From: Geosiphon pyriformis uo1
Taxonomy: Eukaryota > Fungi > Glomeromycota
Assembly: GCA_016748015.1 (NCBI GenBank)
Contig: JAAOMT010000776.1
Span: forward strand, 555,496 to 619,495
Reading direction: 5' to 3'
DNA length: 64,000 nucleotides
Each line of letters opens with the position of its first letter. Positions within the stretch are counted from its first letter, which is position 1. A program made the translations under genes and the position numbers. Of the stretch, positions 1-64,000 are shown in pieces. The notes beneath the pieces were generated by a model. That model was given only the letters and a program-made list of their open reading frames with translations, did not search any database and had not been told where the DNA came from.

Positions 1-3000
1 TAAAAATATACAAATTGTTTAATAGTATCTTTAATGTTGTGAAATTGCATTTTTTGCTTTATGATTTGAATAATTTCTAGATTGAACTGTTTTTTTAAAT
101 AATTTAAACTAAGACTAACAATCAAAACACTATAGTAATTGACAAGAAATTAAGCAGTTTTTATACAGATAAGTATTTATCTATACAAAGTATTGTTTTT
201 GCTTTTTTTGTATTAGACAAAGTTTTTGATAATAGTCTTAAAATTTTTGTATAATACAAACTATTTATAGTTATTAAACAATTTATATAATTTTAAATTG
301 TATCTAGTTTTTTAATTTTAATAATATTAAAAAACTAAACTGTAAATATAATAAATTAAGTTCTTTTCTTTTACATTTATAGTTTAATTTTTTGAATTAT
401 ATTATATTTTATAAAGTTATTAAAGTTTAAAATTAGTTATTTTTATTATTAATCTTTAATTTTTAGATGCCAATCAATCAAATTTTAGCCAATCAGCAAT
501 TATTAAAGTTATATTATCATGTAATAAATTATTAAAGTATTATCATTTTCTAAAAAGCTTCCAATTAATATTAATCTAATCTTTAGATAATTACTTTTTT
601 ATAAAGATATAATATTTTTTAGTCTATGTGTCTTCTGCTAATAACACAGCACTATTAACTATGAATATTTTATTTACACTATCACCATATTTAGTTGTTA
701 TTATTGGAACAGAAACCCAGATATTAATATTGTTTACACTAAACACCAAAGGAATTGTAAAAGTATTATAAGTAATTATTAAAGAATTTGGGAATGTTAT
801 TTATGCTTTATTTGTAATCTTGCATCTTTCTTAATAAACATTGAAAACAACTAGCTTTGGTGCTGGAAGAAACAGATTTAAGGCAAGAATTGAAATAATT
901 GTGACATGATTGGCTGTTGGTTCAAGAGTAATACTATGAACAAAATATTTAGTATTAAAAAACATTGCAAAAAATCAATTACTTGTTTCAATTCCTATAC
1001 CTTAAAGCAAGAGTATAATTCAAAATTTATGAAAAAAATTAATACAATTAATTTTTTAATGAATAGACTTTGCAGTAAATTATAGATGGTTTATCTTTTT
1101 TTGTAGTATTATATACCATAATATTTGAAGCATGTATTTTAAAATGGACAATACTATTTGATGACTTGGTAAATGTCTCTGATTTGTTTTTATTTATGGT
1201 TAAAAAAGTCTGTCAAATGCTTTTGTAAACACTATAATTGTTAATTTTCATGTAATTTTTAGGTTTTTCTGTACAATAAGTTCAATATCTGTCTCATTAT
1301 TTAATGTTTGATCAATAATTTGCATTCCATTAGAGTTGGTTTTCTTTTTTATGTACTTGTTTTTATTATGTAAATGCATTAGTTTAGATAAATATAAGAT
1401 TTTTTTTGAAGATCTTGGAACAAAGTCTTTAAGATAAGTCAAAAGAACTGGATGAGATGATGTTATAGTTAATAATAATTGATTATATAACTTGATTATT
1501 AAATTAGACAAAATATATAGCTGGCTAATATTTGTATTATTCAAAACTTTGATCTTTAACTTTATTTTCCCAAATGTTTCATTCTGTATATACTAATTTC
1601 CAAAGGCATTTATTGGCTTTTGTTGTTGTATAGTGACATATGATGAAAATATAAATGAGAAAAAAATTTGTTTATTTCAAGTTTTTAATGTATTATCAAT
1701 TGGTTTTTGATTAAAAATATGCTGCATAAAAGAAACCAAGACAGATTCTGCCAAAAAACTTTTTATAATTCATGGTTTTGAATAGTGTATTATGTATATT
1801 AATATAACTTTAGGCATAAAGAGAGATATTTTTTCAATTATTAATAGTAGCAAAAAATTTCAATGTCATTATATATAAAAATTCACATACATAGACATTA
1901 TTGTCATCAAATCTTTCAAAATATCTTATAAATAAATTCTGTAGAATTAAACTTACAGTAATTACATAACAATTTCAAAACAAATATTATATCTCAAACA
2001 TAATTTTTATATACATAATATAATATTTTTCTACAATATCTTACAACATATGTTTTTTAATGACCAATGTTTTAAATACTTCTTTTTCATAAAATTTTTG
2101 GAATAAATTGTGTTTTGTTTGATGAGGGAAATAATTAAAAGCTTAAAAATTTAAAACATAAGAGTAGTATTTATGATTAAAAATTAAATTAATTAGGTCT
2201 AAAAAAAAAAGAACTTGCAAACTATTTTTGCAATCTATGAAAGATAAAAAACAATAAGCAACTTTGAAAATTTTAACCAGTATTATTTTTATTATAATAT
2301 AAATATTTACTTTGAATTTACAAATAATTTTTAATGACTATAATATTATATTTCAAAAAATTGCTTGGATCTAAGAAATATACAAAATTTTTTGTAATAA
2401 AGACTTTTAATTAAATTTAATATTTAAATAATAAATTATATCAAAGAGAAATATAATGACTAAAATATTTATTGTGTATTCAACCAAATTATAATTTAGT
2501 TTTAAAATTGGTTTCTTAGACTGTAAAAAAAATTTAATTGTTGAATATTTTAACAACTTATTAAAATGTAATATATAATAGCTTATTACAGTAATCAAAA
2601 AATTTATATTAGTTGGTATTAATTTAAGAGAATCAGATTGGAATTAAAAAATTTTTGGCTTTATTTTAATTAAAAAAACTGAAGCTGCCTCAAAACCAAT
2701 AACTTTGAATAGCTCTTTTTTGTTAGTGTTGTATATTTTTTAATGAGTTTGTTTTGATGCAAAAAATGTATAAAATATATTAGTTTAAGTAGATAAAATC
2801 CAGATTTTTTTTTAAAGATCTAATAAACTTTTTACTTGTAAGAATTTGGTATCTTTAAAAATATGTAAATTATTATTAAAATACATGACATTTTCGAAAT
2901 CAATTACAAGTTTTGATTAAATTCATAAATAGATGATATTTTTTTCGAATTTTTTGCTGATGTAATATAAAAAAAATATGTCAAATATTAAGCAACCAAT

Positions 3001-3662
3001 AGAAAAGAAATACATAATACTAATCTCAACTATATTTAAGAATCTTGGCTTTTTGATTACATCATAATATTCTGGATATTCTTTTTTAAACAGTAAATCT
3101 ATAAATAATTTGGCATATTATTGATCACTGAATATAAAAATAAGAGATTATAGCTAGATTATAATACTAAAATTGAAATCTATTTCAAATATCTTTACCT
3201 ATTATTTTTTTAATTAACAATTATATGCAATAAATTTTTTATTAACTCTGAAAAATTGGCTTTAATTTGAAAATTGGGTTTCTTTTGAATTGGTTGTTTA
3301 ATTGTTAATGTTAAACTTTTTTGCCTAAATTCTTTATTATAAGTTGAAAAAGTTTTTGTGATAACTATTTTTATTAATATTACCTGAATTTTTGGCTTTA
3401 ATGATTTTCTTAATTTCAATAGAAAATTTTTTTTGATGAATACTAAAGAAACTTTTTTTGATTGCTTTTTATCCAAAACTACAAAACAGAAATTAAAATT
3501 TAAATTGGAACCAAAAAGATTTAAAGAATAGATATATATCTGAGTTAAAAACATCATTTCTATTGTGATACAATTTTGTTATGTAACATTATACAATTTA
3601 AATCCTTTAATTTTGTCCAAGCACCAATTATACACTAGATTATTATTACATCATATAAAAAA

Positions 3663-4614
3663 ATGCCACTTTATTCTAAAGGAAAAAAAAAGTTAAAGAT
3701 CAAGTTAGAAATGCAAAAGAATCATAAAAAAACACATTATATTATTTTAATAAATAATCATAATATTAAAATAAACAAATTTAATAAACTAAATATTAGT
3801 AAAAGAAAGTGTGATAATAATAATAACAGTAGATAAAGTAATATAAAAGATATAAAAGCCACAATTAAAATAAATACAAAATTAAAAAAATTCAGTTTAG
3901 TATAGAAAAATGACAATTATTTAAAAAAAAACAAGGCTCTTACATAACAAAAAAATACCAAAGTCAATTTATTACAATAAATTTAGACCAAATAGTTTAT
4001 TCACCAAAGCAGCAACCAGAACTAAAAAAAATTACCACTTTTTTTAATATTAATAATGCTTAAACTACAAATTTACAATGACTTGAATCTAATGAATTTT
4101 TAAACAATTCAAAAAGTAAGATTGATATGTTAATCAAATAAAAAAAGGGCAAGAGTTAAAAGAACATTTAGAAAAACAACATACTCAATTAATTGTCTTT
4201 AAATATAATCAAAAAAGAGCTATTTTTTAATATTTTACCTTGTTAAATAATAATAATAGATGTGAAAAAATTAATGCCAATTTGAAAATTGCCCAGAAGG
4301 TTTTTATTGATAATAATATATAGAAAACACAAAGAATTTGATATTTTGCAAAGTATTGGTTGCTTAATAATAAGCTTCTAATATTAAAACATAAAAAATA
4401 CCAAAAAACAATTAAAATAATTAATAATGAAGACATTACAAAAAGATATTATATTTAGATTAAAAACCAAAACTTTAATGCCACTTTAGCCACATTTAAA
4501 AAATTCATTGAGCATGAATTATTTCTTAATATTGGAATAATGAAAAAAAAAACTATTAGTTTTATAACTGCAGTAAGATGGTTCAAAATTCTTTGTTATT
4601 CATTTCAACAATAT
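3663..4614 (+). pseudogene. IS630/Tc1-mariner-like DDE transposase, degenerate N-terminal part (interrupted by gypsy G1)
   Basis: Manual translation gives eroded motifs PKSIYYNKFRPNSLFTKAATRTKKITTFF, KHKKYQKTIKIINNED and FKKFIEHELF...TAVRWF. The frame resumes at 12331, after the G1 TSD. Confidence 0.65.
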
Positions 4615-5299
4615 TGTTATGGGTTGGAGTAACAAGCTAATCATTACCAAGGGAAAACAGGATTGTAATAAAAATAATCAAAGAGAATTCAACTTCAAAG
4701 AGCAAATTGAATGAGTATAGATTCAATGTGTGAGATCAGTCTCATAAAATATTTCAGTCACTATACTTTTCAAAGATAACTGGGGAATCTGAAGGTAGAA
4801 AGATAGTCCATACTGTCAACAAATGATCACACCTGGTATAATTCTATGCCTTATGTTAGCACTCTTAGAATTCAATATCAGGTATCAGATGTATTCTTCA
4901 GTCACATTTTATTTAATAATCTTCAAATATTACAATTAGACATTTCAGGAAAAGGGTAAGAAATAACCAACAAGTGATTTTTTATCCCAAGATGTTCAGA
5001 TACTTGAAGGTAAAAAAAAGGAAATTAGTGATAAGAGAATGATTAAGATGAAAGTTGTTATTTTATTTATTTATTTCTTTTGATTCTTACATGCTTTTCT
5101 ACAGCTAAGAGATTCATTACTTATATAGCTATTAAAAGTAGTTAATGATTAGATTAATAATCAGGTCAATTATCAGATTAATAATCAGATCATTGATCAG
5201 ATCAATAATCACTTTTTAAAAATAGAGTGGCTAATTTATATAACATTAGTGGCTAATACATGTAATAATTAATAAGAAGTATAAGTTTCAACCATAATA
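4615..5299 (-). repeat. G1 3' LTR (685 bp)
   Basis: TGTTATGG...CCATAATA; aligns with 11625-12326. The PPT (GGAGAGGATGA on the minus strand) abuts it at 5300-5310. Confidence 0.93.
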
Positions 5300-5925
5300 T
5301 CATCCTCTCCAAAGAAATTGAGCTTTGGCGAAATCAAGCTATTTATAGTGTAATCTATTTGAAGAGTTTTATCTAACTCAAAGCTAACTAGTTTGTTGAA
5401 GTCTTTTGTGGATAAGGTATATAATACTTGAGACAAAATGAGTTTTGTATTCAAGAAACCAAATCTTTGTATTAAAGTTTTGGCTCTTCTAGCAATAGTT
5501 AAAACTCTTGAGATATCTAACCATATAATGCCCAAAATTTCTGTCTGTATCTCTAAAGTTGTTTTCTTTATGAGTTTCATATCCTCCATAATTTTACCAA
5601 GATGACTATAGAGTTCTAATTGCCTTTTATATGACAAGTTTTTGTCTATGGGTAAGATTTCTTGAAGTGTTTTTTCAATTGTGTTGAAAAGTGGGAGTAT
5701 AACTGCTGTTATATTTTCCAACAGATATTTATCCATTTTATTACCAATTTTTTCTCTTCTGATAGTAGTTTTCTTTGGTCTAATAACAGTATGTGTTCTA
5801 CTGTTATCAGTTATAATAGTTTGTTTTCCAATAGTCAAAGTAGCATTTGAATAGTTTTTGATCCAATACTTATAGAGAGTATAGAAAGCATTTTGAATGT
5901 TTTGATCCAAAAAATAATTGTTCAT
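5269..5925 (-). CDS. G1 accessory ORF3 (218 aa, unknown function), uninterrupted, reads through the PPT into the 3' LTR
   Basis: ORF track 5269-6021; first ATG at 5925 (MNNYFLDQNIQNAF...). Homologous to ORF3 of G2, G3 and G4. Confidence 0.7.
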   Translation of the reverse strand: MNNYFLDQNIQNAFYTLYKYWIKNYSNATLTIGKQTIITDNSRTHTVIRPKKTTIRREKIGNKMDKYLLENITAVILPLFNTIEKTLQEILPIDKNLSYKRQLELYSHLGKIMEDMKLIKKTTLEIQTEILGIIWLDISRVLTIARRAKTLIQRFGFLNTKLILSQVLYTLSTKDFNKLVSFELDKTLQIDYTINSLISPKLNFFGEDDIMVETYTSY

Positions 5926-5990
5926 GTCAATTGAAAATACTTCTGTTTTAGAAATAGTGCATTTATTTATACTTGATTTTTGCTGATTAT

Positions 5991-8900
5991 TTAAGTTGGT
6001 ATTACTACAATAGGCAACCAATTAGGTCATTTATAATATTTTTTGAGTCGTGTACCATGAACAGGATGATCATTGAAAATTGTTCCAGATTGATCTTAAA
6101 GAATATAAAAATTATTGTTTAAAACTTTGTTGACTATAAAAAGTCTTTTTCACTGGCTAGAAAATTTATTACCATAGACATTGTCTCTGTCTGAATGGTA
6201 TTCTAGTACCAAGTCACCAACACTTAAAGAAAGTGTTTTATAGGTTTTTTTTCTTTTAAGCTTTTCTTAGAACTGTTTTATTTTTTCAAAAGCAATTATT
6301 CATGTTTCTACCAAAGAGTCAAGAATGGTACCAAGTCTTCTTTGCAAAATATCTTTGTAATTTCTTATTGTAATTTTTTTAAAAGGTATTGTTTCAATGT
6401 CAGTTTCTATTGGTAATGTTGCCATGCATTCATAGAGCAGATAGAAAAGTTCATAACTTGTTATGTCATGATTTACAGTTCTATAAGCAAATAAAGCTGA
6501 AGGCAGTACTTTGTCCCATAAGTTTGTTTCTTTGGTTTTGGCTAAGGTTTTATATAATGTTCTATTGAAACATTCTATTAGGCCATTTGTTTAGAGGTGG
6601 TAAGGAAAGGAAAGTTTATGATGTATTTCCATTTTCTTACAAAGTTCTTCAACCAGTGTACCGAGAAAAGCTCTTTTTCTATCAGATAAAAGTTCTTTGG
6701 GGCAGCCATAATGGCAAATAATATCTTCATAAATGAAATTGGCTATTGAGACTGCTGTTTAGTCTGGGATGACTTTTGTTTCTACCCACTTTGTAAGATA
6801 GTCAGTAGCTGTAATAATATATCTATTGCCATCAGGAGTTATTGTTAAAGGTTCAACAACATTTATACCAATTCTGTCAAATAGTTGACCAACAGAGATT
6901 GGATGGATATCTTCTTTGCAATTGGGTTTGTTTCTTCTCTGGCAGATGTTACAGGTTTTAATGTATTCAGGAATGTTTTTTCCCAAAATAGACTAATAAT
7001 AGTGAGCTAAAGTTTTCTGAATTGTTTTTGTTTTACCAAAGTGTCCAGTTAATAGATCAGTATACATATTGTATATTACAATTTCTCTTTCTTCAAATCT
7101 GATGACTCTTTGGGAGTGGTTAGGATTTTTTCTGTTTCTTTTATATAATTGGTTCTGGCAGATCAAATAGAAATTTGATTGTTTGCACAAATGTTCTCTT
7201 TGCTGTCGAGTGTATTCTGGTGGGTATTGTTCTTTACCCAAAAATTTCATTAAGGCAAAGTAGTTGTCCAAGTTCATTATAATGTTTGTTTGTAAAGAAG
7301 TTACTAATAATTAAGTTGGTTTGGTTTGAGAGATTGTACTATTACTGGATGGTAAGTCTAAAAAGAGCATTGGCATTTTGATGATTTGTTCCTTTGTAGT
7401 GTTGAATATCATAGTCGAATTCATTCAAGTGGAGTATCCAACAAGTTATTTGTTTGTGTTTTAGCTTCTTTTTATTGTGCAGCCAAACCAAGACTTGATG
7501 ATCTGTTACCACTAAGAATTTTGCACCAAGAAGATATTGATCCCAGTAGTTAGTAGCCCAAACTACTGCTAGACATTCTTGTTCAGTAACTAAATAGTTT
7601 TTTTCTGCTGGTATAAGGGATCTACTGGCATATGCTATGGCATGTTTTCTGCCATTTTCATCTTTCTGTGAAAGAATAGCACCAAGTCTATAGCCAGATG
7701 CATTAGTGTAAAGGATAAAAGGTTGGTTCAGATCAGATTGTTTGAGAATTGGTTTAGTAATAAGTTTTTCCTTTAGAATTTCAAAAGCTTTTTGTTAATA
7801 AGTGCCTCAGTGATAATTGATATTTTTCTTAAGTAGCTGATTGAGAGAAAAGGCAATTTTGGAGAAATCCTTGATAAATTTGTGATAGTAAAAGGCCAAA
7901 CCAAGGAAAGAGCATAGTTCAAGAACATTTATTGGTTGTCTAATGTTCTGAACTTTTTTGACTTTAGCTGGGTCAAAAAAAATTTTATCTTTTGTAATAA
8001 GATGTCCAAAGAACTGGGTAGATTGGCATCCAAAAAAGATTTGATTGGGTTGATCTTAAGGCCAGCATTTCTAAGCAGATCAAAAACCTTCTGTAAATGT
8101 TCAAGGCGTCCATCCCAGATTTTTGAATATATCATTATGTTGTCAGATAAACCAGAACAAAGTTTTCTTTTACTGATTTAAACACCTTATCCATTAGGCA
8201 TTGAAAGGTGGAAGGAGCATTGGTAAGACCAAAAGACATGACTGTGAATTTATAAGTGCCATACTTGGTAATAAAAGAAGTTTTCTTTCTGCTTTCTGGA
8301 TCCATCTCTACTTGCCAGAATCCAACAGTTAAGTTAATGGTTGAAAAGAAAGCAGCACCATTGAATTTATCTAGCATTGCATCAATTTTGGAGAGTGAGT
8401 ACATGTTTCTTATAGTGATAGCATTTAGTTGGTGGTAGTCAACACAGAAGCATAGAGTTCCACTTTTCTTGAATATCACTACAACTGGAAAAGCCCATTT
8501 ACTCTTGGTTTCTTGTATGAAACCAAGATTTTTCATCCAGTTTATTTCTTTCTTGATAAACTTATTATTGTGTCGATTGGATTGATAAGGCTTCAAATAG
8601 ATAAGATGAGTTTTTTTTGTGGTGATAATATGTTGTATTATATGAGTTCATCCAGGAGTATTACTTTCTTTTGAGATAACTGGGCTATTTTTGGCCAACA
8701 GATTTTCAATATTCACTTTTTTTTCTTCAAGAGAAGGTTTTCTTTGTTCTATAACTAGTGATTGAATTTCAGGTGGTTTATTCTCAAAGGACTTTTGTAC
8801 TTTTTTAAGTTCTTTTCGAGATATCAAGCTAATTGGTTCCCAATCTTTGTAATAGATCAGGCAAAATTTGCATTTATTACTTGGTAAATACAAAGGTTTA

Positions 8901-9560
8901 TTACACCAGCACCATGCATAAAGACCATGTTACCAATAACTGTATTTGGCTTTTTTGCCAGGTTTTCTGTCAAAGATTCTTCTGAGGATATTATAGTAGG
9001 GCCAGCAGATCAGCTTGCTGTTTACCATGATTTCTTATTTGTCAGCTTTAACATTGTCTAGTGGCTTGCCATTGCTGATGAAAATGGTATAAGTGAGTTC
9101 AGCAGTTTCTTCTGGTTCTTTTTGATCTTCATCATTACTCTTATCATCATCAGATTCATCTGATTGTTCTTTTTCTTGGTTCTGTTTGGTTGCTGAAAAA
9201 GTTGTTCAATGATGGCATTTAACTATAATGGGTTTTTCACCACATCTGATGGTTAGCTTACAAAGTTCATAATTAAGTAGTGCTTTGGCTTTCTTAAGCC
9301 ACTTATTACCAACAATGATGATATACTCTTTTGCTTTAGATACTTCTATATTTGTTTCAATGCTAATACCATTGATGCAAACAGGAACAGCTTTAGCTAT
9401 ACCAAGATCTTTTTTTTTGTTACCATATACATTGGTCATAGGCTGGGTAGAAGATTCATCAATTTTTTTTCCAATGGCTTCCAAAAAGTGTTTGGCAATT
9501 ACACTGACAGATGATCCACTGTCTAGGATTAAATCAATGAAGTAACCAGCCACTTGGGTT
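5991..9560 (-). pseudogene. G1 pol: aspartic protease, Cys motif, RT, RNase H, integrase
   Basis: PR: ILDSGSSVSVI. RT: CVDYHQLN and FGLTNAPSTFQ. RH: YTNASGYRLGAILSQ. IN: GHFG...CNICQR and DYLTKWVE. Many stops. Confidence 0.92.
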
Positions 9561-9599
9561 ATACAAATCAGAGGAGTGACATTGCTGTTGTCAGCAAGT

Positions 9600-11554
9600 T
9601 CAGCTTAACGAAAGCACTTGTTGGTTTTTGGTGTCTTTTTCTTTGGTATTAAAGATTTGTGAAAATTTTTTTTGAACTGTGGATGAGTCATTAATTGGCC
9701 AAATGTAATGTGTGCTGGGGTTTCCATGAGATCTTTAACAACAGAATAAGGGCCAGATTTTTGTACTATTTCTGGAGGTTTTAACTTTGAAGAATTTTTA
9801 AAAACTTTAGTCTTTGGTGGCTCATTGTTGTTAGCAGCAAAAGTTGAGGCTTTGTTGGGATTTAGAACAAAATCAACCTTGGCTTTCTTTTTCTTTCTTG
9901 TTAAGTCAGAAATGTTAATTGCCAGTTTATCTATATTATGATCATTATCAATTAGATTAAAAGCATAAAAAAGGTTTTCTTCTGGTTGGCTTGCACTCTT
10001 ACCCTTTAAAGATGTACCTATTAGTTTAAAAACTAATAAACAGTGGCTTTAACTAGAGGATTCTCTTCAAAGAAATTGATGTTGGCATGATTGGGTCTTT
10101 GATTGGGAACATTATTATTGTTGGGTCTGTTATTCTGGGTGTTATTATTTCTAGGAGCTGGAGAGAGCAATGAAAGATTGTTGCAGTCTCTGGAAAAGTA
10201 TCCAGTTAGTCTACAGTGATAGCACACAGGTGGGCCACAATTTTGTTGTCTTTAATATGGTGGTTGGTTAAAACTGATTGAAGCAGAGTTCAAATTTGGG
10301 TCTTTGGAGTTGCTGGTTGTCTCTAACTGCTTGGGCTAATAGTTTTAATAGCCAAGCAAAGTTAGCAGTAAGTCTGTCTATTAATTGTTTATTGGGGTCT
10401 TGAGTATAAGTGGCAAAAGAGGTAGCAGCCATTTGTAAAGCTAGAGCCATAGTAAGAGCAGAAGCAAAAACTGAAAGAGTAAATCCTAGGTGCATTCTTT
10501 AGTTGTTTTCTATTCTCTGGACAAGTTTAATGGCCATATCTATTGTGGAATTATTTTTCAGGATCAGGAGAGGCCAAAGAGCATATGAGAGATCAGTTCT
10601 CAATTTTTTTGTAAAGGAATAAATCTTTTGTTTTTCTGTTCAATTTCTATCAGAGTTTATATGCTTAATTAGTTTTCTAATGGCTTTAGTGTATTCAGTT
10701 ACTATTTCTCCTGGACCTTAGGTTCTTCTTTTCAACTTTATGTGCCATTTAGATATCAAGATAGGAGTTCTAAATTTTGTTTCAAACTGGGTAGTAAAAG
10801 AGGTATTATCTTCTCCAGCATTTGCTGGTGTTTATTTAATGATTTTTTGCTAAGCATTAGTATTGGTTTTTTGTGAGAACCAAGTAGCAGGAGAGCCTTG
10901 GAGGTAGCCACCAATGATTTAAAACTTGTATTTATTATTATATTGGTTTGCTGTGGCAGCTCTCTCAAAATCATCCAGTCATTCAATTGGATCTTAGGTA
11001 TCACTTCTGAATAATGGTAATGGGGTGTTGTTTTTTCACCCTAAAGCAGTTTGTATACTTTGGAGGGTGATCAAAATGTTTTGTTGCAGAGGGTTTTGAG
11101 CCATTGGTTTAGGTGTAACTGTTTGTGTAGAGTGTTCTGATTTACTTGAAAAGAGATCAAAAATGGGAGTGGTTTGATAGCTTTCTTCTTCTGTTTCAAG
11201 AGAAGTTTCAGTTGATTGATGGGCAGCAATCCAAATGTGGATTTGATGATTCAGATATTCGAAATCAGGAGACTGTTGTTCAAAAGTTGTGAAGTATAAA
11301 AGCTGATTGATACTGTTGTTTCTTTCTTCAAAATTATCTTCAAAATAAGTTTGGTCAAAGTAATAGGTTGTATAAGCTGTGTAAATTTTAGCTAAATGCT
11401 TATTCAGGAACCAGTTCCAAAAGTCTTGAAATTGTCTGCTGGATTGTTTTTCAATGGAGAAGCAAATCAAGCAGAAGGGCAAAGGATTGAGTTCAATAAA
11501 GTTTATATTGTTTTTGTTGTGTGCTTCAAAATGTTCTTCTAATTGTTGTGACAA
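9600..11554 (-). pseudogene. G1 gag with zinc knuckle
   Basis: CYHCRLTGYFSRDC (eroded CCHC) at about 10183-10224; position between the PBS and PR. Confidence 0.8.
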
Positions 11555-11600
11555 GTATAAATAATCACTTATACAATAAGAAACAGAGTGGATTTTGACA

Positions 11601-11618
11601 ACCTCACAGGGAGCACCA
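11601..11618 (-). promoter_or_regulatory. G1 primer binding site TGGTGCTCCCTGTGAGGT
   Basis: Starts with TGG, 6 nt from the LTR. Complementary to a tRNA 3' end CCUCACAGGGAGCACCA (elongator Met- or Ile(UAU)-like). Confidence 0.8.
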
Positions 11619-11624
11619 CTTTTA

Positions 11625-12326
11625 TGTTATAAGTTAAAGTAACAAGCTAACGGATAGCAAAGGAGAACAGGATTGTAGGATGATGAAAATAATCAAAGGA
11701 AATTCAACTTCAAAGAGCGAATTGAATAAGTATAGATTTAATATGTGAGATCAGTCTCATAAAATATCTCAGTCACTATACTTTTTAAAGATAACTGGAG
11801 AATTTGAATGTAGAAAAATAGTCTGTACTGTCAACAAATGATCACACCTGATATAATTCTATGTCTCACATTGATGTTCTTAGAATTCAATATCAGATAT
11901 CAGATGTACTCTTCAGTCACGTTTTATTTAATAATCTTCAAATGCTACAATTACACATTTTAGGAAAAGGATAAGAAATAACCAACAAGTGATCTTTTAT
12001 CTCAAGATGTTCAAATACTTGAAGGTAGGAAAAAGGAAATTAGCAATAAGAGAATGATTAAGATGAAAGTTGTTATTTTATTTATTTATTTTTTTTGATT
12101 CTTACATGCTTTTCTACAGTTAAGAGATTCATTGCTTATATAGCTATCAAAAGTGGTCAATGATCAGATCAATAATCAGGTCAATAATTAGGTCAATAAT
12201 TAGATTAATAATTAGGTCATTGATTAGGTCAATGATTACTTTCTAAAAATAAAATGGCTAATTTATATGACATCAGTGGCTAATACATGTGATAATTAAT
12301 AAGAAGTATAAGTTTCAACCATAACA
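11625..12326 (-). repeat. G1 5' LTR (702 bp)
   Basis: TGTTAT...CCATAACA. It has one more 13-bp array unit than the 3' LTR. Confidence 0.93.
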
Positions 12327-12330
12327 ATAT

Positions 12331-13495
12331 CATTAAGACTTATATTATGATAAACATAAAAAAAATAACATTTTGCAATTTCGAAAAAAAATTTTAGAAA
12401 AAATATATGAGCATAAAAAGTATATGTTAAAGTGTAAAAATAAATTTATAGATTAAATACATTTTAACTTACATAATAGAGAGAAAAAAAGTTTTTGTGG
12501 TCTATAATGAATGTATTTTTTATTCAAATAATAACAAACATAGCATATGAATTGAGTATAGAAATTTGCCGCTAAGAAAAAAAAGAAATAAAAAATCCAT
12601 TATAATCAGTAAATTTTTAACTGAATTAATAGATGTTTATGTTTACAACAAAATAATATAGAAAACTATTTTAATATATCAAAAGAGACATAATGCTATT
12701 TGCAACTTGGTATAAATCAAGATGATTATTAAACAGCAAACTATCTTCTTAAACAAATTAAATATAAAACAATTCCAATTTTTAAGAAATTATATCCAAA
12801 TTGTACAATTGTATTTGTTTTTAATAATAACTCTAATTATGTAGTATTTAGTAATAATACTTTAATTATAAGCAAAATGAATTTAAGTCTAGGTGGAAAG
12901 CAATTATTAATATAAGATATTTCTTTTGAATTAGATAATTAATTACAATTGATGATTTTTCCAAAAATATATTCAAATAAAAAACTTCAAAAATTGCCTA
13001 AAAAAATTAAACAAGTATTAATAGAACAAGAAAAATAGCTATCAAAAAGATTAGTATTAAAATGCCAAAAATACAAAAAAAAATCAAAGATTCTTCAAGA
13101 GTTTTTTATTGTGTACATTGAGTAATATTTTTGGAATCTGATTTTTTTGCTCAAAAAAATGCAATTAAAAATTAATTAAAAATATGGAACATAAATGCAT
13201 TTTTTTCCAAAATTTTATTGTGAATTAAATTTTATTAAAAAATATTGGAGAATTGCTAAAAGATATACACATAACAAATATAATTATTCATTGAAAAAAT
13301 TACAAATAATAGTGTTTAAAAGTCTTGAATCAATATTTTTAATAACTATTAGATAATTTTTAAGAAAATATTGGTGTTATAAGAATTTTTATAAAAAAAA
13401 GCTTTGTAAAAAATTAGTAGAATATGTTATAAAAAAATATAAATCTCATAAAAAAATTCCAGATAATATTTTTGAAAAATTAGACAAATTAAATA
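12331..13495 (+). pseudogene. IS630/Tc1-mariner-like DDE transposase, degenerate catalytic part
   Basis: Eroded motifs YYDKHK (typically YxDGHER), NECIFYSN (HDES), IPIFK...FVFNNNSN (FDNSxxH), MNLSLGGKQ, FFPKFYCELNFIKKYWRIAKRY and KKYKSHKKIP. Many stops and frameshifts. Confidence 0.75.
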
Positions 13496-13900
13496 ATATT
13501 CAAACTTTGTAATATTGTATTTGGTTTTATATTATTTAAAATTTCAAACTGATCTACATTTTTGATGATTATAAATGATTTACACTATAAGAGGTTTAAA
13601 GAGTTGTATCTAATGACTTCTGTTAATGTCTTCCAATTTTAAATTTCTTTAGCCATTCCATTTTGTATGTTTGCTTTAGTCATATTATACAGTTATTCAA
13701 TATTGTGTAAATAATAATATATGTAATTTAGAGCTCTATTATAAGTAATATAAAAAAAAATCTTTTTTCTTACCTAGTTGGTAATAAAAACAGTGTATTA
13801 AAAAATAAGATCACATGTGGTTCTTTTAAATTGCATATTAATCTAATTATATTTATTAGATAATATTTTTTTACATACAATACAAGGAGTTGTATTTTAT

Positions 13901-14692
13901 TGTTACTCATAAAAATTAGGAATTATAATAAATAAATAAAATAGGCAATTAGAAATAAGTATAATAAAAAGAGAAATTTTAGAATTCTTTTTAAAAAATT
14001 ACAGAATTTCTTTTAAAAGAATTGAAAAATTTTAAAAAATCTTATATAACATAAATTATGTATATATAATAAGAGTGTTAAAAGCAAAAAAATATTTAAA
14101 AAAAAACAATTCAGTTTAGAACAACATTACTTTTTGTTTAAAGAATAGTTTTCTATAACTTGAAGTAAAATTATATTTATATTAATAAAACATTTATTAT
14201 TATCCAAATTTATATTATTATTACTTGATTAAAGAAATATTAATTCATTTTACACTATCAATACTTTATGTTAATAGAATTTAATACTTAACCACACTAA
14301 ACCAATAATTTTTAATTACAGTTATTAACAGAATACTAATTTTTTATTTTTTATTTTTTTTTTGTTTTACTTTTTTGTTGTTTACTTATTGATTAAAAGA
14401 ATTAAGTACTAAATATTTAATGTTAAAAATAGCCTAGTAAAAAACTTAAAAACAAGAGTAGAAAACTTAAAATTAACTTACTAGAAAGGTATGACTGCCA
14501 AAATAAACTGGCTACAATACTGAAAAAAAATTTACAAAAAAAACTATTAATTAAATCTCTGTTTATTATATAAAAAACTCAACCAGAATCTTTAAACTTT
14601 AAAATCTTCAGAAATTATTATTATCAATAGCTATTAGCACTAAGTTACAGATTTGTTATTTGTTTTAATACTCCAAATAATTACTTGTAATA
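13901..14692 (+). repeat. G4 5' LTR
   Basis: TGTTACTCATAAAAA...TGTAATA; matches 27796-28693 and starts the same way as the G3 LTR. Confidence 0.85.
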
Positions 14693-14749
14693 TTTGGTGT
14701 TCTTTATAAGATATAATCTAACAAAAAACCAGTACTAACATCAATTATC

Positions 14750-17700
14750 TAAAAAAGTAGCAAAATTAAAAATAACAAAAACAAATCCTTTAAAATTTGC
14801 CAAATTTTTATTTTAATATTATTAAACTTATCTTAGACTGACAAGTAACTATTGGCCAGCAGAATTAGCTTTCAACTTTTATGTCAACAAAAAAATTAAA
14901 TTCTATTTGAAAAACCAAGAAGATTCAAAAGCTGTCTTTAACAATTTCTATAATGAATTATTTTAAAACACCACACTTCTATAAAATTATTTTTTGCCTT
15001 AATAATTACAGAGATAAATTGAGAAATTGAGAATTACACCCAATAAAGATTTTCTATTACCTTCACAGATAAAAAAATTATAAAATTCAGCAGAAACACC
15101 AAAAAAAATACAACTGCCTATTTAAAAGAAATTAAGAGTTATTTTATTTATTTACTTATTATACTATTATATACTAAGAAGTACTATTCACATATCATCT
15201 AGATCCATATTATCTTTAACTGCAAAAACACTATTATCTAAAGTACTATTTCAAAATAATTAAGAGAAAGCCAAATTATTAGGAACTTATGGCAATTTTT
15301 TTGAAAAATTTAAATTACAATTAACAATATTATTAGAACTTTAATTATTGCTATTTCAATTAAATTTCAGATCTATCAGTCATTAGAAAAACACCAATTC
15401 AGAAAAAAAAAATAGTAATCAGAGAAATAATAACCAAAATCTAATTTTAAATAACCCAAAAATTATAACTTTAATTGTTTAAACACACTAAAATCTAAAC
15501 AATTCAAATCCAGCTCCTATTCTTCCAGAAAATTTATCTTTTATTATCTTGATTAATTAACTGCCAGTAGCACCAATTGCTGTTTAATAATAATTACAAC
15601 AATTATTACTATTTGCACTAATAGCCTATATATTAATTGTAAAACTCAAAAAATTTACTGATAAAAAAAACAATATCTAAATATAACTAAACAACATAAC
15701 AAAAGCCATTACAGCCAATAAATAAAACAACACCAGAGCATTTTAAGTCATTCTATACTTTCTCTAAAACACTGCTAATTTATAATATTAGAATCTTGTA
15801 AACAAATCCCAAAATTTTGATGTATTCAAATTCATATTTTTACAGTATTTTAGCAATAATAATAGCATTAATCATTTGTTAACTAGTTTTATTACTATTA
15901 AACAAGATAATACTAAAGCAGTTACCACTTACTTGGAACATTTTTACAGAAATTTGCATTAGATCTAAGCAATAAATGCTAATTACTTTACAATATTACA
16001 AATCTTAAATCAATTTATTTGCAAACTACATAGTAGTTTATTATAACAAATATATACTTTCCAAAATGCAGTTACATATACCAAAGATTTTAAATCAGTC
16101 AAACTCAAAGCCAATCATGCTTAAGCCATAAATTTAGTAATAAATAGATCATCTAAATTGAATATCAAATTGAAACAATTTGGCAAAGCTATCAATCAAA
16201 AAATTAAGGAATACTTAGCTAACAATCAAGCAATTTATCAACTTCTTTAATATTATGATAATTCAAAAAACTCCAATTATTTCCAAAATCAATCATATTT
16301 GTCATCATTAGCCAATTAACTATGATAATAAAAAATGTGTAATTTTTATTATTGTGATAAACAAAATTATTTAAAAGCAGATTGCTACTCCAAATTTAAC
16401 AACCAATAATTAGGAATTTAATATTAAAACTTTAATTGCAGGTTTTAAACTTAGAACTACACTAACAATTTATTATTAAAACTATACTCATATTAGTCAT
16501 ATTATTCTTAAATAACACAATAATTTATATATGTATTTTCAGTTTATTAAACTTCAACACCAATAATTTATCAATTACAGCCATAAGTAATTTATTAATT
16601 CCAATTAATTTAAATACTACCACAAAACTTAACTTAAATATTAACTGAAAACCAAAAACTAAGAATTATTCATATACAACAAAATTAAAAATTAGCAATA
16701 ATTATGCATTAATCAATCTTTAATTTTTCAAATCAGATATCAGAATGGCACCCAAAAAATTTGGAAAAGTGAATATATTTAAAACCCAAATTCCCAAAAC
16801 TATTTAAGACTCTTAGTTATCTCAGAAAACGTCCAATCTAACAATCCAGAACAGCCAATACAACTACTCACCAATAATATTTTATTAATAATAGTCACTA
16901 AAAATGAGTTATTTACAGTTATCTTCTTTTTTAAATTAGAAGAATTCTTAACAACACTTCTTTTTAGTAAAGTCATCTTTAATATCAAACTAATTACTAT
17001 CATGTATATTAATACCAAAATTGATAGCCAATCTATTAAGCTAATTCTTAATAGCAGATTAGTAGATAGTATTATCACATAATAACTTATAAACCAATTA
17101 GATTGCTAAGTTAATCAAGTTGTCAGTACTAAAATTATTATAGCTAATAAAACAACAAAAATTTTTTTTGGTAAAATCAATAATTTTCTTTTCAAAATTA
17201 ATGACATTATTACACCAATCAAAGTTTTAGTCATAAAAGTCACACAATACTAAGCTTTTGTTGGTAATAATTGGCTGTCTGAAACCAATACTATACTCAA
17301 TTAGATTACATAAAAACTACAGTTTAATTAAAATGATTAGCATACTTGAGTACCAGCCATCTGTGATTATTTTAAAACAACCCAATTACAATTATTAATT
17401 AAATTTGAGAAGAAAACAAACAAACTTATCTTAAAAGTTTATTAAATTTTGTAGACTAATAATAATTACAATAAGTTATTACCAATTTTTTCTTAGGATA
17501 AAAAAAGAAAAAAAAATGATAAATTATAAGTTACTACTGCCAAAAAAAAATTAGTCAACAGCTAATATATATCTTATTAAAACCAAAAAAAAACCACTTT
17601 ATATCTTACTTAGATATATTAATTATAAAAAAAAACTTTTATTTATAAGAACTTGAATCACACTAGAAGAAAACTATTAGATACATATCTGCTATTATTG

Positions 17701-18650
17701 CAAATCATATTATAGAAAATGCTTTGAATATTCAAAATAACAGAAAAAGTGGGACAATAAATCATGTCTTACTTGTGAAGAAATTTTACTTAATAAAAAA
17801 ATATGGAATAACATTCCTAAGTAAAGAAAAATATGTAATACATTATGTCAATACACAATTTTTATTAGCAATTGAACAAACAAAAAAACGCCTTTTAATA
17901 CTACATAAAACAGAGCTCTTTTATGTTTAGATAGTTACTTATATGATGAAGATAAGATCTGGTAAATAGCAAGTATTAAAGTTGAAGGCACTTTATTTAA
18001 CAAAATATTGGTAATTAAAAATAACTCACTAGAACCTGTTAAAGCCATTTTTATTTCTAATTCAGACATATTTATTGATATCTTGAGTGATTCAGAACAA
18101 TTTCACAAACACTACCAAGATCTAGCACCTATTTAAGAAAAACAAAAGCAGCATTTAAAACAATTTAATACTAAACTTTGTAAACATTGTCTAATTTCTA
18201 GTGACTTCAAATATTGTAACAATTGTGGTTTTATTTACAATTTACTATTATATATAATTTATTTAATTCTTGAAAAAAAAACCAATCAACAAATGTGTAT
18301 TAAAATTAAAATTAAAATTCAATTACAATTTAGACTTTAACAATAACAACAACAACAGTTTTAACTCTATTTACAATAATAACAATAACAACAATAATAA
18401 TTTCAATCCTAATTTCAAACCCAAACAATATATTGTGCTCTTAAATCTTTTACAGAAGCAGAAACTTAAATGGTTTAACAATAATAATAAGAATATTATG
18501 CCAAAATACACACATAATACCAATATAAAGTTTGATCTTAGATATTTAAGAAAAACTGCCATCCAATTAAAATCTTATTTGTACATTATTATAAATTTAA
18601 AAATAGTACTGGAAATTCTGGCAATAACAATAGTTCAATTAGTTTCTAGA
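14750..18650 (+). pseudogene. G4 gag, protease, Cys-rich domain and N-half of dUTPase (degenerate)
   Basis: IKLILNSRLVDSII (eroded LILDSG) near 17035; KFDLRYLRK...LKIVLEILAITIVQLVSR at the end. Confidence 0.8.
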
Positions 18651-18784
18651 TTTTTTTTTTTAAAATTTTAATAAGCAAAGTTTAAACACTGCCTAGTAAC
18701 AATACATCAAAATAATAATTTATACTAGGTGTAAATTATGCTTTTTCTACATGTAACTAGCCACTCAAGCTAACCAGGACAACA

Positions 18785-21700
18785 CTAAACACTCATATAT
18801 ACAGAAATCAAACTACCTATACCTGAGAAAAACCAACAGGAACTGCACAGCCCAAAACTAACACCAAAAGCATTGTCAATACCAAGTAACCTAACCATTT
18901 TGGCCAAAAGCATCGACATGTTACTAAATACCAAAACAGGAATTAAACCATTGCAAAGGATTAAACCATGTCTCTCCATAAAAGCATGATGCTTGAAGTG
19001 GACCAGCCAAATATCATTTCTAAAAGACAGACACAAACCACAAACAAACTCAACTACCTTACCAGATGCAATTTTAGAGTTATCAAAACAGGAAGCAACT
19101 TTCTGGTACCAATCCACAAGCACAAAATCTTTGCACAGCAAAGCAACCAGCCCCAAATTAGCCAAACAATTAGATAATATTTGAGACACATGAGAGGAGG
19201 CATGAGATAAACCAGACATAACTTTTCAAGCAGAAGCAAAATTAATGAACAACTAAAATCAAGCCGCTGCATCAAATACACAAGAGAAGACATGGTCCAA
19301 CATCTCAAAATTGCCACAATACAGACATATTACACTGGAATAATGTTTATTATAGAGGTGTTTACAAACAGCAACAGACAGCCTATGATATAAAGCTTTT
19401 ATAAAATAGGAACAGAAGCCAGCAGAGTAATAACTTGTAAAGCCAGCAGCCATATGGCCAAACAAGAGATGACCTAAACCAATTAATATCTGTAAACAGG
19501 CAACTGTCTACAATTTTGGCACCAGAGCCCAATTCCCAGCATGCATGATGAATAGACCAAAAAATATTATGAACAAAGTGTCTAGAGTTTCCAAAAACAA
19601 TACTGCCATTGGCCAAAACAAAACATTTCTTGAGCCAGGAAGGAAGGAGCTGGCCAGAATAAGAAGAAACACCAACAAGCAAGTCAGCTCAATTATTACT
19701 CAAAACACCTAAGTGTTCTTTAATTTTATGTCAGCCAACATTCAAATTTCTTTTACATATGATACCAGCAATGTGCTAACACTCAACCCAACATTTGTTC
19801 CAAAAATCTGGAACCAACAACAATAATTCAGATTTACATGCATTCAAAGCAACTTGGCTGTCAGAAAATAAATAAACCAAACTCGAACTAGACACACACT
19901 CAAGGGCTAATGCAATGGCTTGAAACTCCACCAATATAGAAGACATCATATCAGACATCTCCATTCCAAGACCTAAGTTAATGTTCTTAAAGAATGCAGC
20001 AGCACCAGCTTTCATATCAACACTTTCCAAGCCACAAAGAAAACCATTCATGTACACAGAAAAGCCAGAAATACTAATGCCTGACAACTGATCACATACT
20101 GACCTAAACTCATAAGATTCAAGAATATTTTTTGCAGCAGTATTATCCAGAAGGAAGGAACTGACATCAAGAGAACCAGAATCATAAAAATGCTGAATGA
20201 CAGTAACAAACCAAACAGGAACAGGACCACATGGATCAAGTTTTTTCTACTGCTTAAAAATTTTCCAATCAAAAACAGCACCATTCCAGCACCAAAGCTG
20301 CTCAACAAAAGCAATTCTATAATGATGAAGGGAGAGAAAATACTTGAAATACATTGACTTACCAAGAATCTCAGATAAAAGAGTTCCATTTCAAAAGTAA
20401 AAAGCATTGTATATAAGATTACTCAAAGATAAACCAGAGTCAAGAAAGACCCAAACCACATCTGCCAAGAAGTTGTTCAAAGGATTGACACTAATGCAAA
20501 CTGGAGAATATAAGAAATGTACTAAACACCAACTCAAAACCTGTAAGTCATGCAATTTGTGCATAAACAATTGGCCCAAAATTCCAACAGAGTTAGCAAA
20601 ACATACCACAACAGCAACCTTGTCTTTAGCCTAGACCTGCTCAAAAGTCTTTAAGCCATAAAATAAAGAGTGGTACAAAACATTGTTAGGAAAGTCCAGG
20701 AGCAGACCCGATTTTAGTTTCAGGCTTTTCTGAATTAAAACATCCCACTTTTAGTATACACTAGCGAAAATGAAGCTAAACTGGATTCTGTAACCAATAA
20801 TAAGATAAAGAACTGCTAATACAAAGTAAAAAAACTGTTTGTTCGAAATTGCTTTTCTCAGAACAAGATTGGCAAAAAACTAAACATCTGAATGTGCTTT
20901 GGCCAAGCTAAGCTTAGACAACCCATCAGAAGAAAGAAAGATATCAAGATATTGGTAAGACTTCCTCTTTTTGGTGATGGAAATAGAATTGCCACTAACA
21001 GACAAAAAAGAAACTGCTATCTTGCAATTAATTAGAATCACTACAGTCTTGTCATTGTTGATCAAGATATCATTCATCTTGAAAAATTCACTGGCAACAT
21101 TAAGAATGTGTTGTGTAGCCACCTAACTAGAACCAACTCATATAGTATTATTGACAAAAGCACTTACAACAAGAAAAAAGGTTAAACCATCCTGGAAATC
21201 TATGTGACCAGTTTTGGCAACATAATGCAAATTCAGTCTGTAATCACATACTGCCTCCTATCTTTTTATCTCACATAGCAAAGTATTATAAAAAATATGC
21301 CAAAAGAGAGGTGAAAATACTTCTCTCTGATCCAAGCCATCATAAACACTATAACCATCAGTTAATTCAAAATTAGTCATCACTCTGTTTGTACAACTAT
21401 TGTGAATACTCCCAAAAAATCTTATAAATTTACTGCATATCTTAATTCTAACCAAACTTTTTCTCAAATATTCCCAACTAACTAAATTATATGCTTTCCT
21501 CATGTCTTGCAGAACTAATCAAAGTTTGCGATTCTTCTTCAATGCATCCTTAACCACCAAACTAATAGCAAAAATAAAAGACTGTGTTGTTGTATCTTTA
21601 AGAACCAAGAAGTTATTACCACAAAAAACATCATACTTACTACACATCATGGAGATCCTGTTAGAGAAAATCTTGGAAAGAATTTTACAAGCAGTCTCAA

Positions 21701-23461
21701 TTAGTGCAATAGGTTGGGTATTTGTAAAAACTTCTTTCCAGTCATAAGGTTTAGGAATCATAGACATTCAGGCCTCTTTTCAAGGACTTAAAACAGATTC
21801 ACAAATCAAACAAGAATTCAAAAACACCAAAAGCAAATTTAAAACAGATCTGTCGCAATGTTTTCACAGCTCATTCATGATACTAGAAAGACTGGCAGCT
21901 TTATTATTAGGCAAATTCAAAACCACATCAAGAAATTCATTCATCTTAATAGAATGCATAACATTTAAAAAGGCATTATCAAAGACATACCCCAAGGGTT
22001 GAAATTGGCAAAACCATTCATCCAAAATGTTATTAACTACCATGCACTTTCTGGTCCAGCCCTCCATAATTCTATCAACATAAAATTTAACCAAACCAGA
22101 TTCCAATATAAGGTCCTCATTCACAACCAGGTGATCCAATGTAATTTTGCAAAATGGCCATTCAAGTACACTTCTAATAGTTTGGTCTTTATTTAACTTA
22201 AAGTTTTCCATCTTTTTGTTAATTGCCAGCCTAATTTGAGAGTCCTTAGTATGTTTCAATTCTATCATCTTAAGAGAATAATAAGACTTTCTAATCTTTG
22301 TCAAAGCTGATCTAATGGCATCAAAATGAGATTCCGAAAAAAAAAAAAATTTGATAGCAGAAACATTAATGGAATCCAAAGACACTCAAACATTCAAAAA
22401 AGAGACAAACTCATCAAATAACACAAAATACAAGGCCTTCACCAACTTAGAAACCAAAAGTTCTAATCTATGATAACAAGAAGAACTTTTGGTAAAGCTG
22501 TCATCAAAATCCTTAGACCAGGTTTTTGAGAAAACCTCACTTGCTAAAAACAAATGGCTTTGTGAACAATACTCCACATGCTGTCCAGATTAGACAAACA
22601 ATGAAAATCTGCAAAATCATCAGAAAACATGGCAAAATTATCACAAGATGCAGTTCTATATTGCTTTTATTTAGCTTCGTTAGCATTTTTGACATTAAAT
22701 TTCCACTTGTCTTTATTGGTTTGAACACAAATAGCCCTCAAAACAGGATCTAAAATTCTACCAAGACCAATTGTGATTTGAACAGAGCTATGATCAATGC
22801 TGAAGAACTCATCTATATTCACAACTTGCCCATTTACTAAAGCATTACTTAAACTCAGTGAAACAAAAATGTAGTCAATAGTTCTCTCAATGCCCCTGGA
22901 ATTTCTCCAAGTAGAAGTCTTAATATAAGAACTATTAATTAATGTATTAACTAAACTTAGATTCACACACTTACTAAAGCTAGAGCTACATTTGTTCCCA
23001 TTCTCATTGAAATTACCACTTAATATAACAAAAGTACTCTCATTACAAGCTCTAACTACAAAGGAATTAATGAGACCAGCCTGAATTATATGTTTATCCA
23101 GAGAAGTCTTTACATATAAACCCAACACAGAAACAGATTGTTTGTTTTTGAATAGCAAACAGATTATCAAAAGTCTATCCAGAATCTCAGAGATTTTTGA
23201 AACATGTTTGGCTAAATTTTCATTCATTATCAAAGCAATGTCTACACCTAAAAATCTAGCATCCAGATCTAAAGTAAACACCTTCACACCAGAAAACTTA
23301 TTTGCAATCCAAGGCTTGATACTGGAGTGAAGCTTAATCTCAATAACTATTGAAATGTCATTATTCAAAACTATGTGCCATCTAATAATGTCATCTTGCT
23401 TAACAAGAACATTTATATTTCTAACATTACAAGTAGCAATTCTCTAAGCTAAGCTACTCAT
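18785..23461 (-). pseudogene. LINE-A ORF2: AP endonuclease, RT, RNase H, C-terminal CxxC..H..C
   Basis: EN: IATCNVR, GNFNE, IDYIF, SIDH. RT: PIALIETACKI, QDMRKAYN, GLDQREVFSP. RH: EFQAIALAL...FSDSQ. Zinc finger: CLYCGNFEMLDHVFSC. Confidence 0.92.
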
Positions 23462-25277
23462 TGGGAAAGAAAAGAGATTACCACACCATTGCCAGAACCA
23501 AAAAAGTCCAACTTATTCATTATTGCTTTAACTAAATTTTTTAGAACCACCAGGTTAGTCTTCAGGCCACCTATTTTTGCAGTTAAAACTCGGGAACCAC
23601 TTGGAGAAATATTCTGGGAGTTGGCAGTGACCACACAAGGCTTAGAAAAAATGAATGATGGAGTATCAACAGCCATGTCCAACATTGGGTTATGTTTGGG
23701 AGTAGGCAAAACAATAAAGCTTGCTGACAAAACAGCCAGCAATCTGTTTAGCTTACAAGAAATGTTGGCTATCTGGTCAAATATATTCTCAAGTGAACGC
23801 TCGAGGACACTAACACACAAAGCCAAAATTATAACTGCAGACATCAAACCATTGACCAATTCTATGCCCAAATTGATCTCAATAAACAGTGCAAAAGACA
23901 AACTTTTAGGAGAGCCACTTACCACAGAAGCCCAAGTTGCATCACTAAAGGAGACTGGACAAGACATGAGTGCTTGCTTTTTGACATAGATGAGTACAAG
24001 GCGTCTTTTATCTGAATTGGAACAAAAAAATCTTTTTTTGAAACCCTGCCCAATGTTTTTCTTATTACTGTTACATCTGGAGGAAATATGACCAAAATTA
24101 CTATATACAGCACACTTAGGAAAAGACAAACCAGCCCAAACAAAGTTGACACCCTTAAACACCAGCATAAAGCAAATGGCAGCCTCTCTGGCATTGTTAG
24201 AATTGAAACATATAACAGCACAGTGGACTTGTATGTAAGACACTGAGTTTCTAGAAATATAACAAGTCTTTTTACTATATGACTGAACCAAATCTGAAAG
24301 ATCATGGACAGTCGTGCTCATCAGCAGAGTATATAGAAGAGCATAATAGTTGTCCTTTAAATCCTATGTTTGTTTGTCAGTATTGGCTTTAGCAACATGA
24401 AGTTCTTATCCAGCAAGATTGACCATTTGGACACAACCAGGTCAGCAACCTGAAAACTTTCAAACTTCATCAGCATTTTTTGCCAGAGGCCAATCAGCTG
24501 TATTTTGATTGAAAAAATTTTTCCATACTTGACCAAAACTGATTTAATTGCTGATTTGGACAGATCAATTGGAATCTCTTTGATAACAATTTCCCAATCC
24601 GATCATATGCTGATCTTCTTTAGATCAGTATTAACAACAAGATTCTTAGACACAGCCAATTGTTTAGCCAAAATAAGACTGAAATCAGATATGAAAGATG
24701 CCCTAACAATGTCTGAAAATTTCAATGGAGTTGATACACTCTCAAAACCGTCAATTATGTAGAATAGCTTCCTAACACTCTTGAGTTTGTCATATAGAGT
24801 ACTTCTGGAAACAGCCAACAGACTAATATTGAGTGCAAAAGATTTGGTTAGTTCAAAACAGATTTTTTTTTTGACAGAAGCAACCAGACAAAGAGGAGAT
24901 TCCAAAAAAATAGAGAGAGGTAAGTCTATGTTAACATCATCAATAGTAGAGCCAAAATCACAGGAACTCAGAGATAAAGTCTTCACCATATCAAAGTTGA
25001 AGCATTTTGCCTTTGAGATATTGGTACAAGAGTTCAATGGCCCATCACTCTTACTGCCAGCACCATAGCCCATGTTCTTGCTCATCTCATGCTCCAACTT
25101 TTTATTAGAAGAGGTATCCATATTCTTATACCAACTGGGATTGCTTGCAGATAATTTGAAAGACAAATCAGCTTTGTTACCCAAGTGTTTAACTTTTCCA
25201 AGCAATATCTTTAATTCTTGTCTCAGACTTCTACTCACAAAGCTTGTAATGGCATCTCTGGCCGATTTTTTTGAGGA
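23458..25277 (-). pseudogene. LINE-A ORF1 (gag-like with CCHC knuckle and C-terminal coiled coil)
   Basis: ORF fragments 24603-25397 and 23458-24321; CAVYSNFGHISSRC; SWASVV-type motif (TWASVV). Confidence 0.8.
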
Positions 25278-25455
25278 CATAACATTGACAGCATTAGACA
25301 CCAAAGGAACAATAAAAGGATTAATGAGTTGAGAAATTGTAAAAACCAAGCAAAATAAAAGATGAAAACAGATATAAAAAATAAAAACTTCTTCCAAAAA
25401 AATGTGCTATTTCAGGAATTTGGGACATAGGAAAGAAAGAAGTTTTTTTCTAGAT

Positions 25456-27075
25456 CTAGTTTAATAAAAAAAGAGATTAATATTAAAAGAGAAATAATTA
25501 ACACAAAATATATAGAAAATATTATTGCAATACTATAAATGACTTAGAAAAAAGATATATTATTGAACTAAATGAAAAAATAGCACAAATAATATTTCTG
25601 TCTCTGATTAAAATAGCTTAGTTGATGTTAGTAAGAACAAAAAAAGAGTTAAGAATTATATTTAAAAACATTTTAAACCAAAAATACAACAAAAAATAAA
25701 TACACAAAAATATCAACAATTTTAATATTATATTAATACTCAATAATTTTAGGAGAAATTATCTTGAAAAAAAAATTACATAAAACAACAATCAAAATAT
25801 TTTATTACTTACCAAAATATACTATATTAGAAAAACAGAAAAAATTCAGACTAGCCACTTAGAGTAATTATAAAACTAGAAAAAAAAACAATATTGTTTA
25901 ATATATACTCAAATCTAATTGTAGAATATTTTAATAAAGAAACAACTATAGAAAGAACCAAAAAAAAATACTATTGATCATTAATATATTCTAATATTAT
26001 CTAATATGTTCAAAATTGTGATGCTTGTTAAAAAAATAAAAGAACAAAATTTAATAAACCATTAAAACCAATTAAAATAGAACAATTATTTAATCATATT
26101 GGAATTAACTTAATTGGATTACTAATTATAACCAGTAAAAACAGCTAATATATAATAATAGCCATAGATTATTTTATAAAATAACCAGAAGTTAAAGCAA
26201 TTTAAAAAGCAGATGCAGAATTTATAGTCAAATTCATATATTAAGATTTGATTTGTTAATACAGATGCTCAAAAAAATTGTTATCAAACCAAAGAACTTA
26301 TTTTGTAAACAAAACATTAATAGAATTAAGTTAAATATTTGAAATTAAAAAATTATTATTATTATTATTATATTATCTATAAACAAATAGCTTAATTAAA
26401 AAGTTTAACAGAATATTGTGTAAAATAATAGCCAAAATTAGCCAAAAAAACCAAGATAAATGAGATGTGTTTATATTATTAATATTATTTGCTTATTAAA
26501 TAATAAAGCAAAATATCACACAAACAATACCATTTAAATTAGTTTATAATAAAACAGCAATATTATTAGTTAAAATAGAAATTAATACATATTTAACTAA
26601 ACCAATAACAAAAGTCAACTTTCAAGAAACATTGTTAAGAAGAATATATAACTTAATGGAAATTCTAGAGAACAAAAAGCAAAGAGCAGTTAATAATATA
26701 CAAAAGTCACAGAAAAAACAAAAAAATAACATAATAATCAGTTATTAGATAAACCAGCTAAATTTAGAATTAAAAACAAAGTACTCTTACATTATATCAA
26801 AGCAGAAAAACAATGGAATAAAAAGTTTGATTCCAAATAGAATAGTTCATTTTATATTAAAAAAGTTCTGAAAAATAAAGCATATAAGTTAAAATAAAAT
26901 AACAAAATCTTAGCTAAAGCAATATATAGTAATTGACTAAAATTATATTACAATATAATAATATTATTTATTAGTAATATTTCATAACTAAAAATACAAC
27001 AAATATTAGTTTAACCAAATAAAATTTCATAAGATCTGAAACCAATTATAATTATTGACACAAATATGTTAAATT
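25456..27075 (+). pseudogene. G4 C-half of dUTPase joined directly to integrase remnant
   Basis: SSLIKKEINIKREII...EKIAQIIFLSL, then integrase motifs (IAIDYFIK*PE, KKFNRILCK, DLKPIIII). Confidence 0.8.
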
Positions 27076-27131
27076 AATCTACTAAAACAATATATAAAAA
27101 ACTAATACATATAATAAAAGCAATAAAAAAG

Positions 27132-27790
27132 ATAGAAATTACAAACAATATTTACTCCTTAGTCTAACAATTATTCCAATTCATTAGACATCAAAATTAA
27201 ACATACATATTATAATTAACCAACAAACTATATAATACAAAAACACAGAAAAAAAACCAAAACTCTAATATAAAATATTATATAAAGTATATATAAAGTC
27301 TAAAAACATAATAAATAATATAATAGCAAAAATAAAAATATTATTAGAAACACCAAAAATAATAGCACTATATAAGGAATTAATAGAAAAAAATTGGAAA
27401 TAGTAAACACAACCATTTTTAAGAAACTTTTGCTATTACTACTTAGAATAAAAACTTAATATACAGATAAAACAAAACAGATATTTGACATAAAATATTA
27501 CAACAAATTGAACAATTTGTAAAAAAAAACAATCTATTCACACAAACACAAGCAATATACTAATTACAAGCAAAATTTTATAAACATCTAAAAACACTAC
27601 TACATCCAACAATAAACACAGTAATTGTTAAACAATTAGAAAAAATCACCAATGTCCAATTTAAAAAATTACAGATCAAAATTGTTTAAGTAATTTTAGA
27701 AAAAAAAGTGATAAAATTAATCCAAAAGAGATATTTAAAAAAGCTAAAAAATTTAAAAAATTTCAAAAGAGCTCAATATTAAAAAAAAAT
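27132..27790 (+). pseudogene. G4 ORF3 remnant
   Basis: (M>I)EITNNIYSLV*QLFQF, LLCYYYLE and LLHPTINTVIVKQLEKITNVQF align with G3/G2 ORF3. Confidence 0.6.
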
Positions 27791-27795
27791 ATTAT

Positions 27796-28693
27796 TATTA
27801 CTTATAAAAATAAGATTTATAATAGGTAAAAAAATAGCCAATAAAAAAAAATATAGTAAATAAAGAAATTTTAAAATTTTTTTTGAGAAATTACAGAATT
27901 TTGGAATTTTTTTCAAGGAATTGCAAGATCTCAGAATTCTAAAATTTCAGGATTTTCTTTAAAAAAATTAAAAAATTTTAAGAAATTTCATATAACACGA
28001 ATTATATATATAGTAAGAGTATTAAAAACCAAAAAAACAGTTTACAATTTAGAATTAAAAGACAAAACAATAACTAAAGATAAGTAATTATCCAATACTC
28101 CTTCTTTCAAAAAATAGTTTTCTATAACTTGAAGTGAAATTACCATATTTTAATAAAATATCTATTACTATTTAATTTATGTTGTTATTACTTAATTAAA
28201 ATTAATCATTTCTTTACTATTAACAATCTATATAGATAAAACCTAATACTTAACTATATTGAATCAATAACTCTTAATTATAACTATTAATGAAATACTA
28301 ATTTCTTATTTAATTTTCTTATTTTCTTTTATTTTTCTTTTATTTTTCTTTTATTTTTTTTTGTTTTGTTTCTTTATTATTTATATTAATTAAAAAAATT
28401 AGATATTAAGTAAATTTACATTAAAAATAGCTTGATAAAAGATCTGAAAACAAGAATAAAAAACTTAAAGATAGCTTACCAAAAAGGCATAACTGCCAAA
28501 ATAAACCAGTTATCATGTTGAAGAAAAAAATTCATAAAAAAAACTCTTTAATTAAATCTCTGTTCATTATATAAAAGACTTAACCAAAATTTTTAAACTC
28601 CAAAACTTTCAAACACTATTATTATCAACAGTTACTAAGCATCAAATTATGGATATGTTATTTGCTTTAACACTTCAAATAATATCTATAACA
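27796..28693 (+). repeat. G4 3' LTR
   Basis: TATTACTTATAAAAA...TATAACA followed by TSD TTAT. Confidence 0.85.
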
Positions 28694-30690
28694 TTATATA
28701 GTAATTGTATTTTTATTAAATTTGACAAAATTAAGTTAATATTTTCAAAGAATAATTAATTTAATATAAAGCTTATTATTAAAAAAATTAATATTACATT
28801 TTTTTATATAATTAATATTAAAATCACATTTAGTTTTAATCAATATTATATTTATAAAAAGCTAATTTATAGTTTTATTAAGAACAAATACTTTATCTTA
28901 GACAACATAAACCAAATCTCTAAGTTTTAAATACAAAGCAAAAAAAGTGTTTAAAAAAATAGTAACCAAAATAATCAAAGAGCCAATAAGTCCTATAATA
29001 GATTTTATCAAAGCAATTAAACTTAAAATTTAAGATTTCAAAAAAACTAATCCAAATTTAATAATATTATTAACAATAAAAACAGTTAAAAAAACAGCAA
29101 AAAAAGATATTAAGAAAACAAATATTTTAACATAAGTTTTTTTATCAATAAAAAATTTAGAATTAATAACAGACTTAATAAAAAATTTAAGTAATATTTT
29201 ATAATTGACAAAAAAATAATTCAGAGTTTAATATTTGTAATAGTAACAATATTCAGAAGTTTTTTACCAAATATGATATTTATATAAAGTATTAGTTTTA
29301 ACTATAGTAAGATTTAAATATTATAATAATAAAGTATTAACAATGATAAAAATTAGAAAAATAAAAAATAAAACAAATACAATTGTTAATTTAAAAAATC
29401 AAATTAATAATTTTGAAAACAATATAACCAAAAAAAAATTAATTAACTTGGTCTTAAAAATATTATATAAAATATTATAAAGTATAATAGAAATAAGAAA
29501 AAAAACCAAAAGTTATTAAAGAAATTTTTGTAATTTTAAGTATAATTAAGAAAAAAAAATTTTAATAAAAACTTAAATAGTCATAATTAAAAAAGTCTTA
29601 AAAACAAAATTTACATAAAACAATTTAATATTGTTTTTTAAAACTAAATTAAATCTAATAAAACCAAATAGCAAATAGAACAAAAAAATAATTAGAATTA
29701 ATTTAATCTTAAAAATAGTACTAAACACTAAAATAAAAACTATTTACTCAAAAAACTTTTAATGACTAAAAATTATTTTTACCAAAAAACAAAAAAAATA
29801 TTGATTTAATTTCTATTTGGTTAGTTTAATTTTTAAAATTTTATTTAAAACTACAAAAAAATTTAATATAATAATAGCAAATACTAATAATTGAAGCTGT
29901 TTTTTAAAGTTTTTGGTTTTTTTAGTTATTTGTAAAATAATAATAATAGTATTTGTAATAAAAATAAAAAAGATTTATTATTAACTAATCTATTATTAAA
30001 AACTTTAAAACTTTTAAAAATGATAAAAACAACACTAAAATTAATTTAAATGTCTTTTAAAAAAAACTTTAATTAAAAAAAACTACTAATTAAAATAAGA
30101 AAAATGTTTTAGAAACTAACAAAGACAGCTTTTTATTATTAATATTTAAGAAAAATATTATTAGAATATTTTATTTAACTGTTTTAACAATAGAAATTTT
30201 TTTGTTGAATTATTATAAAATAAATAATATTTAAAACTTTTTACTTTTTGTTTTAATTGTAGTCATAAAATTAAGAAAAAAAAAAATTTTTTAAAAAAAA
30301 AATTATATGTAATTATTATATATCAAGCATAAATCAAAACTAAAAAAAGTAATTTGTCAATTAATAATATTAGTTTGTTTAATAAAATAAATAGTTTTAT
30401 TAATTATTTATTTAAAAATATTGTTTAATTATTAGATATTCAAAAAATTTGTCAATTGTTTTTGGTTTTAAAAAAACATATGTTTTTTTAAATATTAACA
30501 ATAATATTTGTGTTATTATAAATATATAATATAAATTATATTTATTTTAAAATATTTATTATTATATTATAATAGATAATAATTAAATTTTATTTGTTAG
30601 ATAAAAAAATAAAATAAAATAATATTGTTATTTTATATTATTATAAAATATTTATTTATAAATTTTTTTATTTTTTTATTTTATTAATGT

Positions 30691-31639
30691 TGTTACTGGA
30701 GGTTTTTGGTCTCTTTTTTTGAATGTTGTAAATGTCTGTTGGTTGCAAATTTACGTTTTCTAGAAGTAGTTGAACCTCCAATAACTGAATTTATCTTTAA
30801 ATTATCTCCTATAATTTGAACTGCTGGGCTTATAAGTAGAATGACCAATTCCATGCCAGTTACTTTATGTAGTTATGTTATAGTGAATGTCAACTCTTTC
30901 CCAGGAATTGCTTGTCTGGAAGCTTACTAAAAATGTGTAGTTACTTTGCTGTGAAAGTCAACTCTTCTACAGAAATCTTGTCTGTAGGCTACCTTAATGA
31001 TTGTAATAAGAAAAGAAAAAAAAAATAAAGAAATATAAAAGAAATAGAATTTTGTCAAGGGAAACGTTTTTTATCCAGACCTGGAGTCACTAACAGTTTA
31101 CTGAAATTGGTAGCTAATCAATTTCAAAACGTTAGTTGGGTTTTGAGGATTTTCCAAGTGCAATAATTAAAGAATTTGGTTTTTCAAATTATTTGATATT
31201 TATTTTTTTTTGTGTGTATAGGAATGGTTCTAAGTAATAAATCTAAAGTAAGATACATTTTTTTGAAAAGAAAAGCTCTTTTTTTATACAACTTGTTGTA
31301 GTACTAGTCTATGAACTTGCACTTTTTCTCTTTGCTCAAATTTCGGCAAACTAAAGTTACATTTTGATGAACTACAAGTTATTTTGCTAAACTATTGATT
31401 AATTTGGGTGAACTATTCATAATTTCGGCAAATTTCAGAATGTTACAAAGTTCAAAATATTGTGTAATTTGATCATCCTACTTTCTGTTATACTAATTAG
31501 ATTATTTAATTGAATCATAATATGTGATAATTGATTAAATAATAAATAATAATTTGAAATAATATTAATATACTAATTAATTATAGAAATTATAAGAGTA
31601 ATTTCATGCTAATTAATAGCTAAAATTCTACTGGTAACA
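30691..31639 (-). repeat. G2 3' LTR (949 bp)
   Basis: TGTTAC...CTGGTAACA. It lacks three array units (61 bp) present in the 5' LTR. Confidence 0.93.
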
Positions 31640-32327
31640 TAATCTTCTCTTCAAAATTAAGCTCTGTCAAAGTCCAAACACTATCTGTAATATTGAGATA
31701 GTGATCCAAAATAATTGAAGTAATCTGGTCTGAAAATTGTTGAAATTTCAGTTCTGTGAGTTTGCCAATGTATTGAACTTTCATTGGTTGTAGTATTGGA
31801 TTTTGTAGAACATTTTCACAAGTATTAAACAAATCATAGAGTCTAAAAGCTGCTCTAAGTTTGTAGTGAGTGTTTGTTGGTCCAGCTGCTGTTTTGAATT
31901 CATTATGAATTTGTTTTTGTATAGCTTCAGAAGTGAAATTTGTTGTTTCAAGTTCCAGTTTTTGTTCATAAAGTGTCTTTTCAATGTGAAAGTATTTATA
32001 GATAAGGGTGTGTCTATTGTTCTGTTTATTGAGAAGTAGTAGAAGTTTTTATTGCATTGTAGTATTTAGTGGAATGTCAATAGGGGCAATTAAAAGATTT
32101 TCTTCTAGTGCTTGCTTCAAAAGTCTTGGTAACCTATTTTCAAAGTGACTTCTTGTTTTTCTTCTATAGGGGTGATAGTTCTGTGAATGATTTGCTACTG
32201 GGGCTGTGGTTTCTTTCTGAATGTAATTAATTTGACTTCTATTAATTATTATGGATAAGTCAGGAAGTGTTTTTAAGGCTAACATTAACTTTTGGGATAT
32301 TTGTTGAATATTTCGGGGAATAATCAT
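31620..32327 (-). pseudogene. G2 accessory ORF3 (235 codons, one in-frame TAA at 32049-32051)
   Basis: ORF fragments 32049-32327 and 31620-31832 are in the same frame, and the sequence between them is open (KLLLLLNKQNNRHTLIYKYFHIEKTL...RAAFRLYDLF). Confidence 0.75.
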
Positions 32328-32469
32328 GATAAAATTGACTAATTATGAAAAGAGAAAATAAAGAAAATTATTTTTGGATATGGAGTTTTTATTTGTTTTT
32401 GGGTTTGGGTGTTTTGTAATTATTTACTATTTTTGTCTTTGTATTTTTATTAGAGAATTATTGTAAAAT

Positions 32470-35140
32470 TTAAGTGTTCAAGTTTGGTTGTTGTTCTATT
32501 ATAATTATTGGTTCTAAATTTCGGAGAATATTTTCAGGATTAATTAAAGGGGAATGTGTACCAATTTGTGGAATTAATGTTTCAATCTGTTTCTATGTGT
32601 AACTTTTGCTAGTATTTTGTCATCAAGTCTTAACTTGTATGATCCATTGCCTAGAATTTCGTGAATATAAAATGGTCTATCCCATTTATTTTCAAATTTT
32701 TCATTCCATTGTTTTTTAGCCTTAGTTCTGTGTAAGAGAACTTTATTTCCAACTTTAAATTCATTAGTAATGGGTGGTAATTTGTTGTTATGTCTCTCTT
32801 TTTGGTAAGCTTGAGACTGTTCAATGTGAATTGCTGCTATCTTTCTTTTTTTTTCTAGTGTACTAAGAAGAGTGTAGGCCCTTCTTTGGAGTGTTTCTTG
32901 AAAGTTTTTTTCATTGATTGGTTGCACTGGGTATGTTTCCACTGTGAAATTAATTGGTAGCATTGCTGTTTTTCCATAAGTAAGATCAAATAATGTGTGT
33001 TTCATAGTATCTTGTTTTAGTGTTCTGTATGCTAGTTACACTGATGGAATAAAGATATCCCATTCCTGTTCAAAATTTGTTGAGACTTTGGCTAATGATT
33101 CACACAATGTTCTGTTGAAACATTCTACAAATCCATTTGTTTGAGAGTGATAAGGTGATAATAGAAGTCTTTTGACATTGAATTGTTCACAAATTTTTTG
33201 TATCAAGTTGTTCACAAAATGTGTTCCTTGATCAGATAAAAGTTCAATTGGGCATCCATGTCTACAAATAATGTCTTTATAGATGAAATTTGCTACTGAT
33301 TTTGTATCTGCTCTTTGAATGGCTCTAGCTTCAGGCCATTTGGTAAGATAATCTACTGCAACTGCAATATAACGATTTCTTTGGGTTGTGATAGGTAATG
33401 GTCTGACTAAATCAATTCCAACTCTGTCAAAAGATTGTCCAACTTTGATTGAATTTAGAGGTTCTGTGGGGCGAGTTCCTTTTCTTCTTTGACAACTATC
33501 ACAAGATTCTATATATTGTCAAATGTCTTTTTACATGTGAGGCCAAAAATAATGTTCAGACATTCTTTGAATTGTTCCATCTCTTCCCAAGTGTGCTGAA
33601 GACAAATCTGTGTACATGTTGTATAAAATTGTTTCTTTTTCATTCTCTTGTACTAATCTGAGTGGTTGATTTGGGTTTTTGTGATTTTTATAATAGATTT
33701 TGTTCTGGTGTATAAAATATTGTTTTGATTGGTGTTGTAAATAATGTTTTTCACTTGGAGACCAGTTTTCTGGCATAGTAAGAGTCTCCAAATAATTTTT
33801 AAGATTGCTGTAATTTCTGGAATTTATTCTTGTTTGGTTATTTTGTTGGTAGGTTGGTAAGTTGTGGTGGAATTGTTGTTGGTATTAATCTTGTCTTATT
33901 CTTAAGAGACTATCAACATTGGTATGTAGTTTTTCTGGTTTGTAGTGTACAATATATCTGTAATCTACTAGGAAGTTATTTCATTGAGACTGTTTGGCAT
34001 TTTGTTCAGTTTTCTTTTTATTGAGCCATTTGAGGCCAATGTTGTCTGTTATTATGTCAAATTTTTTTCTATTCTTCAGGTATTGTTGAAAATGTTTCAA
34101 AGCCTAGATGACTGCAGTGGCTTCTAATTCAGTTGATCTGTATTTTAGTTCTGTTGGTTTGAGTGTTCTACTAGCATAGATAATGACTTGTTCTTGCCCA
34201 TTTTCATTTAATTGTGATAAGATGGCACTAAATGCTATGTGTAAAGCATTAATGGCTAGTTGAAATTGTTTGTTAAAGTCTGGGTAAGCAAGAATTGGGG
34301 CTGTTGTCAATTTTGTTTTGAGGGTTTTAAAAGCTTTTTGTTGTTCTTTTGTTTATTTGTATGGCACATTTTTGTTGGTGAGATAATTGAGTGGTTTGGC
34401 AATTTCTGAGAATCCCTTTATGAATTTTCAATAGTAGGAGGCTAATCCTACAAATTCTCATAGTTCTGTGGTGTTTTTGGGAGTTTGAAAGTTTTTGACA
34501 GCACTGATTGTTCCTGGATTTGGTTTGACTCTCTCTTTACTAACTATGTGTCCAAAAAAGATCAAGCTTGTTTTTCCAAAATGACATTTTTTAATGTTCA
34601 ACTTTAATCCTGCTTTTTGTAATCATTGAAAAACTTCTCACAGGTGGATAAGGTGGGCTTCAAAACTTGGTGAGTATACATCAGTGTTGTCAAGATAGAC
34701 AACTACTGATTGCCATAAAAGTTCTTTATAGACAACATTCATAAGTCACTAAAATGTTGCTGGTGTATTGCAGAGTCCAAAAGGCATAACATTAAATTCA
34801 TAGTTTCTTTCTTGAGTGGTGAATGCTGTTTTGTGTCTATCTTTTGGGTCCATTTCGACTTGCCAGTATCCACTTTCCAAGTCTAAAGTTAAGAAAAACT
34901 TGGCTTTTCCTAAAGCATCTAACATGTTATCAATTCTTGGAAGAGGATAGGCATCTCTAATTGTGACACTATTCAATTGTCGATAATCAACACAGAATCT
35001 GATTTTTCTATTTTTTTTTTGACAAGAACTATTGGTGAGGCCCATGGACTTTTTGATGGTTGAATCAATCCGTTATTGAGCATTTTTTGAATCTCTTCTC
35101 TAATAAATTGGTGGCTAGTAGGTAGAATTCAATAGACTTG
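32470..35140 (-). pseudogene. G2 RT, RNase H and integrase
   Basis: FCVDYRQLN, LDLESGYWQV, MPFGLCNTPATF; APILAYPDF; WDRPFYIHEILGNGSYKL (GPY/F module). No chromodomain recognised. Confidence 0.93.
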
Positions 35141-35734
35141 TTGTCATTTTGGTAGAGCATCTCCTGTATGAATTTGGTGTTGAACAATATCCGTTTTTCC
35201 AAGGTCATTGTTGTTTTTTGCAAATATATCTGCAAATTCAGCTATCAATTGTTTTAATTGTTTTTGTTGTTGAGGTTCTAAGGGATCCATGTTGATTTGA
35301 GAGAGTTTTTCTTCCAAAAGATAATAGTTTTTAGTGATGAGAATGATATTTGAATTTGGGAGTAGAGTGTGCCTTACAATTTTGATGAAATTAGAGACAA
35401 TTTGAGGGTTTTCATCTTGAAAGATATTGTTGTGTATGATTCCAATTTCTACTTTGTTTAATAAGACAATAAGGTAATTATTGGGGTTGTAGAATGTAAC
35501 TCGAAATTTTTTCATTCTTTTGGGAATATAAACATTTGGAATTGAGATTTCATGCTTTAAACAGATTTGTTCATTGGATTCAAAGATTTGTTGGGTAGTA
35601 GTGGGTTTTGAACAAGTGTAAATTTTGTGATGTTCACCAAAAGATGAAATGGTAATTGGTTGGAGAAGTTGAAAAATCTGGTAAGATTCATTCTGTGTAT
35701 TAAGAGCTATATTTATTGGAACTGTAAATCGTCC

Positions 35735-36130
35735 AGTTGAACAAAAACCTTGTATTTCTCTTTCACTTTTTCCCAATTGTTCTCTGTTGTTAACTGATTG
35801 TAGACCCGAAATATTGATTAAGGGTAGGTAAATTGCTTGAGCAATTTTTTCAGCATGTTCAATCTTGAATGGTTTGTCTGTTTCATTCTGCAACATAATG
35901 GTAATGTCTCCAGTGTATTTTGCATCTATAACTCCTCCTTTAACATTGATTCCTTTGCTTGCCAATGATGATCTGAATGCAATTTGAACCATTGCTCTAG
36001 GTGGAATTTCAAGAGCAATTTTGAGATTGATTTTTGTCAAGAACTTTGGTTGGAGAACCAAAGTATCTTTTCCTGGATATCTTAGGTCATATTCAGCATT
36101 AATTTCATGTGCTTTTTCTGGTCTGATTCC
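35735..36130 (-). pseudogene. G2 dUTPase domain
   Basis: AEYDL (AGYDL), RSSLA, GGVIDAKYTG, IAQ and REIQGFCSTG correspond to trimeric dUTPase motifs 1-5. Confidence 0.92.
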
Positions 36131-36239
36131 TTGGCCATGGTTGTCAAAGTATTTAAGTTGTAAAGGTGGTTGCTTTTCAAAGAGATAGATGGGAGTGATT
36201 GGTAGTTTTTCTACCAGTTTAGATACTCCAAATTCGATT

Positions 36240-37460
36240 TCATTTTCATCATTTTTTTCTGACAGGAGAATGCTAAAAGCATAGTATTCTGAACACCATT
36301 TGTTATCACAAGGCATGATACATTCTTCACTCAATTGAATGTTCATTTGCTCTAATCATTGAATTTGAGCTTCTTGAGTTGGATATGTGTGGCTTGCTAT
36401 TTGGTGGTAGGTTTCTATTTCATTTTCATAATCAAATCTAGCTAATTTCATAGTATACTCAATGTATTTAGCTTTTTTCATTTGGTGGATATCTTCTTGG
36501 GTGGCTCTATTGATCAATGCCATTGCTAGGTCAAAAATCATTTCAGCATCATGAGGGTAGTGGTAAAGTTTATTGAGAGCACTGTTGTATGCTGCATCAA
36601 ATAGTGTTCCTCTTCTGACTTTTTTCGAAATTGATAAAACATATTGACAGGTCTGATCACATACTCCTTTTCTCATTGCTATATCAATTTAATTGCATTC
36701 TTTTGGTAGCATTTCTCCACAAGTAAGGCAAGGAGTTTTGTCCCATTTTCCACTTCTTTTTGGAGATCCAAATCGTTTTTTATGGCATGCTTTGCAAAAG
36801 TAATAGGTGCAAGTTTCATATTCCTCTTCTGGAGAAATACATGCTTCCATTGATGAAAGTTTTTTGTTACAATCTTTGCATTTGAGTGGAATATAGAGTG
36901 GTTGTTTTTGTGATTCTGGTGTAGAATATTTAACTTTCTTCCATTTTCTTGATTCTTCAAAAATCTCCTGTTCTGTTTCTTCAGCCCAATTGAATGTTAA
37001 TCCAAGAGCCATGTAGGTTTCAGTAAATGGCATTTCTTTCTCCTTTTCAAATTCAAATACTGGGGCTTTTTCTGATTGTTTGTTAAAAGTTTCACAAGTA
37101 GCAGATACTATGGTATATTGTCCTTGGTATGAGATTTTTAATTCCTGAGTTTCCCAGTCCAAGTTTGCATTGGTCTTGAGAAACCAATCATTTCCGATTA
37201 GAGCTTGGTATTGGGGTGCATCTATGACTAAAACTTTGACTGGAATGGTGATTCCATCAATGGTGAATAGAAAATTGTCAATTTCTCCTACTGGTGTCTT
37301 TTTCATATCATCTGCTGTAACAATTATAGTTTGGGCTGGTCTGTCAACAATTCTTTGAAACTGTTGTATTAACTGGTAGGTGATAATACTTCCAATTGAT
37401 TCACTGTCTAGAATTAGTCAAATGGGTTTTCCTTCTACTGTAGCTTCAGTATACATGGCA
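36240..37460 (-). pseudogene. G2 protease plus Cys-rich insertion
   Basis: LILDSESIGS (eroded DSG) and ALIGNDW, then CKDC, CKAC, CLTC, CDQTC and ECIMPC..WC. Confidence 0.8.
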
Positions 37461-39496
37461 GTGATAGCTTTTTGTTTATTAGCTGCTGTATTACTAAGCA
37501 AGAATGGTGATTCATTTGCTTCAAATTCGAATGGGAATATATCTGAAAGGTTGGCATTTTGGGCAATTTGAGCTGGTGGAATAGTGTTGTTGGAAGGGTT
37601 TAATCTGGGTGCTGCAACTTCACCTTCAGAAAGTGCAGGTTGTTGAAAATCCGATTCCTCTGGTATTGTAAGATAACTGAGTTGAGTGTAATAGTGATTG
37701 GGTCTTTGCTGACCAGAATTTTGGGAAACCAACTGGTTATTTGAATTAATTCTGTTGTTGTTATTCTGAAATTGATTTTGGAGTGTGAATTGGTTATGTT
37801 GAACCAATCTTCTTGCTGGTATTTGATATTGTTGAGTGGGTGGTATCTGATATTGCTGAATTGGTAAAGGTTGCTGATATTGTTGTTAAATTGGTTGTGG
37901 AGCTGGTTGATAATAGCTGTTTTGAATTTGTGGTATTGGTGAATAATAAGTTGGTGATAGGGGTTGGTAATAAGATTGTTGTGGTAAAGAGTAATATTGA
38001 TTACTCCTGTTTTGTTGGTCTCTTTGTAATTTCCTATAATCTCATTTCCAGTGTCCTGGAATTCCACAATAATGACAATTTTGAGATTGGTTGTTGGATG
38101 GTAATCCAAAATTGTTTTGGTTGCATCATTGTGGGGGTTGATATCTTTGTAGTTGTTGTTGTTGTTGTTGTTGGTTTGTCAAGTAGCTTTCAACTTTTTT
38201 TGTAAGTTGGTCTATCTTCTCTTCAGCTGCTGAGCTGGTTTTTCCAATTGCAAGGTTTACAAGCTTGGTGTGATTTGCTTCTTCCATAGCTCTTTGCATG
38301 TTTAATAGCAGTTGCCAAGTCTGCTAGAGCATGTGGATGAACTTTCTTAATCAGTTTGTTTTTTAACTCTGCTATAAACTGATCCAGAATTTGAGCATTA
38401 GAATAGTAGTCATTGGTTTCCAATTGTCAAATTTGTCTGAGAAGTTTGTTAAATCTTTCAAGATAGGTCATAACAGTTTCAGATGTTTCTTGTTTGATAT
38501 TGCAAAAGTGGTTTCTAAGAGTAATAAAGGTATTGTTGTCAGTGAATTGTTGTAGAAAAGCATCTTTGAATGCTTGCCAGTTTTCAAATAGTTCTTCTAA
38601 AATTTCAAACCATTTTCTTGCTGTTCCTTGAAGAAAGTAGGAAATTGCTTTAAGCATTCTTGCTGCAATCCAACCATTTGCATCTCCTGCTTTTTGAACT
38701 TTGTCAAGCCATTCTTAAGGACTGGTATTATTGTTTTTACCAGTGAATTCTGGAATTTTTGCAATGTAAGCAGTTGCCATTTCTTCTTCATTTTCTGTAA
38801 TTTCTTCTGGTTCTGATTCAATTTCTTCATTTTCCAAGCTTTTTGAATAATTACTTTCGTTTTTCTGTAAGTAATCAATGATATTGGCACTTGTTAATAT
38901 TGGTTCTTGTTGTTGAGTAAAATTTCTAGGTGACTGAAAATCTTTTGGTCTGAAGAAATGGTTAAGTAGTGAACTTGGTGTTTGTAGTTGAACAAGTGAA
39001 ATTGGAAATAGTGTAATAGAAAGTGGTAATTTGACACTGGTTCTTTGTTTAGGTGTTTGCAAGTGTTTGGCAGTTGTCTTTGATAATATTGGAGTGTTTG
39101 GAGTGGTTTTTGAGTATTGTTTTACTTTTTGTTTGCCTTTGTTGCTTGTCTCTGTTTCTAATTCAAAGTTAAAAGAGTATTTGGGCTGTACTGGGTATTT
39201 TCTTCACAGTACTCAATAATATTAAAATTAAGTTCTTGGAAGTAGGTAGCAAGTGTTTCACTGTTCAGGTCTTCTGTTCCCAATTGTGAATAATGCACTA
39301 AATTATTGTAGAAGTTGCTTCTAATTTCTGAAATGTTGTAGTTTCCAAAAATGTAATTGTTGATGCAATTTTCAATATATTGGTATACTGATTTCTTGAC
39401 AACTTCAATTCCATCTGGGATGTTGAATCTTTGCTTGCAATGGGTGTAAATTGACTGATGATACTCTAGAGTTGTTGTGTCTGGTGTGGTTGCCAC
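37460..39496 (-). pseudogene. G2 gag
   Basis: IAKIPEFTG, LQGTARKWF, CNIKQETSETVMTYLERF; Q/N-rich linker. Confidence 0.85.
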
Positions 39497-39541
39497 TTTG
39501 AATTTGTTGTTGCTGTGTTATTTCCATGAAAGAGCACCAAA

Positions 39542-40551
39542 TGTTACCAGAGGTTTTTGGTCTCTTTTCTTGAATGTTGTAAATGTCTGGTGGTTGCAAA
39601 TTCACATTTTCTAGAAGTAGTTGAACCTCCAATAACTGAATTTATCTTCAAATTATCTCCTATAATTTGAATTGCTGGGCTTATAAGTGAAATGGCCAAT
39701 TCTATGCCAGTTACTTTATGTAGTTATGTTGTAGTGAACATCAATTCTTTCCCAGGAATTGCTTGTCTGGAAGCTCACTAAAAATGTGTAGTTACTTTGC
39801 TGTGAAAGTCAACTCTTCTACAGGAATCTTGTCTGTAGGCTACCTTAATGATTGTAATAAAAAAAGAAAAGAAAAATAAAAAAATATAAAAGAAATAGAA
39901 TTTTGTCAAGGGAAACGTTTTCTATTCAGGCCTGGAGTCACTAACAGTTTACTGAAATTGGTAGCTAATCAATTTCAAAACTTTAGTTGGGTTTTGAGGA
40001 TTTTCCAAGTGCAATAATTAAAAAATTTGGTTTTTCGAATTATTTGATATTTATTTTTTTTTGTGTGTATAGGAATAGTTCTAAGTAATAAATCTAAAGT
40101 AAGATACATTTTCTTGAAAAGAAAAGCTCTTCTTTTATACAACTTGTTGTAGTACTAGTCTATGAACTTGCACTTTTTCTCTTTGCTCAAATTTCGGCAA
40201 ACTAAAGATACATTTTGATGAACTACAAGTTATTTCACTGAACTATTGATTAATTTGGGTGAACTATTCATAATTTCGGCGAATTTCTATAAATTTCAGT
40301 GAATTTCTTATAAATTTCGGTGAATTTCTGTAAATTTCGACAAATTTCAGAATGTTACAAAGTTTAGGGTATTGTGTAATTTGATCATCCTACTTTCCAT
40401 TATACTAATTAGATTATTTAATTGAATCGTGATATGTAATAATTGATTAAATAATAAATGATGTTTTGAAATAATATTAATATATTAATTAATTATAGGA
40501 ATTATAAGGGTAATTTTATGCTAATTAATAGCTAAAATTCTACTGGTAACA
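39542..40551 (-). repeat. G2 5' LTR (1010 bp)
   Basis: Perfect 9-bp terminal inverted repeat TGTTACCAG...CTGGTAACA. Confidence 0.93.
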
Positions 40552-40673
40552 ATGTTTTACAAGTACAGCCCAATTACTATCTAATATACAAAGTCAAAAC
40601 TATGGACTCCAGTTAAATATAATTTATATATTTACCACATGTGACTAGTTACTTAGACTAATCAAAACAACAC

Positions 40674-43600
40674 TAAGCCCCTATATAAACAGAAGCTTTA
40701 TTATCAAAACCAGAAAAAAACAAGCAATTGTTTGGCAAAATTAACATCTATTGTGATAATATCTGTTTGTTTTAGGTAAACAAAAACCAAAACTAACTTC
40801 AAAAAAATCATTAATACCAATTAATCTAACCATATCATTCAATAAAACCAGTACTGAGCTAACAAATACTATAGGCACTATCTCTAAATTACTAATTAAA
40901 TTGTCTCTCTTCATATCTACTCTAAATCTAAACTTGAATTCCCACAACTCAGAATAGTATTGTATACTCAAATCATGTACGAAATTGACCAAGATCTGGA
41001 AAGTCTTCTTATAATTTTCAAAAATCTATACTGTTTCTTTAAACTACTCCACAAGCATAAAGTCCTTACAAAAAAGTTCATATCAACTGATATCAAATAA
41101 ACATAAGAGAAGAGATTTCACAACTATAGAAAAGATAAGAAGATGAAAACTAATTAGAGACTTCCAAACTGAAATATGCTTAAACAAAATTATCTTACAG
41201 AAAACAAACTTCTTACAACATATGAACACATGATCAGAAAACTTAATCTCTTCACAATGTAAACATAAAACACCAAAATAATATTTGTCATAAAGCCTTT
41301 TTCTAACAGCAACAGGCAGCCTTTCATAGACAGCTTTCATAAAATAAGTATGCAAGCCAGCTGAAATTCTGCTTATAGACTCTAACAGCATGTATAAATC
41401 TGAATGCCAAACTGCTACAGTATAGATTTAATTAATATTATAAACCAAAAAACCATCTAAAACTCTGGAACCAAGACCAATTTTTCAATGTACACAATTC
41501 ACTAACCTAAAAATGTCTTAAACAAAATAACAAACATTACTGGAAACTAGCAAACTATTAGCCACAATAAAGCATTCACACACATTAGTTGGTAGCAACA
41601 AAGAAAAATGAGCAGCTACCCTTGTTAAAGCATCTATGTAAACATTACTCAAAACTCTTGAATAGTTTTTGATCTTTGACCAGACCACAGAAATGTTCTT
41701 ATTAATAATCAAATTTGCAATATGTTTCCTTTCTATCCAACAACTACTATGAAAATTGGAACCAGACAACTCCAATTTTGAGACACATGCATCTAATACA
41801 GCTTAACTGTTCAAACACACCATCATTAAACAAAAAAAAAGCACACATTCCAAAGCCAAAGCAACAGCCTATAATTCAGCTATCATAGAAGACAAAAGCC
41901 CATTAACTCTAACTTCAATGTTCAAATTAATCTTAGGAAAAAATGCAGCAGCACTCCCAGTCATATTAACAAAACTGAGCTTTTTCAAAAAACCATTCAT
42001 ATAAACAATAAAAGTATTTGATCAGATTTCAAGCAAACCATTCTTAATATCAAAAAACTGACCAGATAACAAAACATTATTAAATCTAATACAAAATTCT
42101 TGTTAAAAAATGCTGATATGAGCACAGAATCACATAAAAACTTTGACACCAAATCTCTTTAAGAAACTAACACAATTATAATACAATAATAGCTCCAAAA
42201 CACTCAAAACAAGAAATCTGCCAAGACAAAGAAAAGCACAAGGCAAATTGTTCACTATAAAAATACTATTATTCAAAAAAACATGCATAATTTTAGCCAA
42301 AAAATTGTTTGAAAGATTAACACACAACTGTACTGAATATTGTAAAAGATTCGGAGAAGCCCAGCCCAAAACCTGCAAATCCAAAAATCTGTGCTTAAAA
42401 AGCCAACCAAAAATCCCAGAAGTATTAGCAAAAATAACAACTGAAGCTGACTTCTCTTCAGCCTGAATTTGCTCAAATGTTTTTAGATCATATAATAACA
42501 AATAATATAGCATTTTATTCAGAGAATTACAGAACAGCTCAACTTTTGACTTAAAACTTTTTTTAACCAAAGCATCTCAATGTCAATAAACAACAGAAAG
42601 AATAAAACTGAACTGAATACAGTAGTTAATAATAAACTGCAGAACTGCTAAGACCAAATACAAAAACTGCTTATCTGAAATAGCCTTTTTCAACACCATA
42701 TTAGAAAAAAACTTAACATCAGACTGAGTCTTAGCCAAACTGAGCTTGGATAAACCATCAGTAAACAAAAAGATATTCAAGTATCTGTAAAGTACACTAC
42801 ACTTGGCAATTGAAATAGGGGACTTACTAATTCTGAGAACTGTATTTTTAACTTTTCTATTAATAAGAATAACAACTGTTTTGTCATTATTGATTGAAAT
42901 GTCATTAATTAAGAAAAACTCACTGACAATGTCCAATATAAATTGTGTAGCAGCTTGACTATTCTTAACCCAGATAGTATTATTCACAAAAGCTTTAGTT
43001 GCAAAAAAAGAAATTATTCCATCCACATTATTAATTCTCCTTGTCTTGGCCACAAATTTGGTATCAATCCAGTAATCACATACACTCTTCTGTTTTTTGA
43101 TTTCACACAAAAAGAGGTCATAAAAAATTCACCAAAAAAGGGGAAAAAACACCTCACCTTAATCAAGATTATTAAACATCTAATACTCATTCGAAAGACC
43201 AAAATCTGTTATAACTCTGTTCAATTTATTCTCATAAATCCCACCAAAAAACTTAATGAATTTCTTACACATTTTAATATGCTGCAAATTAGCTCTCAAG
43301 TAATACCAATCAACTAAATCATATGCCTTGTGTATATCCTGCAAAACCAACCAAACTTTTTTGTTTTTTTCTAAAGCATCTTCAACTACTGAACCAACTG
43401 CAAAAATAGGAGACTGTGTTAAAGTATCTTTTAAAACAGAGAAATTATCTTTATAAAAAACACTAAATTTACTGCAGATAAAAGAAATTTGATTCAAGAG
43501 AATTTTAGAAAAAATCTTATGAGCAGTCTTAACTAAAGCAATAGAATGAGTATTTGTCAAGATGTTATCTTATTTGTAAGGTTTGAGTATTATTAAAATT

Positions 43601-45104
43601 TATGCTCTTTTCTATAAAATCAGAACAACATCCAACTTTAAACACAAATTCAAAAGATCCAAAAAACTTTTAAAAATGTTGTCATTATAATGTTTTTATA
43701 ATTTATTAAAAATATCACTGAAACCAGCAGCTTTCCTATCTGGTAAGTGTCTGACAACTTGAACCAACTCATTAAAACTAATAATATCTATAATACCAGA
43801 GAAAACATTATTATTTACATGCTGTAAAAAGGCATACTAGTGGGCCCAAAGATCAGACAAAGACTCAGAAACTGAATGCTTCTTAATTCACCCCTCCATT
43901 ATAGCATCAATCTTAAATTTAATATCATCAGAATTCAAAACCAGCTCATTATCAACAATTAAATAATTAAGAACCACTTTATAAAATGGCTTATCCAATA
44001 TACTCTTGATCATATGGCCTTTGTTTGAGCAGAAATTTTCTATTCTTCTATTAATAGCATATCTAATAGCAACAGATTTAGCAGTCTTAGATTTATGTAT
44101 CTTAAAACAATAGTAACTTTTCCTAAATCTGGACAAGCAACTAAAAATGTCCATATTGTTGGTGCTATTATTTAACATATACTGAATCTCAAAAGTCTTG
44201 ACTTTATTAGTGATTAACCAAACACCAAGAAATGAATTAGTTCTAAAAAAATTACCATATTGAAGAGACTTAACTATTTTGACAACCAGCAGTTTCAGCT
44301 TGAAAAACTTAAAAAATTGTCTGTTGAAAGAACATTTGACATTACAAAACCAATGTTTAGAAAAAACATTATTAGCCAAATCTATCATCACCTTCTTTAG
44401 CAAATTCCACATAGTATCAAAATTTCTATCAGTATTTGCAAATGAAAATTTACCAACTACAGAAAAAAACTTAACAGAAACACACTTTTTGAAACAAGCC
44501 CATTTGGGAGTATCTGCACCAGCAATTTTAAATTTCTAACAATCTTTATTAGCTTATTTGTGCAAACTATTCAAATGAAAATTCAAAAGTCCATCCAAAC
44601 CAATTGATATCATAAGAATTTTGTAATCAGTATTGAAGAAATCAGAAGCAGAAACAACTCCATGATTAGCAATCACTAATAATAGATACTTACTAACAAA
44701 AATGTAATCAATAATCTTCTCAACTCTTTTTAAATTGTTCCACATGGAAGTCTTGGTCAAATAATGACCACCAAGTGAATTAACCAAACTCAGATCCAAG
44801 CAGAATTGAAAGCTCACACTTTTATTAGAACTATTCTCATTAAAATTCTCACCCAAGACCACAAAAATGCTAGCATTAACTGTTCTTGCAATAAAAAAAT
44901 TAATTTCAACTGTCTGACCAAACCTAGTTTCAGCAGAGACATCAGCATACAAGCCTAAAATTGTGACCAAAAGCTTGTCCTTCAAAAAAAGCTGAACTGA
45001 AATAACATAACTAGGCACTTTCTCAATCTTAGAAACATATTAAGCCAGGAAATTGTTTATAATAATTGCCATTCCAGCACCAAGAAAACTTTTATTCAAA
45101 CCAG
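40674..45104 (-). pseudogene. LINE-B ORF2 (C-part of EN, RT, RNase H, zinc finger)
   Basis: IDYIFVS, QDIHKAYD, AFVNNTIW (eroded FVDD), CLHCEEIKFSDHVFIC. Confidence 0.88.
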
Positions 45105-45917
45105 TATTACAGATGATTATTTGGGATCTCAAATCAAATAACAAATCTATAACTTAGTGCTTAATATTTTGACAATACTGGTAATACTGGTATGTTGGTT
45201 GTATCTGAAGGTTTTAGAGTTGAGTCTTTTGTATAATGGACAGAGATTCAATGACAATGTAGTTGGTTGGTGAATTGTGTTCCCAATTTCTGTCTTCAAC
45301 TTAGTGGCCAGTTTATTCTGGCAGTCATGCCCTTCTGGTAAGCTATCTATTAATATATATATAATTTTACTCTTATTTCTGGGTCTTTTACTAGGCTATC
45401 CATGACATCAATTACTCAGTGCTTTAATCCTTAATCAGTTAGTATACGATAGTAAAAATCAAAGAAAGAAATAAATAAAAGAAAATAAAAAAAAAAGCCA
45501 AGGTAATGTGTATGTTATTATCTCATCAATAGCCATAATTAAGAGCTATTGTTCCAGTGTGGTTAGGTATCAATTATTATTAACATAAAGTGTTGATAGT
45601 AGAGAGTGGATTTGGATAGTAAATGATTTATTTATTTAATATTTGTGGATGGAAGATTTCTAACTTAAGAATTCTCTCTTTTTCTATTTCTAATACTACT
45701 ATTATATATACATAATTGATGTTCTATAAGATTACTCATATTCCCAAGCAATGTGCTATAATTTCTTGAGCAATGCTCACATTGCTCTATATTGCTGAGC
45801 AATGTGTTGTGATTTCTATTATTGTTCTATATTGCTAAGCAATATGCTTATATGCTACATACTATTCACTCATTGGTCTACTATTCTCTATATCTGTTTT
45901 TCTTTTTATGAGTAACA
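45105..45917 (-). repeat. G3 3' LTR (813 bp)
   Basis: TATTAC (eroded TGTTAC)...GAGTAACA. Confidence 0.93.
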
Positions 45918-45924
45918 TTATCTT

Positions 45925-46567
45925 CTCTTTTTTAATATTGAGCTCTGTCAAAATCTTCATTTTGAATTAGCTTTAATATTTCTTTTTCTAATATTGTTTG
46001 TTTGACTTTATTTTTCACATCTTCTACTTGTACATTGTTTATTCTTCCCCATTGGTTAATGGTTATGGTTTCTATGTTAGAGTGTAATAGTATTTTTGGA
46101 TAGTTCTAAAATATATTGTGCAGTCAATAAATTGTTCTCACATGTAGTATTGAGTTTGTCTTTTTTCTAATAAATTCTTCAATTTGCTGTATTATGTTTT
46201 GGTTAAATATCCTCTTGGATTTGTCAATATACAACTCTTGAATATTCAACTTTCGACCTAACTGGTAATAATAATACAATATTAGAAGTTGTTCTGTCTA
46301 TTGCTTCTAATTCTCTTTTGTAAGTTCTTCTGTTGGTGCCATAATAGATATTTTTCCAAAAGTGTTCTTTACTTTTTCTATTATTTTATCTGACCAGTTT
46401 TTATCATTCTTTGGTAACCGCTAATATGGTGTATTCTTTGTTTTTTTTTTGGTGTTTTGATAGCAAATTGTTTGGTTGTTAATGATAATTTCCATGTCTA
46501 AGGGTTGTTGACTTAAGGCCTAGAATAATTGTTGAGCTATGATGTGAATATGATCTGGTATTTCCAT
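45925..46567 (-). pseudogene. G3 accessory ORF3 (frameshifted)
   Basis: MEIPDHIHIIAQQLF*ALSQQPLDMEIIINNQTI...YYYYQLGRKL...YPKILLHSNIETITINQWGRINNVQV. Confidence 0.72.
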
Positions 46568-46631
46568 TTTTTTTCTTGGTTGCTTTTGTTGTATATACTG
46601 TGTCTTTATATACTCTTTTATTGTTTGATTT

Positions 46632-49600
46632 TATGTGTTTGGTCCAATGATTATGATTGGTTCTAAATCTTATGGAATCTCCTCTGGTTGAACTAGTATT
46701 TGTTGTACTCCCAATTGTGGAATGTTATTGATAGATGATGATGCTATTTGGTGATATGGTTTCAGTTGATCACTATGTACTGCTTTGGTTAAGATTTTGT
46801 TGTCTTATCTTAATTTATAAGCTCCATTTCCAAGAATTTTTTCTATGTAAAATGGTCTGTCTCATTTGGGATCAAATTTTCTATTCCATTGTTTTTTCAC
46901 TTTGGTACGATATAGAAATACTTTGTCTCCAATCTTGAATTCAACTGGTTAACTGGTAATTGGTTATTGTGTTATTTTTTTTGCTTTTTTTGAGACTTTT
47001 GAATGTTATCAGCTGCTTTTCGTTGTTTGTTTTCTAGTGTTTCCATTATGTTATATGTTTTTCTTAACAATGTTTCTTGGAAATTAGCTTCTGTTATTAA
47101 TTCAATTGAATATGTGTTGATCTCTATCTCAACTGGTAATGTTGCTGTTCTATCATATACTAATTCAAATGGTGTTGTTTGTATAGTATTTTGTTTTATT
47201 GTTTGATAAGCAAATAATACTGATGGTATAAACAAATCCCATTTATTTTGGTTTTCTTGACTGATTTTGGCAATTGTTTCACACAATGTTCTATTGAATC
47301 TTTCAACTAGTCCATTGGTTTGTGGATAATATGGTGATGATAATGGTTTTTTTATTCCAAATCTCTGACTTAATTCTGTTAATGTTTTATTCATGAAATA
47401 AGTTCCTTGATCTGATAGTAGTTCTTTTGAATATCTGTGTCAACATATCAAATGTTGATGGATGAATTTGGCAATGGATTCTGCATCTGCTTTTTGAATG
47501 GCTTTTGCTTCTGGCCATTTTGTAAGATAGTCTATAGCTACTGCAATATATCTGTTGCTTCTATTGGTGATTGTTAATGGTCCAACTAAGTCAATTTCAA
47601 TGCAATTAAATGGTTGTCTTACTTTGATTGGTCTTAATGGTTTACTGGATTTTGTTCCACCTTTTCTTTGACAAGCATTACAACTTTAAACATATTGGAT
47701 TATGTCTGAATACATTAATGGCCAATAGTATCTTTTTCTGGTTTTTTTTATGATTGCTTCTTTATGAAAATGTCCTGCTGTTGGATCTGAATACATGTTA
47801 AACAATATTGTTTTTTTTTTGATTCTGTAATTACTCTGATTGGTTGGTCTGAATTTCTTCTGTTTTTCCAGTAAAATATATTTTGATAATTAATAAAATA
47901 TTTTGATTGCTGTTTTATGTTGTTTTGTTCTTTTTGAGATAATTTTTCCTTGAACAATTGAGTATTTATATAATGCTAGAGTTGTTGATATTTTTGTGTG
48001 TTCATCTTTTGTTATATTTTTTGGGTTGAAATGTTTTTAGATTTGTCTCATTCATAACAATTTGTTGGCATTTTCATTGTTTTTTTTCTTTTTATAATAT
48101 ACTGTATAATTAAATGATGAAAATTCTATTTTCCATCTGGCATGGTAATTGTCTGCAAATTTTTGTTTCTGGATTGAAGTCAATTCTTTGTGATCCATAT
48201 ATATTTCAAACTTTTGGCTCAAGTATTCTCTCTATTTGATGATAGTCCAATAGATTGCTAAGTGTTCCAGTACTGGAGTTCCATAATTCTTTTTAGCTGA
48301 ACTTAAACTTCTACTGGCATAAGCTACTGGATGCTCTTTTTCATTGGGTTTTTTCTATGATAGCACTGCTTCCAATGCTTGACTTGATGAATCAGTAGTA
48401 ATGATGAATGGTTTGTTGTGATTTGAATACATCAATACTAAAGCTTGGATAAGCTTTTTTCTTAATGTGTCAAATGCTTCTTGTTGAGCTTCAGTCCATT
48501 TATACTTCACATTCTTGGTTTGTAGATGGTGAAATGGCTGAGCTAGTTTAGAAAAGTCCTTGATGAAGTGGCAATAGTAGTCTGCAAATCCCAAAAATGC
48601 TCTTAGTTTTAACAAGTTGGCTGGTACTGGAAAATTCTTAACTACTTTGATCTTGTCTGGATCTGTTTTGATTCCATCTTTGCTCATCACATGTCTCAAA
48701 AACTTGAATTCAGTTTTTTCAAAGAAACATTTGATTGCATTTAGTTTCAATCCAGTTCTTCTTAACTTTTCAAATACTTGTTGGAGATGATGCAAATGAT
48801 CATCAAATGTTTTTGAGAACACATTGGTGTTATCCAAGTATACAACTACTGATTTCCATAGTAATCCAGTATAGACAATTTCCATGAGCCATTGGAATGT
48901 TGCTGGAGCATTCATCAAGCCAAATGGCATGACTTCAAACTCAAAATTGCTTTCTCTTGTGGTAAATGCTGTTTTTTCTTTGTCAGCTGGATCCATAGCT
49001 ACTTGTTAGTAACCACTATCTAAGTCCAGTGTTGAGAATTATTTATTTCCTCCAAAAGCATTGAATAGTTCTTGGATTTTTGAAGTTGGATAGCTATCAC
49101 TTTTTGTTACTCCATTCAATTTCTGGTAGTTTATACAAAAACGGATTTTTCTATTCTTCTTACAAACTAGTACTACTGGTGATGACTATGGATTCATTGA
49201 TGGCTGAATTAGCCTGTTGTTAAGCATTCAGTTGATTTCTTGATGAATGATCTTATGGCTAGCTGGTGGTACTCTGTATGCTCTTTGTTTAATTGGCATT
49301 GCATTTTCAGTCTTGATCTGATGCTGGATAATATTGATTCGGCCAAATTCATTTTTGCTAGCAAAGATGTCATTGAAATTATTAAGTAACATCTTGAGTT
49401 ACATCCATTAAAGTAGATCTAGATTTCCCATGTTCATCTGTTCTAATTGTTCTGGTTGGAGCAAATAATATTTATTTCGTCCATAGATGGTTTGTAATAT
49501 AATGTCCACATATTTGCAAAGCTGTGGAAAATCTGGAATGTGATTTGGTGGTTGATCTTCAACTTTAGTGGTCAAATATTCAATAATAGTTTCCTTTGGT

Positions 49601-52053
49601 ATTTTAATAACACTTCCAGTTGTGTTGTAGATGGGAATTTTGATGTTTTTGGGACTTTTGGCTAATATGTAAAGATTAGTGAGTCCAATCTCTCCTGATT
49701 CACAAATGGTGGCTTCTGCTTCAAACAACTGAGCCTGATTCTTTACTTCTCTTTTTATAGGTAACATATACTGGTCATATAGTGGAATAGAAATTGATTG
49801 ATGGATTGAGATAATTTCTCCTTTGTCAATAACCTTTTCCTTCGCCATATTAACTGGTATGTCTATTCTACTCATAGATTCAAATCTCTGTATCCCTCTA
49901 GCAATAATCTCTAATTCTTCCCTGTTTCCTACTGACACTAATTGAGCTATTTTTACCAAAGGTAGGAATATTGCTTGTGTTATCTTTTTGTTTGGCTCTA
50001 TAATATAGGTCTTTTCAGAGTCATTTTGTAGCATAGCAATAATATTTCCTACATACTCTGCATCAATTATTTCTCCTCTGATGTTGATTCCTTTTTTTGC
50101 TAGGCTACTCCTAGATGCTAATTGAACCATAGTTGTTGCTAGAATTTTCAGAGCTATTTTGAGATCAATACATGTGCACAAATTTGGTTCCAATTTGATG
50201 GCTTCTTTTCCCGAATATTTCAGATCAAACTCTGTGTCAGTATTATGTGTGTGTTCTAGCATGATATCTTCATTATTGTTATTATACTATTTGAGTTTCT
50301 GCTCTTTAGATAGATCAGGAAGTGCAATATATATTTTGGGGTTTGAATTGGAGTCTGAATCACTGATATTTTTGTTGTCATTTTGAGTGGAGCTGGAACC
50401 ATTATTTTCATCATCGTTATTGCCAGAGTTTGAATTGGAATTGAAAATTGATTCTGATTCCAATGCACAGTTGTTGATTGGTTCTTCTTCTTTTGGGATT
50501 GTGTAAATCATGCATGATGGTAGATTGTAAATGAGGTCACATTTATTACAATATTGAAAGTCACATGGAATCAAACAGTGGTCACATAGTCAAGTGTTAA
50601 TTTCTTCCAAGCGTTGCTCCTGCTCTTCTTTTATAGGTGCTAGCTCTTGATAATGTTCATAAAATTGTTTTGGATCTAGGAGATTTATAACTGGTTCTGG
50701 GTCTCAGTTGAGTTTTATAGGTTCAGGTGAGTTATTTTTAATTGTTTTTATCTCTTCTGGTATTACTCCTTCAATTTTGGCGAGTACCATTCACCAGATT
50801 TTGTTATTGTCATGTAGACATCCATCCAGATGTTTGATGGCTGATCTTCAGGCAGTGTCTATGGACATTCCTTTTCTCATCCAGTTGCTTATGAGAATTG
50901 TGTATTGACACAATTTATTGCATGTTCCTCCTTGCCCAGGAATGTTGTTTCACATTCCTTCATCCAGAAAAGTTTTTCCACAAGCCAAGCATGGTTCATT
51001 GTTCCATTTCCCAACCCATTTTGGCCTTTTAAAGTGTTCAATGATGCATGGGTGGCAGTAAAATTTTGTTGTCAAAGTGTACTCCTCATCATCTTTACAA
51101 CAAGTGCCCATTAATGACAATTTTTTGTTGCAATTAACACATACCAGTTTTGAGCAGTGATAAGTAAATCAGTAGGATATAGTGTAGGAATTATAAGTGG
51201 GATTGCTGTCGGTTGTTGGTTTTTCTTCCTTCTCCTTTCCTTTTTCCTTTTTGTCTTCTTTTTATTCCCAATTTATTTGTTCTTCCTGGTTGTTGTCAGT
51301 TTCCTAGGCTTGGTTGGCTTTTTAGATAAGTTTTTCACTCTGCTTTTTTTTGCTGTTGTCATTCCATGAAGATACTGGTGGCAGCTTATTGTGTTCAGTG
51401 TCAGCCCAGAAAACTTGGTAGGCTTTCCAAGTAGGTTTTTTCTCCTCTTTTTCAAATTCGATAAGTGGGGTTGTTGAGTTAATGGTCTTGAAATGACCAT
51501 ACATGGCTGGTACATGTGTGTGTTGGCCGTTCTGGCTAATTTGAAGCTTCTGCATATTCCAATCAAGCAATGCATTGGTTTTGGATAGCCAATCATTCCT
51601 CATGAGTGCTTGGTATTGGGTGGCTTCCATAACCAGTACTTTGATTGGGACCATAATACTGTTGACTTTGATGAAAAAGTTGTCAATCTTACCAATAAGA
51701 GTTTTTGTTGCTCCATCAGTGGTTATGATCCTGGCACTGACAGTGCAATCAACTCAGTGACCTAATTGGTCCATGAGTTGTTTTGTAATAATACTGCTTG
51801 CTGATCCACTGTCTAAGATCAGTTTGATGGAATGGTCATCAACTTTGGCATCAGTATACATGGTCATAATAGGTTTTTCTTCTAAAACAGCTCCACTAAA
51901 TAACAGCGTGGTCGACAGTTCTTCGAGTTTAAATGGGAAAATAGTGTCCAGTGATTCATTTTTGGTGATAGTAGCTGGTGGAATGTTGCTAATAAGTGTT
52001 GGTTGTTGATTGGTCTCCAGATTATTGAGTTGGGCATCTTCTGTGGTAACCAA
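46632..52053 (-). pseudogene. G3 pol: PR, Cys-rich domain, dUTPase (about 49870-50262), RT, RH, IN
   Basis: LILDSGSAS; FDLKY...RSSLAKKGINIRGEIIDAEYVG; MPFGLMNAPATF, VYLDN; YYPQTNGLVERFN. Confidence 0.93.
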
Positions 52054-52099
52054 GAAACTTAAATAGTTCTGGAAATTTGGGTTTTGGGCATACCTAGTG

Positions 52100-54177
52100 C
52101 CTGAATTCTGTTGTCAAGATCCTGCTGGTTGTGTGAAAGAACTGGGGATTAGTTGGTAAACAACCAATGACAATCTCTAGCTTTGTTGGGTCAATCTCAG
52201 CCTTTGGATTCCGTTTTAAGGTAAGTTTTGTGGTGGTGTTTGAATTTGTTGGGGCTGATAGATTATCTAAGGCTGCAGCTAATAAATGGGTTATGACTGT
52301 GGTTGATAAATTGTCAGTGTTATCAGTTGATAAATTGGTACTTAATATACTGGTGGATAATAAAGTGGCTGTTGGGTCATAGGTATGTAATTCTGATAAT
52401 ATAACTCTGAGTTTGGTAGATTATTCGGAATTTGAAACCAGTGATCGAGATTTCAATATTGATTTTCCGATTATTGGTTATTTAAGTGATGATGGCAATT
52501 AATTTGTAGGTGTCTTTGTTTACCACAATAGTGGCAAACATGCATTTCTTGTTGCCACTGTTGATTGGTCAATGATAATGGACATAACTGATTTTGGAAA
52601 CAATTTGCATTTCTGGAATTATTGTGTCATTGTGGTGGTTGATAAATTGCGCAATTGTCAGCTATAGTATCCCTCTAATTTCTGATTGATGGAATCACTA
52701 AATTGTTTCAATTTGGAATCCAATTCAGATAATCCATTCATTACTAGATTAATGGCTTGGGCATGGTTAGCTTCAAGTTCAACAGCTTCAAAATCTTGGG
52801 CATTTGTGATGGCTGCTTGCAGATTAATAGGATGCAATAAACATACACATTGCAGAATACTACTGCATAATCCATAAATAAACTGATTTAGGATCTGGGC
52901 CACTGTGAAATAATTGGTGTCAATGGCTTAGATCTGATGCAGATTCTTGTGGAAGTGTTCTAAGTAAGTAGTGACTGATTTATTTTCTCCTTGTTTGATG
53001 GTAGTGAATGTGTTTGCTAGCTTGTTAATGCTGTTATTGTTGTTGAAGTATTTTAAGAACTCAATTTTGAATGCATTGAAATCTTGGGGTTTGTTGATCA
53101 GGCTTTGGTACCATAAATTGGCAGTATTCTGTAGAAAATATGGGATGGCTTGCATGGCTCTGACATCATTTCATCCATTAGCTGCAATGGTTTTCTCCAC
53201 ATTATTTAGCCATACTTGGGCATTGTCCTCTTTGCCAGTGAATTTTTCGAGTTTGGCTATTGGTGTGTATGCCATTGGATCTAAGTTGGGTTGTGATTGC
53301 TGTTGAATTTGTTGTTGAGATAGCAGTTGTGGCTGTTGTTGCTGTTGGGCATTTGGTAAAGCTGGTGGTGAATTGATCACGATTACTGGAGGTAAGTACT
53401 GATTAATTACATTGGGGTTTTGATTATTCTGATTTTCCAGAGTTTGATTAACCAGAGTTTTAATTTCTGAATATTCTAGGATCAGGTTTTGCTTATTAAC
53501 TTCTTAATCACTACTCTCTTCTTCCTTAGAGTCAGTTATTTCCCAAGAACTAATGGTTCCAAAATCTGGTTGTGGTGGTGGTAATCAAATTCCTGATGGC
53601 ATTGGGAATTGTAATTTAAATTCCTTGAAATAATTGCCATATGTTCCTAATAACTCTGCCTTTTTTTTTGTTTACTTTGGAATAGGATTCTGTTTAGTGA
53701 TGTTGTCGTGCTTGTTGTAGCTGTGTTTATTATATTGATAGTGCTTCTGAGTGTGTAGTAATATGATGGATTAGCAGGTGAATCAAACCTTTGTTTCTTC
53801 CAAGTAAGTAGTTGGATTTGCTTTGGTGTTCCTGCTGGTGTTTGTAGCCTTCCTTTGCCTTTGTCTGCAAAAGTGATAGAAAATTTCTGTTTGGTGTATT
53901 TTTCAATTTCTCTGTTTATTTCTGTAATTAGGGGTGCAAATAGGTAATTTTGTGGAAGGGTAGTGCTTTGGAGTAATTCACTGAAGAAGTTGTTGAAGAC
54001 AAATTCTGGATCTTCTTGGCCTCCCAAGTAATATACTATTCTTTCGTTGACATAGCAATTAAAAGCTGATTTGGTTGGCCAACTATTATTTGTTAATCCG
54101 AGATGAGTGTGATAGTGTTGAAATAAGAATTTTGCAAATCCTAAATAGTTTGTTCCTATTTCTTCAGATTCTGCCAC
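52100..54177 (-). pseudogene. G3 gag
   Basis: MAYTPIAKLEKFTG, YFLQNTANLWY; knuckle CHYCGKQRHLQINC near 52500-52535. Confidence 0.85.
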
Positions 54178-54239
54178 TGTTTAGATGATTATGGTTGGTG
54201 CTGTTCTCTGTAGAATTATACCTCACAGGAAGCACCAAA

Positions 54240-55094
54240 TGTTACAGATGATTATTTGGGATCTTAAATCAAATAACAAATCTGTAACTTGGTGCTCAAT
54301 ATCTTGACAATGCTAGTAATACTGGTACATTGGTTGTATCTGAAGGTTTTAGAGTTGAGTCTTTTGTATAATAGACAGAGATTCAATGACAATGTAGTTG
54401 GTTAGTAAGTTGTGTTCTCAATTTCTGTCTTCAGCTTGATGGCCAGTTTATTCTGACAGTCATGCTCTTTTGGTAAGCTATCCATTAATATATATATAAT
54501 TTTATTCTTTTTTCTGGGTTTTTTACCAGGCTATCTGTGACATTAATTACTCAGCGCTTTAATCCTTAATCAGTTAGTATACGATAGTAAAAATCAAAGA
54601 AAAAAAGAAATAAAAGAAAATAAAGAAAGGAGCCAAAGCAATGTGCACGTTAGTATCTCATCAATAGCCATAATCAAGAGCTATTGTTCCAGCATGGTTA
54701 AGTATCAATTACTATCAACATAAAGTGTTGATAGTGGAGAGTAAATTTGGATAGTGAATGATTTATTTATTTAATATTTGTGGATAAAAGATTTCTAACT
54801 TAAGAATTCTCCCTTTTTCTACTTCTAATACTACCACTATATATACATAATTGATGTTCTATGAGATCACTCATATTCCCAAGTGATGTGCTATGATTTT
54901 TTGAGCAATGTGTTCTAATCGTTCCATATTGCTGAACAATATGCTGTGTTTTCTGATATTGCTTCACATTGCTGAGCAATGTGCTGTGATTTCTATAATT
55001 GCTCTATATTGCTGAGCAATGTGTTTATGTGCTACATACTATTTACTCATTGGTCTACTATTCTCTATATCTGTTTTTCTTTTTATGAGTAACA
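54240..55094 (-). repeat. G3 5' LTR (855 bp)
   Basis: TGTTAC...GAGTAACA. Confidence 0.93.
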
Positions 55095-57132
55095 CCAGAT
55101 GTAAATACTTGTATACTATCAAACTTGTTCATAATCTATGGCTCAATACTAGACTTTAATTTTGTTTCTATGATTATTGAAATCATATTACTAGATTCCA
55201 TGTGCCAATGCACAATATCTTTCTGCTTAGTTGGCACATTGATGTCACAAACATTGCATATAGCAATTTTCCAAACCAAATCACTCATTGGAAAAAAAAA
55301 GCACCTGAAAACTTGATTTAGTACACAACTGATCTAATTTTGCCATAATCAAACCAACAAATGCTTCAAGAGCCACCAACTTAGACTTTAAACAGCTTAT
55401 CTTAATAAACAACACTTTTGAACTACTTGGACCCAGAACTGAGACATCAGAAACAATAAAGAAAGGAAGCAGAAGCACTGACATGGGGCCATCCAAAATT
55501 ATAATTGAACTCAAATCTAAATTAGCAGCTATTAAAGTATTCAAGACATAAGAAAAAAAAAGGGAGCCAGAAGCACCAATTCTAAATTGCTGAACTTGTG
55601 CACAATACCAAAAATCTGATTTATTAAAAGTTTCAAGAAGTATTTTAAAAAGGCCAAGCAAATATTCAAGAATGAGTTATCAACAGAGATGGAAAAAAGA
55701 ATATTATCCAAACTTAAAACACCAGAAAAAGAAAAACCAAGATTAAAACTGAAATAAGTACTACCAGAAAAGCCAGTAAGTGAGACCACTTGGGCCCAAG
55801 ATTTGTCACCAAAAGCAACAAAGTGAGAGATTGGAACACTTTTTTTTTTATACAACTTGGTAAGCCAAAAACAAAATTTTTTAGAAGCAACTTTTTGATA
55901 AGATTTTTTTGACAATGACAGTACAGACACACCTAATATACCACATTTAAAAGCTAAATGTCCAAAATGCCCATATTTCTCACAATAAACCAAATTTATC
56001 CTAGCCCAAAAGAGCTTTACTCTATTGAAAATCAGCTCTGTGTAAAAAACAAATTCCAAATTCTCATCAAAGTCAAAGCCAATCACAGCACAGCAAATCC
56101 TATTACCAGTTTCTATAAATCTATTTATGATACAAGTTTTCTTACCAGCTCCTTCCAAAAAAGTTCCAAGATCATGTGCTATTGTTCTTATCAACAAGAT
56201 AAACAGAAGTGCTCTGAACTGATCCTTAAATGTCCAAATCTTATAATCTTTTATAGTTTTAACTATACACACAGAATTTTTTCTGGTTAAGAATGACTAT
56301 TTTGATACCAACTGATCAGCTTGATTTAATTCAACAAACTCCACCACAGTTTTTTGTCACATTCTAATTAATTGAATCTTAATTAACTTAATATTCTCAA
56401 ATTTGGAAACTGTGACAATAATCATATTATAAGTGTATTTATAGAAAATTTTTTGATTATCACAGCCTAATTTGACTTCATTCCTTGTTTTCTAAGATCA
56501 CTATTTACATTGATTTTTTTTTTCTTGTCAATGAAATGGCTATTTCTATGCTTTTTTTTAAAGTAAAGGTAGATCAAATAATTTTTTCAAAATTTAAAGA
56601 AGTACTGGTCCCCCCAAAACCATTGACAACTGAAAAAATTTCTCTAACAAACTGAGTTTTTGCTATTGCTAATTTCTTTTCTACAGCTGAAAGATTAATA
56701 TCCAAAGTAAAAAATTTCTTAATAGACATTTTAATATGAGTTTTTACCACTTTGGGATTAATCCACCTTTTGTTAAGAGAGATATTGAGAGAAGAAGAGA
56801 GATAAACCATATCCTCATCTATTTCAAAGTCAATAGTACCAACAAAAAAACCACCAATTAAATTAATACTAACTCTCTTAACTTTGGGAGTTATTGTAAT
56901 CAAACTGAAAAAAAAACTACTATTTAAACCCATTGCAGCACCACCAAGCTTATTGTCATTAAACTTACTGTCCATATTCGAATACATATCATCATTGACA
57001 TCAGGTTTGGTCAAAGAAATTTCTTTTTTATCACCAAAGTGCTTAATATTGCCAACAGAAATTTTTTTTTTTTGAGAGAAAGTACTACCAACAGAATTAT
57101 AAAGAGCATCTTTAAGAGCCTTTTTCTTAAAC
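55095..57132 (-). pseudogene. LINE-B ORF1 and start of ORF2
   Basis: CEKYGHFGHLAFKC knuckle and KSWAQVV. ORF2 starts MSDLVWKIAICNV at 55288. Confidence 0.85.
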
Positions 57133-57615
57133 ATACTGCTATTTAAAACAGCCTCCAAGTTTACTACAAAAGAGTTATTAACTTGAAAAATGTTGAAGAT
57201 AATGAAATAAGTAAGACAAAAAACAAAAACTTCTTTTTTAAAAAATTGCTCTTTGGGAAATTTGGACAAAGAAGAGAAAGAAGTTTTTTTTTATTTTTTT
57301 ATTTGACAATATTATTTATATTAAGTATATAATTAATTAATAATATTAATAGTCTTGTTAATTTTTATTTTGGTAATAATGCTATTAAACAGCCAAAACT
57401 TTTTGGTTTTAAAATTATTCAAAAAAATTGTTTTTACAATTATCTTTATAAATAAAAAGATTTTTAAAGTAATAATATTCTTAAAAACTATAAAAAAAAT
57501 AATTATCATAAAAACAGAAGTTTCTTTAATTCACTAAAATAAATAGTTTTTAAGATATTTAAAAGTAAACAAATAATTAATTGGTTAGACCTTAAAATAA
57601 AATACGAAATTATTA

Positions 57616-59700
57616 TAGTCAGACCTCTATAAAAGAACACAATTGGAACATGCAAATTATGTTCCATTTTAGAGATGTTCTATTATAGAGTTTTATAATT
57701 ATTATCAAATAAACTATATTTATTTATTAAATCAATTAATTATTATTATTATTATTAAAATATTGATTAATTGTTACCTGTTTTTTAGAATTTTCTTCAT
57801 TTTTTTGTATTCATATAATTTTTTTCTAAGTAAATTTTGTTTTCTATACTAAAATTTTCTTCTGTTAATTGCTCTTTAAATCTAATTACCTTTTTTAATG
57901 GTTCATATGCTTCTGTAATTGTAATTATAGCAGGTGGAAATTTTTCTAATTCTTTTTTATTGGTTTCAATTTGAGCATCGGCTAAAACCATATTTACAAT
58001 ATCATTATCATCAAGAATATTTTCAGTTGCCAATAATTCATCAACTGCTACAGTATAATCTTCGAGATTTTTGACCAATTGTTGTGCATTTGATGGTAAA
58101 TTGTTGAATATATCCATAGCAATTGATGTTTCGGATTCTTGAATTTCTAATTCTTGATTTTAGAAAAGAATATCCGTTTTTTGTCAACAGTTTTGAATTG
58201 TAACAGGTGTTACTTGAAACCATGATTGAACAACATAATCAATTGCTTGTTTTATGTTTAATTTATTTCTAAAAAATAAATTAATATTAGATAAAATTAT
58301 ATAATATATAATGATAATAATACTGTATATATTATATTACTTAACTGTCAATATTAATTTTTTGTTCAAATTGATGTAAAATATGTTGACAATATAAGTG
58401 CTTATATTTGCCTTTAAAAGATTTGATAATGCCAGCATCCATTGGTTGAAGATGTGATGTAGTATTTGGAGGAAAATAGTNNNNNNNNNNNNNNNNNNNN
58501 NNNNNNNNNNNNNNNNNNNNNNNNNNNNNNNNNNNNNNNNNNNNNNNNNNNNNNNNNNNNNNNNNNNNNNNNNNNNNNNNNNNNNNNNNNNNNNNNNNNN
58601 NNNNNNNNNNNNNNNNNNNNNNNNNNNNNNNNNNNNNNNNNNNNNNNNNNNNNNNNNNNNNNNNNNNNNNNNNNNNNNNNNNNNNNNNNNNNNNNNNNNN
58701 NNNNNNNNNNNNNNNNNNNNNNNNNNNNNNNNNNNNNNNNNNNNNNNNNNNNNNNNNNNNNNNNNNNNNNNNNNNNNNNNNNNNNNNNNNNNNNNNNNNN
58801 NNNNNNNNNNNNNNNNNNNNNNNNNNNNNNNNNNNNNNNNNNNNNNNNNNNNNNNNNNNNNNNNNNNNNNNNNNNNNNNNNNNNNNNNNNNNNNNNNNNN
58901 NNNNNNNNNNNNNNNNNNNNNNNNNNNNNNNNNNNNNNNNNNNNNNNNNNNNNNNNNNNNNNNNNNNNNNNNNNNNNNNNNNNNNNNNNNNNNNNNNNNN
59001 NNNNNNNNNNNNNNNNNNNNNNNNNNNNNNNNNNNNNNNNNNNNNNNNNNNNNNNNNNNNNNNNNNNNNNNNNNNNNNNNNNNNNNNNNNNNNNNNNNNN
59101 NNNNNNNNNNNNNNNNNNNNNNNNNNNNNNNNNNNNNNNNNNNNNNNNNNNNNNNNNNNNNNNNNNNTGGCTGCAGTTACTTGTTCTACCCAATAACTTA
59201 AAGCTTGGTCTAATAATAGAAATTTAACGCTTTTGTGTCGAATAGATCTTTCTGAGATTTCATCAATTTCAATATTCAACCACTTTGTATGCTCTTTGAT
59301 TATCTTGGAGACAGTTGGACGAGAAATATGAAGTTCTGAATATTTATTATTGAAGTAAGCTACAATATCATCATGTTTCGTGCCATAGTAATTTTTGGAA
59401 TATTGACAAATTTCTTTACGAAGAGCATCATTAACTGCTGCTCGTTTTTGTTTTTTGAATAAAGGTTCTGACATTGCAAGTCTAACTCTTCCCAATTACC
59501 AATTAACATCTAGCACGTGATATTTGTTCTTATATGAAGGTAAATTTCGAATAAACGTTTAATAAAATTATGTTCTTGTTCCTTTATAGATTGTTCTTAT
59601 ATAAAGGGAAAATTGTTAATTAATCAATTGCTTCTATAAAAAAATGTTCTTTGTAAGAGGTTGTTCTTTTATTGAGGGTTCTTTTATGGAGGTCTGACTG
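57616..59700 (-). mobile_element. pogo/Tigger-type (CENP-B-related DDE) DNA transposon
   Basis: 23-bp TIRs (C/T)AGTCAGACCTC(C/T)ATAAAAGAAC with TA flanks (57614-57615 and 59701-59702). Transposase has an N-terminal HTH (LRKEICQY...ISRPTVSKII) and FPPNTTSHLQPMDAGII. Confidence 0.92.
58481..59167. other. assembly gap (N run)
   Basis: Run of n inside the pogo transposase. Confidence 1.
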
Positions 59701-60064
59701 TATATATAAATTTTTATTATAGCATAAAATATTCATTATACTTAATATTCACTATTATATTGAATTTATTCTAAAAGTGAAATAAATACTCCCGGGTGCC
59801 TGGTGACGATTAGAAAGCGCGTGGGCTGCTCCTACCATGTAATATTCTCTGTTATGTAGTGTAGGTCGTAGCTGGATCACACTTGTTAGTAATAAATACT
59901 CAAATGTTTGGTCTGTTCCCGCAACCTATTGATCTTTAGGAAAGTGTGTGTTTCCAGTCCGATCTACTTGTACCGACAGATTGAATAACATATAATAAAT
60001 AAGCAAGAGTAAACTTCTTTTTTTTTAAAAAAAATAACTATACAATCTTACCCATGGCCTACGG

Positions 60065-62511
60065 TTACTTCTTATCTTTAATACCAGCGGGATATGTATT
60101 ATATTTGTTAGCCCCTTTTAATTGACTCTTCTCTTTCGAGGGATTACTAGCATCGGATTTATCTTCCTTTAAAGGTGATATAACTTCTGTTTCACCAGAT
60201 AATTTTTTTGGGCTTTCAATAATGTCGCTTTTGAAATGGTCATCGTTGTTTGTAGTCGATATATTCTCTGGTACATCAATACTCTTGCTCAGGTTTGAAA
60301 TGTTGTCTGAAACGTTGTCAATGGTGAGATTCTTTTGAAAGTCCTTGTCGTCGATTGTATTCGGTTGTTCATTATTATTACCAGAAAGCGAATAGTCATC
60401 AGTGATTTGTTCTGAAGGAATTGTCAAATCCTCTTCCAACTCAGTAGGTTCGTGAAGAGCTCCATAGCCGGAGTATTGTTTTGGCGGTTTTTCATCCACA
60501 GTCATGATTGGACCAATTCCCTTTTCTACTCTATCAGCAATCCATTCATACCACTGTTTTTCAGTCTTGCCATGAAGGAACCCAACAATAATAACTGTCA
60601 TGTTATCACAACCGATCCCACCAAGCTCACTATCATTAGCAAGACAATGGTCCATCAGATTTTCACAGGCAACTTTAAGATTATTGCGTTCTCCAATCTC
60701 TTTGCGTATGAAGCTGATAACATTTTGTGACGAAAGACAATCCCAAATCCCTAAAAAGTAGTAATAGAGAAACGAGATTATAATACCAAGTTCAAATGAA
60801 AAATAAAGTTGAATTTGTGGCATTCCCAAATGAAGATTGGGTTTCTACTTGGGGAAATTGGCCAGTATGCTTGTATAACTGCGGAAGAGGATCATGCATA
60901 AAATGCCGATCCTATTTAGCAATTGCCCAAAAATCAATTTTAAGTCTTCAAAAGTCCAATCAAGCCATAAAAATCACTTGCAAGAACTCGGGTGAATGTC
61001 TCCGAAAAATTCAAAAAAGTTTCATTATGTTCAATTGGGAATGCCCTAGGTTATCAGCATAGCCAAATTCGATGGTTAATATCGAAATTTTTGTTACCAT
61101 CGCATGCTAGAACCAAGAATTCAGTGTCGTTATTTAAAGTAAACTCCTTAATCTCGGGTAGAGCTAAAGAAAGCCAAGTCAATAGGTTTCATATTAATTC
61201 ATAGCCAACTTTGAACCCAAAATAAGTTAAATTTGAGTATATAAACCTGTTACTATCTGTTCTTCGGCTGGTAAATTAGTGTTTTGTTTGAATTCGAAAT
61301 CTCCGACAGCTCGCGAGAGAGCCAAATTTCCTGAGAAAGGCATTGTTTTAGAAAAAATACTAAATACTTAAATCCATCCTTTATTTCTTTGAAATATTTA
61401 CCATTGACGCGGCCAAATTCAACAAACCCACCAGCCTTTCTGATCCGAGTTGATTCCTCTGAAGCCGAAGAAAAATTAATTCAGCCACATAAATCATTGC
61501 AGTCTTTATAAAACTGAATAAAAACCTTTGTTGACTGGTTTGTGATCTTTCGACATCTCTTGGGCCTCACCCTTCACACTAAGAACAGCACGCGAATCAC
61601 CCGCATTACCCTGTTATTGATTCAATCGTTAGACCTGTTATTAAGCAAACTACGAGATTTATATTTGTATGATGATATATCCATACCACAATGATTTTTT
61701 GATCGGGAGTTATAAGAGCTATGACTGCTGTACATCCTGATGGATCACTAGCGTATTGAGGATCTAGAATAAGCAAATTTCAATATAATTTATAATTGTA
61801 CCATATTTTTAAGTGCAAAAGAACATTTAATTTTTTGGTATACCCTTTTTCAAGTCTTCATCAGTGCCAAGGAAGCCATTTATTATTGCTTTGTGAAAAT
61901 TCCCTTTAGAAAAAGCCTCGTCTTTTGCAATTCGTTCATGAAGATGTGTACCACTATATTTGGCGACATTTGGACCTGGAAGAAAGAAATTTTACCCAAG
62001 AAATTTCGGCAATTTTTTCTTGGAACTTGGATTAAAGCAGATCAATCAAGTCAATGAAATAAAAATTTTTCTTTACCCCCATGACCATCATATACAGCGA
62101 AAAAGCTATAGCCTTGATGTCCAGCCAATTCAAGCAAAGTTGTATGGGCATCCTCCATACCTATCGTCAATTAATATTGGTTAAGGATCAAAGTAGCACA
62201 GAATATATATCTTTTGATTTATTACCATAATCTTGCACAAGAACAATCGCTCAAGGTAGATACAGTCAATAACATTAGTAAATTATATTTGCAAGTTTAC
62301 TGAGAATAAGAACGGCCAAATGTGAAGACTCCTTTATTTCATTGTACAATTTAATCAAATCGAATTTAAATTGAGAACAACTTTTGTTTGATATCTGATA
62401 AAGGATACTTATACGCCAACCTTGCATTGCCGAAGCAGCATATATAACACGTTGATCGCCTTCAGACGAACTTTGCTTCTCTTTTATCGGTTCAGATAGT
62501 GTTTGACCCAT
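60065..62511 (-). CDS. PTC2: protein phosphatase 2C, Ptc2/Ptc3-like, 457 aa; exons 62511-62409, 62160-62077, 61975-61844, 61763-61687, 61610-61526, 61458-61402, 61330-61247, 61163-61098, 60750-60065
   Basis: All introns are GT-AG and the exons sum to 1374 nt in frame. Motifs [64 protein letters not shown] and GCDNMT; acidic C-terminal tail. A likely 5' UTR intron lies at 62594-62524. Confidence 0.95.
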
Positions 62512-63090
62512 TTTTACTTCGAACTGTAATATAAAGATCACACAACCAAGTCAAGAGAGTATAACACACGTTCTAAAAAAAAAGGAAATCTTACAGAGTT
62601 ACAAAGAGGTCAAATATGGGGACAAAGACAAAAGGATTCGTTTTTTATCGGAGAATGCGGCGATGACGTCCTGAATTCAGTTTTTTGTAACCAAACAAAA
62701 ACTTGCAGTCAATCACATTTAAACCTGGATCTTAAATATATTTTAGAAAAACTTTTTTCTTTGTCTTGTAAATTCTATGTTTACAAAATTTTATAAAAGC
62801 ATATTTCCTATGTTTAAGAAAATAAAGCTTTAATAAAAATAATTAATTAATTTAAATAACAAAAATAATAACATATTTATTAATTTTATCTAATTTAGAA
62901 TTTTAAATAAATTAAGTTAATTTGTGTTAATTTTTAATTTAATAATTTATTTATGTTTTTATACAATAATAATAGCTTAAAAAAATAAAAAATAGTAAAA
63001 AATTCAAAATCAAAAAATCAAAAAAATCAATTAAAATTTTAAAATTTAAAATTTATTAAATAATATGTTTTAATTCAAGTTAATATAAGT

Positions 63091-64000
63091 AAAAACTTCT
63101 TTTTCTTCTATGTTTAAAATTCTCTAAAGAATAATTTTTTTGTAGTAAATTTGAAAGCTGTTTCAAATAACAATATGTCCAAGAAAAAAGCACTTAAAAA
63201 AGTCTTTTATGGTCTTGTTAATAGTACTTTTTCTCAAAAAAAAAGAGTATCTGTAAATAATATTAAGTACTTTAATGATAAAAAAAAATTTTTTTGGTCA
63301 AATCTGATTTTGGCAATAATATATATTTAGATATAGACAATAAATTAAGTGATAGTAAAATTAGTAATGTCTTAATAAGTACTATTAGTAGTTTTTTTTT
63401 GGCTTAACTGTAACAACTTCTAAAGTTAAAAGATTTAATACCAGCTTAAATTGTGGTTTTCTTATTAATACACTTAATTATGAAATAAATAAAAATAAAA
63501 AATCTTTTTTTTTTCTTTTAATATCTCTTTAAAAAAAAAGTGGATAGATTCCAAGATTGTAAAAATTCAAATAAAAGTATCTGTTAGAACATTTTTTGCT
63601 TTAAATATCAATCTTTTAGCTATTAAAAAAAAGTCAATAATAGTAAAAACTTAGGTAATTAAGAAACTTTTTTCAATAATCAATAGTTTTAAGAAGATTA
63701 TTAGATCAATATTTGTTTTAAAAAAAATATGAATAAGACTGTATTATTGGCTAAAAAAAAATTAATCAAAGTAAACAATAATCTAAAAAAACAAGGAATG
63801 TATTTAGATCAAATTGTGATAATCAAAAAAATTTTCATGAATATACTAAAAAAAATAATCATTGTTATAATATCTAAGTTTGGTCAAATTGTATTAATTT
63901 ATTTATAACTAATTAAATTGTGACAAAAAACTGTAATAGAATTTGCCAAATCAAGTTAAGCTAATTTGTTAGCATCAAAATAGTTATTTTTAATTAGAAA
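63091..64000 (+). mobile_element. LINE-C 5' end and ORF1 remnant (LINE-B family), runs off the window
   Basis: Leader AAAAACTTCTTTT; VVNLKAVSNNNMSKKKALK...TFSQKKRVSV and KWIDSKIVK...FFALNINL match LINE-B ORF1. Confidence 0.85.

Follow-up and report, generated by a model that had tools for sequence, protein, structure and literature searches.

What is the third ORF that gypsy elements of Geosiphon pyriformis carry between integrase and the 3´ LTR, and what might its product do? A class of extra ORFs located between pol and the 3´ LTR is already known, and complex retroviruses are known for accessory genes that regulate their own promoter; to our knowledge, most of the extra ORFs have no assigned role and few have been described in fungi. 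The window, by which we mean the whole 64,000 nt stretch analyzed (contig JAAOMT010000776.1, positions 555,496 to 619,495), contains four gypsy elements (G1 to G4), for each of which a preliminary description reported such an ORF, here called ORF3.

Element layout and the position of ORF3

G1, G2 and G3, all on the minus strand, have paired LTRs, 4-bp target duplications and a polypurine tract. The duplication is ATAT for G1 (3´ LTR 4615 to 5303, 5´ LTR 11625 to 12329), ATGT for G2 (3´ LTR 30690 to 31639, 5´ LTR 39542 to 40551) and CCAG for G3 (3´ LTR 45103 to 45917, 5´ LTR 54238 to 55094). The LTRs of the plus-strand G4 are heavily decayed and their ends approximate (5´ LTR 13901 to 14710, 3´ LTR 27786 to 28690). 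The Ty3/gypsy order of protease, RT, RNase H and integrase is present in G1, G2 and G3, as well as at a metagenome locus (L001) carrying a near-intact gypsy element of identical layout with ORF3; G4 has apparently lost RT and RNase H. A pol segment with a dUTPase domain (PF00692) was detected in G2 (35147 to 36355, E=5.6e-19) and G3 (49411 to 50286, E=9.2e-15), and no such segment was seen in G1.

The usual Ty3/gypsy layout, with integrase in frame with RT and RNase H, is ruled out by a stop after RNase H at all four junctions examined (G1, G2, G3 and L001). In G1 the RNase H frame stops at 7344-7339 and integrase is a separate, decayed ORF in a different frame (6027 to 7277, ATG at 7277). The same arrangement was found in G3 (integrase 46631 to 48005, ATG at 48005, 3´ end approximate; RNase H stop at 48039-48037), while the G2 integrase (32574 to 33830) lies behind an in-frame stop (33887-33885) and has ATA where G1, G3 and L001 have a start codon. 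The coding units of such an element number three or more, with gag-pol as far as RNase H followed by integrase and then ORF3. The separate integrase ORF, which makes ORF3 the last coding unit, was overlooked in the preliminary description, as were the family-specific U3 arrays discussed below. The split integrase is an additional expression strategy that still lacks an explanation.

ORF3 follows integrase after a spacer of 60-250 nt. The G1 copy (5925 to 5269, minus strand, 218 aa) has no internal stops, compared with 13-23 stops in each of the five other frames, and 250 codons are open there versus a longest run of 125 in 1000 composition-matched shuffles. One stop, at codon 93, interrupts the G2 copy (32327 to 31620, 235 codons), and six interrupt that of G3 (46567 to 45932, 211 codons), which terminates at codon 212 (45932), the same end as in the intact relative P0244. 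As described before, the G1 and G2 ORFs read through the polypurine tract into the 3´ LTR, ending 35 and 20 nt inside it; the G3 ORF stops just ahead of the tract. The description of a separate ORF in all four elements stands for G1, G2 and G3, with the stops noted, but not for G4, where we detected a frameshifted relic (27132 to 27780, plus strand) of three pieces in two frames with eight stops (27132-27197, 27203-27466 and 27489-27731). Directly ahead of the polypurine tract lies a conserved 9-nt motif (45937 to 45945 in G3, minus strand; also at 5325, 31664 and 27769 and in L001), which is likely a cis element because it is read in two different frames.

Family membership, divergence and predicted fold

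Among 303 candidates 126 were relatives of the G1 protein and among 430 candidates 202 were relatives of the G2 protein; in both cases all 120 of those listed are named G. pyriformis. The family profile gave 71 matches, 67 of which fall into six subfamilies (≥55% identity). At least six ORF3 subfamilies exist among G. pyriformis proteins, and there are three further members from metagenomes, L001 being one of them. Identity between subfamilies is 25-39%, the exception being the G2a/G2b pair (67%). Several hundred G. pyriformis "hypothetical proteins" can be reassigned to one transposon gene family.

The ORF3s of G2, G3 and G4 belong to a single protein family, and the sequence homology is solid: hhalign matched G2 to G3 at E=2-3e-4 over ~170 columns, the intact proteins P0124 and P0244 gave a shuffle p of 3e-6, and the family profile detects G4 at E of 6e-14 and 2e-12. 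Over the same 79 residues the G4 ORF3 shares 56% identity with one subfamily and 35% with that of G3, and the two belong to different subfamilies by sequence. Treating G3 and G4 together, as was done originally, is justified by their common integrase and downstream LTR half, but not by their ORF3s.

The G1 ORF probably belongs to this family as a remote member, although its homology is borderline. Several profile tests, including one HMM test, did not link it significantly to the family, its score against the family profile was no better than those of shuffles, and the majority of 24 pairwise tests were not significant. These results would fit a separate capture of an unrelated ORF into the same slot, a question independent of function, as would the outlying G1 integrase (39-41%), the lack of a visible dUTPase-bearing segment and a low-confidence predicted structure (pLDDT 45.6). 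We consider such a capture unlikely. An hhalign match of G1 to the family (E=0.0076, 111 columns) falls in the register originally proposed and was equaled by 0/40 block shuffles, three G1 copies match P0280 colinearly over their full length (200 residues, p=1e-3 to 2e-2), helix, hairpin and helices are predicted in the same order as in the family model, and length, position and the pre-tract motif are all shared. All of the sequence blocks quoted in the preliminary description were found, and its claim that the four ORFs share them is borne out by profile similarity for G2, G3 and G4.

ORF3 is very likely a real gene that was under selection. In the G3 versus G4 DNA alignment, transversions at codon positions 1, 2 and 3 numbered 33, 23 and 52 at ~207 sites each (position 2 versus 3, p=2e-4). 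Integrase gave the same codon pattern (p=0.02), while the LTR control was flat (p=0.73). This codon-periodic divergence speaks for selection, as a gene of the kind first proposed would lead one to expect. G2a/G2b differences were concentrated N-terminally and spared the helical core (p=9e-5); conservative substitutions were not enriched between versus within subfamilies (p=0.30).

The proteins are 210-240 aa long, with 0-2 cysteines and a short Arg/Lys basic patch; two of them, P0276 (pI 5.9) and P0280 (pI 5.4), are acidic as a whole. The highest 19-residue hydropathy was 0.44-1.44 in 7/7 proteins examined, the same scan being the one that bears on a signal peptide, and neither hydropathy nor the structure model, which is soluble throughout, revealed a transmembrane segment. 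The family model (pLDDT 78.6; core, 85-95) predicts an N-terminal helix and β-hairpin, a basic linker and a helical core (residues ~80-220). A chromodomain was rejected given this helical fold and the lack of a chromo family in Pfam scans that covered the ORF3s and the integrase tails of G2 and L001, where a weak SH3-like tail was the only C-terminal signal. Enzymatic candidates (GDSL esterase, DEDDy nuclease and 2OG oxygenase) had no Pfam match, and the columns that are conserved contain mostly hydrophobic residues, Gly, Asn or Tyr and show neither an acidic nor a His cluster. Collectively, family breadth, hydropathy, the model and codon-periodic divergence bear out the original view of a lineage-wide accessory gene for a soluble, mainly helical protein, distinct from both env-like proteins and chromodomains, and no described family fits it.

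Pfam scans and the structure search gave no match to a known family or fold, and no solved chain reached Z 5. Weak matches to Spo0J (Z 4.2, rmsd 5.3, 92 aligned), the KorB DNA-binding domain (Z 3.8, rmsd 5.0, 95 aligned) and ParB (Z 3.3, rmsd 3.1, 59 aligned) were tied with unrelated chains and are at noise level, as are those to the PNPase helical domain (Z 4.6, rmsd 2.0, 60 aligned) and a filamentous-virus capsid protein (Z 3.9, rmsd 3.2, 67 aligned). An echo of DUF1016_N (PF17761), a domain whose description gives only a mainly helical make-up and no confident fold (PMC1189080), is likewise at noise level (Pfam E 0.037-0.12; Atlas 0.85). P0167 reached 12.9 bits against the Pfam cut-off of 32.8, and the best E of 0.037 came in a set where 3/23 members gave a match. 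By hhalign with a 13-sequence profile, G2a, G2b, G3 and the pooled profile matched in one register (E 0.012-0.064), with the score equaled by 0/40 block shuffles for G2b and 3/40 for the pooled profile; unrelated NCBIfam families match the same ORF3 proteins at E ~5e-4, lower than DUF1016_N.

U3 arrays and the possible role of ORF3

The U3 of every family contains a tandem motif array of its own, located before a TATA-like box. In G1 the array spans 5131-5211 in the 3´ LTR and 12147-12238 in the 5´ LTR (7.8 x 12 nt), and in G2 it spans 31336-31444 and 40189-40351 (8 x 20 nt, near-palindromic); the G3 array, with a 40-nt period and a palindromic core, lies at 54916-55023 in the 5´ LTR, and that of G4 (27855-27938, 3´ LTR) is unlike it. 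Across the array, G3 versus G4 identity is at the shuffled level (0.48-0.52), whereas the downstream LTR half is shared and the integrases retain 0.76-0.82 nucleotide identity. By 8-mer count, array significance was strong only in the G3 5´ LTR (0/200) and L001 (4/200), with none in the G1 and G2 3´ LTRs. Rapid evolution of U3 arrays is a general feature of LTR elements, and the arrays may serve as binding sites for host factors.

A cognate U3 motif copy was found ~100-200 nt upstream of ORF3 in three of four elements: in G1 at 6021 to 6032 (minus strand, 107 nt upstream of the ATG, weak, second-best internal site in 6.3 kb), in G2 at 32516 to 32532 (minus strand, 205 nt upstream, weak, best in 7.9 kb) and in L001 at -180 (best in 3.1 kb). 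The motif scan found none upstream of the G3 ORF3 (best rank 33). The G1 and G2 copies were spotted by eye before the scan, their scores are not above chance matches in other elements, and an earlier, out-of-register G1 matrix left the G1 site unranked.

The best reading, which we put forward tentatively and on indirect evidence, is that ORF3 encodes a family-specific LTR-binding transactivator or anti-silencer, the role that the preliminary description also suggested. By binding DNA, the soluble protein would regulate the element's own LTR and maintain its transcription in a host where CpG methylation likely silences transposons. ORF3 would have a short transcript of its own, with its start or splice site in the post-integrase spacer; the basic patch would take the protein into the nucleus, and its helical core would recognize both the U3 array and the motif copy upstream of ORF3. 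From family to family, protein and array would change in step. Several observations point this way. Divergence is far more rapid in ORF3 than in integrase (26-30% versus 52-58% identity among G2, G3 and L001), the U3 array differs in each family, G3 and G4 share integrase but differ in both array and ORF3 subfamily, and the cognate motif precedes ORF3 in G2, L001 and G1. The faint Spo0J/KorB/ParB and DUF1016_N echoes are in keeping with DNA binding, host pressure is suggested by CpG depletion (observed/expected 0.16 in the window) and by CG methylation of Rhizophagus transposons (PMC8647823), and precedent comes from VANC, which diverges together with its tandem-repeat targets (PMC5735166). 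Against an LTR-binding regulator stand the noise level of the helix-turn-helix echoes, the absence of a motif copy in G3, the weak array statistics, the chance-level G1 and G2 motif scores, the fast evolution of U3 arrays in general, the acidity of P0276 and P0280 and the null result for conservative substitutions.

The main rival is a Rev- or CERV-like RNA factor that would export unspliced genomes or balance integrase production. At least three coding units imply several transcripts or reinitiation, and the RNase H stop, an integrase start of its own in G1, G3 and L001 (ATA in G2), the Arg/Lys patch, pyrimidine-rich AG-ending stretches seen by eye ahead of the ATG in G1 and G2, the cis motif ahead of the polypurine tract and the CERV precedent (C. 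elegans Cer1, PMC10309623) would all suit it. The PNPase match would too, but is noise, and an RNA role alone accounts neither for the fact that G3 and G4 differ in subfamily and array at once nor for the motif copies that precede ORF3, which makes this rival rather unlikely. It is quite improbable that ORF3 instead targets or protects the integration complex as an integrase partner, doing in trans the job of the chromodomain in chromoviruses. Its place directly after integrase would fit, as would the integrase C-termini of G2 and L001, where just a weak SH3-like tail and nothing like a chromodomain was seen, but ORF3 has diverged about twice as fast as integrase, and near-identical G3 and G4 integrases go with different ORF3 subfamilies, for which a DNA partner is a better fit than a fixed protein one. 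A structural or movement protein of a virus-like particle, serving envelope-free spread among nuclei of the coenocytic hypha, would explain the env position and the capsid match, yet the proteins have no hydrophobic segment and 0-2 cysteines and the match is at noise level, leaving this a slim prospect. That ORF3s are passive, functionless frames carried along in element copies accords with the decay of the copies in the window but is already close to refuted, as the frame is maintained across subfamilies (25-39% identity) and in another organism's contig, divergence is codon-periodic and the fold is confidently predicted.

An LTR-binding regulator conserved and encoded by the elements would, if real, offer a testable reason for LTR success under methylation pressure in a genome of which LTR sequences make up 41.2% (PMC11952901), and each family provides a matched protein and candidate target array for a direct test. 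A bolder extension, possible but doubtful, is a "complex" fungal retrotransposon clade with gag-pol, a stand-alone integrase and a new sequence-specific DNA-binding regulator, perhaps of bacterial ParB/YhcG-type HTH descent, in a Tas- or VANC-like feedback loop against CpG silencing. The family-specific arrays in U3 and ahead of ORF3 would then be bound, and the LTR expansion of the lineage might become explicable.

Comparison with known systems

Foamy virus Tas and HTLV Tax are products of 3´-end accessory genes that extend towards or into U3 and act on repeated LTR elements, and Tas in addition activates an internal promoter upstream of the gene that encodes it. ORF3 is likewise a 3´-end accessory gene reaching towards or into U3; the Geosiphon elements differ in having no env, there is no sequence or fold match, and the activity of ORF3 is putative. 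The helical core weakly matches, below threshold, DUF1016_N (the YhcG N-terminus) and ParB/Spo0J/KorB, and differs in having no nuclease or ParB N-terminal domain. CERV resembles the ORF3 product as a non-env accessory protein of a gypsy-type element, but it is made from a spliced mRNA and exports genomic RNA (PMC10309623). The third gene of Oikopleura Tor3b/4b is also set off from pol by a spacer and is transcribed from an internal promoter; it encodes a membrane glycoprotein, and an internal promoter in Geosiphon is conjectural (PMC4402516).

Position, orientation and occurrence in many copies per family are shared with the plant aORF-3S, additional ORFs in sense orientation that lie downstream of pol and before the 3´ LTR (PMC7264820), and with the ORF3s of bdelloid elements, which also pair ORF3 with a dUTPase in pol (PMC5408684). 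Unlike these, Geosiphon ORF3 has no membrane segment, GDSL or DEDDy match or known family. It runs across or up to the polypurine tract, comes after a separate integrase and resides in a fungal host. The VANDALs of Arabidopsis are DNA transposons, and we found no sequence link between their VANC proteins and ORF3; binding and demethylation have been shown for VANC and are hypothetical for ORF3. Both are nevertheless fast-diverging small proteins encoded by elements with family-specific noncoding tandem repeats (PMC5735166).

Reading frames of ORF3 and integrase

The third reading frame reported between integrase and the 3´ LTR was examined in each of the four gypsy elements of the window, which has a G+C content of 28% and is strongly depleted of CpG. 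G1 (LTRs at 4615-5303 and 11625-12329), G2 (30690-31639 and 39542-40551) and G3 (45103-45917 and 54238-55094) lie on the minus strand and carry 4 bp target duplications, with transitions making up nearly all differences within their LTR pairs; G4 (about 13900-14710 and 27786-28690) lies on the plus strand and is heavily decayed. As described previously, ORF3 is fully open in G1 (218 codons without a stop) and has one stop in 235 codons in G2, and in both it runs through the polypurine tract into U3. The open frame of the G1 segment spans 250 codons compared to a maximum of 125 in 1000 shuffles, so chance does not give such frames. In G3 the frame is interrupted by six internal stops and terminates at codon 212, just before the polypurine tract, and the intact relative P0244 ends likewise. 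The separate ORF claimed for G4, however, survives only as a relic: it is broken into three pieces, spread over two frames, and contains 8 stops.

The gypsy domain order of protease, RT, RNase H and integrase is present. The preliminary description correctly placed an ORF after integrase but missed that integrase itself is, as read from these sequences, also a separate ORF. RNase H is followed by a stop at all four junctions examined (window positions 7344-7277, 33887-33816 and 48039-48005, and positions 770-800 of L001, a metagenome locus with a gypsy-element layout). Integrase is opened by ATG in G1, G3 and L001, with ATA at that place in G2, and the frame changes between RNase H and integrase in G1 and G3. 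Single lesions are possible, with three of the four copies decayed, but the position recurs.

Several other features of the window were observed. A dUTPase lies inside pol in G2 (35147-36355) and G3 (49411-50286), both of which also have a long Cys-rich insert between protease and dUTPase; neither feature was seen in G1. After its dUTPase, G2 has a weak second protease-like match (PF03539, E=0.0017). Around 25400-25700 in G4, the dUTPase region seems to join the integrase region directly, and RT and RNase H thus appear to be deleted. Sequences resembling a primer binding site follow the 5´ LTRs of G1 (11595-11624), G2 (39510-39541) and G3 (54208-54237); those of G1 and G3 are nearly identical, while that of G2 departs after 8 nt. 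Decayed LINE-like sequence with a weak RVT_1 match is found at 18700-25400, 40600-45100 and 55100-57200, one copy being nested inside G4 and another apparently split by G3. Finally, long inverted repeats (56280-57372 and 63005-64000) enclose a CpG-retaining segment, in which 59226-59495 weakly matches a centromere-protein HTH and 60068-60844 matches PP2C; a run of N falls within 56280-64000.

Selection on ORF3 and membership of the family

Raw identity between G3 and G4 by codon position was 0.63/0.75/0.57 for ORF3, but the integrase control was flat. The test was therefore redone on transversions and A/T sites, which are untouched by C-to-T decay. Transversions in the ORF3 DNA alignment numbered 33/23/52 of about 207 at codon positions 1/2/3 (p=2e-4), and of the controls integrase showed a similar codon pattern whereas the LTR did not. 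Fixed differences between the closely related subfamilies G2a and G2b were concentrated in the N-terminal part and spared the core, a distribution that recombination could also explain, and a BLOSUM-based test of selection on ORF3 was null. Collectively, we consider it very probable that ORF3 is a real, selected accessory gene.

The four ORF3s had been claimed as one family. For G2, G3 and G4 this is borne out by profile matches, while G1 is borderline. The G2 and G3 profiles aligned over about 170 columns (E=2-3e-4), beating 40 of 40 block shuffles. G4, with 56% identity over 79 residues to its own subfamily versus 35% to that of G3, is assigned from sequence to a subfamily other than G3's. 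G1 was not significant in several profile comparisons and one HMM test, but with a cleaner profile it gave E=0.0076 over 111 columns, above 40 of 40 shuffles and in the register proposed in the preliminary description. Three G1 copies also aligned colinearly over 200 residues with P0280, the ORF3 protein of L001 (p=1e-3, 2e-3 and 2e-2), with most of the other 21 pairs in that test not significant. Based on these alignments and on shared length, position, predicted secondary-structure order and the motif preceding the polypurine tract, G1 ORF3 is probably homologous to the others.

A search of 1.84 billion proteins with the combined G2 and G3 profile identified 71 cluster representatives with E values no higher than 0.001. 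Six subfamilies (55% identity or more) hold 67 of these, with one looser member and three apart. Geosiphon pyriformis was the source of 17 of the 20 representatives looked up, the other three (P0276, P0280 and P0313) being ENA or JGI records; five more representatives are named, and every relative carrying an organism name is from this fungus, which makes it or a near relation the likely host. A metagenome scan gave at least one locus, L001, which is near-intact and has the order RT, RNase H, integrase, ORF3, polypurine tract and LTR found in the window elements, with ORF3 ending inside U3. No relatives were found in the viral contigs or prokaryote genomes scanned. Many Geosiphon pyriformis "hypothetical proteins" (among P0002-P0315) are gene models fusing ORF3 to integrase, gag or LINE pieces, and are thus products of transposon annotation.

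U3 arrays and associated motifs

The preliminary description also missed the U3 arrays and the motifs described here. Upstream of a TATA-like box, U3 carries a tandem motif array that is distinct in each family: 12-nt units in G1 (12147-12238), 20-nt near-palindromes in G2 (40189-40351), units that recur every 40 nt around a palindromic core in G3 (54916-55023) and a unit unlike G3's in G4 (27855-27938). U3 of the L001 LTR has a three-fold motif. G3 and G4 have integrase and the downstream LTR half in common but differ in both U3 array and ORF3 subfamily. A cognate motif copy lies upstream of ORF3 by 205 nt in G2, 180 nt in L001 and 107 nt in G1, ranking best among internal matches in G2 and L001 and second-best in G1; for G3, the internal scan found no such copy ahead of ORF3. 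Since the G1 and G2 copies were spotted by eye before the scan and their scores are individually unremarkable, we take these copies as a hint. All five elements have a 9-nt motif in common ahead of the polypurine tract; it is read in two frames and is thus likely a cis signal.

In G2, and likewise in G3, one LTR differs from the other in array copy number. We also noted that the G2 5´ array retains 5 CpG in 163 nt versus 19 in the 7902-nt internal region, possibly reflecting protection from methylation or simply a CG-rich motif.

Predicted protein and proposed function

The ORF3 proteins have 0-2 cysteines, and most carry a short stretch of basic residues near position 50. An env reading was rejected because there is no hydrophobic segment, and a chromodomain reading was also rejected. 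The AlphaFold2 model (23-sequence alignment, pLDDT 78.6) predicts a helix with a beta-hairpin, then a basic linker that is disordered, and a confident helical core whose last element is a long helix. Searches of Pfam, PHROGs, NCBIfam and PDB sequences gave nothing above threshold; in Atlas, G1 had no usable match and G2b scores were all under 0.9. At E 0.001, Foldseek matched nothing in PDB or BFVD, and no VIA-align hit reached Z 5; such negatives do not in themselves establish that the fold is new. For G1, model quality was too low for a fold search to be meaningful. A homodimer prediction scored 0.01 but was run without an alignment and is uninformative either way. The core gave noise-level echoes of DUF1016_N (PF17761, the YhcG N-terminus) by Pfam, Atlas and hhalign and of the Spo0J, KorB and ParB DNA-binding domains (Z 3.3-4.2). 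Unrelated families reach better scores by chance, and we treat these sequence and model similarities as a lead, no more.

We tentatively propose, inferring every step from sequence, model and analogy, that ORF3 may encode a family-specific transactivator or anti-silencer that would bind the LTR of its own family, activating transcription or countering silencing. Several features fit this proposal: ORF3 diverges fast relative to integrase and changes along with the U3 array, motif copies precede the gene in G1, G2 and L001, the core is predicted to be helical, and the host has lost CpG. Alternatively, the multi-ORF layout would require an RNA factor like Rev or CERV (CERV, PMC10309623), a role that we consider rather unlikely for ORF3. 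That it is a partner of integrase is improbable, that it is a particle protein still more so, and that it has no function is scarcely credible.

Searches of the open-access literature, supplements aside, brought up no account of ORF3, nor of these fungi having a split integrase. No described family matches the ORF3 proteins, and the gene is apparently undescribed, though the Geosiphon genome paper or repeat libraries might note the ORF. Extra ORFs in this location are already known as a class (PMC7264820, PMC5408684; PMC13486581 and PMC1189080 provide background only), and PMC4402516 describes a third gene with an internal promoter in Tor elements. Reading ORF3 as an LTR-binding regulator would fit the precedent of VANC (PMC5735166).
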